A stretch of DNA of 64,000 nt, from the NCBI GenBank assembly GCA_965178125.1, contig OZ237749.1:620001-684000 (forward strand). Direction: 5' to 3'. The notes beneath the pieces are model-generated. The model saw only the letters and a list, made by a program, of their open reading frames with translations. It made no database searches and was not told the origin of the DNA. Within the stretch, counting starts at the first letter, position 1. The number at the start of each line of letters is the position of its first letter. Position numbers and translations under genes: made by a program. The DNA comes from Bilabrum cf. latius (taxonomy: Eukaryota). Shown here one piece after another: positions 1-64,000 of this stretch.

Positions 1-252
1 CTGTAGCAGGCGCAGCTTGCTTCTTCTCGACTCAACATTCCCCCACTTACTGCCCTGAGTATACTCGCTGGAATCCGAGGTTGAGACCACCAGCCAAACC
101 ACTTCATAATGGCCCAGGGCCTCCGTATCCGATCCAATACATGACTGCTTGTTTCCGTGATTTTTGAAAATTCAGGAGCCTAAAATATCTGTCCATGACC
201 AAACAAAATTTGAACAACATCGGGCCGAGGCTCAACACCACATTTGCCAGCC

Positions 253-3038
253 TCACGAGCTCTCCTTGGCTTGCCCGATGAACTTGGGGTGCCTGTCCAT
301 GTCCGGCATGATGGTGCGGCCAGAGGCCCTATCTCTTCCTAGCGGCATGAGCCTCTTGCCCATGGTCAGGGCAATATCCTCCGGCGTTCTCACGTCGTGG
401 AAGCAATCGAATAGCGCTTGCACCACCGTGTAAATGTTCCGCCTCTTCGGCCCGATGATCTTGGCCGTGTAGTTCTGGAAGCCCCCAAGCTCCATGATGG
501 TCTCGATTGTGTAGTCGCTGCCAGAGGGGATATCGTGACCCGGGCCCCTTGACATGAGCAGCACCTTGATCCCGTTCTTCTTGCCGACCAGGTCGTGGTA
601 CAGCTGCCCGCGCCACGTGCTCACGTGGATCATGTCCTTATGCGCGGCTTCGGTGGCTAGCTGAGTGGCCCTCTCGGCGTCTTCGTGCCTGCCTACGCCG
701 TACCCTATCCCACCCACCCCGTTACCTGCCACTGCAAGGCAGCGGTACGTCACCTCCATTCCACCACGGATTGTCTGCGAGCACGTAAGGAATGAATGTG
801 GGGAGAAGGAAAAGCACCATATCGATTGGCTGGGGAAGCGCGGCACACAAAGGAGTGGGCTAGACTGTTGTAGCATTGGGCAGCAGCAGCAGCAGCCGGC
901 GCAGCGTCCCCCTCATCAAGCCATGCAAAGTTGTCCTCAGGCCGAAGCTCGGAGAAATCTCATGTGTGGAATTTTTGCTGTTCTAATCCTCGGGATCTGC
1001 CGCGCGAAGCTTGCTATGCTGCTGCTTCTTGCTCTCTTGCCTACAAGATCACGAATGCACGCATCTCATAATGGTTCTCACGTTGTGTGTCTGCGACATG
1101 TCCAGCAGTGCCATGTCTGGGCTCAGAAGGGGGCGGTTGGGCATGACCAGCGGCTGCATGTAGAGGCGGTGCAGCTCGCGCCGCTCCACGTCTAGTGCTC
1201 GCTCCTCGGGACGCAGGGTGGGGTCTGGCTTTGGCGCCGTCTTCCGCTCCCCGTCCGATACGAGGTCGTTCTCGCTGTAGATGGCGTCCGACTCGTCAGA
1301 GCCGCGCGTGGGGATAAGGGGCGTGGCCACCTCCTCTATGGCAGCCGGAGAGACCGTGTACAGCGGCCTCGTTCCTTGCATGGGAGCGTCGGCGCCGTAG
1401 TAGTGGGGATCCATGTTGAACTCTGGGTCGTCGGAGGGTCCGTCCTCCGTGCCCGAATCGCTGCCTTCGTGCTCCTCGGCGATCACAGTCGCCATCTTGC
1501 CGTTGCCGGCCGCGTCCAGTCCGCCCACCTACAGGAGTTTCCTCCTCTCCTCGGCGTCTTGCTCGGCGCTGATGCCGCCCCCAAGGCGCTCAACCTGGTC
1601 ACCTTCGTGCGCGTTTCTCTCCCTCCTGGAGAGCCCAGCGAGCTGTTCGCTCCTCCACTGGCGCCTCTCCTCGTCCTCCACGGTACTCGCGCTGCGGCGG
1701 GACGAGCTGCTACTACCCATGGACTGGTAGTCATCGCCATCGGGCTAATCGAAGTCGTCACCGTGCTCGGCAGCGAATCCAGTGTCGGCCTCGGCAGAGG
1801 CATCGTCGCCCCCCTCGCCGTCAAAGCTCGGCAGCACCCCGATACCGCCGCCCCCATCGTCGTTGATCCCATCGCCGTCGTCTGGGTCCTCGTCCGACGA
1901 TGACTCGGAGTCGATAAGGTCGTCGGCAACAAACACGCCGTGTGCGCGAAGGTGCTCTGGTGGTGCAGGCAGTCCATACCGCTCCCACATGGACTCTGGA
2001 AGCACGGTGGCCTCATCGTCCGGGTTGTGGCGCTTTCTCTGCAGGTAAAACTGGTTCCTTTCCCTTGATTTCTCGAACGTTCGCTTCCGCTCCGCAACCT
2101 TGCGAGCGCCCCTGTGCGTCGAGGCGACGGCCGGGGCCATTTCGAGGTTCTGCATGGTTCTGCGGTCGTGAACCTGCATGACCTGGGCCATGGATCGTTC
2201 CACATCGGCTGTCGCGATCATGAGCTCCTCTTGCTCCTCGCGGCGCGCTCGGACTGCCCGAGCAGCGGCGCTGTCACCGAAGCCGAACTTTGCTCCTATT
2301 TCGTCCGAATCCATAGCATCAAGATTCCCGCTGAGATCTTGAAGTTCCCTAAGTTCTTTTCGGCGAGAGACGTTTGCTTTCCCGTGGAAAGCGAATCGCT
2401 CCCCGACGAAGCCATCGCCTCGGCTTGCAGCCAGTCCGTCCCCTGACAGGAGGGCATCAATCTCATCTCTGTCTTCATCAATCCTGTCGAAAGCGCCAGT
2501 CTCCTGAAGAGACCTCAGATACGATTCTGCCTATCTTCGCACGTCTGCTCAAGAATCGAGGGGGTGAGGGACGAGCGAGTAGACTAGGGAGAGGCAGTTG
2601 GCTGCAAGACAAAACCATCGCTCATCGCAGTACGATAAGCTGTGCAGGTACACCCAAAGCCACAATGTCAGCAAGAGGACGTTCTATTCTACCGTTCTGT
2701 TCAAAGCCCATAGGCAGCATGCGAACAGCCTCACTTGACTTGGGACCGCGTCGCTTGCCTCCTCCCTTCCCACCAGACGCAAATCTAACTTGAACGGCAG
2801 CGCAACTCGGCGCAGTAGACCTTGGCTGCAGTTGTGTTCAAAAAGAGGGGCTCAAGAGGGATTTGTGATTTGCGCAATCCCAGAAAAGACAGCTAAGGCA
2901 CACTGACATTACTGCCATGCTGCGATGCACAAAAATCAGTCTAAGCTAGCTCACGAGTAATCTTGCAGCCACAGAACTGGAGTGATTGACAATTGATCTA
3001 ATTACCCTTGCGCATGGTGGAATCACTCTCGACGACAT
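253..3038 (-). CDS. MRPS5: Mitochondrial ribosomal protein uS5m (S5 family) with long acidic N-terminal extension, ~719 aa, 4 exons
   Basis: Exons 3038-2955, 2825-2735, 2544-1082, 774-253 are joined by GT-AG introns, total 2160 nt in frame. The N-terminus resembles a mitochondrial presequence (MSSRVIPPCARVIRSIV...VRFASGGK). The C-terminus is an S5 domain (TIRGGMEVTYRCLAVAGNGVGGIGYGVG...IMELGGFQNYTAKIIG). Three in-frame TAG (2531, 1745, 1529); ends TGA. Confidence 0.85.
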
Positions 3039-3182
3039 AGTCTCGCGGACCTCTTTGTTGTGCCGCTGGTGCGTGCGGTCGGGCAGTCTTGTTTTGTGCT
3101 GAAATTGCACCGTACAACAATCCGAGTCCCAGCAGACCGAGAAGAGTTCAAACAGCGGGCTGCAGGCTGTGCCAAGTTAAAT
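3039..3182. promoter_or_regulatory. Putative bidirectional promoter between divergent uS5m and PRORP genes
   Basis: Only 144 bp separate the two divergent ATGs (3038 minus, 3183 plus). Inferred from geometry only. Confidence 0.45.
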
Positions 3183-6100
3183 ATGAACGATCCCTCGAAT
3201 CAGCCTGCTGCTAAGCGAGCTCGTACCGACCTTAAGGGGCCTACAGGTGACGGAAAATAGCGTAAAGATGTGAGCTTCAGTTTTGGTGCACGAGCACTGT
3301 GTCGGCGGCAGCAGGACGCTTCCATCGTAGAATACTCTGAGTCACTGTTATTGTCTACTATCGGCGGTCTTTGCTAGTCCTTGGAAGCTTTTCCGCGTGA
3401 TTGCCTCGAAGTAGCCACTGCAGGTTAGCAAGCGGCGGCAAAAGCGAAAGGATCCTCCACAACAAAAGCTTCGGCGCGATATTTAGGCGTGCCTTGAAGT
3501 AAATGATGCGCGCATGGCACTGGCACTCTTCAATGCTGCTTCAAAGCGCCCGAAGTAGTTCCCCTCAAGCGCGCACGTGACAACCATGGTCCTGAAGACG
3601 TGCGTCCGGTATCTGGAGACCGCACATGCCGGGGGGGAGATCGCATCAGTTGATAGAAGCAAGCTTAAGTCTGGCCTTGTCGACTTCGATGAGCTGGCGA
3701 GTGACCTCGCCGCTTCCGAGGCGGAGGCTGTGGTGCCGCCCAGCCTACCTGCTGCGGCCGGTGGCTAGCCAGGTGAAGCGGAACCAGCGATCAATCTGGG
3801 GCTGCACCCGGCTTCCGCAACGAGGCCTCCCTCATCATGGATTAATCAGCAAAGCGAAACATCCGCCGCAGGGCGCATGCAAGCCCCTGGCCACGCTGCT
3901 GGCTTGGGCCCACTCACTCCGTCCAAGTAGGCCTCGGCTGGCGCTGCATCCTCGATAGGTAGCCCCAGCGCCATCCGCATCACAATGAAGAGCGTGCGGA
4001 GAGCTTTCGATGCGTGGCTTGCCGACCCAGCCACGCAGTCGCAGCTAGCCCAGGCTGAACAGGCCATGCGTGAAGGGCTCTCGGCTTCGCAAGTCTATGG
4101 TGCATCAACTGCCGGGAGAAGCCGGGCGGCGGGTGCAGTGCCCGACGCGCTAAAGCAGCACAAAGCCAGAAAGCACTAGTAGCGACTGGAGCAGTACTAG
4201 CACCAGCAGCGTTAGAAAAAGAGAGATTGGCAGAAGCGGTTGCATGCAAAAGGCAAGGGTACTGCTGGCAAGGAGGAGGAGCAGGAGCCGGCAGGTGCGC
4301 TCGGTGGCGGCAGCGTGGCAGGAGACGTCGGTCGTGGTGCGGATGAGCCCAGCGAAGAGCAGGCTAGGATTGCAGCAGAAGCGGCCAAGGTCAAAGCTCT
4401 GGCAGATTCCATGAAGAAGGTCGAGTCGGTGTTCTCCATGTTCATCCAGTGCTGCTGCCTGCTTGGCCGCTCGGACGAGGCCCAGGACGCGCTCGCCACC
4501 ATGCTGGAGAGAGGCGTGCCCACCAAGCTGAGGACCTACCTTCCCATCCTGAAGCGGGGCTGCGAGGACGGAGACGTGGTGCTCTGCGCGCACATGCATG
4601 GCGTGATGCTGCATGAGGGCCTGCACCCCGGCAACGAAGAGTACGCTGCGCTGATCAGGTCCTACCTTCAGACGGCCTGGACAGAGAACAGGCACCTGCT
4701 ACCACTCAAGGTGCTGCCGTGCAACGGCAGGCGGGGGGAAGCGAGGCGTACGATGACCAACAGGATCAAAGCGGCCCTATTGCGGCGCTGGTCTACGCAC
4801 CATGGCGGGGGCGTGAGGTCAGAATTGGCATCCCTCGCGGGCTCTGCTCGCGATAGCGTGCGGGCGCAGCCCCCCGTGCACGGTACAACCGGCGGTTCTA
4901 TGGAGCGGCCGTCTTCGAGGACGTCGTATCAGCTGCAGCCATACGAGTTCATGCAAGGCCACGGGGTGCGTCGGTTGCCCAGCGATGCCTCTGACATCGA
5001 AGGCATGTCGGGATCTGTCACTGCCCTCCCGAGCTAGACAGGTCGTCCCCTGCCTGTCACCAGTCGCACACCCTCGAATGCTTCTCTGGACGGAGTACAG
5101 CCGTCAAAATGGCTCACGGCTGCCACACGGTCGGGCGCGGTGGGGGACGGCTCGCCGCAGCTCACCCCGATCGTCACCCCCTTGCTTGGTGCGGATCGAG
5201 GAGGCGACAGTTCCTCGGCTACAGCCCCCAAGTTGAGCGACTTGGTGATTCCTGGCACGCGAGGCGCCGGGCGTTCTGTCGCGGCAGACAAGCTCACATC
5301 CCAGGCAACTGTGGGGTCTGGTCGGCAGCCGGCTCGGGGGGGTGTGGGAGCCGCTCTGACACCATCTGCATCCGCAGCTAGTCTCACACCGTCGATTGGG
5401 AGCTCAGGTGACTCTCCAACGAAGCTGAAGCACACAGCCGAGCAAGGTGCGAACGCGGGAAACATCAGCTAGAAAAAGGCAGCGGGAGCGGACTCCACCA
5501 GCAGCCTTTCGGCCGCGGGAGCGCATGGGTCTGAAGCGAGGGGTCAGGCTCGACTTGACAGTGGCGCTGCTAGCGAGCTGCGGGTCTCTATTCCAAAAGC
5601 AGGACGTCTGCGTGATGAAGGTCTAGATGCAGTCCATAGGGCAGCAAGCAGCGGCACCACTGCCGCACTGGCCGGCAGCTCTGTGACGAACTGGGCCCGG
5701 GTGGACAGCGGGCCAACGGTGCTGCATTCTAGCAGCCCTTCCAAGCTGCTGCGTGCGGGCATGCCGCAGCCATCCACGCCCATCGTGGGGGCGGGGTTGC
5801 TTGCCCCAGGTGGGATCGGGGCAGGTACGCACAGGCGCCAGCGCCCCCACTTTTCAGATACTGCAAGCGTGGGCAGCTCCACTTGGAAGAACTCGATGGG
5901 TCTGCGCCGATCAGCAGCGCGCAGATGGGGAGGACCCCTGCCGCCGCTGCTGCGATGGTGCCTGACCCAGCTTGCATCCGACGTGCAGGTGGTCGGTGAA
6001 TCCCTGGCCATGGCATTGCAGGAGGTCTTCCGCGCCCCTGTGCTGCGTTCGGCTGGGTGGAGGGTGGGACGGGCCGTGGTAGGTCCAGATGCGCAGTGCC

Positions 6101-8964
6101 AGCTTTCTCACAGGAAGCTCCGCAGCCTCGATCTTTCGTACCATGAGCTGAGGCAGCTCGCCGACTGGGCCAGCAGCCTGGCGTGCCGGACCGCCAGGCA
6201 GAAAGCAGCGTTCGAGCAGTTCCGGTCGTGGCTGCAGACCAACGGAGCCTACGACGTCATCATTGACGGGGCTAACGTTGCGTTCTGCAATTAGAACTTC
6301 AGGGGTGGCGCGTTCTCGCACGCCCAGATCGATGAGGTGGTCAGGCACTTCGAGAGCGAGGGCAGGAGGCCCCTCCTCGTCCTGCACGAGCGGTGGCTGA
6401 AGCCAGAGACGAACCTGGCGGTGCATCGCACCAAGAACTACAGGCAGAGCAGGAAAAAGGCACATTCTGAGAACAGGCAGCGTTTCGACAAGCAGCTGGA
6501 CGGAGGCGACCTGCCTGAAGCCACAGGGATCACGCTGCCCGGGCAGGGAGGACCTGCCGACTCTGCCTCGGACAGCACTCGAGCCAGCGCCCCGGCCCCC
6601 CCTGTGCTCGGCACGAAGCGCACCCGCGAGCAGCACGAGGCTGCGTCTGACGCTTCAGGGTCTGCCCCTGCAGTCGGTAGCGAACAGGCCGCCGTGCAAG
6701 GCAGCGGGGCCAGCGACTCGGCCAAGGGCGAGATGCAAGACAGCGCGGCCGTGGAATCACACAGCGACAGCGACTCGGACCACTCGGATGGTGACGATGA
6801 TGATGACGACGATGATGATGATACCGCGAGCGTTAGTCTGGAGCGGCGGCAGCAGCGGGAAATGAACAGGTGCATCCGGCGCTGGCGGAGCGTGCCCGGC
6901 CTGCTCTACGCCGTGCCCCAAGGGAACAATGATGACTGGTTCTGGCTGTATGCTGGCGTGACCCAAGGTGGTGCCACTCTCATCGAGGAGGCAGAGCACG
7001 CCGAGCGGCAGAGGCGCATGCGCCAGCACTAGGAAGAATCGACTCCATCGGTGCGGTCTGGCGGTGGTGCCGGGAATTCGGGTAGCCGACCGCACGACGC
7101 TGGCAGAACCAGTGCCTCGCTGCCTCCACCCCCTCCCGTATCGTCGGTTGGAAGCATTGCAAGCAAGCTTGCCGCTACGTCCGCTGAAGCGATGCCTTCA
7201 CCTCGCGCTGGGACAGGCATGGCCGCCCCAGGCCCGCCCAACCCGATGAGAGGGGCAGCCGATGCTCAGGTCAGATCTGCCTCAGCCGCTGCAAGGTCTT
7301 CCAAGCCAGGGAACAAGGTGGCCACACGGCCACAGCCGGTGCGCCAGCCGCAGATGGACAGTGATGTGATCCCAGCTGCAGCTGCGCCAGCTGCGAGTGC
7401 CTCCTCGGGGATCGATGCGACGGCTGGGAAGCTGGTTACCTCGGGATCAAAAGGCGCGTTTTCGTACTCCTCCTCCTCCTCGTCCTCTGCGTCCGCGTCT
7501 GCGTCGGCGACGATTGGGCAGCAGCAGCAACAGGTCCCCGCCCCTGCCATCCGCCGGCCGCCGCTGGCCCATCGCGCTTCCTCGGCGACTTCGGCAGCGG
7601 CCACAGACGGCAGCGTGGACGTCCACAAGCAGGGCCAGGAGCAGATGATGAGATCACCGGTGGCTCTGTCCGCCGGAGACAGCCCCAACATGGGGTCTGT
7701 TAGTGAGGCGAGATACGGGCACGCCGACGATGTGGCCAGGCTGGAGCTCGGTGCCGCGCCTCCAGGCAGGAGCGGAGTGGACTCTGCAGGCATAGAGGGC
7801 GGTTCCTTCGGTTCTGGTCCAGCGGGCGCGTATGGAAACGATCGACGGGCCGACACGCCGGCATCCGTCGTGTCTGGCGTGTCTCTAAACCTGCCTACAC
7901 ACTCGGCGACCCGCAGCGGCGCCAGGTCCATGGCGGCTGGCCATGGGCCTGCCAGCGTGCCTGCGGGTCCAGGTAGCGCAGCAGGCTCGATGGTCGCGAG
8001 CGTGGGCGGAGGTGGTGCCGCCCCGGGGACAGTGGGACGCGAGAGCTCTGCCGCAAGCGCTTCCGGGGCACTAGGTGACGTGGGTGCTGCCTCTGTTGAC
8101 ATATCGAGCCAGCTGGGAATGGACGCTCCGCTGCTGCCTGCAGGGTCTGGAGCACGGAGCAGCGGTAGCGGTGGTGGTGGTGGTGGTGGTGGTATGCTGC
8201 CACCTGCCGATGCGGGTCCAGGGGGAAGAATGGAGAGGCACTCAATCGATGGAGAACCCGTGGAGCATGGCAGGCATGGCGACAGCCTAAGGCGTGGGCA
8301 GTGGCTCCCTGCCCGCGGCGCACACCGGGGTCGGCAGCAGCAGCCAGGTCGGCAGGAAGCGGGCCGCAACCTCCTGCTAGGCTCTTCCGCCCCCTCGGAC
8401 TCCCATGGTGTGTCCGTTCCGGGGATGCCGGGGCGCTTGAAGGCCCCGTGGGCGGGGTCTTATTCGTCACACCAGATGAGCACAGGCATGCACCTGCAGC
8501 AGCCGTCACCCAGGAGCGCTTCCCCTAGGAGCGTGCTGTCAGCCGCGAGTGCAGGAGGGGCTTCGGACCGAGCTGCGATCGACCGGTTCCTTCCGCAGCG
8601 GGGTGGATTGGGCGCATCCGAGCACTCGGGAGGCGGCCGGACTCTGGTGGTGTCCAACGACCAGATGAGGGACCACACGTTCATGATCCTGGAGCAGAAG
8701 CTCTTTTTGCTGTGGAGAGAGAGACACCAGGTGTCGTTCCGGTTCGACGATTTCGGGCGGTCCTATGGCGGTGCTCCCAGCCGCAACCTGACGCTGACGT
8801 ACCCGAAGATTTACTCCCACAGGTCGCAGCAGTCGAGGGACGGCATGGCGTGGTTCTTTCCCATCTCCGGGACGGCGAGCCGGTGGGTGTCTGCTTGGGT
8901 GGATCCCCAGGCAGAGGAGGAGGACGTGGATCAGATTCCAGCTGGGGTGGGCGGTGGTATGTAA
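3183..8964 (+). CDS. PRORP: Protein-only RNase P (PRORP; PPR-like repeats + NYN metallonuclease), ~1875 aa, probably nuclear
   Basis: Exon 3183-3269, intron 3270-3423, then one frame to TAA 8962-8964 with 13 TAG in total. PPR-like segment (ALATMLERGVPTKLRTYLPIL). NYN motifs YDVIIDGANVAFCN[TAG]NF, LLVLHERW, PQGNNDDWFWLYA, LVVSNDQMRDH, WRERHQV. NLS-like PAAKRAR and KRRQKRK at the N-terminus. Confidence 0.9.
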
Positions 8965-9118
8965 GGCAGTGCACAGCTCAACGAGCGTAAAAGGATGCGG
9001 ACGAGCGTCGTTCGGCGAGGACTCCGGCTGTGCATTGCAGTTCCGGTTTGGGCCTTACCGTGACGCGCAACATGAAGTTGCTGAAACGTCGAGATTCTTT
9101 GGCTAGTGGACATAGAAA

Positions 9119-11660
9119 ATGCTATCAGCTTCGGTCTTGATTACGCTGTGCGGTCTCGGAACTGTTGCCACAACCGCAGCCTCAACCAAGCCGAACATTG
9201 TCATGATCATTGCTGGTGCGTAAGCCGCTCACAAGATCGCAGCATTTCTGACTTCCCGATTTTTACAATCTTAGACTGGTAGCCTGCTCCCAAATAATAT
9301 CGCAGATGATCTTGGCTGGTTCGATGTGGGCTGGCACGGTAACACGATCATTCGAACCCCGTACATGGACTCTCTCGTGAAGGATAGCCTCACACTGCAC
9401 AGAAGCTACACGTACAAGTACTGCTGTAAGAATGTTGTTTTTGCAATTTCTTGCTTCCTTTGATTGCTTCATTGGAGTTGGTCTCATTGTGCTGTCTCAC
9501 ATCCGGATCGCAGCGCCGACTCGCCGCAGCTTCCTCTCTGGTAGGCTGCCACCACACAGCGGCACGGACAACAGTCCCCAGGCCGCCATTGATTCTCGCT
9601 ACACAACCGTTGCCGAAAAGCTGAAGTCTGCCGGTTATGCCACCGGTCAGGCTGGGAAGTGGTGAGAGTTGCTCTACTACCTTGCTCTGGATTTAAGGAG
9701 GCAACGTACCGCTGTGCCCACCTTGACTACGGGCGGTAGAATCATTCATCCCTCCCACTGACTATGCAGGCATTGTGGCCACTGGTTGACGAAGCAGCAG
9801 CCCACGGGCAGGGGCTTCGACCACTCGCTCGGATACATGCAGGTAAGCAGGCAGGCTGGCCGGTAGGGAGTGGAACCTTCAAGAGGAACCTTCAAGAAGA
9901 GAAGCACACGTGCTTGTAGGCGCTGCGGGCGAACCGCTAGATGCTGCTTTCAGCGGTGTCACGGCACCATGTGCCGATCCTCTCACGCAGCGTCGTGATT
10001 GTGAAGCTAGGCAGCACACGTTGGTTGCATCGGCCGCACTGCCTCAGCACCTCGCATAGACTGAGCACCCTACATTAGTCTTCATTCACCGCAGGGCATG
10101 GAGGACCACTACACGCAGCGGTTCAAGGAGTGCAACCACTCGGTAGACCTGTGGGACTCCTTCCAGCCAGCGCTCGGCATGAACGGGACCTTCGGAGACT
10201 ACATGTACGTCGGCCGGGCCGTAGATACGATCCAGCAGCATGACCAGAGCCAGCCCCTGTTCTTCTACCTGGCCCTGCAGGTGAGAGAACACGAGTGCAG
10301 ATTCGCGAGGACACAGACCTTGCTGCTGCTGCATCCTAGTCATCCTTCTGTTCATCCGAGTCATCCTTCTGTTCATCCGAGTCATCCTTCTGTTCATCCG
10401 AGTCATCCTTCTGTTCATCCGAGTCATCCTTCTGTTCATGTGCATCTTTCGCCTCGTACTAGGCAAGCCATACTGACCATGACATTGATCATGTTGAACA
10501 CAGCGACGAAGCTGCTCTTTCTTGTCTATGCATCACTGCAGGTGGCCCACGATCCCGTCGAGTCGCCTCAGCGATTTCAGGACGAGTACGACCCAAGCAC
10601 GTGTCCTGACGTAGGGCAGTACGCCATGAATGCAGTCGTCGATGAAGCCGTTAAGAACGTCACAGAGGCCTTGAAGGCCAAAGGCATGTGGGAAAACACT
10701 CTTCTGGTGAGAAATATTGTGGATTACTTTGTACGGCAGACGCTTGGTTTATCGCCACCATGCCTTTGCAACTCGCGGGCTCCACCGCCACGACCGTCAT
10801 GTGGCGGCTTCAAAAGGTATGCCCTGCTTGCCTTCCTGCGTCAACGATCATCCGTGCAGGTGTTCACCAGTGACAACGGTGGCCCGGCCTTCTCGGACCA
10901 GCACGCTGCCTCCAACTTCCCGATGGTGAGTCTGTGCTTGCGGGCATGATGCTTTGTCGCGCAACCACATTCATACACATCATAGCGTAGTAGAGATCGG
11001 ATCTGCACTTTTAGACTGACAATCCTATTACCGCACTACCACTTGCAGCGCGGGGGCAAGTACAGCAGCTGGGAGGGCGGAGTGCGGTCGGCTTCCTTCG
11101 TGAGCGGCGGCGTGCTGCCAGCGAGCCGCCGAGGGCAGAACGAGAGCAGGCTCGTGCACATCACCGACTGGTACTCTACCTTTTGCCACCTCGCCGGTGT
11201 GGATCCTTCCGACAGTCACCCGGGTGTTCCTGACATCGATGCTGTGAACCAATGGCCAGTCATCTCGGGTGAATCCACCGAGCCTGCTCGCACAGAGGTG
11301 TTCACGGTGGAGAACATGCTGATCCAGAACGACTGGAAGATCCTTCAGGGCGAGAAGGATCTGGGCGACGCGAGGTGGTCAGGTCCGCTGTACCCTAAAG
11401 TGCCCGCAACAGGCGACAAGGTGCAAGACTGCAGCCAGGGCTGCCTCTACAACATCTCTGCGGATGCCGGCGAGCACAACGACCTCAGCAAGGAGTACCC
11501 TGCCGTCACAAAGCAGATGCTTGCCAGGCTTGCCCAGCTGCAACAGACCGTTTGGAAGCCGACGTACCCGAACGTGACCCAGGAAGAAGTGTGCGATACG
11601 AGCGCCCGCTACGGTCACGGCTTCGTGACCCCAGCTGACTACAAGCCTTCAGGACTCTGA
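9119..11660 (+). CDS. Secreted/lysosomal arylsulfatase (ARSB-like, formylglycine-dependent sulfatase), 8 exons
   Basis: Signal peptide, then KPNIVMIIADDLGW, the CSPTRRSFLSGR (CxPxR) motif, GKWH, VFTSDNGG and NFPMRGGKYSSWEGGVR. Introns 9216-9305, 9426-9513, 9662-9769, 9843-10094, 10281-10541, 10707-10859, 10926-11048. No TAG seen; ends TGA. Confidence 0.92.
10338..10439. repeat. Intronic 21-bp minisatellite (AGTCATCCTTCTGTTCATCCG) x ~5
   Basis: Directly visible tandem copies inside sulfatase intron 10281-10541. Confidence 0.95.
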
Positions 11661-12228
11661 AGCCCTTTCCTCTTGAAGCCCTCGCCTCTTGGTGGTTATC
11701 AGAGGCGGTGACAAGCAGGCTAAGGAGCAAGCAAATGGAGTGTGCTATTATTTGCGTGTTTGATGCTTGATGTTCCAGCCGGCCCAGATGATTCGTTTGT
11801 CCAACGGACCGTCTGGATTCCGCTTGCCTACTGGGCGGTCGAGGGCTCAAGCGGGGGGTCCTTGAACGTGAAATGGGGTGTGCGCGACACATTTCATTTT
11901 TGTGGACTTATTGGGATGTTTAGAATACACGCAGGACTTGGCGCTCAGGCAATCCAACAACTTGATCACACCAGAGCGCCCAGAGCATGGCAACTGCCTG
12001 CCACACGCGAGCCTAGTCCACCAAATCTCTACCCCTAAGGCTGTCCCAACAGCCGCCCGGCAGGCTGCCCCGACCTCCGAGGCCTAGCATCCCGCGCGGA
12101 ACCGCAATCGGCTACACGCAAACGTAGACAGGTCAGGGGCAGATGCTCTTGGCAGGCCCGGAAGAGCCCGTGGGTCGATCCAATGCTAGGCTCAGCTCCG
12201 AGGCTCTCTCACTCCCACCTGCGTATGC

Positions 12229-13139
12229 TCAAGAGGATGCACCGCTGCCGCTTGCTGCGCCCGCCCCGCCCTTAGCGGCGTCATCTCCGCTAGACATGGC
12301 TCCGGCGAGCGACTGCACCTCTGCCGCGAAGGCTGGGATGGTGATTCCCTTGATGGGACCGCCCATCTTGGCGGACTCCTCGATGACTTCCTCGGCCATG
12401 TCGCGCTCGCCCTGGATCGTCTTGATCGGGCGGCGCTTCCTTTCCACGGGCTCCATGAGTGCGCGGATCCACTCTTGCATATCGGACGAGTTCTTTGCAC
12501 GGCAAACAACACTCTTGGGGTACGCATGGATCTGCGGGGCGAAGTGTGCTGGACAGCATCCCAATTTCACTATGCTGGAGACGGCGAAGCAGCTATGCGA
12601 CTCGATGCTTCGCATTGCCATTACCAGTAGTTTAAACAGGGTCTGCCCCCATAGGTAACTCACCGCAAATTCGTTGTCGGTGCTGCCCTCGACCGCAGCC
12701 ACAAAGAAGGCGTTTAGGCGAATCACGTACGGCTTCTGTCCGCTCTTGAAGGCTGCCTCATTCGGGTAGTATTCCTGCAATAATTGGAACTGGAAATTGG
12801 AATCATTCGATATCATCGGGTACGAAGCAAGTCAACACCGTGTTTCGACCCCGAACGGATCGATGGACTCCAGTCTTGAGGACAATGGTGTAGACTCCTC
12901 CACAACGCCGCATGGAGCAACTCACGAGGTGCTTTCGCAATACAAAGAACTGCGGTGTGAAAAGTGCTGGACTGCAGAGAGCACAATTGATAGCAACTAT
13001 GCACATCGACAGCGCCACAAGCCGGATTGCGCCTTGGACTCACCCTCTCCCTCCAACTCTTGTGCCCACCTTCGGCGCCTCCTTGCTTCATAATAAGCCC
13101 TTGCTTCCGGATTGGTACATTCTCATCCAAGATCTCCAT
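12229..13139 (-). CDS. Small PH-domain protein, 4 coding exons
   Basis: Spliced reading MEILDENVPIRKQGLIMKQGGAEGGHKSWRER|FFVLRKHL|EYYPNE...NEFA|IHAYPKSVVCRAKNSSDMQEWIRAL. This fits the PH pattern (K.G.L.K, W+.R.FVL, C-terminal helix with W). GTGAG donors and CAG acceptors; ends TGA. Confidence 0.8.
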
Positions 13140-13446
13140 GCTGCAAGTCAAAAATCGATTGATGAAGTTAGCGAAAGATTTGCGCTTGGGATGCTTCCAG
13201 CCAGGCTTTCCAAGGAGATATCCCGCCAACAAGGGGAGAAATTCCATAATTACATCCAAATTATGTAGGTAACTCCCATCGGAAAGCTTCTTACCTACGA
13301 TTTGTGGTACTACACAGACGAATACGATAGCGCTGTTTTGGGTCCACCCGAATCTGCTTTTTTCGAATGCATTCGCTACAATCGGTCGCGGAACCTGGTC
13401 GCAAGAACACTCGCTAGTGCAACTGGTGTTGTTTGTCGGTTAAGCA

Positions 13447-14487
13447 ATGGACTCTGATCTACCGTCTCCATCGTTTGTCATAATTTTGGACCGATGCATG
13501 AAAAATTGCGGGAAGCTGCTAGCTTTGTGCGAGGGTGCAGGCGCAACTGCACGTCCACACCTCAAGACGCACAAATGCGCCAATGTGGCTCAAATCCAAG
13601 TGGGTGGGGACAAGTTGAAGCCCGTGGCTGTATCAACTGTAGCTGAGTTGAGATACTTTGCCTAGAAGGGGTTCCGGGACGTCTTATACGCTCTCCCGTA
13701 CGAGCCGTCGAAGGAGTCCGCAATCGCGAAGGTGCAGGAGGCTAATCCAGGGTTGAAACTGAGTCTCTACGCAGATTGCAGAGAAGGGATGAACCTAATA
13801 TCATCATACACAGCGAAACGGCCTGGAAGCTGTATGCCGGTGTATTTCGCTGTCGACACGCCTGGATACGGTCGTGAGGGTGCGGATCCGTCGTCCGATG
13901 ACGCCGTGCAGCTAGCATGCGATCTCGCAGACGGGATAGCGTACCCCAACTTACGACTTGAAGGCCTGTATTCTCATAGCGGAAACGCGTACAACTCCCC
14001 CGAGGAGGCCAGAAGCGTCGCTGCGCGCGAGCTATGGGGCATGGTGGAATTCTGCAAGCGCATGGCGGCGGCCGGCGCACGTCACCCTCCAGCACGGATC
14101 AGCATAGGATCCACTCCATCCTTCGCAAAGATCACTGTTGAAGACCTCAGGGAGGCACAAAAGGCTCTCAATGCCATCGAGTGGGGCGGCTCGATAGCAT
14201 CCAAACCCGCCGGTGTTGTTTCCGTGGGCTAGAAGGCCTCGCGAGAAGCTAGAGCTGAGCGCGATGGAGAAGAAAAACCAGCCACAGGCGAATCAGCAGC
14301 TGCCGGTAAGGGTGAAGCCGATTCGGCTTTACACCGTGAGAGAGAGGCCGTAGATGGCGGCCCAGTCGCGAAAAGAGCGCGTACAGAGGCAGCTGCCAGC
14401 ATCGCTGCCAAGAGCGGTGCGGCGGGTGGGACCACCACCTCTGGTGGAAGTGCAACCAGCGGTGCAGCTGAGAGCCATAGTGGCTCA

Positions 14488-14524
<37 letters not shown>

Positions 14525-15027
14525 GCAGCAGTGCTGCTGGGGCCACTGCGGGTGCATCAGATGATTCAGCGGGCGCTGGCAGCGGACCGAGGATCGAGCT
14601 CCACCCCGGTAATTACTCGCTGTACGACAGGCAGCAAGTAGCGAGCGGGGCTTGTTCCCTGGATGACGTGGCTTGCTATGTGGTATGTCGCGTGGTTAGC
14701 AAGAAATCTGACGGGCGAGTCCTAGTGGATGGTGGAGGCATGGCTCTCCACAAAGATACGGGGGGCAAAGGGGTGGATGGCTGGGGTGTTGTGCTCGGTG
14801 ACTCGGCCATGGACGTGGTGGGTGTATCGCAGGAAATTGCCACGTTGAAACCGAATGGAAGTGGTTCCCCGAAGGAGTACAGCCTCGGGGACCCGGTCAG
14901 GATTGTACCGAACCATTCCTGCATGACCGCTGCCATGCACCCGGTGTATCACTTCGTGGCGTCGGCCCCTGACGGTGCATCGGGCGTGAAAGTCGTGGGC
15001 TCTTGCGTGCCTGCAAAGTTCTGGTGA
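13447..15027 (+). CDS. PLP-dependent D-serine dehydratase / D-threonine aldolase-like enzyme (fold-type III), 526 aa, intronless
   Basis: Motifs RPHLKTHK (PLP lysine), VSTVAE, GLYSHSGNAY, SIGSTPS, ELHPGNY, VDGGGMALHKD, VSQE and RIVPNHSCMTAAMH lie in one frame. Two TAG (13663, 14230); ends TGA. Confidence 0.88.
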
Positions 15028-15372
15028 CTAGTGTGATGTTGGTTAACGCCTGTCTCCAACATCAACGCAGTATGCCCCTGCAATTCAAGTATGTCGTGTG
15101 CTCTGCAAGGCCCCGGCACGATTATAGTGTACATGAAATTGTCTTGCATCCAGGGTGCGTCCTGGTTTTTACCGTAGTATCGGGTACCGAACACGCTTGC
15201 TCGCGGTTCGCTTCATGTTGCGACCACTTCTGTGCTTGCGACACTAGACTTCATAATTCGCTTTGCAGAATCACCAGATTGGCCAACCGGTTCATTCCTA
15301 TAAAGTTAGATGAATTTATGAGTTGTATGACGTGGGAGCGGGCGCAATAAGCGGCTAATTCATCAGTTTGAT

Positions 15373-18300
15373 ATGCCAGCAGCTTCCAACGAAGGTGCAC
15401 CTCTTGCAAACGACCAAAGCCAGAGTGCGGCTCAGAATGAGATGGAAAGGCAACAAAGAGAGATTATTCGTGATTGGAACAAGCTGGACACCTTGAGTAA
15501 GGTGCAAGTGCGACGCGCAGAGTGCTCCGTATGGCTTTCCGTTGCGGCAGCTTTTGTGACAGTTGCCAGTCTCGAAGTTGCCCTGTACTACAAGTTGCCA
15601 TCACAACTTGTGGCTCCTAGCACGCGATGTCGTGAGCTTCCCGACGGGTTTCTAGATCACGGAGCCCCAGCCGCATGGACGAATGCAGCACCGTTTCCTG
15701 TTGCTAGCGTTGGCAACGCTTCGTCTCGACAGAGCTTCATCAACCTGAACTTTACTCGCGAGATTGTCGCAAATCAGTGGTTTGGCGGCTTTCGCTGCGA
15801 GCTGCAATCGCCGAACGAGGTTCTCGATGCGGCTCTGAACTTCTGGCCTCTGTTTGCAAAGTCCGGCTTGGATGCGGCCGTTCGAAGCGCGTCTGCCTCT
15901 AGGTTTGATAGCATCCAGTGGGAAGGTGGATCGCAAGTATTTTGGATGGCTGTTAATTTGCTTCGACTCATCGCTGCTCTGCTGGCATTGTGGGATATAG
16001 CGCAGTTGTACCTACTGTTCCAAGGCGTGATTCAAGAGAAAGTGCTCCGTAGAGAAGTGCCCCCGTGGGCTACACTGTGGACATATTCCCGCACGTGGAC
16101 CGTGTTTGTGTGGGAGTCGCTCGCCCGGCTGCTGCTTGTGCCCCCGCTGCTCGAGGCAGCCTTCCCGAACCCTAGCTTCGACGCAGGCCGATCCCTGGAT
16201 GACGCGCTCGCGAATCTGTCGGCCCGAAGCAGGGAACAAACCTGGGACGCCGACCCCCTGTTCCTCACTCGGTGGATAGAGGACGCGTTCCCATCCTGGT
16301 ATGCCGGAACAGCCTCACTGGTTGCGTACCTGACATGCCTCTCGCTGCTGCGGGTTGCGCTGTCGCTCCCGCGCTACATCTACTACTCCAGCGAACTGCT
16401 GCAGCCGCACGGGCAATTCATCAGCAGACTCACGTGGCAGAGACCCACGCTGGCATTCGTGACGAAGAAGACCGTCCACGAGTCCCCCCTGCAGACCACC
16501 GCGGGCGCCTTCCTCGCCCTCACGCTGCTGGCGGGGTACTGCCTTAGAACCGTCGAGACGATCGAGTGCCTGGCATACCCCGAGCTCAGGTGCGTGCCCC
16601 TGTCTTACTTCGAAGCGACCTACACGGCCTTTATCAGCTTCGTCACCGTGGGATACGGGGCGCCCTTCGTACCAAAGGGGAGTGCTGGCAGGCTGGTCGT
16701 GCTAGTCGGGTCCGTCCTCGCCCTCGTCATCACCTCCGTGGCGGTGAGCGTGGTGATCCTATGGTTCCGGTTTAGCGCGGGGGAGGACCTGCTCCACGTG
16801 CTCATCCGCCGATTCATCCAGCGCGGCCGCAAGGAGGCCCGGGCGGCGCTGGCGATCCAGGAGGCGTGGAGGCAGGCGCAGCAGATGAGACAGTCTCTGC
16901 TGTGGGCCCCAGGCGTCACGGACGGCGTCGTGTTCCGGCCCGTGTCCTCGCGGATGGAGACAGAAGCCGGTGCGCTGCAGGCTGTGCACGACTGGCGCAA
17001 ATACCGGTCGACCGTGAAGCGCAGCCGACTCGACGCGGAGGTATCCGCCAAGAAGAGGCTTCTTAGCACGTGGGCAGTGGCCTACATGGAGGACATCGGG
17101 GAGGCACTCACGGGTCTTTCTGAGCGGCTTGTGCCCGAGGACCAGGCCAAGCAGATCTAGGACATTCTTTCGAGGCGCGACTCGATGTGTGTGGGCGCCC
17201 CACTCACGCCGAAGAAGAGCAGAGTCGAGCGGGCGAGATCGAGCCTATGGGGACAGACGAAACCCTTCCTGCCCGACGGATGGGAGTCAGATCCAGACGC
17301 CGACTCTGCGAGCGAGCACGGTGGGCGAACCTCCCCCCCCGTACCTCAAGAGCAGCTCAAGCCCGCGGAAGGGGGAGCCCTCGCGCAGTGGGCCGCCGCG
17401 ACCACCCCGCATCGCGGTACTCACGCCGACGAGACCGCGCTGAACCCGTTCCGGGCGTCGCGCAGCAACGGCAGTCGCGAGGGTCCCCGAACAAAGCCTG
17501 GTTTGTCGGAGTATCCTGATGCCCCGCACCACAACTCCAAGGGGACCATGAAGTCAAAGCGGTCTTCCGTAGCGGGCTCGGCGGGCAGGAGGAACTCTGC
17601 CGCCTCTGTCAGCTCTCACCGATCCCGTGTCGGCAGTATTGGGCCAGCACTGGAGCAAAAGATCAGGGAAGAGAGGCAGAAGCAGCAGCAGCAGGCAGCC
17701 AACGAGTCCCCGTTCCGCTCCGTGGCCAGGCACCTCAGCCACAGGGACAGGGTCGCGGACCAGCGCAGGCGATCGGTGGAGGTGGCGAGGGAGGCAGCGA
17801 AGGAGCAGTCGGAGAACAGGAGCAGGCGTGCAAGTAGCGCCTCTCGCCGCGGCAGCAGCGCCAGCCAGGTTCTGGGGTCTGGCAGGCGGCGGGGCAGCAG
17901 CGCTTCGGAGTCCCGCCGTGGGAGCAAGGTGTCCTCCGCTGACGGCATTGCTGGAGGTGGCAAGGGCAGGCGAAGGGCCAGCAGTGGGGGCTCTCGAGGG
18001 GACATGGGGGTGGATCGGCCTGCATCTGGTGCCGCAGGGAGAGATGCAGCAGCGGCATTGGCTAGGAAACACGACGGGCGTATGGATGTGGGGCATGGAG
18101 GAGAATTGCCGCAGTCGCGAGTGGGCGGCAGCGGCGGCGGCGTGCAGCTCATAGGCGAACCTCAGAGTGGCGGCAGCTGGGGCGAAGGCCCCCATGAAGA
18201 TGAAGATCTAGCGAGGCATGTCATCTGTGGTTCTTCTGAGACGTCTAGGTCAAGCGCGGCGGACGGGCGCGCGCTGCAGCCTCCCCCTGCCATGGACCAG

Positions 18301-18393
18301 CCGGACCTGCTCTCGATCCTGTCCAAAATCGATAGTGAGCTGGATCGGGCAACGACTCAGGCATCAGAGCTCTCCGCACCGAGACGTTCTTGA
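15373..18393 (+). CDS. 6TM K+ channel, SK/KCNN-like (Ca2+-activated), ~1006 aa with disordered C-tail
   Basis: Several TM helices, pore AFISFVTVGYG, S6 GRLVVLVGSVLALV and a CaM-binding-like RAALAIQEAWR. TAG 17158 joins ORFs 15373-17160 and 17185-18393 in frame; ends TGA. Confidence 0.8.
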
Positions 18394-19204
18394 AAGTGTC
18401 TGCCTGATCTGACTCTGCCTCAGAGTGTTCGCGTGCGGCAGGATGAGGGCAGTCACGGAGTCTACGTGCTAGCTGGAGCGCCAATGCCGCATGGGCGGCG
18501 TCCGAGCGGTTAGTATGCACACCTCATGCTTCGAGTGCCGAAGCAACGAGCTTATCAGTGCGCACCGATGATGCTTGACAGCTGGAAGATCTTCTTAAAT
18601 GTAGACCGGTGGGGCCTTCGTGGCAACGGCACGTCTACAATGGAACTATTGTAGTCAAGCCGTGCTCAGGTGCGGTGAAGAACCAAGTGGTCCGGCCGGG
18701 GCCTTGTTGACAGCGGGGCCGTGGAAGGTAGCTTGGCGAAGGTACACAGGTTGCTGCACAGGTCGGATCTCTTTCTTGAGGTCGCTGTAGACGGAGTGCA
18801 GGAACTTCGTGCGGATGGAGGTATTGTGGGAGCTTTCAACCAAGCCATGCATTCTGTGGACAGCCCCAGCTCGACGTCTCGGTCTGCGAGGCCGCGTGGA
18901 CTTTCGTTGTCACCAAGCGCGGGTGCGCGTGAAGCCCTGCCAATATTTGTGACGTTTTCAACTCGCCCGAAGACGGCGGATGCCGTGCGAAAAACGCCTT
19001 GGGTCGCAGAGGAGTTGGACACAGACTTCGGATCTTACGATGCGATCAGCATGATTTGAGACCTGATTGCTGTGGATTGACAGTGAATTAAAGGTATCTT
19101 ATTTAAAGAGACTTCCTTCATAATAAATCATGAACACCTCGTCTGGCTCCCCACCCTTCTGTCCCTAACTTATCTTAGAAGCTGTGACTGCGGCGGATAC
19201 CCAC

Positions 19205-22200
19205 TCAACGCGGTATCGCAAGCAGCACTGCCCCAAGTATGATCGGAGTAAATGCATGAAGGCTTAAGGCTACAAAAGGTATTGTACCTTCATTCCTAAC
19301 GTGTGGACCGCTTGTATCGTACACTGCGTCAGACGCGTTGTCGTTCTGGCCTGGAAGTGATGATGGGATGCCGCTGGTGCTCATCGATGGGCTGCTGCTG
19401 GCCGATGGGCTGGCACTGGTGCTCACCGATGGACTGGCACTGGTGCTCACCGACGAGCTGCTGCTGGTGCTCACGGACGGGCTGCTGCTGGTGCTCACCG
19501 ACGGGCTGCTGCTGGTGCTCACCGAAGGGCTGCTGCTGGCCGATGATGGGCCGGCGCTGGTGCTGGTCGATGGGCTGGCGCTGGTGCTCGCCGATGGGCT
19601 GCTGCTGGCCGATGGGCTGCCACTGGTGCTCGCCGATGGGCTGCTGCTGGCCGATGGGCTGGCACTGGTGCTCACCGATGGACTGGCACTGGTGCTCACC
19701 GACGGGCTGCTGCTGGTGCTCACCGACGGGCTGCTGCTGGTGCTCACCGACGGGCTGCTGCTGGTGCTCACCGATGGGCTGCTGCTGGCCGATGATGGGC
19801 CGGCGCTGGTGCTGGTCGATGGGCGGGCACTGGTGCTCGCCGATGGGCTGGTGCTGGCCGATGGGCTGGCACTGGTGCTCACCGATGGGCCGGCGCTGGT
19901 GCTCACCGATGGACTCGGGCTTGCAGATGGTATCGGTGTTGCTGAGGGGCATAATCCAAGGGCGACATTTATAGCACTAGTGTCTGTGCGTGCCGCTGAT
20001 GCCGCAGCCTGTAGTGTCTAGCTCCTAATTACAGGTACCTACGCCGAAAATGACAGCTTCATCTCTATTGGGATGCTGCCAGCGTCAAATGCTGACACCG
20101 ATTCCGTGAGAAACCACATGGAAAAAGTGCCGCCTGTTGCTGACCCAACTGTGTTGGCCTGCACAGCCGCCTGCAGACCGGACCCCGGGCACGCACCGGT
20201 GCCGGCATCATCGTTAAATGCCACTACGTCGCCATTGTTGAGGCTATTGCTAGGACAAGCAAGTAGCGCCCATAACACTGGGTCGGTCACCTGTCCTTGC
20301 CGCGCGGATGCCCCGCTTCCTTCAATCTCAAGGCAGGCAATCGAATCGAGCGGTTGCTGGCACGTTTCTTGTGCTGAAAGCTGCACGGCCTCCACATTGT
20401 CCCGGCATGTCGTGGCTGAAATAGAATCCAATTGCCACTGAGTAGCAGTCTTCTAGAATCGCTACGCAGCACCACCTGCTAAGCTTGCCAAGCTCGCAGC
20501 CAGCTCGGCGGAGTGAACCGCTAGCAGCATCGCAGGGTCTTCGACAACGTCCCCGACCTGCATGCTCTCCGCTGCCGAGCACCCGAACGAGCCATTCCAC
20601 ACTGCAATAAAGCCAGCAGCACCAAGGTGCTCGTTCACGCCAGTCATGTTCACTACGACTTCTCCAAACCCTTCAGGGGAGGCGCCACCGAAATATGAAG
20701 CCGACGACGTTGACCCGACGCTGAGATCCACCCAGGCTGCCAGCCTGACAGTGGCACGCACAGATGCAGCTCCCACTAACACCTCGGAGTGATTGGTCAA
20801 GACTTGCTCCTGCACGATACTCGTTGACAGGATCTCGGTGTGAACCACTGCGGCAGACTCGCCTGTAGCGGCGCTTGCGCCAGTAGATACCACAGATACT
20901 TTAGTGAATGCGTCGGCAACCTGGTCGACGGTGCGATTGGTAGCCATTGCTGCATCACTGGCATCGTTGTGTACCGCCTGCCCAATGCTAGCTCGTAGTG
21001 CCAGACGCGGTCGCAGGTCTTCCTGGCACTCACTGCCAAGGAAGAAACACCCGCACGTGCACGATCCCACCAAGCCGTCGCAAGCAGGAGCGCCTGCAGC
21101 GTTACAATTGGCAGGACAACCTGCGTGGCAATTAGTACGAGGGTATAACCCCTGCATCGATGCATTGTTCAGACCATAATCGTCAAGAAGCCCCCCTGCA
21201 GGCATGGGCACCGTTGAATTTGGCCTCAGGTGCAGGAGCAAGTCAGGGTGATTGGACGGCACACTAGTCCCACTAGCCTGGATAGTACCAGGAGTGGCAT
21301 CGCAAGTCACCGCTGACTTCATTGCCCTCGCGAGTGGCCGCAAATGCGCCGAACGGGCACCATCGATAGCTACTGCAACGGCGCCTGCAACGTGTGGCGA
21401 CGCCATGGAAGTGCCAGATAGGGACGCGTTACCTACCGACCCTGACGGCTGGTTCGGGAACGCTGCAACGATTTCGCTGCCGGGGGCTTGCAACGATACA
21501 CACTTCCCACGGTTGGAGAAGATAGACACGGCATCGTTTATTGCAGTCGAACCTACTGTGATGGGGGCTTGGCTTCCCGCAGGTGACTAGGTGCATGCAT
21601 CTGCTGCACTGTTGCCCGCAGCCACAACCGGCACTAGTCCGTACGTGTACATGGCATCTACTGCATCATCTAGCACTTGCACTCTGGAAGAGATACCAAG
21701 CGACAGGTTGATAACGCCGATGGCCTCTGCCCCTGCGTCGTCGTCGACACTTCCATCCTCATCATCGGAAGCATCAGTGCCGTTGTTAGCTGACCCAGCC
21801 GACCGCCTGGCTGGACGGATGTTTGCGATCCTCTACGCATCCTAGGCGGCAAAGTCCAGTCCATCCAGGATGTGATCGAGGGTGCCCCCACCGGTGCAGC
21901 CGAGCACCCGTATCGGCACGATGACCGAGCTAGGCGCCACCCCTAGGCGAGACCCAGCCGCGGTGCCGGCCACGTGGGTCCCGTGGCCCTCGCTCGAGCA
22001 GGACTGAAACGCCTGAAATCGTCCGTCTTCAACAGTTGGAGCCATCGTAGCGCTTGTGTAGCTTGAATATCCTCGAGCCACGCGGTGGCCTGTGGCTGGG
22101 AAAACGCGCTGCACCTCTTCCTGCGCCGCCGCAGAGAGGGCGATGTCACCGTCAGATGGGGCGAGAGCGGGATCAGCGCCTGCCACCACGGCGTCCTCAT

Positions 22201-23564
22201 ACAAATCATATGCAGATGATCCCGCGTGCAGCCTATCAAACTCCCTCAGTGATGCTTCTGTGCCGCTGTCCACCACGTAGATGGGCACGTGCGCGCCAGT
22301 GTGCAGCTACGACGTGCGCTGGTCCAGCTACCTGGTCCTAGCGTCGATTCGGTCCAAACCCCAGGACTACACATCCAATCTAGTCAGTTGAGGGGCAATA
22401 ACGGTTGTTGAGTTCGTTCCGGAAGTGGGCAATGCTTCCATCATGCGGCTGTGGTCTCTGCTGCCGGTGCCGGGCTGCACGACACCATCCGCGCCCCTCA
22501 GTCTCCTGCCATATTCCCGGTCTGTTGCTTGCACTTTCACATTTGGAACGACTGATCGCACCTCGGGCAGCTGCTGTAAGTAGCGAATGACCGGAGCAGT
22601 TGCTTCAAGCGCGAGGGCGACCACTAGCGGCAGAGTGGGCTTCCTCCTGGTTGCCACTGCAGCAGCACCACCTAGACGTCGCCGAGAAGATGTGCGATTG
22701 CCCGGCGATTCTGCCTCATCGTTTGTACTAGTACCATGCTTGAACAGATGGGAAAATGCTGGATGCTCGCCCAGGGCTGCTAGAGCTGCCCGGTCCACGT
22801 CGTGCTCCACCATAAAATACTCGCCTGCTCCCTTTGCTCCGTTGGAGCGTGCTGCGATTGCTCGCCGCGAAATGTGCGCTATGATGTGCGCACCTAAAGG
22901 GGCTTGGTTGCTTGCAACTGGTGGTGCATAGTCGGAGTTTGTCGTCGCGTCGTGGGCTCCGTTCCCAGTACTCCACGCCCGAAACTGCTGCCACTGGTCC
23001 ACTCCCTGGAATGACGAGAGCGCCCTACTTCTCGCCCTTGCAGACATTTCTGCTGAGTCGGGGCGAATACCTCCAATCACACCAGATATGTTGCAATGGA
23101 ATCCCGGCAGGGAATCATTTAGGTCTATGGCTGCGAGTTGGTGCGCAAGCCTGACGCGCATCAGTTCGTCGTCGATGAGCTGCTCGGCGACTTCGAGCTA
23201 CGATGAGACTCGCTGCGAAAAACCAGTAGATATGCACTATAATTACCATCGGAAGTGTACGCGGGCGCATGGAACAACGGGAAATTACTTCAATTTAACC
23301 AAGCACGTGCCACGCTCTTACCATCGCTCTTCTTGCCTCTGAGTGAGCATATCCCACATTGAGCCCCGTTTTTCTTTCAAACTATCTAGTTTGATATGTA
23401 TGACCGCCATGAAGTCGTGGAGGAAGCCGAATGAAAGCCAAAACAGCTGCAGTTGCACCAGAAGCATCCCCAGTCGCGGGGAATAATGCATGAGAATACT
23501 CTTTTCCAGACACAGATACAGCAGAATATAATAAGATGTGGTATAATAACGTTAATCTCCCCAT
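19205..23564 (-). CDS. Subtilisin-like serine protease (S8, proteinase K type) with signal peptide, EGF-like Cys module, Ser/Thr/Pro stalk and hydrophobic C-terminus
   Basis: Signal peptide MGRLTLLYHILLYSAVSVSG; intron 23213-23321. Motifs WGLDRID, IYVVDSG (Asp), GHGTHVAG (His), VINLSLG, VVAAGN, GTSMASPHVAG (Ser). About 12 in-frame TAG; ends TGA. Confidence 0.9.
19368..19920 (-). repeat. Coding tandem repeat (24/18-bp units, SPSVSTSS-like) with a 249-bp higher-order duplication
   Basis: The GATGATGGGCCGGCGCTGGTGCTGGTCGATGGG block recurs at 19542 and 19791; encodes the mucin-like stalk. Confidence 0.92.
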
Positions 23565-23883
23565 GACAATAGATTATCTCAGATTGTGTGTGTGAGGGGG
23601 CCGCCACGGTAACCCACCGCTCGACCGCGAAACCACTCGCAAAAGGTTCCCGGCGAACCACCGACAACTAGGGTTTGGCTTTTCCTCCATTGAAGACGAT
23701 CTGGGTCACAATTTCTGGAAGCTCTCTCAGATCTTTTTGATCATGCATCTATTGTAGAGTGTTGCTGGCTTTTCGCGCAGATAATTATCAGCGTACAGAT
23801 TTGGACAGTTTGCAACGTGTCTGGCGTCCACTTTGGACTCTACAACTCTCATTTCAGAGAAAGTCCAGAAGTTTTAGTGCGAA

Positions 23884-25398
23884 ATGAAGGCAGCACCTAC
23901 TAAGACTACTAAATTGTAGCCACTGATGCTGCTTGGGGCTGACCTGTCCGAGTATTCCCCCGGAATGCAATAGTTGCTCCTTGGCTTGCTGGCATTCGTT
24001 GCAATTAGTGCAGCAGCTCTTGCCTAGGAGTACGCCATCAAGTCGCTGAATTTCAAGCACACGATGGTGTTTACAGCTACCATACCGTTCGCAACTGCCG
24101 CCTTTGGAGCCGGTTTTGGAGGCTTGTCTGGGCGAAAGGCACCGCTTCCCCTTCACTTGCTCTGTGGTGTGCTAGGATACGCAACCTTCGAATTTAGCAA
24201 CTTGTCCCCAATCTACAACAATTATCCGACGCATACGATGTGCAAGAGCGCAAAGATCTTGCCGACCATCGCGATTGGGATGCTGGTGCTCGGCAAGCAG
24301 TACGCACCACTGGAATACCTGGCGGCTGCTCTCCTCGTGGCAGGACTCGCCGTGTTCCTGCAAGCAGACGCAGCGGCAACGCCCAACTTCGAACCGGCTG
24401 GCATCGGGATTATTGGCCTCGCCTTGCTCTGCGACGCCGTGATGTCCAACGTCCAGGAGCGCATGTTCAAGAAGCACGGGTGCTCTCAGAACGAGATGGC
24501 AGCCTACACGATGGGCACCGCCTTCGCGTGCAGCGCCATCGTCGGGATCTCGTTCGGGTCTTACATGGATGGATTCGCGGAGGCGTTCGGCTCTGCCCCA
24601 GTCTTTCTGTGCATCTTCGCGTTCGCAGTGGGCAACTACCTCACTACGCTCGTCATTTTCACCATGCTGGGACGATTCGGGGCCGCATCCACGGTGTTCA
24701 CAACGTCCGTGTGCAAGGCCGGTTCCATGGCTCTGTCCTTCCTTGTGATGCCCAAGGCGTTCACCCTCTGGCATATGGTGGGTGTGCTGCTAGTGGGGGG
24801 CGGGGTCTATGCGAATTTGGTTGCCCGAAGGGACAAGGAGAAGGAGAAGGACGGTAGTCTGCGTCCTCCCGCCGGAGTGGCGGGCAGTCCCGCAATGCTC
24901 GAGTCTGAACTCGTGAAGATGAAGATGCCTTCGGCCGCCGGCAGGGGAACGCTTCTCGGCCCCCCTGTGCAGCCAGGGCTGCCCAGCTCCAGCCCGACCA
25001 GGCGCCAGTGGAAGTCCTCGTCGGCGCCCTCGTTCGATGCCAAGGCCACTTAGTCTGGGGGCATCGGGAGCAGTGGCATTGCGGAGGATGAAGATGAAGA
25101 TGAAGATGAAGATGCAATGACCGAGGATCCCGTAGATATTCGTTCCGCTGCCACCACTGGCGCTGAAGGGCAGTAGGTCGGGAGCTCTGGTTGCTTTCAT
25201 CAGTTGGCCGACTCGGGGACGGAGAGCCCGAGGGGGTCGCTTGCAGAGCCGATTGGCTCATCGGGCGGGGCGGGGCCACCACCTGCTGGATGTCATCATT
25301 GGAGGGAGGATGGGCAAGAGGATAGAGTGGCGGAAGAAGACGAACGAGATTCGCTTAGCCACGGAATCGGCAGGGAAAGGCGAAAGGCTGCAGAATAA
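23884..25398 (+). CDS. SLC35B/UAA-family nucleotide-sugar or PAPS transporter (SLC35B3-like)
   Basis: LLGADLSEYS...LA[TAG]EYAI, NYPTHTMCKSAKILPTIAIGMLVLGKQY, ALLCDAVMSNVQERMF; about 10 TM helices. Five TAG; ends TAA. Confidence 0.85.
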
Positions 25399-25693
25399 AA
25401 TGAGGCATGCGCAGAGCATCGGGCTCAGCGTGGCTGGCATTGGTCAAAACACCGACTTTCAGGACAGTGCTTCGCTTACTATAATGCGAATTCTACCCAT
25501 TTCATTGCACCGTTGCTGCATGTATACCGTGTTGCCGCTTGAGCAGAACTGATGAAGAATGAGCCCAAGCAACTCGGATCCGCCGCGCCATCGGCGATTT
25601 ATGACACACAGCACCCGATGCACGGAGGTAGCCATCGGTCACCAATCAAAGGTTCGTACTTCTTAGAAGCTGCAGCCACCTGGTCTGCGAGAA

Positions 25694-28581
25694 ATGCATC
25701 GCGCAAAGCTCGCAATCGAGAGGTGCTTCGTACTGCAACTCGCTCTACCCTGTCTTAAAATTCCCGGTTTCGCAGGAAGGACTTTACCGATTCGAAGATG
25801 GTTGCTTAAACAACTTGAACTGCAGGAGGGCCTCGATGCTGGCACGGTTGATTCGCGAGAGAGCGTGAGTGGCTGCATGCAACATGCCTGCCCGCGATGT
25901 TCTGTGTATCATAGCTGTATGCGCCGCTCTCGACGTACTATTTGGTCATATCGCAGGAATTCAAGCCAAACGCTAATTTTGGGGGATTCCCAAGCGAGTC
26001 GAAGGGGGTTTTGCGAAGCATCGTAGGTGCAGACCGCCCTCCAGCATACTTGTCTACTTAGGCTAGGACACATAGTTCCAGAGGTACAATACCAGGTTTA
26101 GCATCGAAATCAGTTAGATTTCCAGAGAGCTCATTGCCTACTGAATTCCGGCGCATGCTTCCGGACCGCTTGCCAATATCTGAAGTCTCTTCCAACGGTT
26201 CGGGATAGCGGGAGCCCCGCGGATAGTTAAGATAGCTGCGCTTGGATGATGTGGCACAGCGCATGCCGAGGCTAGTGCTTGCTGGCAGAGCATCGCCTAT
26301 GCGGCACCAGCGCACGGGTCGAAGTCAAACACGCCCTCAGGCTGTGAGCAGAGAGTGTCCGTTATCCTCAGGCTAGCCGATTTCAAGTCCGCTGCGTCGA
26401 GTGTCCCAGCCTGCTGAGCCAGGAAGCCGAGAAAGCGACACACGTTTGGCAGGATGGCACGGCTCCACGCACAGGCCGTCGCCTTCGCTCGCCGGCCCTC
26501 GTCCGAGCAGCCAGGGAGCACACCGAGCTAGGTCACTTCAGGCTACACCCCAAAGAGGCAAGCACACTAGGAGGATCAGGCTCGCCAACGATGCTGGTCG
26601 ATTGCAGACATCTGCGGCCTTGGTCGAGTCTTGCATCCCGCCCAACATTTCTATCCCTGGGTCACCGGGGTTACCATCAAAACGCACAGGTGGGGAGCAG
26701 TGGCCTGGGACACCCGAGCTAGAATCTGGCGGTCTCGTGGCCTTGACCCCATACTCTCCCCAGCCAACGAATCATGACTTGGCGCAAAGGTCGGACTGCT
26801 TGGGCGGTCTGGAGGGTCAGAGCATAGCATCGATCGACCCGGGTAGGTCGGGTGGTGGCACGGTTGAGGTCCAGCATAGGTCAGTTCGAGACGGTCTTGG
26901 CCGTGGGTCTTTCAGCACGCATCACAGCTTGCAAGGCAGCAAATACAATGATCCCCTGTCTGGCAGCGCAGTGTCTCCAGTCAGGGTACCGGTGGGAGCT
27001 GCTGCCATCGCTGGCAGCAGCTCGCTCACCGCACTGAGAGCTGGGGCTGCACGCGATCCAACAGGACCAACTGGAGCTGGGGCTGCACGCGATCCAACAG
27101 GACCAACTGGAGCTGGGGCTGCACGCGATCTAACAGGACCAACTGGAGACAAGGCCAGATAGTACCAGGGTGCAGACTCTGTAGGTCGATCTGCCACTGC
27201 AAGTCGAAAGCCTAATCGACCCTATGCTCGGAGTCACCGAACCCAGAGAGCGATACAGTTCATGCCTTGCACGGCGGCTCGAAGTGCCCAGCAAGTCTAC
27301 GGTCCTAAGTGGGGTGCTGTCCGGAAGTTGCCCTCTCAGGTGGCAGTGCGGAGGTCAGATCAAGCCCTGGCAAGAGGAAATGGTAGTAGCGGTGGTGGTG
27401 GCGTGCTTGACACTTGGCGCGGCAGGTCGCGAGCATCGCAGTCAGGTGTGGAAGTGCAGCAGCCTGAGATACGCACCCGGCAGGCAACCTTCACTAGCGG
27501 CCATCATGGATCCAGGCACGCTCAGGAACAGGCACATGGGTCCTACTAGTGGTCATAGACGCGCCAGTCAAGCTCATCCCCGCACTCCTAGTCGGGGTCA
27601 CTGGCCGCCGCGGAGGGGCACGGCTCTTCTCAACTGCAGGTAAACGGCAACGGAAAGTATACCAGCAGACCTGCACCTCACCAGCAGAGTAGCCTCGCTT
27701 CGCCCGCTTCGAATGGCGTGCATCCAGAGCCGGGTCTGGGTACTAGTCGCGCTATCCTTTCAACTGATTTCAATAGTGCGGATAGTCCCGTGCAACAAAC
27801 GGGCAGGCGATTCAGCATGCAGTCGTGGACGCCACTGACGCAGGACCCCAATAGAGGAAAAGGGGAGGCAGACCAGCAAGACACAATACGTATCGACAAT
27901 ACTACTAGTAGCAAGCACTGGCGTGGTCATGGTGACAGCCCTTAGCGACGTGGTGAGCGGAGTGCTGGACGCCAACGAAATGATACCCGACCAGCTGCCT
28001 CTTTGCCAGGTGACAGGCAGGACTCGCACGCAGCAAGTAGCGGAGGCAGCATGGAGGGGGCTGCGATCTTGGGCATGAGGGCTTCTCGAGGTGCGAGGGG
28101 GAGGGGGAGGCGATAGGGCGGCAGCGCTGCCACACGAACTGAAGACAGAGTCTAGTCAGCATCAGCATCAGCAGTGCCTAGGGTGCAGAGTGCAGCGCAT
28201 GGTCGGCGGATCAACCCGAAAATTCGACTGGAGCTGCATTTAGATCCTGACGAAGAACGGCGAAGTGACGACAAAGCCGCCCGACCACATACAGTGAGCG
28301 TGTTCCGTCAGAATACGCGGGGGCGTGGAGCTGCGTTGCCAGGAGGCTTGAAGCCAGTGCGGTTGGCGGGGCTCGAGTTGGATCCGTGGGGTGGGACGTG
28401 GAGGGAGCAAGAGATGACTGAGATCACCATGATGCGTCAGAGGGGTGACAGCAGGTCGCGCGTATCGAGCGCACTGGTGGGAGCGGCAGGGGAGGGAGCG
28501 CCGGTGGGAGCCTACGATCCTGCTGACACATCGTCACCAACCAGCTTCCACGTCAACTTAGCTGGGAAGTGGGTGGGCTGA
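25694..28581 (+). CDS. Hypothetical disordered protein (~930 aa); 5' structure uncertain
   Basis: ORFs 26401, 27262, 27718 and 28174 share one frame that is open from ~25957 to TGA 28579 apart from TAG codons. Probable intron 25865-25956. No domain recognised. Confidence 0.6.
27038..27145 (+). repeat. 36-bp coding tandem repeat x3 (AGAARDPTGPTG)
   Basis: Directly visible near-identical copies. Confidence 0.92.
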
Positions 28582-28695
28582 GATGCTTCGTGCTTAGGCT
28601 ATGTTCCCTAGTGTAGTCCGAGCGGCACCCTCATTGCTGACACGCGGTTACAACCGGCACACATTTTGAATGCTGAATTGCAACACACCCCTCTA

Positions 28696-31600
28696 ATGTC
28701 GAGTGGGTAGATTTCTCTCCTATCTAGAGCATACCGATCGATAGCAAATGCAGTTATAGCTGCAATTGCAGAGTAGCAGAGGGAATTGGTCCAGCAAGCC
28801 GTCTTGCAACCGCTCGAGTCTGAAGGCGATGGAGGAGACAACGATGGCGATCTCACGGAATTCCAGCAAGCGTCACGCTCCATACTGGCTCTTAACTTGC
28901 ATGGAAATGATGTTATCTCTCTCTCTCCGGAGCCTCCGTTGCTGTCTAGGCTGAGAACGCTCAACTTGTCGTCGAACGCGTTGCAAACGTTGGATTTCAG
29001 AATGCTTGCGTTTGCCCCCTCTCTAGTTGAGCTGGATGTTGCAGCGAACGAAATCAACTCAATTACACCGTTGGTTTCGTTTCCTTAGCTTGAGGTTTTG
29101 AAGCTTCCGTACAACTACGTCTCGACCCTGGCATTCCTCAAGGGAGCCCGCAGCTCGGCGTGCCTGCGCATGCTGGATATCAGGGACAACAAGCTTGATT
29201 CCGTGAACGAGATAGATCATTTGGGTGATGTTCCCCGCCTCAAGGTGCTGCGCCTGTCGGACACGGGGGCGTCTCGATCAGGCAACCCGATGTGCTCGCA
29301 GCCTGGATTCGTATCTGCACTATTGCGTGCGGCCCCGGGGCTCCAGCGGCTGGACGAAATGAGCGTGCCACAGGCCATAGGACTGTATCAAGCCAGAATT
29401 GACGCCATATAGCAAGCTCAGTGCGACGAGCAGACAGCTGCTGCGGGCCGCCCACCGGTGCTGCAAGCAGTGCAGCACGGCCAGCATGCATCACCGGTCA
29501 CCGGCCGGGGCAGCGCCAGCGCCCATACCCCTAGTGACGACCCGCCACTAGATGAAGACGATACAGCCAGAAAAACCGTCCATCTTGCAGATGATACGCG
29601 ACGTGAAGAGCTGGGAAACAGGCAGTAGGAGGACCGGCCCAGGCTGCAGCCCACACCTAGGCTAGATGCAGCTGCCCAGCTCTTCAAGCAGCGGCTTCAC
29701 CGAGCGAGGCGGGTTGGTTATGCATCTGGTGGTGGCATTGCAGACCCTAGGTTGGGGTGGGATGTTGCTGGGGCTGGATCGCAAGGAGATGATGATGATG
29801 ATGAGGAGGAGGACGATGAGCCGAAGCGTGGGGGACACCGACATCGCAGGGCTGGCACAGGTGTGGAGGCCCGACCACGGATGCAGTCGCCGCGCAGACA
29901 TAGATAGGATGGAGACAGTCACAATCAAGGCGTGATTCCGCCGCAGCTCCCCATAGGTGTGCGTGGCACGCAATACCGCTTGCAACGGCAGCTGGAGGCA
30001 CAGGCTCGGCAGCAGGTGCACCCGAGCCACATGGAAGGTCAGTTTTCACGCGGTGACCTCACCTTGGGGTCGGCAGAATACGGGGCAGAGCTTGACGATG
30101 CGTTTAGATCGGGGTCCGATAACCTCCTGCGTGCATCTGCAGAGGCCACCCTGCAGCACGAGCTACGGCTGGGCAACATCGAGGCACGGCTGGTGCTCGT
30201 CGAGTCCACAGGCAGGGGCAGGGGCATGAGCGGCGGCAGGCGCGATGGCAGGCGCGGCGGCACGGCTCGCGGCACCCATCTAGGCCCGCAGTTTATATCA
30301 AGTGGGCACACAGAGTCGAGGAAATGGCGCAGAAACAGCGATACTTCTCACGGCCTCAGGCGATCTGCAGGTATCGCGAGGACCAGCGCCGAGCGGCCCT
30401 CTTCTGGACGTGACTCGGACGACGGCGGCAGACCGCGAGTAGGACCCGGCGTTGTGCGGTTAGTGGGCGAGGGGTGGTCGTGGCACAGGCCGCCCAGCTC
30501 TGGAACGGAGGCGCATGCTCCTATTGAGATGCACGGCTCCGGCATAGAGCGTCCGCGGGGTCACGGCACTGCTTATGACACGAGTAGAGGCAGAGCGTCG
30601 CCGGCACGAAGCTCCATTCGTGTGAGGTAGCGGGGTCGGTGGAGGCGCTGGAGCTTCGATGCCGGCGTGGGGACGGCCGTCTGGACGCAGCACGAGTACG
30701 AGTCCATCGTGCCGGTCGATCCCCTTGTGCCAGCTGACAGGAAATCGGCGAGGTGTCGCGCGGACCATGCTTTGGCTAGGGGATCCTGGACTAGTTCGCA
30801 ATCGGATGGATCAGAAGCCAGCAGTGGTGCCCATCACGGAGGCGATCCTCACGGGCGCGGACTTGCGGCTCCCGACCTAGAGGTGAGAGGTCACGGCTTC
30901 GGCTAGGGCTATCGGGCAGGTGCCTAGAGTGCACATGGTAGCAGCAACAGCAGCGGCGTGCAGGGTCGCAGCCATGCTGCCGTATGTGAGATTGCCGCGC
31001 TGCGCCACCGACTCGCAGCACTCGAAGAGCAGCTGCAGGGACATGGGCAGCATGGTGGAGACCTGCAGGCTGCTGCGACAGCTGCCCTGCAGCGAGATGC
31101 CGGCAAGCCTGGCTCTCGCGACACGGAGGAGGGCTCCAGTGGGAGAGTCGGGCGACCCGGCCCCGACCAGGAGGACATGCATCAGAGCGAACGAATAGAA
31201 CGCCTGCGAATGGCACTTGAAGAAGCGCACGCGAAGACCTCTAAAGCAGAGGCAGATGCTTAGGCCAGTCGAGAAGAGGCAGCTGCAGCGGCTGCGGCCT
31301 CGTAGGATATGGAGTCCCGGCTGATCCGGTCCAATCTTGCAAAGGAGCGCGCCCTTGTTGAGGCGGAGGATGCGCGATCGCGCTGCTTGGAGCAAGCCGC
31401 GGCTCTGGTTGGGCTCAAGGCAGAGCGCGATTCGTTACAGCTGGAAGCGAGTGCTGCCAGCGAGTAGGCGGAAGCGCGCGCACGCACTGCGACGGGTGCG
31501 CAGGAGACGATCCGTGACTTGCAGCAAGAACTCGCCGCTGCAAAGCAAGCCGCCTCAGACTCTGCAGCTGACAGAGCCGGACTAGAGCAGCAGCGAAATG

Positions 31601-33207
31601 CCTTGCTGCAAACGCTGGAGCAGGAGCGGCAGGGCGCCAGCAAGTCCGCTAAGGAGGCTGCACAGCTCGTTAACCACCACGAAAGTGCGGCGCGAGCAGC
31701 CGAGCAGTAGGAAAGGGATGCTGCCGCCCGTGCAGATACACTGCAGCAGGCCGTTCAATCATCTAGACAGGAGGCCGACCAGCTCAGGGCCCGGTCAACC
31801 CAGCTCGAGGCAAGCCTGCAAGACATGCAGGAGCGGATGGAGGCGCAAGCCCGGGCCAAGGACGAACTCCTCCGCCGCGCGCAAGCAGCAGCCGAGTCCG
31901 AAATCCGCGGCGCCGCGCAGAGGGCTGGCGAGTCGATCGAGAGGCTGAGACAGGCGCACGGCGCCTCCGTGAAACGTGCGGCAGCGCTGCAGCAGGAGCT
32001 GGACGAGCTCCGGTCTCGTGCAGGGGAGACGGAACGCGAATTGGCGGCGGCGAGGTCGGCCAAGCGCGAGGCGGAGGACGCGCGGGCGGCTGCGGATAGG
32101 CAGCTGCAGGCCGCTCGGGAGGATGCAGCCCGGGCCTCTGCTCGGTGGGAAGAGGAGCTGCGGCAGGCCCAAGAGGACGCCAAGAAGAGGGAGGCCGCCC
32201 TCAGGGAACAATCCAGGGAACAGCTGCAGGCCGCGGAGGGGCTCGTGCGGGAGGCTCGAGAGGCGCACAGGCAGGTGGAAGGGGCTCTCAAGGAGGTCCG
32301 TGCAGAGCTAGAGGTGAAGAAAGCTGTAGCCAAGGACCAGATGCAGGAGATCGCGGGGCTCAAGGGGAGGCTCAGGGAACAAGGGGAGGCGGGCAGGGAC
32401 GAGGCGAGGGGACTGCGGGATGCGGTGGGCGAGCTGAAGGACCGGCTGGAGAGTGCCGAGTCCGAGATCGAATCCCAGAGGAAGCGCCGCCACGAGGCAG
32501 AGAGGAAGGCGAGGCAGGAGGGCCGGGCCAGGGAGGACGCCGAGGCCGTCGCGGAGGAGTTGGAGAGCATCGTGGGCGAGCTGCGGGAGGCCGCCCAGCC
32601 GGCTGCCGCGCTGCGGGCCCAGCTGGAGGAGAGAGACGGTGCTCTGCGATTCGTGGAGGGCGAGCTTGAGGGGCTGAGGCGTGTGTTTGCGGGCAAGGAG
32701 CAGGAGCTGAGGGAAGAGCTGGAGGGGTCGTCTGGACGCGCCAGGGCGCTGGAAGCGGAACTTCAGGAGGAACGGCGCCGCGCATCTGCGGCACGTGAGG
32801 GTCTGGAGGCGGAGATCGGGAGGCTTCGGTCGGAGGTCGTGGGCTTGCGCGGGCGCGAGTCTCGGGCAGAGCAGAAGGTAGCTGCAGTGGAGGCAGAGAT
32901 GGCGGTGCTGCTGCGGAGGTTGGACGAGGAGAGATCGAGGGGAAAGGCCAGGCAGAACCGCATGGCTGCGCTGCTGCGAGCTGCGATGGCGGATGAAGGG
33001 GTTGGTGGCGGGTTTGCTGATGCTGGTGAAGGGGCGGGCTTCCAGCCGGGGAGAGGGGGTAGTACCTCCGGTGGTGCCGGTGCCGGTGCTGGTGCTGGTG
33101 CTGGCGCTGGCAGCGGTTCCGGGGGAGCTGGGTCCGTGGCCCTTGACGTGTCTGGCCTGTCCGGGGTCAGCCAGGCCAGTAGGCGAGGGCAGGCGTCTTG
33201 GAGTTGA
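28696..33207 (+). CDS. Leucine-rich repeat + coiled-coil protein (LRRCC1/VFL1-like centriolar protein), ~1503 aa, intronless
   Basis: N-terminal SDS22-type LRRs (LALNLHGNDV, LRTLNLSSNAL, LVELDVAANEI, LRMLDIRDNKL) with an LRR cap (NPMCSQPGF), followed by a long C-terminal coiled coil. About 13 TAG; ends TGA. Orthology is inferred from architecture. Confidence 0.72.
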
Positions 33208-33318
33208 GTGTTGTGCACGTGGCGTAAGAAACTGTTGTGCCAGCTTCATCTGTAGCAGGCTTCGCTCGTCACGATGCAAGCCAGCCGCCGTGGATATGCT
33301 CCAGCACTGCTACAGACG

Positions 33319-34847
33319 ATGGGAACTAAAGATGATAGCAATCCTGCCAAATAGCAGTCTCTATATGTTACAGTCGGCATCTGCTTGATGTACGCTACAG
33401 CTTCGATCGTGATAAGCTTCAGCTACAAGGTACGCAAATCAATACATTCGAACTGTGCAATCACTGCTGCTCTCCCCACATCGTTCTGAGCAAAGGATGT
33501 GCGTTTCTACTTATCTTGCAGGCAGTTATGAGCCAGTGGGGATTCAAAGCAAGCTTTTTGATGCTTGCACTGCAAGCACTGATCGGCTTGGCATTTACAT
33601 CGTTCGCCTAGGTATCCCTTCGCACTGTTCCGGGGCTGCATGTGCCATGGTTTAGTTGGAAGGTTTATAAATAGTGAGCCCAAGATTGCGCATACCCCAC
33701 CGTAGACTTTACTCTGGTATGCGATGGTCTTTCAAGCCACTACACATTCGCCGTCAATCGCAGGTCAATAATTGTTGGGGCTCTTTTCGTTGCAAATATT
33801 GCCGTAGGTTGGGTTGGGCTACGCCTAGTCAACATCCCTATGTTCCTGTGCATTCGGCGAACGACAACGCTGTTCACCATGATTGTGCAGTTCCTGGTGA
33901 TGCGATAGATGCCCAGTGTCCCCGTGGTGGTTGCGGTGGCAATCATCGTGATTGGCACGCTCACCGCCGGATACGAGGACATGGGGGACTAGTTTATTGG
34001 CTACCTATTCACGCTGGGCAATAATGTTCTCACAGCAGCTTACCTAGTCATCTCGAGGCGCTTCAGCGACGAGACGGACACGAAAGGCTTCGGCCTAGTG
34101 TACTACACGTCCATCACGGCCCTTCCCATCTCCCTTATCTTTGCTGCTATTCGCGGTGAGTTCTAGGCGGTGATGGAGTTTGAGCACGTGCTGAACCCCG
34201 CCTTCCTGGCTTCCCTCTTGGCAGCCAGCTCCCTAGGCGTGGGCATGACCTACGTCGTCTTCCTGTCTGCCACCGTGAACTCGCCCTTGCTGACGTCGGT
34301 CACAGGGAACATGAAAGACGTAGTGAGCACGGTGTTGGGGGCGTATATCTTCGGGGACTTTGTGCCCAGCACGCTCAAGGTGGCCGGCATCGCCATCTCA
34401 TTCGTAGGGGGAGGGGTGTTCGCCGTGGCGAAGCTGTCGGAGCGGGCCGCCGAGCAGGCCAAGGCCAAGGAAGCAGAGCTGGCCAAGGTGAAAGTGGGCA
34501 TGCCGGGAGCCATGCGGCCACCTGGGAAGGATGGCGATGCCGCGGGTCGGACCACGTCTGGAGCCACTGTGCCCAGGGTAGGGGCAGGGGGGCAGGGGAG
34601 CGACAGCGCTGTTGGGAGAGGTGAGCTGCCTGTAGGGCAACGGCGAGGCTCTGATGAGGGCCAGGGGTAGGGCCAGGGGTAGAAAGGGTATGATCCGGAG
34701 GCAGGGCACAGCCAGGGTGCAGGAGATTCAGGGTCCGAAGACGGCATCGTTGATCTGACCACGGATTCAATCCCGGGACGGCGCAACCTGGTGGGCAGTG
34801 GGACTGAGGTTGGAAGCGGGTCCATATCCTAGAGGCAGGGACGGTAA
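33319..34847 (+). CDS. SLC35D/TPT-family nucleotide-sugar transporter, 3 exons
   Basis: Introns 33430-33521 and 33674-33763. Motifs LRLVNIPMFLCIRRTTTLFTM, NNVLTAAYLV, NSPLLTSVTGNMKDVVST. About nine TAG, one of them split by an intron; ends TAA 34845-34847. Confidence 0.88.
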
Positions 34848-35086
34848 TCCTTGGATTCAGTGGAAATTCACACCTGGTGTCGCGGATGACAATCCATCAC
34901 AGTAGCGAGCGCTGCTCTGCACAGGGCTTCGGCTGGACCTGTAGGGCCCCATCTGTTCTCATCAGGTTGCTTCTGGCTCAATGCATTGCAATATTAGAGC
35001 ATTCAGACAAGATAGAATAATCTACATCTGCTTAAAGTACCTGAATTGGTTCCGTCACGGTGCCAGGCCAGGTTGGTGCCAGCATT

Positions 35087-35763
35087 CGCACGCTCAAGGC
35101 CGCGATCAATGGGGTGCCTCGAAACCGTGTGACGAACGTGGAGACTACCCACTACATCATCGGGTCGGCCATCGGGCCGCACCCCTTCCCCTCCATCGTG
35201 CTTGACCTGCAGTCGGTGATCGGGAGGGAGGCCAGGGCACAGATGCTCAAGCAGGCAGGGGTTCTTCCGGACGCGGTGGTGGCGTGCGTAGGGGGGCGGC
35301 AGCAACGCCATCGGGATGTTCGAGGGCTTCGTGGGGGACAAGGAGGTGCGCCTCGTGGGCGTGGAGGCGGGCGGGGATGGGGTGGACACGGGCAAGCACT
35401 CGAGCACGCTGTCGGCTGGGTCCCCCGGGGTGCTGCACGGCACGAGGACCTACCTGCTGCAGGGTGGCGACGGGCAGATCACGGAGACGCACAGCATCAG
35501 CGCGGGGCTGGACTACCCCGGCGTGGGCCCCGAGCACTCGCTCCTGAAGGACATCGGGCGGGCCGAGTACGTGTCTGTGACGGACAAGGAGGCCCTCGGC
35601 GCGCTGCAGGCCCTGTCCAAGTGCGAGGGCACCATCCCCGCGCTGGAGCCATCCCATGCCATCGCGCACGCCGTGCTGTTTGCCAAGGAGCTGGGCCCGG
35701 GGAGGAGGGTGCTGGTGAACATGTGCGGGTGCGAGGATAAGGACATGGAGCAGGTCGCGCTGG
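35087..35763 (+). pseudogene. trpB: Tryptophan synthase beta chain C-terminal fragment, 5'-truncated and frameshifted
   Basis: [33 protein letters not shown] (extra G in the run at 35291-35296), [33 protein letters not shown]. The N-terminal part carrying the PLP lysine is missing. Conserved motifs are damaged ([14 protein letters not shown] for TLKDAINEA.RDWV; CGCEDKD for SGRGDKD). Confidence 0.82.
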
Positions 35764-36126
35764 CGTGGGGCTCGTACTCAAACAATGGATCATTTGAAAT
35801 GTATCGCGAGGTAGTTGATATGGCTGTTGCAGTAGATTGTACCGTGTGTTCAAACGCATTCGCGGAGGGCTGCCGCCTAAATCATGGGTACGTCCCCACT
35901 CCGTCGGTCGTAGATTTCCCGATTACTCTTGTCGCTCCAGTATTGTAGTGTATGCCTCCTGCAGGGCTTCCTCTACCTCCTCAAATGCTTCCGAAATCCA
36001 CTGCTGCTGCAGAGCCTCCTCCGAGTTCCCCCCGCACACGCCAGACCTCCCAGCAACACCCACGACCAGTTTCTCCGCTGCCATGTTTTCGTCTTCCTCC
36101 TCTATCTCCTCATGCTCGGATAGCGG

Positions 36127-36460
36127 CAGCGCTGTTGGGAGAGGTGAGCTGCCCGGAAGGTGACGGCGAGGCTCTGACGAGGATCAGAACCACTGGCAGG
36201 GGTAGGGGTGTGATTCAGGGTCCGGAGATGGCATCGTTGATCTGACCACCGATTCAATCCCGGGACACGCGGGATACACAGCGATTTTCACGACGATTTC
36301 TATAAATGTAATCCATATTCTCAGAAAAAAAGCAAAATGACCAGAGGCTTGCAGTCTCCAACCTAGACATCCGGATGCTTCAGCGCAGCCTGAGATACTC
36401 CATCACAGCAGCGAGCGCTGCACTCGGCTTCGGCTGGATCCATTGGGCCCGATCTGTGGT
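36127..36460. repeat. Diverged direct duplication of ~34605-34955 (3' end of SLC35D gene plus 3' end of the convergent gene)
   Basis: Shared blocks CAGCGCTGTTGGGAGAGGTGAGCTGCC, GGCATCGTTGATCTGACCAC.GATTCAATCCCGGGA, TCCATCACAG.AGCGAGCGCTGC and GGCTTCGGCTGGA occur at both places. Confidence 0.85.
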
Positions 36461-37855
36461 GGTGGTTTGCGTTTCCAGATGGTGACTGGGCAACAACGCA
36501 GCGTCCTCCTGCTGCTGCTGCTGCTGCTGAGCTTCCCCGCCCCCGCACACGTTCGACCTCCCTGCAGCACCCGCCCCCAGATACCCGCCAGCCACACCAA
36601 GGCCCATCCACCGACTCGTCTCCAGCGACTGCAGACGGGCGCGCTCCGCCGCCCAATCTTCTTCCTCATGCTCGCCAGATGCTGCCGACACCTGCTGCTG
36701 CTGCTGCTGCTGAGCTTCCCCGCCCCCGCACACGTTCGACCTCCCTGCAGCACCCGCCCCCAGATACCCGCCAGCCACACCAAGGCCCATCCACCGACTC
36801 GTCTCCAGCGACTGCAGACGGGCGCGCTCCGCCGCCCAATCTTCTTCCTCATGCTCGCCAGATGCTGCCGACACCTGCTGCTGCTGCTGCTGCTGAGCTT
36901 CCCCGCCCCCGCACACGTTCGACCTCCCTGCAGCACCCGCCCCCAGATACCCGCCAGCCACACCAAGGCCCATCCACCGACTCGTCTCCAGCGACTGCAG
37001 ACGGGCGCGCTCCGCCGCCCAATCTTCTTCCTCATGCTCGCCAGATGCTGCCGACACCTGCTGCTGCTGCTGCTGAGCCTCCCCGCCCCCGCACACGTTC
37101 GACCTCCCTGCAGCACCCGCCCCCAGATACCCGCCAGCCACACCAAGGCCCATCCACCGACTCGTCTCCAGCGACTGCAGACGGGCGCGCTCCGCCGCCC
37201 CATCAAACCCCTTCTCCTCGATGCTACCGCTCTAGACACGAGGCGCTTCCAGGGGTTCTGCGGCAGCTTCGATGCGACATGATCCAGCATGCACTGATTG
37301 CACGAATACCTGACCCTGGCGTGCAGATGAATCTCTTTTAATGAAACTTTCAAGAGCAGCCGTTCTTGCTCGCTCCCGAGCAAGCAGTGCTTCGAGCTGC
37401 CGGATCTTGGCGTCACGCTCAAGCAGCCGCTGCTCTGCCGCCGCCTTTGCTCGGTTCGCATCCTCGATGCGAGTTGCACGGCGCAAACGACTGTTCGGTG
37501 TAGAAGAAGCATACGTGCCTGCTGTAATCCTAGGCATACGCGCGGCTAGCGATCGAAGATCTTCAGGCTGCAGCGGGTTCCAATGCTTCATCTCAACTTC
37601 CCACTAGTTCGGCAGCGCCTCGTACTGGCACTAGTTTTTGCACTCATGCCAAAGCATACAAGAGTGGCAGCCCATGCGCTTCTCAAGCCTTTTCAGAAGA
37701 AACAATTGCTGCTGAGAAACGCGTCCCGAGAACTTTTCCTCCTGTTTGAGCCCTACTGCAGCGACTCTGAAAACAGATCCAGCCTTTCCTTGGCTCTATT
37801 GCCATTCATCCAACTCATTTGCTAGTTCAAGCATCCAGCTCGCTGCAATCGACAT
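36380..37855 (-). CDS. Hypothetical protein with short coiled coil and 61-aa tandem repeats containing polyQ
   Basis: One frame from ATG 37855 (or 37897) to TGA 36380 with about four TAG. No family recognised. Confidence 0.55.
36508..37200 (-). repeat. 183-bp near-perfect tandem repeat, ~3.8 copies, each with a (CAG)n tract
   Basis: Unit starts at 36508, 36691, 36874 and 37057. Confidence 0.95.
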
Positions 37856-38050
37856 CCTGAAATCGTACCGGGCGAGCAGAAAGCAAAGAATGCTCATTCC
37901 TTCGTGCGCTCGTCACGGTTTGCAAATTGTAACGTGAAGAATTACTTGATCCGATCACGATTCCACAGGATGGACGAAACACAAGAAGTAGCTGGCTTGC
38001 AAAGACCTGCTCATCCTTCGTGGTTAAACTGGCAGTAGCAAGTTAAAAAT

Positions 38051-38559
38051 ATGGCATTCTCTCAGCTGACTGATTCTCAGAAGGAGGACATGATCGTGTC
38101 CCTGTCCTGCCTGGTGCTGCATGGCTCCGGCAAGCCCGTGGATGCCGAGGGCATCAAGGCCATCGTGGAGGCCACCGGCCACGAGGTGGCTGGCTACTGG
38201 CCCAGCCTGATGGCGAAGTTCCTTGCCGAGAAGGACATCGACGAGCTGCTGATGAAGCCCGGTAAGTTGTGCTTAGTCAATATTCGCTTTCCTCGGCCAC
38301 CGGAACAAGTGACACATGACCTCTGTCTCTCAATGAAAACGATGCGCATACAAAGAATTCAATAATTACGTGTATCGTTGCCCTTCTGTGATTTTTGCCA
38401 TTCGTAGGTATGGGAGGTGGCCCGGCCGCTGGCGGTGCCCCGGCTGGCGGTGACGGAGCCGCAGCTGCTGCCGAGGAGGAGGAGGAGGAAGAGGAGGAGG
38501 AGGACGAATCCGTCTCTGGCGGCGGTGGTGGCCTCTTCGGTGATGAGTCCTCGTCGTGA
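38051..38559 (+). CDS. RPLP1: 60S acidic ribosomal protein P1
   Basis: LSCLVLHGSGKPVDAEGIKAIVEATGHEVAGYWPSLMAKFL, intron 38262-38407, Ala/Gly hinge, poly-E and GGGLFGD C-terminus. No TAG; ends TGA. Confidence 0.93.
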
Positions 38560-38922
38560 GCATCATGCTGAGACCGTCCTGGCTTGCCAAGCTTGGCCAT
38601 CCGCAGTCTTGGTCATTGCATCATATCCGGTGCTTTGCTTTAGGATTTGTAGTGCCATGCTGATCGCAACAGAAAATTGGGACACAAAAAACCATCTACT
38701 TGTGCAATCATTTCTGGCCGCGGTCTTGCGTCGGTTCACTGCACCCGTCGATAGCATCGAGAGTTGGATGCCGGCAACATCAGCCACCACGCCTGGCCTC
38801 GTGCCGTGTCGGCCCTTGCTTGCATTACATTGTAATCATATCTGCTATGCTCACTGCCAACAAAGATCATGTTGCCAGAATTCCTGTGCCTGTCGGCGGG
38901 GAGAGGCATCTCGGGCAAGCTC

Positions 38923-39393
38923 TCAATTGCTCTGCGCGTCCTGAGTTGATTGCTGCATAGCCAGTGCCATCTGTTCCTCGAAACTCAATGCCTTTGCCTG
39001 CACAGCACTAGAACCAGATTTTTGGGCGTGGGGCTGGGCCTGGGTTGGTGCCGGTCGGTTGCTTGCTGCTGCATGCTGCGCCGAGCTAGCACCTCCATGA
39101 TCCGCGCTAGCTGGTCTAGGCTCCGACCGCATTGGGTTCTCTTCGCGGGAATTCGAACTTGGCGAGGCACCGGAGGCTTGGGCAGATGAGCTGGTACGAA
39201 GAGCTGAACCCGTTGCAGCAGCTGCTATGGCTGGTTGCCTGCCGCTGTCGCAGCAGCTGCCAAGCTCGTCCCAATATCCAAAGTAAAAAGCAAGAGCCCA
39301 AACAATTACAAATGGGAAAAAAGTCCATGGGGCTGCGCTGGGAGAAAGGGAAGCTATTCCAACGAGGAAATGCGAGCGAAAAGTCTTCAGCAC
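38923..39393 (-). CDS. Hypothetical membrane protein (3' part) with C-terminal UIM-like motif; start unresolved
   Basis: Hydrophobic segment WTFFPFVIVWALAFYFGYW and LSFEEQMALAMQQS (UIM-like); ends TGA. Confidence 0.45.
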   Translation of the reverse strand: MLKTFRSHFLVGIASLSPSAAPWTFFPFVIVWALAFYFGYWDELGSCCDSGRQPAIAAAATGSALRTSSSAQASGASPSSNSREENPMRSEPRPASADHGGASSAQHAAASNRPAPTQAQPHAQKSGSSAVQAKALSFEEQMALAMQQSTQDAQSN

Positions 39394-39624
39394 GGCAGCC
39401 TGAGGGTTGGTGCATCGCTCACCAATTGCGATAAATAGCTCTCCGGGATTAACAGGGCGGCAATTTTCATTATTTACCGAGCAACGCTCAGCACCTGCAC
39501 CTTGACAGAATGGTGGGGCATGGAGGGGTCGGACACATTGGAAGTCTGTTCGATGTAAAATCTCAATCTATTTGCCTCCTCACTGTCCTAGCCTGATACT
39601 AGCGCCACAAGTGATAGAATACCA

Positions 39625-42522
39625 ATGAATTCAACGGCTCTCATACCCAAGCCACCCGGTGAGTCACCTGATACACGTGCCTAGGTGCGATCATCAAATC
39701 CCGGGCATCGCCGCGCAATAGAAGAGGTTCCGCAAGTATCCAGAGTGGTTGATCGGACTTCAGAGCAAGGACTTTGCCAACAAATGCAGTAGAACCATCC
39801 CACTACACAGCAGCTTCCTGGTGGTACTACTCAACTTTCTGGTCGGCCGTACGAAGTTCACGATGATCACTACGTCCAAATGGCGATACAAAAAGAGCTG
39901 CAGGACATGTATAGCAAGGACGAAAAACCAAGCGATTTGGAAGATAAAATCACAGCCCTAAAATCAATTGGTAGACCATCTGTTCGTGTTTCTCTCATGG
40001 CAGCAACTGTCCAAAACGTCTTGCTGCAGGGGCCAGCAGCGGTCGCTCCGCCATTTCGCAAGAGCGGTCCAGCAGGATATCTTGCTTGCGTAGCAGACGT
40101 TGACGACGCAGTTGACGCCACAACGAAAGTATTAGATCAAGGGTTGTTGCTCGGCCCCAAGTCCTCGTCCCATCGATCCAGTCATGAGCCAGCTGATGCT
40201 CAGCAAGTTTAGGAACAGGTAGGCCAGTGGTGGGGGGGACCCGCCGCGGAAGCCACAACCGTCGCAAGGCAGCTTCTCGTGGCTCGGCTCCGCAACCGGA
40301 TTGGACAAATCGTAAAGTGTGCCCGACTGCGCGCAAAAGGTTTGCGAAAGGCTGCAAGCGATGCTAGGAGCACACGAGACAGCGGCGCGGCGCTTGCGTT
40401 GCCACCGTACCGCGGAGAAACCGCGATCGCGGGCAGAAAGATGGGCCCTGCCCCTTGGCACTAGATCAGGCGGTTCGAAGACCGCTGCATCGACGAGGCT
40501 GCGTCTGACTATAGGGCGTGGTGGGCGAGCACGAGAGTAGAGCGCGGTCTAGACCCTGACGCGTGGGACGTGAGGCCGCCCGGATTCGAGGGAACAGAGG
40601 GCGGGCGGCACGCAGCTGCTGGGGGTGCTGGTAGCGATCCATCTGGGCGTGCTTCTGCTGGAGGCTCTTCATCCTTATCCTCGTCCTCGTCCTCGTCGTC
40701 CTCAACGGATGCCAGGGCTGCCTCCTCGGAGGCTGGCAAGGGGTCCGTCGGCGCAACGGGTGGGCCCGACTGGTGCACGGCAATCGCAAAGACGCAGCTG
40801 CTTGCCGGGCCTGGAGGTGCAGTGTCGGCTGGCATTCAGCTTGCCAACGCGAACAAGCTTGTGCTCTCGCAGCTGCACCCCCACTCGTCCCTCGCGTGGC
40901 TGCGCTTCGCTGTCCGCAGGCGCTTTCAGCGCGTCCTCTCCACGGGCAGCAACTCAACGGACAGAAACTCTTAGGTAGGCGTGCAGAATGCCGTGCGTCG
41001 TGCCGTGGAGAGCTGCAAGCAGCTGCCCTTGCTTCACTCGGAGCTCGCGATCGAGGGAGGTGACCCGCTGCCTGCACCCGCACCCAGCAAGGAGCCACCG
41101 CCCTCCTCGCCCTCACCAGGGTCCAGTGCGGCAGCGGCAGCGGCAGCGTCGTCAGGGACTGGGAGTGATTCTGGAGCGCCACCATCCCAGTCAGTACTGG
41201 ATGCTCTCCCCCCAGTGGCCCAGGCTGGCGATGAGGCAGCCACCATGCTTGTGGCCAGAGCTAGGGAGGCGGTCTGGCTCAGCGACCGTGTGGCCTAGGC
41301 GGCTGAGTCCGGGCGGCATCTCGCGGCAAGCATGGCCATGTACAAGCAGCTACAGTCCGTCAGAAGGAGGGTCCTCATGAGGGCCATCCAGCTGCGGGAG
41401 GTGGACTGGAAGAGATACGAAGAAGCCGTGAAGCGAGGTGTCCCCCCTGTGCAACTCAGGAGACCACGCTCTCGGGCGAAAGCTATACCGGACGTACCTT
41501 ACAACGCCACTAGGATGGGTATCCCGGCGTAGGGTTTCATCCAGCTGAGTATTTATTTTTCCCACGGCAACATACCCCCAGAGCTCCGCTCACTAGAACG
41601 CACTGAAGTCTTCAGGCCGCGAGCAAAGGACAGCGAAGGAGCCAGAGCAGGCGCTGCGGCCGACGAAGAACGAGATGGTGCTTCTGACGGAAAGAGAGCT
41701 GAGGATAGCAGCAACGGCGCGGCAGCAGCTGCTGGTGTGCAATCAGTCGTGGCCAAGACCAGGCACCTCATGTCAATGCAAGACGTGGCTGCCGCGCTTA
41801 GTACGGGCAGGGCAGGTGGGGGCCTGCGAGACCGTGCTGCCGCGCGCAAGGCGGCACAGCTGGCAGCCAGTGCCACTCCCGCCGTGAGCGCGGCGGCCGC
41901 AGAAATGTCCGTTGAGTTTGAACGGCGGCACTCGGCCCTCTAGCAAGCTCAGCGTGCGAACCGCAGGCTGGTGCAGTCAGTCATGGACTTTGCCGGCTAG
42001 TACGGTCACTTGCCGGGGACTGCAAAGGCGCAAATGGTGATGCAAAAAGCGCGAAACGAACGACCGGCTTGGCGGCCTCTCTTTGACGTAGATCGCTTCA
42101 TTGCGGAAAAGATGGCGGACTAGGCGCGTTTTATGGAGCAGCAGGAGGCTCTGAGGAGGGAGGCGGTGGCGAGAGTGGATATCAAAAGGCAGTTCAGCCA
42201 GGAGCTGGAGGTGCTCAAGGCCCTGGGACTTGGGGACCACACGCTCGGGTGGAACTCAGCCCGGCTGCAGGAAGTCCTGATGTGCGTCCGGCGGAAGCCA
42301 TTGCAGCCGAGCGACTTCCAAGCGCTGGCTGAAAAGCTGCCGAGACTCAGTGGAGACATGCTCAAGGAGTTCTTTAAGTACCGGGCGACGCAGAGTGATA
42401 GTTCGCAGCTCGATGATGTTAACTTTGCACAGGCGATGGTAGACCAGGCGGCTGCGACTGCCGCGCAGGCAACAGCTGGAGGGGCCAGCCAAGGCGCATC
42501 ACAGTAGCAGCCCATGCATTGA
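39625..42522 (+). CDS. Hypothetical protein (~965 aa)
   Basis: Seven track ORFs (39880 to 42133) share one frame and are separated only by TAG. Ends ...CAG TAG CAG CCC ATG CAT TGA. Start uncertain. Confidence 0.65.
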
Positions 42523-43143
42523 AGAAAAGCGTATCGTCACAACCAATCGTCCTTTGCCACCCCCAATATTTCCCGAGTTCACGCAACCACCTGTAATCCG
42601 CCGCGTGGTGCGGGTATGGCAAAAATGGAGCTCTGGGGCCATCGTCCGGTATAGCAATTTAGCACGTCACAATGCATGCGAGCAAAACATTAAAATAAAC
42701 AAAGTTGCTTTCGATCGAGCACCGCAACAAGTCTTTTCGAAGGCGCTCTGCCAAAGATAAATTCGACTTTTAGTTATCTATATACCTGACTAGTCTACGG
42801 TGCGCATAGTTGAGGTGCTCCTTTCTGGAAGCACTTGGGTATCAAGAAACGCGTGCCTCGACGCTTTGGGTACCCAGCCCAGCAGAGAGAGTCGGCCTCC
42901 CCTACGGCCTCAGCTACTTTAGGAGTAGCTTGCAAATTATTGCTAGTTATTTTGTTGCAGAGCTGGGATAACGCCTGGATCGTGTCGCATCCAGTCAGAA
43001 GAAACACTTCACCGGCTTTCGGGTGAAGACTGTCTGCGAACGCTTTGGGCTTGTTGCAGCCAAGTGTAATAATGTCTTCAGACACCAAGACAGGAGACAC
43101 ACGCGAGAAGGAGCGCTGCCTTCCTTTGTAGAGTGCAGCTCAC

Positions 43144-46100
43144 ATGTCGCCACAGCGAGAAGCTAGCAGCAAACTGGCTGTTTCTGGTGTTGCAGCGTCG
43201 CTACATAGCCCGACAAGAGGAACAGGGCAACGTCGCCGAGCCAGGGCATCTACTAGGCAGGTCAACAGCAAGACTTTGCTCCAGGAGACTAAGGGTAGCA
43301 TCAGAAACTTGGAACGGCGCACGCACAGAGCTCTGTCGCAAGGTGACGCTCCTATCTTGCCACAGGTTCCCGTAAAGGCAAACCTCCAATTCAGTCCGTC
43401 CGTTGATGCAATAGGCCCTACGCTGGCAGGGCACTGCATCCCTCAGATCGTCCGTGAGAGCTCAAACGAAGGGTCGTCCGCCTCGAGCGGGGGCACCCGC
43501 ACGCCAAGGTCGCTCTCCCGCCGACTGGCCCCTCCCGAAGGCTCCACCGCTGGACACTCGGTGTCGAAATCAAAGTCACGCGCACCATCGTCTGCCCAAG
43601 GCTCAGTTTGTGGGAACGGTAGCGGCAGCGAGAATCCCTCGGAAAGCGAGACGCACCAGCACCGGCTCGGGGCCTCCATCCCGCCCCAGCTGCCGCCCGC
43701 CACCCAGGCCAGCACCATCTCGAGCCACCACCGATCACGATCCGGTGAATTAGCTCCTATCGCATCGCACCGAGCATCCGATGGAAGCAGTCGAGCCGAC
43801 GGGAGCAGACACGTGGCCAGGAAGAGAGACCGGCTGTGGTCGGAGGCATCTGCCCCTGTGCTTAGGGGCGAGGCATGCGCCAGTGCGAGCGTCGCGCTAG
43901 AGCTGGGTCTGGGCCTGGGTCTGGAGAGCAAGCTCAGAGCGAATTCCACGGGGACCGATGGTGCGCTCGGTGCTGTCGTTTCAACGGATGCGGAGCTTGG
44001 TCGCTGGGTGAGTGACGCGGACGTGTAGCTGGAGCGCTCATTTGACCTCACGGAGCAGCGCGGTCCGTTCGGCAGCGGGAGCGTCGCTGCCACGAGTGAT
44101 TTCGACGAATTTGCCCCCGGGCAAGTGGGTTTAGACATTGATTTTCACGGCGAGATGGGCTGCATGGAGTATGGTTCGCCTGGGCGACTGGGCCGAGGGG
44201 CAGACGGCGAGGTTTTGGTCCAGAGTTCGGGGTGCAGCGTGCGCTCGATCGCCGCCAGATCCAGGACGCGCAGTCATGCCGGAAGACCTAGGCTGGGCTC
44301 TGGGCGCGTGTCTGTGGCTTCATCTGCAGTTCTCTCTTCCAGGTGCCGCGAAGGTGAGGACTTTCGGCGTCAGGGCAGCTCCACCGAGGACGCGGCCAGC
44401 GTGGGTTCCAGCGAGCTCGAGAGCGGCAGCTAGCGTGGCGATGACTCTGACTCTGAGGCAGACAAGGCGGACCAAAGAGACCTGCTGCGACCGGGGAGGT
44501 TGCTGCGCGACCGGGACGAGAAGGCTTCCTCCATACTGCTTTGGCAGCAACAGTGGCGCCGAGCCGTTGGTATAGTGCTGGCAGCCATCTTTGTGCTTAT
44601 TGTCGCGGCTTATAGCGGAGCTCGCCTAGCAGCCGACTACCAGAGGCGCCTGATCGCGTCGCACGAAGGACGAGCACTACGTGTGTGCAGCCACAGGGGC
44701 CGCGGCCTGCACGAATGGCCTGCCGGGATGGGTAAAGGGGAACCTGCGGCCCCTGGGCTGATACCACTGCTGCTGCGCTCACAGGTAGGCTCGGTGGTGC
44801 CCCCAGGGGAAGAGCGGCGTGAGATGCAGGGTGGCCAAGACGTTGAGTTCTGGGCACCATCGCTGCTGACCCACATGTACGCCCTGCTGCGGGGAGAGTT
44901 TGCTAACCGCCCCCCCGGTGAGGCCGACTTGCTGACCGGTGCAACGTCCGGTGTTTCCTGTTTTGACATTGACGTGACGCCAGTGCGCAAGGAGTGGCTG
45001 GCTCGCCTCGAGCGCTTGCACGAAGAGATATTCTCAGACGAAGCTCCTGAAGCAAACGGTGGTGCTGGTGACGGGGAACAGGATGGCGGCAATTCTGCTG
45101 ATGACGATTTTCTGGAGGCACTGCTTGACGCCACCGATGGTGGCAGCGCAGGGAGCAATGCCGACACAGGGGCCGCAAATGGTGGTGGAGGTGGCGATGG
45201 TGCATCCGGCGAGCTCGTCGCGGACGGAGACGCGGGAAGAAGGCAGCTCCGGGCGTCTAGCAACGAACACGTCCGCCTGAGGACGATGCCGTCAGAGGAG
45301 CTGTGGCGCGAGATAGAGAGCAGCCGAGGAGCAAGCATTTCCGGTGGGCGGTCGCTGGCTGGCCGACGGATCACTGGGGGCTAGTCGGGAGGATCGCCGG
45401 AGCCGTGCGACGACTCCTTTGTGCCCGGAGAGCAGTTCGAGCAAGTTAAGAGGTTTGCCTGCTTGGCCGAGGCATGGCTGGGCGTGTGGCAGCCGACTGC
45501 AGCCGATGAGGCAGAAGACCAGCAGAGCTCTCAGCAGCAGGGGCAGGACCCGCTTGAGATCGTGAACGGAAAGACGCACGGGCAGACTGCAAAGGTCGTC
45601 TTGCTAGCGGTGCACCCGAGCGAGATGGTCAGGATCGCTTCGATCACAGCCCAGGCTGCCGCCGCTGCCAGGCATGGAGGCAGCGCATTGCTCAGGCTGC
45701 AGGCGCGCGCCAGCGTCGGGCCCTCTGCGGGACCGCCGACGCTGGCTTAGCTGCTGCGGTTTCTCAACACGCCCAGAATCGACGCGAGCCAGCTACGGGC
45801 CCCGGCCACGGAGCGTCAGGAGCGCCGGCTCTCGGTGACAGGACAGCTCCCTGGCCCTCCCCCCTTCGACTCTGGGCTCACGACCAAGCGACCCCAGATG
45901 CTGGTCACGCTGGAGCTTAAGAGCGCCAACGACGTCTATGCAGAGCTCATGTACGAGGCCGTGGCCGCTCGGTCCGCCGGTATGCTGACCGCGAGATCGA
46001 GGGCGGGCGTGTTTGCCGTGGAGACGTCCTTTGACGTGATGAGGAGGAGGAGGAGAGCGGAGGATTCCGTGGGCATAGCGGCGGCGCTGCCGGATCTGCC

Positions 46101-46671
46101 ACTGCCCGCCCCTGCTTCCGCGCAGGTGTGCGCTGCGGCGACTGCCATCCACGAGAGAGAAGTGGAGAAGAAGGCTGCCGCGCTGGCGCAGGAGCAGGAG
46201 CAGGAGCACGAAAATCAGCAAGGCGACGCCGGTGGAGCGCGGCTGCTTCGCTTCCAGACTTCTTCCGTCTACGGCTGGCTTTCTGACGGAGGGGGCGCTT
46301 CTTCCGGTGCGGCTGGCTACGGGGAGGATGCCGGGGCGCAGTCGGCACGGCAAGAGCTGATCGACGCAGTGGTCAGTCCGATGCTCGACGGGTCTGTGCA
46401 GGTGGTCATGCCGAGCGTGAACATGCTCCGGACGTGCGGGGAGCCGCTTCGAGTCGCTGCACCGCAGGCGAGATCGATGGGAATCCCGCTTCCGATCACT
46501 GCCTGGACAGTAGATGATGTGGAAACTGCATGCGAGCTTTGGCTGTACCACGGAGCCACCGGAGTTGTGAGCAATCGAGCCGGGATGATGGCTGCAGCGG
46601 TCGCTAGCGGTGCATGTGACGCAATGGCGTAGATTGCCGAGGCAAACGCTGCCGAAGGAGAGCCGATGTGA
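43144..46671 (+). CDS. Single-pass membrane glycerophosphodiester phosphodiesterase (GDPD)-like protein with large insertions, ~1175 aa
   Basis: TM helix, then dispersed GDPD motifs VCSHRG, GVSCFDIDV, LAVHP, PTLA[TAG]LL, VTLELKS, AWTVDD and GATGVVSNR. Five TAG; ends TGA 46669-46671. Confidence 0.75.
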
Positions 46672-46745
46672 CGCCAGTTTCAGTTGCGTGTTTCAATTCG
46701 TGCTTACAGTGATAGTAGTGCTCAAATTATATCGCAGTGTGACAG

Positions 46746-48353
46746 TCACACATGGGCTCCTGCGCTTGTCACACCAACTGCGCCTGCGGGGCGATCTGCC
46801 AGCGCTCGCACGAAGGCGCTGACTAGCTGAGGCCTCTCCTCCATGACCTGGTGGGACGCCTGCTTCGCGATGCCTAGCCAAAGAGATCTTCGCTCTGCCA
46901 CGGCAACCGCCTCCCTTGCCATCTGCAGCATTTTGCCAGGCCCAAGTCCGTACGGTATCACGCGACTATCTGCAAATGCCGCTGCCGCCGCCTCCTCAGA
47001 TGCCTCTCCGTCAATCGGAGCAGGAGCATCACTCGCTGCCTTGCTTCCCGCACCCGCACCCGCACCCGCACCCGCACCCGCACCCGCACCAGCACCAGCA
47101 CCAGCACCAGCACCAGCACCAGCACCAGCACCAGCACCAGCACCAGCACCAGCACCAGCACCAGCACCAGCACCAGCACCAGCACCAGCACCAGCACCGC
47201 CGTCGGCCTCCTCCCAGAAGCGCCTCGCCAGTGCCCTGGCCCCATCCAGAGGCAGGATGCCGTCCTCCTCCCCGTGCAGAACAAGGACAGGGACGCCGGG
47301 AATGCCCCAGCCGCCCGCGTGCAATGACGCGCGAGCCGCAGGGCCGAGACCAGCGTCCTCGTCTTTGTCTTCGTCTTCGTCATCGTCACCGCGACCGCGG
47401 CCGTGCTCGGTCGCTGCTGTATCGGCTCCGGATCCGCTAACGGGCCCGCCCTCCTCTGCGTCCAGCTCTTCCCCTCGCAAGGACACGTCCACGTCATCGG
47501 TTTCGGCGGCACCCGCTCGCCTGGCCGACGCACCTGCCTTGCCACCGGCCGTGCCAGAGCCGGCGGGCTTGCCCCACCGCATCTCTACCTTGCCGGTGCC
47601 GCCGAGGTGGATGCCCCAGTGCATGGCGGCATAGAAGGGCTTGATGACATCCCACTAGTTGCGCTGGGAAGCATATCGAGATATTTCTGCCAGCTCAGGA
47701 TCAGACAACGGATGGTATGCCATGTGTGCGAAATCTGCGCTCATGCTCCCCTGAAGGCAGGATAGGCAGCAATCCGGCATTCCAAAGATAGGGTGCTTTG
47801 CTGCAGCCGGGCATTCTAAGCCAGTCGCAACGAGTAACACCCCAGCAATATCATATCCAGCAGCAACTGCTGCTCTAGCCACGCGAAGAGCAACAACTGA
47901 GCCAAACGAATGACCCACAAGAACGAACCTAAGCTTCGAAGTTAGGCTGCCGCTCACGCTTCCACGCAAGTCTCTTGTTAACCCCGGTGAAGTCCCTGCG
48001 CCCTATATTAGCTTCACGAATGCCTCGGCATCCGCAACCATCTCATCTTCTGAATACAATGAGTTGCCGTGGCCATTGGGCTTGGATGCCTAGCCACATC
48101 CAAGCGCATCATATGAAGCGACATTTACGGACTATAGCATCGAGTCATTAAACTGGCCCCGAAATTGATCCAAAGATGCCAACGATCCGTGGAAAAATAC
48201 CACCATGACGTCTCGATCTGTCGCGGAGATTCCTCTAGTTGCACATCGAACTACTGAGATGGACCTCCCTTCTCGAATCTCGACCGGCGTGCGAGTAGAG
48301 GCAATGGCTGCTTTTAGTGGAGCTATCGCTGGCTTCTCGTCATGACTACTCAT
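46746..48353 (-). CDS. Alpha/beta hydrolase fold protein (ABHD-like)
   Basis: VVFFHGS, SYDALGCG[TAG]AS, LVGHSFG (nucleophile), VLVLHGEEDG (acid), ASHQVMEERP (His). Four TAG; ends TGA. Confidence 0.85.
47049..47197 (-). repeat. Hexanucleotide microsatellite (GGTGCT/GGTGCG)n encoding (Gly-Ala)~25
   Basis: Directly visible inside the hydrolase CDS. Confidence 0.95.
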
Positions 48354-48481
48354 CCAATTCGGACTGGGACACACACGTATCCACGAATCTTGCGTCTCGT
48401 CACACTACTCCACGGGTGCATGGGGTGAAAAACATGCCATATTCACTGATCCTGACGCCAAAAGCAACCTTCGGACGCGAA

Positions 48482-51400
48482 TTATGTCATCAATTTTAGT
48501 AGCACTCCAGCAGGATCGCTCAGGGCTGTATCTAGAGGGAAGGGACCACGGCGGCCGGTCCACCTACTCTTCCGCTTTCCCTTCGTGTTTGGCCTACCCT
48601 TGGGAGGTTTCGGGGGGCCCATGATGCGTTTATGTGCACGTTTCAAGGTCTGGGCCACACTTGAGCTGCTACGTACACGCTGGATGGTCCAAGGATCCCG
48701 GTTGTCCGTGCTTGCCTCTTCCTTCGAGCTCTGTGCCTACGAGCCGATTTCCACCCTTGTCCACCGTTCGAGTTTGCCTCGCGATTCTTGCTTCTACGAA
48801 GCATCTTGCTTGTGACTGCTCACCTAAGTTGCTATTGTCTTCGTAACTGAGCGAGTGCTCCCTCGCTCTGACGCGAGCCGTGCTGCATTATCTTCCACCC
48901 CCCGTGCCGAAGAATGTCTCGGATCTTGGCTTGCTGTGCCCTGAGATGCAGTTGCATCGCGAGTTAGCGCAGCTCCGGCTGGAACAAAGCTGTCGCTTGG
49001 ATCGTCTGCAGGGGTATTGTCTGATTCGCTCCAGGCGCCGGCCTGGGTGCTCTCCGCAGTCGTGACCCGCTGCCTCCTCTTGGCCGCCATGCGAAGGGCC
49101 TGTGCCCTGGTTATTGTTCCCTCGCGAACAATGTGCTTGGCAGCAATTCTGGCACTCAAAGAACCCAGAGCGTGCTATGAACTCTCCCTCTGCTTCTGCC
49201 AACCCGAGCCGTCTGCATGCTCTGGCTGCACCTCACGCAGAGGTGGTGAAGCTGGACCTTTCACCGGCACATGAGTCCTCCTATGGACGATATCTCGAGC
49301 TCGAGCATGCCTTCCTGCTAGTGATCGAGCAGTCTGCGGGCGGCCCCGCATTCCCTGGCGCTATGTGACAGAAGCAGCAGAGGGTTGCAGCCGACGGACT
49401 GCATGCGAAGGTCGGGCACTCAGCGGCCGAGTTCTCCTTGGTGGGGCGCGCGGAAGCCCTCTCGGTAGCAAGGCAATTCCGTCACGCCTATGCGGCAGCA
49501 TCGGGCCGTCTGACGGCATCATCGAGGGTAGGGTGGCAGCACCAAGTGCCTATATCGGCTGCTCTGTCCTGAGGTCGCCACCAGCCTTTGCAAACGAACT
49601 GACGACCCCGCTGGTATCGGCCTATACGATGGGCTGACTGGCCTCTTCGTGTATTCCAGCAGCAGCAGCTCCACGTGTAGAGCCCAATGCATGTGCTCGC
49701 GATTCTGACGGGGTCAAGTGTCGATTTGATCGGAATGGGGCCACGGCAGACTGCGGCCTGCGCCTGCGCAGGGCCGCAGCAGTGTGCACACGCAGAGGTT
49801 CTGCCCTGTTATCGTCGCTTGTATCACCTCCATGAGGCTGGCCAGCGCGTTCTTCTGGCTGCTGCAGCGCATGCACGTGAAGATCGCAGTTCTGATGCTG
49901 CTCTGCGTGCCATGTCTAGGATGTCTTGGCAGTCAGCTTTGCACCGTTCGTGGCTGAGGCTGCAGCGAGAGCCACATCGGCCTGGATGAGCAGCACAGAC
50001 CGAAGGAATGGAACACCGCCCATCATGATCTGTACCTCCTCGATCTAACGGTATCCTGCACTGTGTCCTCGCGATAGGGTACCTGCTTCAGGTTGTTTGA
50101 GCTCTGTGGAATCGCATGGCTCGGACCCGCCCCCTTCGATCGCAAGAAGGACCTTTCCAGCATGCAGCTCCAGCTTCTACGACACGCGACGAAGGCTCAA
50201 GGTGAGGTCAGCAAGAACCACAAAGGTCTCAAATATCCTGGCAGCGCTGTCCTCCACTGCAGACTAGTGCGAGAGGCCACCGTTGGTTGAGGGGACAGAG
50301 CCAGCAAGAGCCGCGTCGATTCCTCGTGCTACCACCAAGAAGTGATCCATTGCTGCGGCTCTCTGACGCCTGAGCTCGAGGCTTTGATCGCCTGTCTCAG
50401 CATCCAGTGCTGGCACAATCTCTGCGCAGCACCGCACGTATGCATCCAGACTGGCGCGAGATAGCACGCCGACCACATCGTTGACGCCCATTCGAGGAGT
50501 CTTCTTGTTGATGGTTCGCCTGCCTAGCATCGCAAGGAGCGCGATGCAGGCCTCAGCCTCTTCCAATTGCTACTTCAGCTGCGCAATGACCATCTCTCGC
50601 CTGGTCGCCATCACATGGATGGCATTCATGTATGGCAGCAGCAAACCAGCGGTTGTTTGCGGAGGCCCCGTGTCCGGGTCGAACGGCTCCGGAACGACAA
50701 CACATCGCCCATCGCGCCCCCGCATCCAAAGCTCTGCTGCTCTCGGCAGCCTCCGCCACGCATCGTTCTTGTCGTGGTCAAAACCCATGCTGGATGCTCC
50801 TCGTCTTGCCTCAGCAGTCGGCTTGAATCCAGCGACATCCATCGTGCTCTCGTCAAGAACCACTCGCCTGTCAGACTGGCGCGCTCGCAGCCGCGGTCCT
50901 GGCCTACGCGAGGCTGGCTGTATCTATTGATCACCGCTGGAGTTCTGTACTCGGTATGACTCAACCGGAAGGCGTGGGGATCGCTGCGGTGCAGTCACTA
51001 CTCTGCCGAGCACGCCAGCCTGAGAAGGCTGCAAAACACTTGTTGCGTGACTGCTGCAAATACGTTCATACTGCGATTGTGCTCCGCGCTGCCGCTGGCC
51101 CACCTTCTCACAATCTATTCCAACATCAACGGCTGTGTGCATGCCCGTCTGGCCTACTTGGCTGCCAAAGCCAGGCGCAGTGCTCTCGGCACCAGTGCCC
51201 GAGCCCGTGCCTGTGCCGTGGACTGGTGTCGTCGTCGTCCGAGGCGAATGCGCCTCAACTGCGAGACCTGCAGGGTTCACAGTGCTCGGCAATACTGCAA
51301 TGATGGCACTGCTATCGCGCCACTCTATCGATGGATCAGCTGGAGCAGGAGCAGCTGACGTGCGGTTACGAGCCCCTGCGGCAGCCGCGGACGCCGGCCG

Positions 51401-54400
51401 ATCCGGCCTGCTCCTAGCCTGCCTGTACACTATGTGCCGTGGCGATCGTGACTCGATAGGCCCCTGCTACAGACCACTCTCCTGACTCGAATGCCGGCTC
51501 CACTCTGAAGCGCGGGAGGAGCGCGCCCGGTCCAGCATGGCACGGTGGGCAGCAGCACGACTGAGCTGGTCCCTGACACCAGCTTCCCTGCGCCTGGCTG
51601 CCTCCAATCCATCGGCCGTGGCTTTTGCTTTCCGACTGGATACGAGTGATGCCCGCTTACGCCTGTCCTCTAAAGCTACTGCAGATCTAGGCCGTGCCCT
51701 GGTACTACCGACACTTTGAACCGCTCGGCGATCGGCCGCGGAAGGCTGCGATCGACCACCCTTTTCACCTTGGTCTCCATCGCGCTCCCCGCCTGCAAAC
51801 TGCAGCGCAAGCGCTTTGTCGCCATTGCCAAGTCCCGCGAACAGCTCCAACCTCCGACGGTCTGCCTCCTCTTGCGCCCTTGATGCCGCGTCCTCCGCTT
51901 CGCGTCGCCGCCGCTCCTCGCTAGTGGTCTTGCGCTCGCGCTTCTCGCGTCGCCAGCGGATCGTTCTTGCCGTCTGCAACCTAGTCCTATCACCGAACCC
52001 CTTTCCCACCCGTGTCACGCTGCGACGATGTGCCCTTGGAGATGCGCTCCGCACCCTGCGCTTGCGCCTCCTCGACTTGCGCTTCAGGGCCCGAGCATCC
52101 GCAGAGCCTGCATCAGTGCCTGTGCTGCCGAGTTCACCCAGCGAGCTCTCGCTCGCAGCTGTTGATTCATCCAGCAGGGTGCCAACTCCAGCCCCAGCCG
52201 TTCCCCGCAGACCGGCCATTGCGCCTCGCAGGCGGTCGATTTCGCCGGCGCCTTGCGCCACCTCCCTGACCTTCTGGTCAGATTTCCACCGGACCCCGTG
52301 CTTGCGCAGAGCCTTAACATATTTGCCGAATCCGAGCCTCTTTAGCTCTTTCGGATCGAGCTCGTCAAACTCGAAGAACCCTCCCGACGCTGCAATGGCA
52401 CGTGGCGGTGCATCGGCGGGCACAGTCGCCTCATTGGCGCTGCCCCCAGAGCTGCTTCGCGCAACGAATGATTCCCCTCTGACCCGACGGTTCGCTGCAA
52501 TCCATGCGGCATCTTGCAGTCCTCGGTTGCGTGGCGACCGCCGGCCGTCCGCGAACAGAGACCCAGCTGTGGAAGTCGCTTCACTTTCCTTTGCCACATG
52601 AGTGTGTGGTAGGCAGCCCGACTGCGCAGTCGGATCCGATGGATGGACGCTGCCTGCGCTCGAGCTCGCGACCGCACTTGCAAGCGCATCAGCTTCAGCT
52701 GCTCCGGTGCTGCCGGCCGCCAGTGCCCAGAGATCCACTGCTGTGTAGCTCCGGAACACAACACCAGCATCAGTCCCAACCGCATTTCCCGAGAAGGACT
52801 AAGTATGCCCCGGAAGTCCATGACTATCGGCAGCAATAGATTCATCCCGACTATCGGCTGCCCGGGCGCTGGCAGCATCTTCCCTGCTCTGTGCTGCTTC
52901 TCTTACATCTGCGTCTTCCACGGCCGTCTGCGCCTGAGACCGTCGCAGTAGCGACGAGAGCCTAAAGGAGCCGGTTGCCTGCATCCCACCGCCAAGCAGT
53001 CGAGCCGTCTGCTGCCATAGGGCCGACTGCTGCTCCTCTTCCACCGCTAGCTGCCGGCGGGAACCACCCCAGAATGCCCTGTATCTTGACCTCGAGAACT
53101 TGAGCCGCTCCCTATTTTCCGAGGCCTGCGCGCCTTTGGATGCAGCATCAGGAGGCTGGGCGTGGCCCTATCTCCTTGTCTGGGACAGCCCACCGTGGGG
53201 AGGCTGCTTCCTTGTCCTCGTCCTTGTCCTCGTCCTCGTCGCCCTCTGGCTCCGGCTGCTCGTCTCCTTGGACCCAGGCGTACCCCCTGCGAGCTGATCT
53301 GGAGCTGCATCTCCATTTCTCAGGAGTGCCGTCTGGTCAGCGAATTCCTGCGGTTCGCTTGCATCCTCGCAGCTGCCCGTCTCGCTGTTGCTGTCGCTGT
53401 AGTACAGCTCGACCTCCTCGTCTCCTTCAGCTTCACGGTTGGCGCTGCTATGGGATTCTTCAAAGGGGCTGTTGCTCTTGCCATGGCCCTGCATCTCGCT
53501 GTGGGTCCCCAGGAATGCGTCGAGTGCATCCTCGTCCGAAATCTCAACCACCGGAATCTCACCGAAACTACCCAATCGATGAGGAGGGTGAGCCTGAGCC
53601 TCACGGTGGCGGTGTTGGTCGTGAGGTGCGCCCCGCCCGGACTGCCCGTCGGCATAGGCGTGTCCCGATGCCCTTGCAGCATCAATTTCCGAAACGTCAC
53701 CGATGTCAGCCAGGCCGCCCGGCTGCCCGCCCACCGACTCCAGGAAAGCAGCTGACCTCCCGGCGCACCAATGCCTGACCTCCGGCAGCACCGCGAGCAT
53801 GCCATCAGTGAGGGACTCTCGAACCTCTTTGGGTACTCGATGGACTCCTCGGCCCACGTCGTAGATATTCTCAACCTCCTTGCGGCGCTCGGCCTGTCGT
53901 GCTTCTGCTCGCCTGCGCTGCTGGACGGCCTTGCCGTCTGCCTTCTGCAGCGATCGCTGCCACATCTGCTCTTCTTGGTCAGCAGCGTGATGCAGTTTAT
54001 CTAGCTGCTTGATGCGCTCCTCTTCTTCTCTGTTCCAGCCAAGGTGCATTCCCCAGGACCTGCCGTCCGGTCCGCTCAGGTCCCCCGTGGCCAACAGATC
54101 CTCTCGTTTCGTCTCCTCGTCACAAATGGGACAGCCCTTCTCCGTGAGCTCTTGAATTCGTTGTTTTCCATCATCTACTGCTCTGATCCGGCTATTGTAC
54201 GACTACAGCCACTTTGATGCAAGCGAGTGCCGCTTTTCGACATGACCAATGACAAAGCTCTGCAGCAGCCGCGGAGATCCAGCCAAAGCTTGCTTCACGC
54301 TGGAAATGGGTGTGGTAGGCGGAATTTGGGCCAGGGTTTCTTTAGCAAGCCTGAGATTGAGCCTGTGCACAGCACGCGGGCTGCGTGGCAGACTACTTCG

Positions 54401-54568
54401 CACGGACCCGCCTTGTGGTCGATCCGGTACCTTCTCTTGCTCAGCAGCTTGATGCAAGAATTCATCGTACAGATCCTTTGCTTCCGTATAGCTCATTGCT
54501 CCACGACGGGCATCCCTTTCCTCTACGAAATGTGCTGTGGGTAATCGAGCCTTCAACGAAGAATCCAT
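48482..54568 (-). CDS. Hypothetical protein (~2028 aa), largely disordered/coiled-coil, intronless
   Basis: Nine minus-strand ORFs (54203, 53168, 52799, 51467, 50924, 50570, 50264, 49622, 48824) share one frame and each ends in TAG. The first TAA/TGA reached is TAA at 48482. Confidence 0.7.
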
Positions 54569-54708
54569 CGGTGGTGCGCCACACCACCCAACGGATACCA
54601 ACCAACGAACACTACACGGAGCTCCTGGAAACGGAATCGAAGCCGATAGCATTCGAGCGAACTGTCATGTCCATATCATATCGAAAGCATTTGAGTGCGC
54701 CGCATCAA

Positions 54709-56316
54709 TCAAAGGCTTGCAAGCCGCTGCTGCTCCTGCATCGCGACGAGCGTGTCGAACGCATAGCCGAGCACAGTCTGCAGCACCACCTCCCCGGACC
54801 CGTCCCCCGCATCTCCCACCCTAAGAACAGCCATAATTTGTTTCTGGGACAGCCCCGCCTCCATCCCATCCAGCGCAGCCGCCACCTTGTCATCCGACGC
54901 TCGCCCAGACCCGTCGTCAAGTGGAGCGAGCACTCCAGAGAGCCTCTCACCGAACGCGTCGTAGTCCATGCCGCCCACAGTGCTCAATGAGGCGTCCGTG
55001 GCGCGGGCAGACCGCAGCGCGCTGCTCTTCTCGAGGCTCTGCTGCAGCTCCACGTACGACAGCACGACCTTGGCTGCCGTGCCAGCGAACGTTCGGTAGT
55101 TCACCAGCCCCGTCTCCGGATCCGCCTCCGCCTCGCTGACCACGGCCCACACCTGGATCTCGCTCAGGCCTAGGTCCGCCGCGCTGACGGCCTCGGCCAG
55201 CGCCCCCGCGGGCAGCTGCCCCGACCTGTCCCCGCCCTCGCCGCCGCCCTCCTGGGCCTCCAAGTGGGCGAGCAGGTACTCCGTGAGCGCCGCCTCGTCC
55301 GCTGGCACGCGGTCCAGCTCGTACTGGTCCATGACGGTGTTCAGCAGCAGCTGAAAGGCAGTGGGCACGAACTCCTGGTATGCGATGCGACCGTCCCTGT
55401 CCTCATCTGCCTCCATCAGGGCCGCGTTGATCTCCCTCCGGCTGAACCCCAGGTCGCTCCTCCGAAGAACGTTCGCGAACTCTGCGCGGGAGAGGTACCC
55501 GCTTTCGTCCTCGTCCGCCTGCTGGAACATCTGGCCGAGCATCTGCTCGAGCTGCTCGCGGTCCAGGCCGTGGAGCAAGTACTCGGTTGCTCGCTCCATG
55601 CTGGCCTCTGCAGCTGCAGCGGCGTCACTGCGGAACTTGTCCTTTGCCACAAGAGACTCTACTACCTCGACTCCGATCGGGAGGAATTCTGCGGGGCGTC
55701 CATAGTTCGTGGTGCAATGCAATGCAATCGGTTGGGAGCTGTTGTTGCGCAGGCACCCTGTCGGACAAGCAGGCAGGTCGCCACGGGGCGAGACAGAGAC
55801 CTTGGGGTAATATCTGAGGAGTACTTGACACGAACAAACACATGCGTAGGAAAATTAGAAACTGCACCCACCTTCGTACGAAATGGAGCCATCGTCGTTC
55901 GCGTCTGCCTCAGCCAGCATTGGCCTCATTCTGCTTTCTGGAACACCGAGCGCATCGGCAAACTGCCGAATGACCTATCGGAATTCGGAAGCATCTAATG
56001 TTCCAGACTTATCGGTATCAGCATCCACAAAGAGTCGGTGGATCATCTCAGCTAGCTGCGCGCCGGTTGGGAAATCTGCGCCATCACCGCTGCCGCTGCT
56101 TGCACCACCACCTGCGCCACTTGCAGCGGCACGAGATCCGCTCCCACCTGCCGCCTTCTCAGCGAAGTGCTTTGCAGCATATTCAAGGATCCATCTCTCC
56201 TCATCAGCAACATCCTTGTCTCGCGGGAAATCGCGCAGCACTTCCCGCGTCAAGTCTCTCATGATCTCAGGAAATCCTTCCGGAATTCTGTAGCGCTTTG
56301 CATACTTTGAAGCCAT
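54709..56316 (-). CDS. RIIa (D/D) domain + multi EF-hand protein, radial spoke protein 7-like
   Basis: YRIPEGFPEIMRDLTREVLR (RIIa). EF-hands DTDKSGTLDASEFR[TAG]VI, DANDDGSISYEEF, DEDESGYLSRAEF, DEDRDGRIAYQEF. Intron 55689-55871; ends TGA. Confidence 0.82.
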
Positions 56317-56546
56317 TATGCAGAACCGTGATCGTATACCTTGAGAAACTAGTGGAAGATTCCGATACTCCCAACTGAAAGTCCGTTGCACTACATGTTC
56401 CGCAACTCGGATCCGATCGGATTTGCGCGGCGCCGAAGTGCAACACCGTGGACGATTGTCGCGCTCAGCCGTCGCTAGCCGAGGATACCAGTGCCTGCGA
56501 GAGAATACACAGTGTTGCTAGCATTGAACTTGTCAATTCAAATAGG

Positions 56547-58604
56547 ATGGCTTCGTCAGGCTTGAGAATCCTGGATGAAGAAGATGGGGACTCGGGAAAG
56601 TCAGGCAGTTCCTACAAGATGCCTTCGATTGGAACAGCAGCTTCTAGCAAGCGCCGCGTGTCGTACTTTTATGACCCAGAGATTGGAAGTAAGATTATCT
56701 CGATAGAGTCCATAAGCTTTATGAACCACCGCGGCGACACTGCTCTTATATTACCATAAGTCTCGATTTTGCTCCTGCAGATTGGCACTATGGTCAAGGT
56801 CACCCGATGAAGGTAAGTCGTGCAAAGCTTCCGTTCTGAACTTCGTATTCGTGTGTTACACACATAAAGTTCAGCGCACTGCCTGAGTTTCCAGAACAAA
56901 TGACACGGCTGGTTCACTCGGTTGCGCCTATCGCTCAATGCCCCGCAGCCTCATCGAGTGCGTATGGCGCACCACCTGATTGTCAGCTATGACCTGTACC
57001 GCCAAATGGAAATTTATGTGAGCCGCACCTGAGAAGCTGGGACATTGTTGGAATCCGGGCTTTTCCTTCCATTCCAGGGATTGTGTTGCACCGCTCGACG
57101 AACTCGCAGAGACCGCCCCTAATCGATGCCGCTGAAATGACGAGGTTCCACTCGGACGACTACATCAATTTCTTGCGGGTGATCACACCCGATAACATGT
57201 AGGACCATCTTCGGGAATTGCAGCGATGTGAGATGCTCCGCTCGGTGCGAGCGCACCCGGCGCCCAAATGGGTGATTCCATCCCGATACGTACTCGTGGC
57301 CAAATAGTGAAACTGATCATGTTTTTCATAATGTTGTCCTTTATTGAATTGCAGTTGCTGTCGGTGAGGATTGCCCAGTTTTCGACGGGATCTTCGAGTT
57401 CAACCAGCTCGCCACGTCGGGATCGATGGGAGGAGCCGCTCTTATCAACGCGGGAAGGTGTGACGTGGCTATTAACTGGGCCGGTGGGTTCCATCACGCC
57501 AAGAAGTCCGAGGCGAGCGGGTTCTGCTACGTGAACGACATCGTGCTGGCCATCCTCGAGCTGCTCAAGGTGCACCGCCGCGTGCTGTACATCGACATCG
57601 ACATCCACCACGGGGACGGCGTGGAGGAGGCCTTCTACACCACGGACCGGGTCATGTGCGTGTCCTTCCACAAGTACGGCGATTTCTTCCCCGGCACGGG
57701 CCACTGGGAGGACATCGGGTATGCCAAGGGCCGGAACACGAGCATCAACTTTCCCCTCCACGACGGGATGAACGACGAGGCCTACCGCACCATCTTCAAG
57801 CCCATCATCGCGGAGGTCATGGCTAGGTACCAGCCCGAGGCCGTGGTGCTGGAGCTCGGGGCCGACTCCCTGGCGGGGGACAGGCTGGGCTGCTTCAACC
57901 TTTCTCTCAAGGGACACGCGGAGTGCGTCGAGTTCGTCAAGTCGTTCGGGCTGCCCACCATCCTGCTGGGCGGGGGCGGGTACACGATGCGCAACGTGGC
58001 TAGGTGCTGGACTTACGAGACAAGCGTGATGCTCGGCCGAAGCATCCCTGACGAGCTGCCGTACAACGAGTACTTTGAGTACTACGGTCCCGACTATCGC
58101 CTGCACATTGACACCACCAACATGGAGAACAAGAACGACCGCAAGTACCTCGATGACGTCACTGCCAAGCTCCTCGGCGTCCTCAAGGAGCTGGAAATCG
58201 CCCCGTCAGTGGGCTATGACACAGGAGCGGCGGGCGGGGTGTCCCACCCCAGGCCCATGGAGATGGACACGGGCGCCTAGGATGACGCGAAGGATCCAGA
58301 CGAGAGGGACATGGAGGCGGAGGACCGACGGGCGGGTGACGAGGGGGAGATGCACTCGGGGGAGAAGGACCAGGACCACGACACGGTGGTGGAGGGCAAG
58401 TCCTCCATGCCCTCGAGCCTGGCCATGCAGGATGACGATGGGGTGCAGGGAGCCGCGACTGGGGGCGCCGCTTCAGCTGCAGCCGGGGCGGCCGGGGCTG
58501 GGGCTGGGGCTGGGGCTGGGGCAGGGGCAGGCAGTGCCTCGTCGTCTTCCTCTGCCGAAGCTTCCAAGGGCGCGTCGGGGTCGGCGGCGATGGAGGACGA
58601 CTGA
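56547..58604 (+). CDS. HDAC1: Class I histone deacetylase (HDAC1/RPD3), 5 exons
   Basis: [88 protein letters not shown]. Four introns starting at 56689, 56813, 57018, 57228. TAG at 57200 and 58278; ends TGA. Confidence 0.96.
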
Positions 58605-58790
58605 AGGATCCAGGAGCCGGGAGGGGGATGGGGCGTGCAGGTGCAGGTGCAGGTGTGGTTCAGCCCGATCGAGGTGCGTGGTGTGACGATCATTGATTTC
58701 AGTCAGTCCGTTTGTTCAGTCTGTGTTGGAGCATACCGCATGGAATCTTGCAGTGCATGCAAGCAGCCAAGGCACGCCAAAAATGATAAA

Positions 58791-60465
58791 TCAACTGGTT
58801 TTGCCAGAGTCGGGCTCTTCTATTGTTGACAGATGCTCGTCCCCGCCCTGCATGCTGCCTCCCAGCTCCGAGCCCGCCGCATCATCATGAGGCGCGCCAA
58901 AACCCTCGTGTCCGACCCCAGCCGCCCTGTCCGAATCTCTCACCGCACCGTGCGCATCCTTAGGTTCCCCATCGACAACTCCTGCCCCTTGCTCCCTGTC
59001 CAGCCGACTGGGTGGTCGCAACCTCAGGTTTTCCGGGAGCCTCGCCGCGATGTCTGCGAGCTGGCCGTCTACCAGGTGAGCGTACCGCTTGCCGCCGTAC
59101 CGATAGTACCGGGGGTCCGCCGTGGGCTGCCTGGGGGGAAGCCTGTCCGATTCTTTTCGCAGTGCCACGAGCACGCACTGGCAGCACGACGTGAGGCAGT
59201 GAAGCAGGGCGCAGATCAGAGCCACCGGGGCAAACGGATATATCGCACCGGCGATGGAACGCTGGAACGGCGCCGCGCAACCTGGCCTTCGAGCATCCGC
59301 GGCGAGGCAGGTCGCTGAGACAGGGAACAAGTAGGGGCAGCCGCCGTGCCCCTGCAGAGGCCGGAGTGCCGCCAGCCCCTCCGCCGTGAAGTTGCCACTG
59401 CCTGCACCGGGCCCGCCGTTCCCCTGCAAGGCGCTCTGGTCTGGGATCGGATCAAAGGCCTCGTGCGACCGGTAGCTGCCGTCCTCAGACACGAGGCAGA
59501 ACTGCGAAGGGGCGAACCATCCACCGTAGTGCGCCCTCGCACACCGCTGCATGGCCTCGACCGCCGGCAGGTCCGACCGGAGGAGGCTGTCCCCATCGAG
59601 ATCGTGCTTCCACCACGCGTCCACTGGGCTGATTACGTCACCGGGGGAGACCTGGGCGCTGGTGTTACTTGCTGCTCCTGCTCCTGCAGTGCCGCCGCTG
59701 CTCCCCCAGAACAGGTCGGGCCTGTCCTCCACGAGGACCGCGGTTTCCTCTGGTCTCTCAGTCAGGTTGAAGTAGAAGTCACCGGGGCTGCATCGAAGGG
59801 GCGCGCCCCACCCGCAGCACGAGTGCTCCTCTTCGATGGAGAGGAGCCTGCGCCTGTAGGTCTCGATGCCTGCAGCAGCGCCGTGGTGGTAGTACAGCCA
59901 GAGTCTCAGCATGCGAGAGGTTTGCAGGCTCGCCAACTGGCGCTGGCATTTCGGGGAGTCGATGCTGCTTTCATCGCCCCGCAGGAAACACGCATCGGAG
60001 GCCGCCATCGACTCGGAGCCGCCAGCGTCAGGGATCAGCCCAGGCCCTTGCCCCGCCGTTGCCGCAACCGTCGCGCCAATCACACCGAGCACGGCAGCGA
60101 CGCAAACTTGCATGCTGCAAAAAATAAGTAGTGCAAATTTGTTGTGCTAGCTCACGGCTGCCGAACCGCATGCAGCGATCGGCAACTGAGTCCATCCGGC
60201 ACAGCACAGACCGGCGCTCCACAGCTTGGAAACGTTGCCAAAAGCTGTGAGATAGTCCGAATCCAGGAGAAGACGGAGCGCAACCCCGAAATATAAAATC
60301 CAGTTGATCTGCGGCTCATTCGGCTAAGGGTAGCCCGGTACTAGCTCATCATGGACACGCAACGCTCATGATACAGCTGCATTGATGACCTTGTAGCCAA
60401 TCTCTCACGCCGTGAAACAGCTGCATTCCAAGCAGGCTGCGCAAAGAGGCAGTCCTGTTGCACAT
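58791..60465 (-). CDS. Tetraspanin-like 4-TM protein with enlarged extracellular loop
   Basis: Exon 60465-60409, intron 60309-60408, three N-terminal hydrophobic segments (…ACGSAAVS[TAG]HNKFALLIF…), CCG motif (HSCCGWG), further Cys, then TM4; ends TGA. Confidence 0.6.
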
Positions 60466-60966
60466 CAAGTTGATTCATGTAGAAATCACTATCATTTTGA
60501 CTCGTCGTGCGAGCGGGCGGCGAGCGGAGCACTTTCTCGCTCCGGACGGGTTCTGTATTATTCATCAACTTGAAGTACTCGCAATAAAAAAACAAACGGC
60601 TGGAAACGGAACCAACCAAGGCAACGGAACCTCACACCAATCGCGATCGAATCTTCAGAAGTGAGCACACATGTGCTAACTATTTTGTTGTGGCTGTTGA
60701 TGTGCGGCACGCCCGTACATGATTGGGTAATACACTGCTGATAAACAGTCTTGTTTGCACCGGATCGATTGGATTCGCCGAAGCAAGGCAACACAAATCC
60801 AGCCACACAGTTGACCAATACGGATATTGTTTGTTGTTATTGTCTTGTTATGACCATGCGAAACTCTTTCTGTTCGCGTGATTTCTTTGCTACCTATTCA
60901 TTCGGAAGCATTGATTCGAACACTTGGCCGCCGACCGATTCTTGTTCATCTGCGCAGGGACATACT

Positions 60967-61173
60967 ATGGACTCTGCTTACTTCGCTGGAATCGCTGCTG
61001 TTGCATCTGCCTTCCTATGGGTGAACGCACCGTGCCGCTGCTCCGCGCAAGCGTGTGACATACGCTGCACATGCAAGGATACCAAGTGTGAAGGCTGCCC
61101 GTGCTGCGCGGACTGTGATGGTAAATGCGGGTGCACGCAGAGTGGCTGCGGGTGCAAGGGGAACAAGAAATAA
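60967..61173 (+). CDS. Metallothionein-like Cys-rich small protein with hydrophobic N-terminus, 68 aa
   Basis: 14 Cys in the last ~46 aa arranged as CxC, CC and CxxC, with no aromatics in that part. Probable 5'-UTR intron 60661-60957; ends TAA. Confidence 0.65.
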   Translation: MDSAYFAGIAAVASAFLWVNAPCRCSAQACDIRCTCKDTKCEGCPCCADCDGKCGCTQSGCGCKGNKK

Positions 61174-61515
61174 ATCTGGTCTCAGCGGGATTTGGGTTTG
61201 ATTGGCAGCAGCCGGCGAACCCTCTGGCTGCGCGAATGGACCCCCATGTGGCAGTAGCAGGGCCACGCGCACCTGTCGACTGCGGATGCTGCCACTGGTG
61301 ATGTCCTGCCCGACAGCATCTCGACATTTGAATTTGTGCATGTGTTCAGACAAGATGCTACATCCAGACATATCCGAATACGGGGCGACGATTGCCACCA
61401 TGAACCACTGCCACTGATTGCTACATCCGATGGGAGTCCATCATTCCACTGTGGGCAGGCGATGCACCGGACCACACCTTGGGCTGCTTGTCACAGTAGG
61501 GGGTGTGCTGCTGAT

Positions 61516-64000
61516 ATGCAACCCACCATGATACCTGGCAGCCTTGTTCGTACCACTGTGGCCGCGAGGCCTCACGCCGGATACCGAAGCAGTGGCAGTA
61601 GCGGGGCCCCCCACTCCTTGGTGTGCCTGCGGTCCGCAAACACAATCACAGTGCCCACTGATTTTCGCCAAAGGCGTGCCCAAACCGGTTTATGTTACTC
61701 TCGGCTCTTCGGCGCTTCCGACCGGACAGGTCCAGCGAAGGGCTTTTTGCGACCAACACCGCACAGTTTGCAGTCATCATCTCTTGCGAGCTCCAAAGGT
61801 CCAGCGCAAGCCACAAATCATAGTGTAAGCGCTCATTAGACGCCCCTATGATATAGGGTTTGCAGGCAGGAGCCCTGCATGGCGATGGGGGCCACAATAC
61901 TCTGTTTGGAGGGACTGGACGGAGTTCGGGCGTTGGCAAACCGGCCATGTCTGCCTCCAAGGCAGCCTCTGTGGCCACGATGAACCCAAACGCTAAGAGG
62001 AGTCACTGGAACGATATGAGGTAAGAACAAAGATTGCCTTCGTCTCTCCTAAACGGAGTCGAACGGCCCCACGCCTTGGATATGACTTCTCACCGTGTTT
62101 GGGGTCGCCGATACTGCATCGCCCATTTCGCAGGGAGAGACAGAGGCACCTGTCCACGAGGTATCCTCTCCATGCAGCTGAATATTACAGTTTCAAGGCA
62201 GCTCACCTGTCAAAGCACAGGAAGCGCCGGCTGGACAGAGAGAAGACACGCAAACTGCTGCAGGGCCGTCGAGAGCAGCTGGTGTCTTAGCTGCCTTGCT
62301 CTGCCTTGCGGCACCCCAATAGCGCCCTTAGAATTACTATTGATGTTATTTTGGTCATTCTGACTCTATACAGTGGTGAGATAGCCATGTGCGATTTCCA
62401 CTGGCATGCCCCGATGGAGTAGCTGTTTAGCTTGTACCGCACGCTGCTGTTTAGTTTCAGTTGCCTTCCGACGCAGTCATGATGGTGCCTTATCAACTTG
62501 GCTTTGGCCTTGAGCCGCAGCCATGGGATTTTCTGTTCGTGCTAGAGGTCCTTATCGACATTACTTTCGGAGCCGATCTGACGCTGCAATTCTTCTCGTG
62601 GCGTGTCGCTCCCGTGTCTGGAGACACGCTCCTTGACTGCGGTTCGAACGCGAAGAACTATTTATGTTCTTGGTTCATTCTTGACCTATTGTCCACGGTT
62701 CCATTCGACAGGCTTGTGCTAGGCACGAGTGGCAGCACGGCGTTGCGAACGTTTCGGATTCTGCGTATAGTACGCCTCCTGAAGCTGCTAAAGCTTACCC
62801 GGCTCCTTAAGCTGCAGGACCGTGCGAAGCGGTTGGCCCGGATTGTAGGCGTCGGCCTGTACAATTCTGTCGGTGGGGTGTTCCAGCTCCTGTTTCTCAT
62901 TGGGTTTGCCACCCACATCATCGCTTGTCTTTTCCATGGGCTTACGCTCTTCACATTGTTCGGAGAGGTACCGGAGAGGGTGCTTCTCGAGGGAATTGCG
63001 GATGAGCCGGACCCCGATGCGCCAATGCCGGGTCTTTTCCGGGTCGGTGTGGACGGGTCCTCATCGGTGCTGAATGGCGGGGAGAGCTGGGCCACTCTGT
63101 ACGGGGAGACGAACGCAACGGACGCGCAGAGGTACGCGTCTGCCGTGTATTACACGGTAACTTCCCTGCTTAGCGTCGGCCCCGGCGACATTGTGTCGCA
63201 GAACGACACGGAGCGCTTCTTCTCTGTCATTCTGATGGTGCTGGGAGCCTGCCTGTTCGGCATCGTAGTGGCTGGAGTGAGCAAGGTGGTGGAGCAGATG
63301 TCCGCGTCGAGCCTCGCGTACCAGCGCAAAATGAACGAGGTGAACGAGTGGTCGAGCAGCAGGAAGCTGCCCACTCGCCTGCGCCAGCGGATCGGGCGCT
63401 TCTACCGGTACCTGCTGTCTCGCGTGAGCCTATTCTCCGAGGCTAGCATCTTGCAGGACCTGAGCACGTCGCTGAGAAATGAAGTGGTGGCGTGGTCCAA
63501 CGGAAAAATCGTGTACGCGATGGAGCCGTTCAGCGACGCGGACCCCACTCTGGTGACCCTGCTGGTCACCAGGATGCGGCCTTTGTTCCACATGCGGCAG
63601 GACGTGGTGTTTCGAGAGGAGGAGCAGGGCAGAGACGTGTTTTTTCTGGTGAGAGGGGCCGTGCAGCTGGTGGCTGCAGACCCTGGTGAAGCACCGCTGC
63701 AGTACTTGAGGAAGCAGGCGAGGAGGAAGAGGAGGGACGAGCTGCTGGACGTGCTCGGTTTCTTCAACTAGCGGGTGCACGGGTCTGCGGGCAAGCGAGA
63801 GGTCGAGGTGGCCGGGGCTGGGGGGACCGTGCGTGGTCGCGCCTCCGACAGATAGCTGCAGCTTCAGAACGGCGACAGAGCTGGCTCTAGCAGACCATTC
63901 GCGTTCGCGTCAGCTAGCAACTCGGAGTTCAGTGGCGACATCAGCGGCTCCATCCTCGACATCCAGCAGGCTCTCCTCGAGCGGGCACCGAAAAAGGCAA
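61516..64000 (+). CDS. Cyclic-nucleotide-binding-domain cation channel (EAG/HCN/CNG superfamily); runs off the window; 5' exons uncertain
   Basis: S1 LRHPNSALRITIDVILVILTLYSVMMVPY (intron 62375-62476), WFILDLLSTVPFD, S4 RILRIVRLLKLLKLTRL, pore SVGPGD, C-linker LPTRLRQRIGRFY, CNBD start VFREEEQGRDVFFLVRGAV. TAG at 62288, 63769, 63853. Confidence 0.85.

Follow-up and report, generated by a model that had tools for sequence, protein, structure and literature searches.

The nuclear genes of the window (the whole stretch of DNA analysed here, 64 kb in length) very probably employ a variant genetic code that treats UAG as a regular glutamine codon and ends translation at UGA, the main terminator, and at UAA. 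This assignment, which corresponds to NCBI table 15 and had been proposed in a first-pass annotation of the same DNA, is supported by the structure of the open reading frames (ORFs), the continuity of protein domains, the fact that spliced transcript contigs keep TAG, and the presence of Gln in close relatives. The type of code is already known, and the organism represented by the window is probably a further case of it.

When TAG is read as sense, the window yields stop-to-stop ORFs of 2060, 1896, 1541, 1345, 1214, 1020, 987 and 909 aa, the longest under the standard code being 643 aa. In 50 block shuffles of the window the longest TAG-sense ORF never exceeded 621 aa (mean 449). Reading TAA alone as sense changes hardly anything (longest ORF 676). 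With TGA as sense, ORFs grow in every frame (longest 1072), since among the stop triplets TGA occurs most often in this GC-rich window. Across 16 ORFs on both strands, 14,432 codons include 105 in-frame TAG but no TAA and no TGA, the two zeros being partly circular, since those same codons delimited the ORFs. The in-frame TAG rate is 7.3 per 1000 codons, as against off-frame rates per 1000 of 9.1 for TAG, 2.7 for TAA and 18.0 for TGA, and 15 of the 16 counted ORFs carry the codon. A further 13 TAG lie in the ORF at 25852-28581, one in subtilase exon 1, one in HDAC exon 4 and three in the upstream exons of a nucleotide-sugar transporter (NST), which brings the sum over the window genes to about 123, some of which, at ORF 5' ends, may precede the true start codons. 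Of all Gln codons in the window, about 15% are UAG. Long frames on both strands broken by TAG alone, on the order of 100 times overall, had been claimed from the letters alone; the ORF scans, the shuffles and the count bear this out.

Pfam and PDB matches cross TAG in one frame in the PRORP, subtilase, UAA transporter, D-serine dehydratase, hydrolase and HDAC genes. The PRORP ORF (PPR plus NYN nuclease; 3274..8964, forward strand, ending in TAA) matches Pfam PRORP at 1.1e-28 and PPR_long at 1.8e-14, and its alignments to PRORP1/2 in the PDB form three blocks in one frame. It holds 14 TAG, or 11 if counted from the first ATG; the earlier figure of 13 agrees with neither count. The secreted subtilase (19205..23564, reverse strand; Pfam Peptidase_S8 and PDB) consists of exons 23564-23322 and 23212-19205, with a splice joint over the intron 23321-23213 in contigs of runs X5 and X7; its spliced coding sequence has 12 TAG and ends in TGA. 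An ORF with leucine-rich repeats (LRR) and a long coiled-coil (28582..33207, forward; Pfam LRR_4 and LRR_8; end TGA) has 14 TAG, 13 of them past the first ATG, and the HDAC1/2 homologue (56379..58604, forward, about five exons; PDB HDAC2 2e-141; end TGA) has TAG at 57200, in exon 4, and at 58278, in the acidic tail. For these three genes the numbers given previously (about 12, about 13 and two) hold.

The UAA-family (SLC35B-like) transporter (23884..25398, forward; Pfam UAA 4.7e-32) has five TAG after its ATG and ends in TAA. The NST (33320..34847, forward; Pfam TPT, PDB Vrg4-type) likewise ends in TAA. Its spliced model has three exons, and contig joints place its introns at 33428-33519 and 33674-33763; six TAG lie in the last exon. 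Two channels were found on the forward strand: a K+ channel-like ORF (15331..18393; Pfam Ion_trans_2, Atlas SK-like clusters) with one TAG and a terminal TGA, and a cyclic-nucleotide-gated-type ion channel ORF (62380..63999; Pfam Ion_trans 1.7e-21) with four TAG, which continues beyond the window. The D-serine dehydratase-like ORF (13444..15027, forward; Pfam), the alpha/beta-hydrolase ORF (46746..48629, reverse; Pfam Abhydrolase_1) and a tetraspanin-like ORF (58791..60365, reverse; Pfam, below cut-off) carry two, seven and two TAG, respectively, and all end in TGA; for the hydrolase TAG at 48092, a PDB search returned low-complexity matches only. Five ORFs belong to no known family: 499 codons at 1049..2548 (reverse, three TAG), 909 codons at 25852..28581 (forward, with two introns observed upstream), 987 codons at 39559..42522 (forward, 12 TAG) and 1214 codons at 43027..46671 (forward, six TAG), all ending in TGA, and 2060 codons at 48482..54664 (reverse, 17 TAG), ending in TAA. 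A TrpB piece at 35129-36245 resembles a broken gene copy.

TGA closes 12 of the 16 closed ORFs and TAA the other four, and neither codon occurs in frame among the 14,432 codons counted in the 64 kb, with the partial circularity mentioned above. Stop codons of context-dependent meaning occur in Condylostoma and Blastocrithidia, and UAG might likewise be dual here, encoding Gln within genes and serving as terminator near some 3' ends. The last TAG does lie 4, 4 and 12 codons before the closing TGA or TAA in three of 14 ORFs (the NST and the ORFs at 39559-42522 and 43027-46671), and a TAG stop at those three ends would appear identical. At 7.3 TAG per 1000 codons, however, about 1.2 such near-end cases in 14 are expected by chance, and three are not significantly more; indeed, the distances from last TAG to ORF end in the 14 ORFs show no departure from the chance expectation. 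No gene requires a TAG end, and UAG termination is absent from the UAG-only codes in the portion of PMC5304391 drawn on here. We therefore regard a dual role as unlikely.

On the identity of the amino acid, close relatives provided 894 columns, from alignments with four proteins that are 68-96% identical. The first-pass annotation had suggested tabulating the residues aligned to in-frame TAG; in this set, window TAG stands opposite Q at three sites and opposite A at the other, the sites totalling four and the relatives being represented by their protein sequences. Window Q stands opposite Q in 27 of 28 cases, and other window residues in 7 of 862. TAG thus differs from the other residues (Fisher test, p = 4.4e-6) but not from Q (p = 0.24). 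Two of the Q residues are those of P0122 (70% identity) at the UAA-transporter TAG of 23971 and 24025, the second of which had already been read as Gln by family resemblance, and the third is that of P0123 (96% identity) at the TAG 50572-50570 of the 2060-codon ORF. Furthermore, the fragments P0001 and P0121 terminate exactly before window CAG codons, P0121 (80% identity) immediately before the CAG of aa392 in the 2060-codon ORF. Such ends would result if the relative has TAG at these places and a gene caller using the standard code stopped at it.

More distant homologues give a less uniform picture. The PRORP TAG at 6292..6294 (forward), in the catalytic motif DGANVAFCN-TAG-NF, lies opposite Q of the plant 'QN' motif in all three PDB chains printed (two PRORP2 constructs and one PRORP1 construct), in agreement with the Gln previously assigned to it. 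At the subtilase TAG of aa467, Q is the commonest residue of the column (32/119). At two other TAG of the subtilase the columns consist mainly of P (109/119) and of Y (75/119), the D-serine dehydratase-like TAG of aa74 lies opposite D, A or K in three PDB proteins, and S is found opposite TAG both for HDAC exon 4 (human HDAC1/2) and for the NST (yeast-type GDP-mannose transporters). Summed over 12 distant columns, the log-odds are 3.8 bits for S, 2.6 for A and 0.9 for Q, which ranks third. By themselves, the aligned distant homologues would thus not identify Q. The power of this test is low, as six CAG/CAA codons of the window average 0.12 bits in the subtilase alignment, Q again ranking third.

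The lead of S and A in these columns, and the S at two TAG sites, are what may be said for UAG as a sense codon of another meaning; candidates are Ser, its reading in Scotinosphaera, Leu, its reading in rhizarian exLh, and Glu or Lys. Among close relatives, neither L nor S occurs at any of the four TAG sites, and Q stands opposite window S in 0/62 cases, window L in 1/84, window E in 1/45 and window K in 1/25. Judged by the empirical likelihood of the residues observed at the four sites, Q leads K by 9 bits, Leu by 15 and S by 26. Taken with the Q at three of four close sites and in all three PRORP chains, this makes a different amino acid very unlikely.

It could further be asked whether UAG and UAA both encode Gln (as in table 6), UAA being merely rare in GC-rich DNA. 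TAA is indeed scarce throughout the window, with 438 triplets against 1033 TAG over both strands. Nevertheless, were TAA used relative to the 142 CAA as TAG is to CAG, about 33 in-frame TAA would be expected, and none is found. TAA closes four ORFs, which grow by just 12-47 codons when it is read through; in PRORP, it falls about 25 codons past the last block of alignment with the C-terminal part of plant PRORP. The chance that UAA is also sense seems very slim.

The RNA evidence consists of assembled contigs, from which minority variants have been dropped, and the library kind of the runs is a guess in the record. Over 20 kb, the window and the contigs of runs X1, X5, X6 and X7 (four studies) disagree at 14 positions, none of which falls on a TAG codon. 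Those of X5 and X7 carry GT..AG splice joints with the introns skipped, and therefore derive from spliced RNA. Among the pieces listed, X5/X7 contigs contain 37 of 49 in-frame TAG, unchanged. For the subtilase, all 12 TAG are within pieces of both runs, and in X5 all 12 lie on a single contig bearing the joint of exons 1 and 2. An untranslated TAG, whether due to dead genes, C-to-T assembly errors or removal from mRNA by editing or splicing, finds no support apart from the broken-looking TrpB piece and is already largely refuted, with a probability we consider negligible: 14,432 codons are interrupted by TAG and never by TGA, TAA or frameshifts, the four runs match the window at every TAG, spliced contigs retain the codon, and relatives conserve the proteins at 68-96% identity. 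The earlier statement that these are not pseudogenes is thus supported, and the contigs speak against the concerns raised with it, that UAG might be missing from mRNA or that TAG might be an assembly error for CAG.

With UAG taken as Gln, the decoding apparatus can be proposed by analogy with other UAG-only codes (PMC5304391, in the portion drawn on here). A tRNA-Gln with anticodon CUA, probably derived from a duplicate of tRNA-Gln(CUG), would decode UAG, and would be unable to read UAA because of the C:A mismatch; recognition of UAG would have been lost or weakened in eRF1. The 64-kb window holds no tRNA gene, no Rfam match and no eRF1 gene.

The closest parallels are found in two eukaryotic groups, and what follows is limited to the excerpted accounts. 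The fornicate Iotanema spirale reads UAG as Gln with UAA and UGA as stops, for which a tRNA-Gln(CUA) and a T32G change in the GTS motif of eRF1 were inferred (PMC5304391). It shares with the window the reassignment of UAG alone, the wide occurrence of in-frame UAG and the retention of UAA as stop. In contrast, UAA is its dominant stop, whereas TGA ends 12 of 16 window ORFs. Among ciliates, Hartmannula sinica, Trochilia petrani and Protocruzia tuzeti are the UAG-only cases with Gln (PMC11687900), and the codon, the amino acid and the retained UAA stop are again held in common. The phyllopharyngean genomes described there have 27-54% GC, with UAA the most and UGA the least used stop (PMC11687900). 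The window has 56-65% GC, closes its ORFs mostly with TGA, has introns of 90-146 nt and carries many genes on a single 64-kb piece. UAR encodes Gln (NCBI table 6) in many ciliates, Ulvophyceae, Hexamita, Streblomastix and the aphelid Amoeboaphelidium protococcarum (PMC11687900, PMC6299283), but UAA is not sense in the window, with none in frame and four at ORF ends. UAG is likewise uncoupled from UAA, with a different amino acid, in rhizarian exLh and TARA ciliates (Leu) and in Scotinosphaera (Ser) (PMC5304391, PMC11687900). Code 15 with TAG as Gln is used by crAss-like and other phages (PMC9523058); unlike these bacteriophage genomes, the window contains genes of eukaryotes, HDAC1/2 and PRORP among them, and spliceosomal introns.

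As to the host, the K+ channel has its nearest Atlas clusters most often in Oomycota and Ciliophora, the sole hint at the stramenopile-like organism proposed earlier. The window differs from Iotanema also in encoding a bacterial-type (organellar) uS5; such a gene would be surprising in a fornicate that lacks an organelle genome, and it speaks against a fornicate host like Iotanema. The GC content and the TGA-dominated ends are unlike those of the ciliates in the excerpts of PMC11687900, and a ciliate origin is unlikely. An independent origin of this UAG = Gln code is thus plausible; that it is a so far unreported one, in a lineage neither ciliate nor metamonad, seems to us evenly balanced. Were the origin independent, UAG would not have been rare beforehand, given about 60% GC and UGA as main terminator, so that simple 'codon capture' by AT pressure could not explain the change.

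Nuclear code changes are rare, and the parting of UAG from UAA rarer still, with about eight lineages in the sections drawn on of PMC11687900 and PMC5304391. A further case in a GC-rich, intron-bearing and mostly UGA-terminated genome would add an independent data point on stop codon capture without AT pressure, and on how eRF1 may drop UAG alone. In practice, annotating this organism with the standard code will cut short nearly all of its genes, as 15 of 16 counted ORFs contain TAG, and truncated fragments from relatives (P0001, P0121 and P0123) are already present in public protein sets. The code seems to be common to the window and to relatives at 80-96% identity, as judged from called proteins that stop where the window has CAG, and the relative at 70% identity has Gln at the same sites as window TAG. 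Hence, comparison of living relatives could date the change and reconstruct its tRNA and eRF1 steps.

The stop-to-stop ORFs of the whole window reach at most 643 aa in the standard code, and reading through TAG yields eight stop-to-stop ORFs of 909 to 2060 aa; in 50 block shuffles of the window under the same TAG-sense rule, the longest ORF never exceeded 621 aa. In control readings, TAA as a sense codon left ORF lengths almost unchanged, and TGA as a sense codon gave longer ORFs in every frame (longest 1072), because, of the three stop triplets, TGA occurs most often in this GC-rich window; ORF length is thus insufficient evidence by itself. Across 16 ORFs on both strands (14,432 codons), we counted 105 in-frame TAG, 0 TAA and 0 TGA, zeros that are partly due to construction, yet some 300 of these triplets would be expected were the frames non-coding. 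Out of frame, the same DNA holds 9.1 TAG, 2.7 TAA and 18.0 TGA per 1000 over its two remaining frames. TAG thus has a similar frequency in frame and off frame, and it is TAA and TGA that are absent in frame. Pfam and PDB matches cross TAG within a single frame, and the nuclease domain of PRORP (3274-8964, + strand) has its three conserved blocks spread across 940 codons of one frame. The presence of in-frame TAG is real, and the per-gene counts of the first-pass annotation, which had proposed UAG as a glutamine codon, are correct to within one or two.

The terminators are TGA in 12 and TAA in four of the 16 closed ORFs, and TGA also closes the acidic ribosomal P gene (38100-38560, + strand; 119 codons, no TAG) and the ORF at 25852-28581. 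Reading through the four TAA ends gains only 12-47 codons. Were TAA a glutamine codon at the TAG/CAG ratio, these frames should contain about 33 in-frame TAA, and since none was observed, the code is UAG-only and not of the UAR type. In this it differs from the UAR-type code of the aphelid Amoeboaphelidium, as described in the excerpted text of PMC6299283. In three ORFs the last TAG lies 4-12 codons before the ORF end, which is no more than chance allows; occasional termination at UAG would also be compatible with this spacing.

Contigs of four public sequencing runs from four studies (X1, X5, X6 and X7) were compared with window positions 19001-39000. Of the 14 positions at which contigs and window disagree, 13 belong to a TrpB fragment and the remaining one is 19526; none is a TAG codon. 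The GT..AG introns at 23213-23321 (minus strand), 25865-25956, 33428-33519 and 38261-38406 are skipped by X5 and X7 contigs, and that at 33674-33763 by X5 contigs only, with none of the five skipped in the DNA-like run X1. The X5 and X7 contigs therefore derive from spliced RNA, although no run is recorded as an RNA library and the library kind in the record is only a guess. One X5 contig of 3630 nt contains the exon 1-exon 2 joint of the subtilase (19205-23564, - strand) together with all 12 of its TAG codons, only one letter in total being other than in the window. Overall, 37 of the 49 in-frame TAG of 19001-39000 fall within contig pieces listed for X5 or X7. At the contig-covered TAG sites, these data exclude errors of assembly, loss of TAG through splicing, and RNA editing, the last in its majority form only, as contigs cannot show minority editing.

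The strongest evidence on the identity of the inserted residue comes from four proteins of related organisms in public protein sets. P0122 (390 aa), 68-70% identical to the UAA transporter, spans two TAG and carries Q at each, and P0123 (74 aa, 96% identity to the 2060-codon ORF) has Q at its one; P0001 (283 aa), which shares 89% identity with the subtilase, spans a single TAG and shows A there, and P0121 (220 aa, 80% identity to the 2060-codon ORF) spans none. Over 894 aligned columns, the relatives carry Q at 27 of 28 window Q, at 7 of 862 other residues and at three of four TAG (Fisher test, TAG vs other residues, p = 4.4e-6; TAG vs Q, p = 0.24). With substitution frequencies taken from these same alignments, the likelihood of the four observed residues favors Gln by 9 bits over the next best (Lys) and by 26 bits over Ser. 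Furthermore, the C-terminal ends of P0001 and P0121 fall exactly before window CAG codons, with zero residues left over. We infer that a relative may carry TAG at these CAG positions and that a standard-code gene caller stopped there; the chance of two ends preceding a Q codon is about 0.002, given that Q makes up 4.2% of residues. The last three residues of P0123 are unaligned, and this protein is uninformative on stop position. The word-indexed protein searches, in which low-complexity words were dominant and only 8000 candidates were scored, returned one relative each, and an exhaustive search of representative proteins returned two proteins only. A metagenome scan with the subtilase gave no close relative among the 80 loci kept, identity over the conserved motif being at most 57%.

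Distant homologues gave a more mixed picture. At the PRORP TAG (6292), within the conserved DGAN...QN motif, all three solved plant chains have Q, and Q is also the most frequent residue (32/119) in the column of one subtilase TAG. The other subtilase columns are led by P (109/119), Y (75/119), P/A, R and S; the dehydratase TAG faces D, A or K, that of HDAC exon 4 faces S, and three transporter TAG face S, F/L and A, respectively. Summed over 12 distant-homologue columns, S and A score higher than Q, in a test of low power: the CAG/CAA codons of the window itself reach 0.12 bits per column in the subtilase alignment, with Q also third. When the distant columns and close relatives are combined, glutamine remains far ahead as the probable assignment. 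A PDB search with the hydrolase returned repeat and designed-protein matches only. Within two positions of TAG, Q accounts for 7.3% of residues, second only to its share around Q itself (7.7%; 4.2% overall). We rejected neighbor composition as evidence for Gln, since the full-profile likelihood is non-discriminating, with F and V best.

With UAG decoded and UAA a stop, CUA would be the only workable anticodon. For other known cases, PMC5304391 proposes a tRNA-Gln(CUA) that differs from tRNA-Gln(CUG) by a single mutation, alongside eRF1 changes that weaken UAG recognition. A similar tRNA-Gln(CUA) and eRF1 change may be proposed for the present organism. Within the 64-kb window, a scan for tRNA genes found none and an Rfam scan gave zero matches.

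This kind of code is already known, and we file the organism as a probable further case of UAG-only reassignment to Gln. The excerpted text of PMC11687900 lists that assignment for Iotanema spirale, Protocruzia tuzeti and two phyllopharyngean ciliate lineages, with UAG-only to Leu in one rhizarian and the TARA ciliates, and to Ser in Scotinosphaera; PMC6733595, in its available part, concerns plastid codes and has no bearing on a nuclear UAG code. The GC content and TGA-dominated termination of the window are unlike those of the ciliates in the PMC11687900 excerpt. Atlas look-ups returned no taxonomy that could be relied on; the sole lineage hint comes from one channel protein, whose nearest Atlas clusters are commonest in Oomycota and Ciliophora. 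The uS5 gene (253-912, - strand) is of bacterial/organellar type by its PDB matches, the best being bacterial S5 (~6e-17), followed by mitochondrial and chloroplast uS5, and no cytosolic eukaryotic ribosomal protein appears by name among the best 60 matches listed. This type of uS5 implies an organelle with its own translation and, because those 60 listed matches are all bacterial or organellar, Iotanema itself is an unlikely identity for the organism. In literature searches by subject, we found no report of UAG = Gln in a GC-rich eukaryote that is neither ciliate nor fornicate; an earlier report may nevertheless exist, and we give roughly an even chance that the lineage has so far gone unreported for this code.

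The window (64 kb, GC 56-65%, zero N) carries eukaryotic genes on both strands. In addition to PRORP with its PPR region, the proteinase K-type subtilase, uS5 and the acidic ribosomal P protein, these encode a D-serine dehydratase-like enzyme, two ion channels, two transporters of nucleotide-sugar type, an LRR/coiled-coil protein, an alpha/beta hydrolase, an HDAC1/2 homologue (PDB match human HDAC2, E = 2e-141), a tetraspanin-like protein, an arylsulfatase in several exons, an EF-hand protein (54709-55854), which is the sole long ORF lacking TAG, and several long ORFs of no known family. The ORF 25852-28581 and the LRR/coiled-coil ORF 28582-33207 share one frame with a single TGA (28579-28581) between them, and since the next ATG lies 39 codons downstream, we take them to be two neighboring genes.

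Among runs X1-X8, sequence near-identical to 19001-39000 (mostly 99% or more) occurs under four coded organism names from four studies, and in some of these samples the organism may be present as a contaminant, a parasite or a partner in co-culture. The acidic ribosomal P gene is the best covered, with a mean word depth of up to ~1675 in X5, and the longer listed contig pieces of X6 have depths of only ~2-3. The difference at 19526 (A to T, in the Ser-rich subtilase tail) appears in a single X1 contig and a single X5 contig; no other difference lies outside the TrpB fragment. That fragment (35129-36245, + strand) is part of a tryptophan synthase beta gene, with ~150 upstream codons missing and a G-run near 35285-35290 that is one G too long and so breaks the frame. 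The X5 and X7 contigs lack the extra G, show about a dozen nearby differences and run on upstream into sequence absent from the compared stretch; X1 matches the window and holds a second, variant contig. The fragment thus resembles an incomplete copy, with a frameshift, of a gene that is expressed from another place.

The ORF at 36380-37912 (- strand), for which a family search gave no match, encodes a ~57-residue unit present in four nearly identical tandem copies, with 6-7 consecutive Gln closing every copy, and a CTG insertion behind 37057 is polymorphic among the runs. Finally, the hydrolase (46746-48629, - strand) contains an Ala-Gly dipeptide run of ~35 pairs, and shorter dipeptide runs occur in the HDAC tail (57348-58604, + strand) and at the end of the LRR protein (31795-33207); the long dipeptide runs inside ORFs stem from dinucleotide-type microsatellites.

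Follow-up and report, generated by a model that had tools for sequence, protein, structure and literature searches.

A protist nuclear sequence in which TAG is a sense codon, probably for glutamine, and TAA and TGA end genes

Gene Content of the Window

The window, the whole 64,000-nucleotide stretch of DNA that was analyzed, is eukaryotic nuclear DNA of a protist. Its GC content is about 60% and its genes have introns. The gene content identified through Pfam is that of a eukaryotic nucleus and includes PRORP, HDAC, a subtilase, two nucleotide-sugar transporters, ion channels, a sulfatase, and ribosomal proteins. A phage or bacterial origin was considered and is ruled out by the introns, HDAC, PRORP, and the ribosomal P protein. 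A repeat is present at 47086-47198. The features discussed here are as follows.

3514-8964, plus strand: PRORP-like gene, TAA stop at 8962..8964
6292..6294, plus strand: TAG in frame within the nuclease domain of PRORP, opposite Q in both solved homologues, A. thaliana PRORP2 and PRORP1
19205..23161, minus strand: subtilase gene with 10 in-frame TAGs and a TGA end (Pfam Peptidase_S8, 5.7e-24)
23884-25398, plus strand: UAA-family nucleotide-sugar transporter gene, TAA stop at 25396..25398 (Pfam UAA, 4.1e-32)
23971-23973 and 24025-24027, plus strand: two TAGs in the UAA transporter, both Q in the 68% identical protein P0121
33678/33840-34847, plus strand: TPT-family transporter gene, TAA stop at 34845..34847
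33906, 33990, and 34164 (33906..34166), plus strand: three TAGs in the TPT domain, Q, E, and Q in the related contig L001 (79% identity)
38051..38559, plus strand: acidic ribosomal protein P gene in two exons, with 0 TAGs and a TGA stop at 38557-38559 (Pfam Ribosomal_60s)
48482-54652, minus strand: 2056-aa ORF, less certain, without a Pfam family, TAA stop at 48482..48484
57200..57202, plus strand: in-frame TAG in the upstream HDAC exon; the column in 108 homologues holds Q (41), H (21), and S (19)
57348..58604, plus strand: main HDAC exon with one TAG in the C-terminal tail and a TGA end (Pfam Hist_deacetyl, 6.7e-69)
60745-61173, plus strand: small Cys-rich ORF, a predicted gene without a Pfam match, TAA stop at 61171..61173

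No tRNA genes were found in the window by ARAGORN or Rfam, and a Pfam scan of 28 window ORFs revealed no eRF1 domain. The initial annotation had likewise placed both genes outside the window.

Stop Triplets and Gene Ends

Seventeen long ORFs, delimited by TAA and TGA, contain 14,379 codons. They hold 96 in-frame TAGs and no in-frame TAA or TGA. The zero for TAA is partly circular because the ORFs were delimited by TAA and TGA. Therefore, two non-circular tests were run, one on ORF lengths and one on coding-flank counts. The statement that internal in-frame TAA is absent although CAA is commonly used was borne out, since the same ORFs contain 139 CAA codons. With 488 CAG codons also present, UAG accounts for about 13% of the Gln codons and for 6.7 in every 1000 codons overall. 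About 27 in-frame TAAs would be expected, against the 0 found, if the TAA:CAA ratio equalled TAG:CAG. In the two other frames of these ORFs, TAA occurs 26 and 44 times. TAG occurs 128 and 125 times there, so it is not avoided in frame.

UGA ends genes in the window, the ribosomal protein P gene among them, where the coding score falls from 29.3 bits ahead of the TGA to -7.2 past it. The TGA gene ends are as follows.

Plus strand, well supported: 11658, 15025, 18391, 33205, 38557, 42520, 46669, and 58602
Minus strand, well supported: 253, 1049, 12229, 19205, 36380, 46746, 54709, and 58791
Plus strand, doubtful: 28579 and 36243

The 16 well-supported genes and the two doubtful ones are compatible with the 17 TGA-ending genes counted in the initial annotation. 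UAA is not a sense codon here, and it also ends genes. The five TAA stops that had been named (8962, 25396, 34845, 48482, and 61171) were each found to be a TAA triplet closing a long ORF. As a terminator, UGA is about threefold more frequent than UAA (16-18 versus 5).

The TAA of PRORP coincides with the C-terminus of its homologues. In an alignment to A. thaliana PRORP2, 30 residues stand before the TAA and 29 are left in the solved chain, and the coding score falls from 15.7 bits upstream of the TAA to -4.3 downstream of it. For the TPT transporter, the scores around the TAA at 34845 are 8.0 upstream and -3.6 downstream. The score past the TAA of the UAA transporter at 25396 is negative, and the final 73 codons before it are weakly coding. 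The gene models behind the TAA stops at 48482 and 61171 are weak. The final ~350 codons of the ORF ending at 48482 score low, with -0.7 for the 84 codons past its last TAG, and the ORF ending at 61171 is absent from the set of ORFs with a coding score of at least 14.

Coding Signal across TAG

The effect of each triplet on ORF length was determined for ORFs of at least 300 aa. The standard code yields 21 of these (24,882 nt, maximum 644 aa), and reading TAA as sense yields 22 (26,370 nt, maximum 677 aa). With TAG as sense there are 46 (77,656 nt, maximum 2061 aa). Reading TGA as sense gives 63, with a maximum of 1073 aa, and this growth is expected for the commonest stop triplet. Since TGA readthrough also inflates ORFs, ORF length alone is not the argument.

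The coding-flank test counted stop triplets that have 50 in-frame codons of coding-like codon usage on both sides. These flanks were found for 70 of 1027 TAGs, 2 of 436 TAAs, and 13 of 1646 TGAs (TAG versus TAA, Fisher p = 3e-9). Both of the TAAs are antisense to known genes. None of the 13 TGAs lies inside a known gene frame, and the one at 36380 on the minus strand is the terminal stop of its own gene. Twenty-seven of the 70 TAGs are outside the 17 gene frames, mostly antisense.

The codon-usage coding score, from a model trained on the same ORFs that were scored, is positive across TAGs and drops past the TAA or TGA stop in most genes. In 10 of the 15 TAG-bearing ORFs, the stretch beyond the final TAG has a score of 14 bits or more, and in the main HDAC exon the 107 codons past the TAG score +56 bits. 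The positions of TAG along the ORFs match the distribution of CAG and CAA (KS p = 0.20; against a uniform distribution, p = 0.10), and TAG is not depleted toward the ends. The split between TAG as a sense codon and TAA and TGA as stops is therefore confirmed in the window.

An end-like test, which sought coding sequence upstream and non-coding sequence downstream, was also tried. It did not separate the triplets (TAG 46/1027, TAA 17/436, TGA 77/1646) and was dropped because off-frame noise dominates.

Amino Acid at TAG

TAG is found in frame inside conserved genes, including the Pfam-matched domains of PRORP, the subtilase, TPT, and HDAC. Over 14 aligned sites, Q alone has positive summed log-odds (+15.1 bits), compared with -3.3 for S, -5.2 for T, -10.6 for K, -13.3 for E, and -34.9 for L. 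In the closest homologue (68-94% identity), Q is present at four of six TAG sites. Thus, TAG most likely encodes glutamine. A code with UAG as Leu, as in the rhizarian exLh or a table 16-like code, does not fit the alignments, in which Leu has the value of -34.9 bits. Pyrrolysine and selenocysteine were rejected, since TAG is used too often for either and lies opposite Q in the alignments.

The individual columns are mixed. Several of them disagree with Gln and many have rare Q. For the HDAC column, a residue is present in 106 of the 108 homologues, and human HDAC1/2 have S. The second and third TPT sites are Q and A in the database protein P0246 (71% identity). Across 150 distant homologues of TPT, K is found in 76 at codon 23, D is found in 86 at codon 51, and the remaining site is mixed. 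Six TAG columns of the subtilase across 120 aligned homologues gave no clear residue. The column of codon 278 has P in 103 of the 118 homologues with a residue, and that of codon 285 has Y in 61. The TAG site of the D-serine dehydratase is opposite D or A and is uninformative.

Decoding of UAG and Alternative Readings

It is likely that the window follows a nuclear code of the NCBI table 15 type, in which UAG is Gln, UAA and UGA are terminators, and a tRNA-Gln(CUA) and a changed eRF1 are predicted. The initial annotation had put forward both components, which is reasonable, and the same proposal was made by Panek et al. (2017; PMC5304391) for their case. A tRNA-Gln with the anticodon CUA would read UAG. 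A duplicated tRNA-Gln(CUG) with a single change in its anticodon would be its probable source. A CUA anticodon would be unable to pair with UAA, and for this reason only UAG would have changed. In eRF1, the recognition of a third-position G may have been lost or weakened, with UAA and UGA kept. The eRF1 of Iotanema has T32G and that of exLh has L69A, each at a residue in contact with this guanine.

It is unlikely that UAG, although sense, also ends some genes from time to time. Five of the 15 TAG-bearing ORFs (19205 and 48482 on the minus strand; 23884, 33840, and 39625 on the plus strand) have only 4-270 codons past the last TAG with coding scores of -1.8 to +2.6. Because these stretches are very short or neutral in score, the genes could end at that last TAG. 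Three ORFs have a TAG 5-13 codons before the TAA or TGA, which is not unusual, as about 1.4 such TAGs would be expected at 16 ends. The lack of TAG depletion at the ORF ends (the KS results above) also counts against this reading, and highly expressed genes end in TGA. The subtilase, one of the five, has a Ser/Pro/Thr stalk and a hydrophobic C-terminal segment past its last TAG, and its tail therefore looks translated. A TrpB-like ORF meets a TAG (35946) before any TAA or TGA. It has neither near its expected C-terminus, and its first TGA is at 36243. However, this ORF is frameshifted by an extra G in a homopolymer at 35291-35297, perhaps as a pseudogene or through faulty assembly. That frameshift could suggest that the in-frame TAGs escape decoding altogether and represent pseudogenes, assembly errors, unspliced introns, or U-to-C edited mRNA. 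This is extremely improbable. Errors or decay would strike all three stops, and 96 TAGs were found against 0 TAAs and 0 TGAs. The coding signal also runs on across the TAGs. Related contigs have their TAGs elsewhere, and TAGs of the window lie opposite Q in relatives. If a first-position U were edited, TAA and TGA should be rescued too, and the restriction to UAG would fit a CUA anticodon better.

The residue and the tRNA can each be questioned as well. Another residue at UAG (Glu, Ser, Leu, or Lys, which are known from further UAG reassignments), or ambiguous decoding, is very unlikely. P, Y, K, and D dominate several columns, the closest relatives have A at two TAG sites and E at one, and one TAG of L001 is opposite E in the window. 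Against this stand the summed log-odds, positive for Q only, the four Q sites in the closest homologue, and the PRORP site, which is Q in both plant enzymes. UAG could also be read as Gln with no dedicated tRNA(CUA). Once eRF1 no longer competes, a near-cognate tRNA-Gln(CUG) or a tRNA of altered structure could decode it. The literature describes tRNA-Gln as a known near-cognate readthrough tRNA for UAG and UAA in standard-code organisms, and it gives a precedent in the tRNA-Trp(CCA) of Blastocrithidia, which reads UGA with a 4-bp anticodon stem. This route is improbable here. A frequency of 6.7 per 1000 codons across essential genes needs efficient decoding, and the strict exclusion of UAA is simplest with C at anticodon position 34. 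The known organisms with UAG or UAR as Gln for which genomes are available carry tRNA-Gln(CUA) (PMC5304391).

Comparison with Known Codes

The window does not have a table 6 type code, in which UAA and UAG are both Gln. These codes are found in many ciliates, hexamitin diplomonads, some Ulvophyceae, Streblomastix, and Amoeboaphelidium, and tRNA-Gln(CUA) is documented in several such organisms (PMC5304391). They share UAG as Gln with the window but also read UAA as Gln, whereas TAA was found in 0 of 14,379 codons and was coding-flanked in 2 of 436 cases. Codes in which all three stops are also sense (Condylostoma, Blastocrithidia, and Amoebophrya ex Karlodinium) do not apply either. In-frame TGA and TAA are both 0 and the coding-flank test was negative for both.

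The initial annotation held that most nuclear recodings change UAA and UAG together. This agrees with Panek et al. (2017; PMC5304391), who count at least 13 coordinated cases. It also took the uncoupling of UAA and UAG to be close to unprecedented, which was an overstatement, as such codes have been in print since 2017 and have an NCBI table (15). UAG-to-Gln with UAA and UGA as stops is an already known code type, used by Iotanema, Protocruzia, and some phyllopharyngean ciliates, here in a seemingly different lineage. The UAG-only cases of 2017 were Iotanema spirale (Gln) and the rhizarian exLh (Leu; PMC5304391). Later ones (PMC11687900) are Scotinosphaera (Ser), Protocruzia, Hartmannula, and Trochilia (Gln), and TARA ciliate MAGs (Leu). 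PMC6733595 deals with plastid codes only.

Iotanema spirale (Metamonada, Fornicata) is like the window in that UAG alone has become Gln, UAA and UGA are stops, and a tRNA-Gln(CUA) and an eRF1 change were predicted (PMC5304391). It differs in being an anaerobic metamonad whose data are those of a transcriptome and whose primary stop is UAA, while UGA is the main stop in the window. The window also has a GC content of about 60%, introns, and an HDAC that falls with stramenopile-type sequences and has no named relative close to it.

Ciliate macronuclear genomes are AT-rich and have very short introns, unlike the window. The codon table of Protocruzia tuzeti, Hartmannula sinica, and Trochilia petrani is identical to that of the window (table 15), as given by McGowan et al. 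(2024; PMC11687900). There, too, TAG is spread along the gene bodies as other Gln codons are. The same paper reports that 93.5-100% of the mapped C-termini in these ciliates end in UAA, whereas TGA dominates in the window. The rhizarian exLh and the TARA ciliate MAGs (Leu), Scotinosphaera (Ser), and the ciliate PL0344 (UAG as Glu, UAA as Lys) are decoupled like the window but use other residues. The crAss-like and Lak phages with code 15 have TAG as Gln, as in the window. However, their suppressor tRNAs act against bacterial RF1 and RF2, and the window is eukaryotic nuclear DNA with a single eRF1.

Few nuclear codes give UAG and UAA different meanings, and the sources consulted name about eight lineages or groups. 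As one eukaryotic release factor recognizes all three stops, each of them is a natural experiment. They show how eRF1 can go blind to one third-position purine and how a CUA anticodon comes to be accepted by Gln-tRNA synthetase. Both points are of direct use for the engineering of eukaryotic amber suppression.

Relatives and Lineage

Two metagenomic relatives, L001 and L002, share the TAG-sense pattern. Their TPT proteins are 79% and 57% identical, respectively, to that of the window. L001 has two in-frame TAGs, and the TAG positions differ between the window and the related contigs. For L002, the summed length of ORFs with 150 aa or more is 3192 aa when the standard code is applied, 7636 aa when TAG is sense, and 3841 aa when TAA is sense. 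Eight ORFs were found there, with 0-6 in-frame TAGs each, and they end in TGA (6) or TAA (2). No tRNA genes were found in the related contigs L001-L007, and when the UAA transporter was used for an initial metagenome scan, no relatives were recovered.

The HDAC of the window clusters with stramenopile-type sequences. In the HDAC tree, it pairs with an ENA protein (support 99/99). The enclosing group, whose internal order the tree leaves unresolved, includes diatom, brown-alga, Aplanochytrium, and bicosoecid records and records labelled 'Symbiodinium'. The literature searches for a published non-ciliate, GC-rich lineage with UAG as Gln gave only the cases cited here, which is not proof of absence.

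The UAG-to-Gln/UAA-stop code may have had an independent and undescribed origin in a GC-rich, intron-bearing, non-ciliate, non-metamonad, and possibly stramenopile-like protist clade with at least three divergent members (the window, L001, and L002), and we consider the case for this to be evenly balanced. If it is true, the genomic DNA would allow the predicted tRNA-Gln(CUA) and the eRF1 change to be read directly. It would also provide a case in which UGA, not UAA, is the main remaining stop.

Gene calls made in databases with the standard code break proteins at TAG, as in P0122, P0258, and P0002, which come from the organism itself and from a relative. Since standard-code gene callers cut proteins at every TAG, the annotation and phylogenomics of this genome and its metagenomic relatives must use table 15. 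The fragment P0002, from a relative and 93% identical, stops exactly before the TAG at codon 440 of the subtilase.

Stop codons and sense TAG

In the window, TAG is a sense codon and TAA and TGA are stops. Stop-to-stop ORFs reach at most 644 aa with all three standard stops, and when TAG is read through there are ORFs of 2061, 1897, 1542, 1346 and 1215 aa. In 17 ORFs (14,379 codons), 96 TAG and no TAA or TGA were found in frame. In the two other frames of the same ORFs there are 26 and 44 TAA, 128 and 125 TAG, and 210 and 302 TGA. Thus, TAG is equally common in frame and out of frame, and TAA and TGA are excluded in frame. Codon use in these ORFs is CAG 488, CAA 139 and TAG 96. A TAA:CAA ratio equal to the TAG:CAG ratio would predict about 27 in-frame TAA, and none was observed. 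The initial annotation had proposed from 22 delimited genes that UAG is uncoupled from UAA, with no internal in-frame TAA despite the use of CAA, and these counts confirm it.

Because the ORFs are themselves delimited by TAA and TGA, tests that do not depend on this definition were added. The standard code gives 21 ORFs of at least 300 aa (maximum 644 aa). Reading TAA as sense gives 22 (677 aa), TAG as sense 46 (2061 aa) and TGA as sense 63 (1073 aa). TGA outnumbers the other stop triplets (808 + 847 copies, against 530 + 503 for TAG), so many long ORFs are expected when it is read as sense, and ORF length alone is not the argument. Flanks were therefore scored by codon-usage log-odds, with a model trained on the same ORFs, and called coding-like at 6 bits or more in frame over 50 codons on each side. 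Both flanks are coding-like for 70 of 1027 TAG, 2 of 436 TAA and 13 of 1646 TGA (Fisher, TAG versus TAA p = 3e-9, TAG versus TGA p = 4e-18). The two TAA are both on the strand opposite known genes. No known gene has any of the 13 TGA inside its frame, and one of them is the terminal stop of the minus-strand gene bounded at 36380. Of the 70 TAG, 43 are read in frame in the 17 ORFs and 27 are outside these gene frames, mostly antisense, where TAG corresponds to the Leu codon CTA.

Genes of the window assigned to eukaryotic families through Pfam
253-912, minus strand, mitochondrial-type ribosomal protein S5
3514-8964, plus strand, protein-only RNase P (PRORP) with PPR region
about 9000-11660, plus strand, arylsulfatase
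13447-15027, plus strand, D-serine dehydratase-like
15373-18393, plus strand, potassium-channel-like protein
19205-23161, minus strand, subtilase
23884-25398, plus strand, UAA-family sugar-nucleotide transporter
28696-33207, plus strand, LRR/coiled-coil protein
33840-34847, plus strand, TPT-family sugar-nucleotide transporter
38051-38559, plus strand, acidic ribosomal protein P
46746-48440, minus strand, alpha/beta hydrolase
54709-56400, minus strand, EF-hand protein
exons from about 56400 to 58604, plus strand, class I histone deacetylase (HDAC)
62479 onward, cyclic-nucleotide-gated-like channel

Five TAA triplets (8962, 25396, 34845, 48482 and 61171) each end a long ORF, as had been annotated. 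The 17 TGA-ended genes counted at that stage are compatible with the 16 well-supported and two doubtful ones found here. In most genes the coding score is positive until the TAA or TGA and negative beyond. In PRORP, the alignment to A. thaliana PRORP2 stops 30 residues before the TAA, and 29 residues of the solved PRORP2 chain follow the aligned part. In the ribosomal P gene the coding signal is 29 bits before the TGA and -7 after. Two TAA stops are weaker: the final ~350 codons of the 2056-aa ORF that ends at 48482 score low, and the stop at 61171 ends a Cys-rich ORF without a family match.

TAG may additionally be a minor terminator. In five ORFs (bounded at 19205 and 48482 on the minus strand and at 23884, 33840 and 39625 on the plus strand) the stretch past the last TAG is too short or too neutral in score to tell, and a tryptophan synthase beta (TrpB)-like ORF has neither TAA nor TGA near its expected C-terminus. 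Past the last TAG, the coding signal is 14 bits or more in 10 of the 15 TAG-bearing ORFs, and the spread of TAG along ORFs matches that of CAG/CAA (KS p = 0.20), with no thinning towards ORF ends. The TrpB-like ORF (35003-36245, plus strand) runs ~150 codons past the conserved end without TAA or TGA. It is split into two frames where a G run (35291-35297) within a conserved stretch is one G too long, and its motif reads CGCEDKD where an SGRGDKD-like motif is usual. Given the one-base frameshift, the ORF may represent a pseudogene, an assembly error in the homopolymer or a gene with an unrecognised intron.

TAG resembles a minor codon avoided by highly expressed genes. In four of the 17 ORFs GC3 is 0.75 or higher: EF-hand (0.85), HDAC (0.84), 58791-60113 (0.75) and the incomplete 62479-63999 (0.75). 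The first three have 0-1 TAG each and the last has 2. The ribosomal P exons have none, and lower-GC3 genes have 4-18 TAG per 1000 codons.

Amino acid at TAG

Alignments indicate Gln as the amino acid at TAG, an assignment that is well supported, if not proven. Summed over 14 TAG sites, Gln is the sole residue with positive log-odds (+15.1 bits), followed by Ser (-3.3), Thr (-5.2), Arg (-7.7), Lys (-10.6), Glu (-13.3) and Leu (-34.9 bits). At the six sites with a homologue of at least 68% identity, the closest one has Q, Q, Q, E, Q and A. Opposite the TAG in the nuclease domain of PRORP, both plant enzymes of solved structure have Q, and a 68%-identical database protein has Q at both TAGs that its alignment to the UAA transporter covers. 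The TAG column of an upstream HDAC exon contains Q 41, H 21 and S 19 among 108 homologues, with S in human HDAC1/2. The three TAGs of the TPT transporter are Q, E and Q in the closest relative, the metagenome locus L001 (79%), and a homologue of 71% identity (P0246), which covers two of the sites, has Q at the second and A at the third. Among 150 more distant homologues, K prevails at the first site (76) and D at the second (86), and the third is mixed. At the six subtilase sites the alignment is uninformative or favours residues other than Q (P in 103 and Y in 61 of the 118 homologues that have a residue at the site; A at one of the six in a 94%-identical fragment), and in D-serine dehydratase the aligned residue is D or A.

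The same code in relatives

Standard-code database gene calls truncate this organism's own proteins at TAG (entries P0122 and P0258). The subtilase of a 93-94%-identical relative (P0002) is cut exactly before a TAG shared with the window. JGI metagenome contigs, scanned with a TPT alignment, gave seven loci, in which no tRNA genes were found. Two in-frame TAGs are present in L001 (79% identity, 53% GC). L002 (57% identity, 54% GC, 11.8 kb, 1-11785) has the same pattern as the window: the summed length of its ORFs of 150 aa or more is 3192 aa with the standard code, 7636 aa when TAG is sense and 3841 aa when TAA is sense. Its eight ORFs end in TGA (6) or TAA (2) and have 0-6 in-frame TAGs each; five have Pfam matches (SDR, Ras as a Rab-like GTPase, RecX, EF-hand and TPT). 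The other five loci (69-75% GC) have long ORFs already under the standard code. The presence of the pattern in contigs of relatives indicates a code common to a group of organisms and not to one genome. Among named records, those that match the HDAC best (65-71%) are from stramenopiles or labelled 'Symbiodinium', and in an HDAC tree the window pairs with an ENA protein within an unresolved group.

Known codes and decoding

The codon table of the window is NCBI table 15 (TAG = Gln, TAA and TGA stop). UAA and UAG are usually reassigned together, as the initial annotation had stated (excerpts of Panek et al., 2017, PMC5304391). The novelty is lower than it had supposed, since UAG-only reassignments have been documented since 2017, in Iotanema (Gln) and rhizarian exLh (Leu) in the same excerpts. 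Later cases, in excerpts of McGowan et al. (2024, PMC11687900), are Scotinosphaera (Ser), Protocruzia, Hartmannula and Trochilia (Gln), and TARA ciliate MAGs (Leu). Compared with the cases as described in these excerpts, the window differs in its main stop, TGA, and in genome style. No report of table 15 in a comparable GC-rich non-ciliate lineage was found in the literature searched. There is a fair chance that the code originated independently in an undescribed clade.

Reading UAG but not UAA needs a tRNA with C34, that is, anticodon CUA, and tRNA-Gln(CUG) is one mutation from it. The release factor eRF1 recognises all three stops. The codon table is observed here, and for the decoding machinery we infer from established knowledge that UAG would be decoded by a tRNA-Gln with anticodon CUA, one mutation from tRNA-Gln(CUG). 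The N-domain of eRF1 would probably be altered, as is usual where stops are reassigned (T32G in Iotanema, L69A in rhizarian exLh; excerpts of PMC5304391). The initial annotation, which had called for such a tRNA and a modified eRF1, was right on the code, and the machinery that it named is a prediction. Its statement that no tRNA-Gln(CUA) gene lies in the window agrees with the ARAGORN search, which found no tRNA genes in the 64 kb. First-position U-to-C editing is disfavoured, since it should rescue TAA and TGA too and the change is limited to TAG.

Genome and gene features

The window belongs to the compact, GC-rich nuclear genome of a protist and has 56-65% GC in 4-kb intervals along the 64 kb. 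No Rfam families were found in it at the gathering threshold. Introns interrupt the HDAC, sulfatase, EF-hand and ribosomal P protein genes. Between consecutive minus-strand genes (46746-48629, 48482-54652 and 54709-55599) the gaps from stop to next first ATG are only ~41 and 57 nt, and convergent neighbours are 75 nt (46671/46746) and 187 nt (58604/58791) apart. Either the genome is very compact or start codons are mis-set.

Several genes contain repeats. A long (GA)n-type microsatellite (47086-47198) encodes ~40 Gly-Ala dipeptides within the alpha/beta hydrolase ORF, and the HDAC tail (~58500) and the end of the LRR/coiled-coil protein (~33100) have shorter GAGAGA peptide runs. The minus-strand ORF 36380-37897 has four near-identical tandem repeats of ~60 residues (AAERARLQSLETSRWMGLGVAGGYLGAGAAGRSNVCGGGEAQQQQQQ...) and no Pfam match. 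The subtilase has a C-terminal stalk of ~230 residues of PSVSTS/PSASTS repeats (19300-20000, minus strand), then a hydrophobic segment, and looks like a membrane-anchored, mucin-like protease. Between the two domains of the D-serine dehydratase-like gene there is a low-complexity stretch of ~155 residues (14130-14590, plus strand), in frame and extra compared with the chicken enzyme, which is Ser/Ala/Gly-rich, contains one TAG and may be either an insertion or a stop-free unspliced intron. A small ORF (60970-61173, plus strand) has a Cys-rich, metallothionein-like tail (CRCSAQACDIRCTCKDTKCEGCPCCADCDGKCGCTQSGCGCKGNKK) and no Pfam match.
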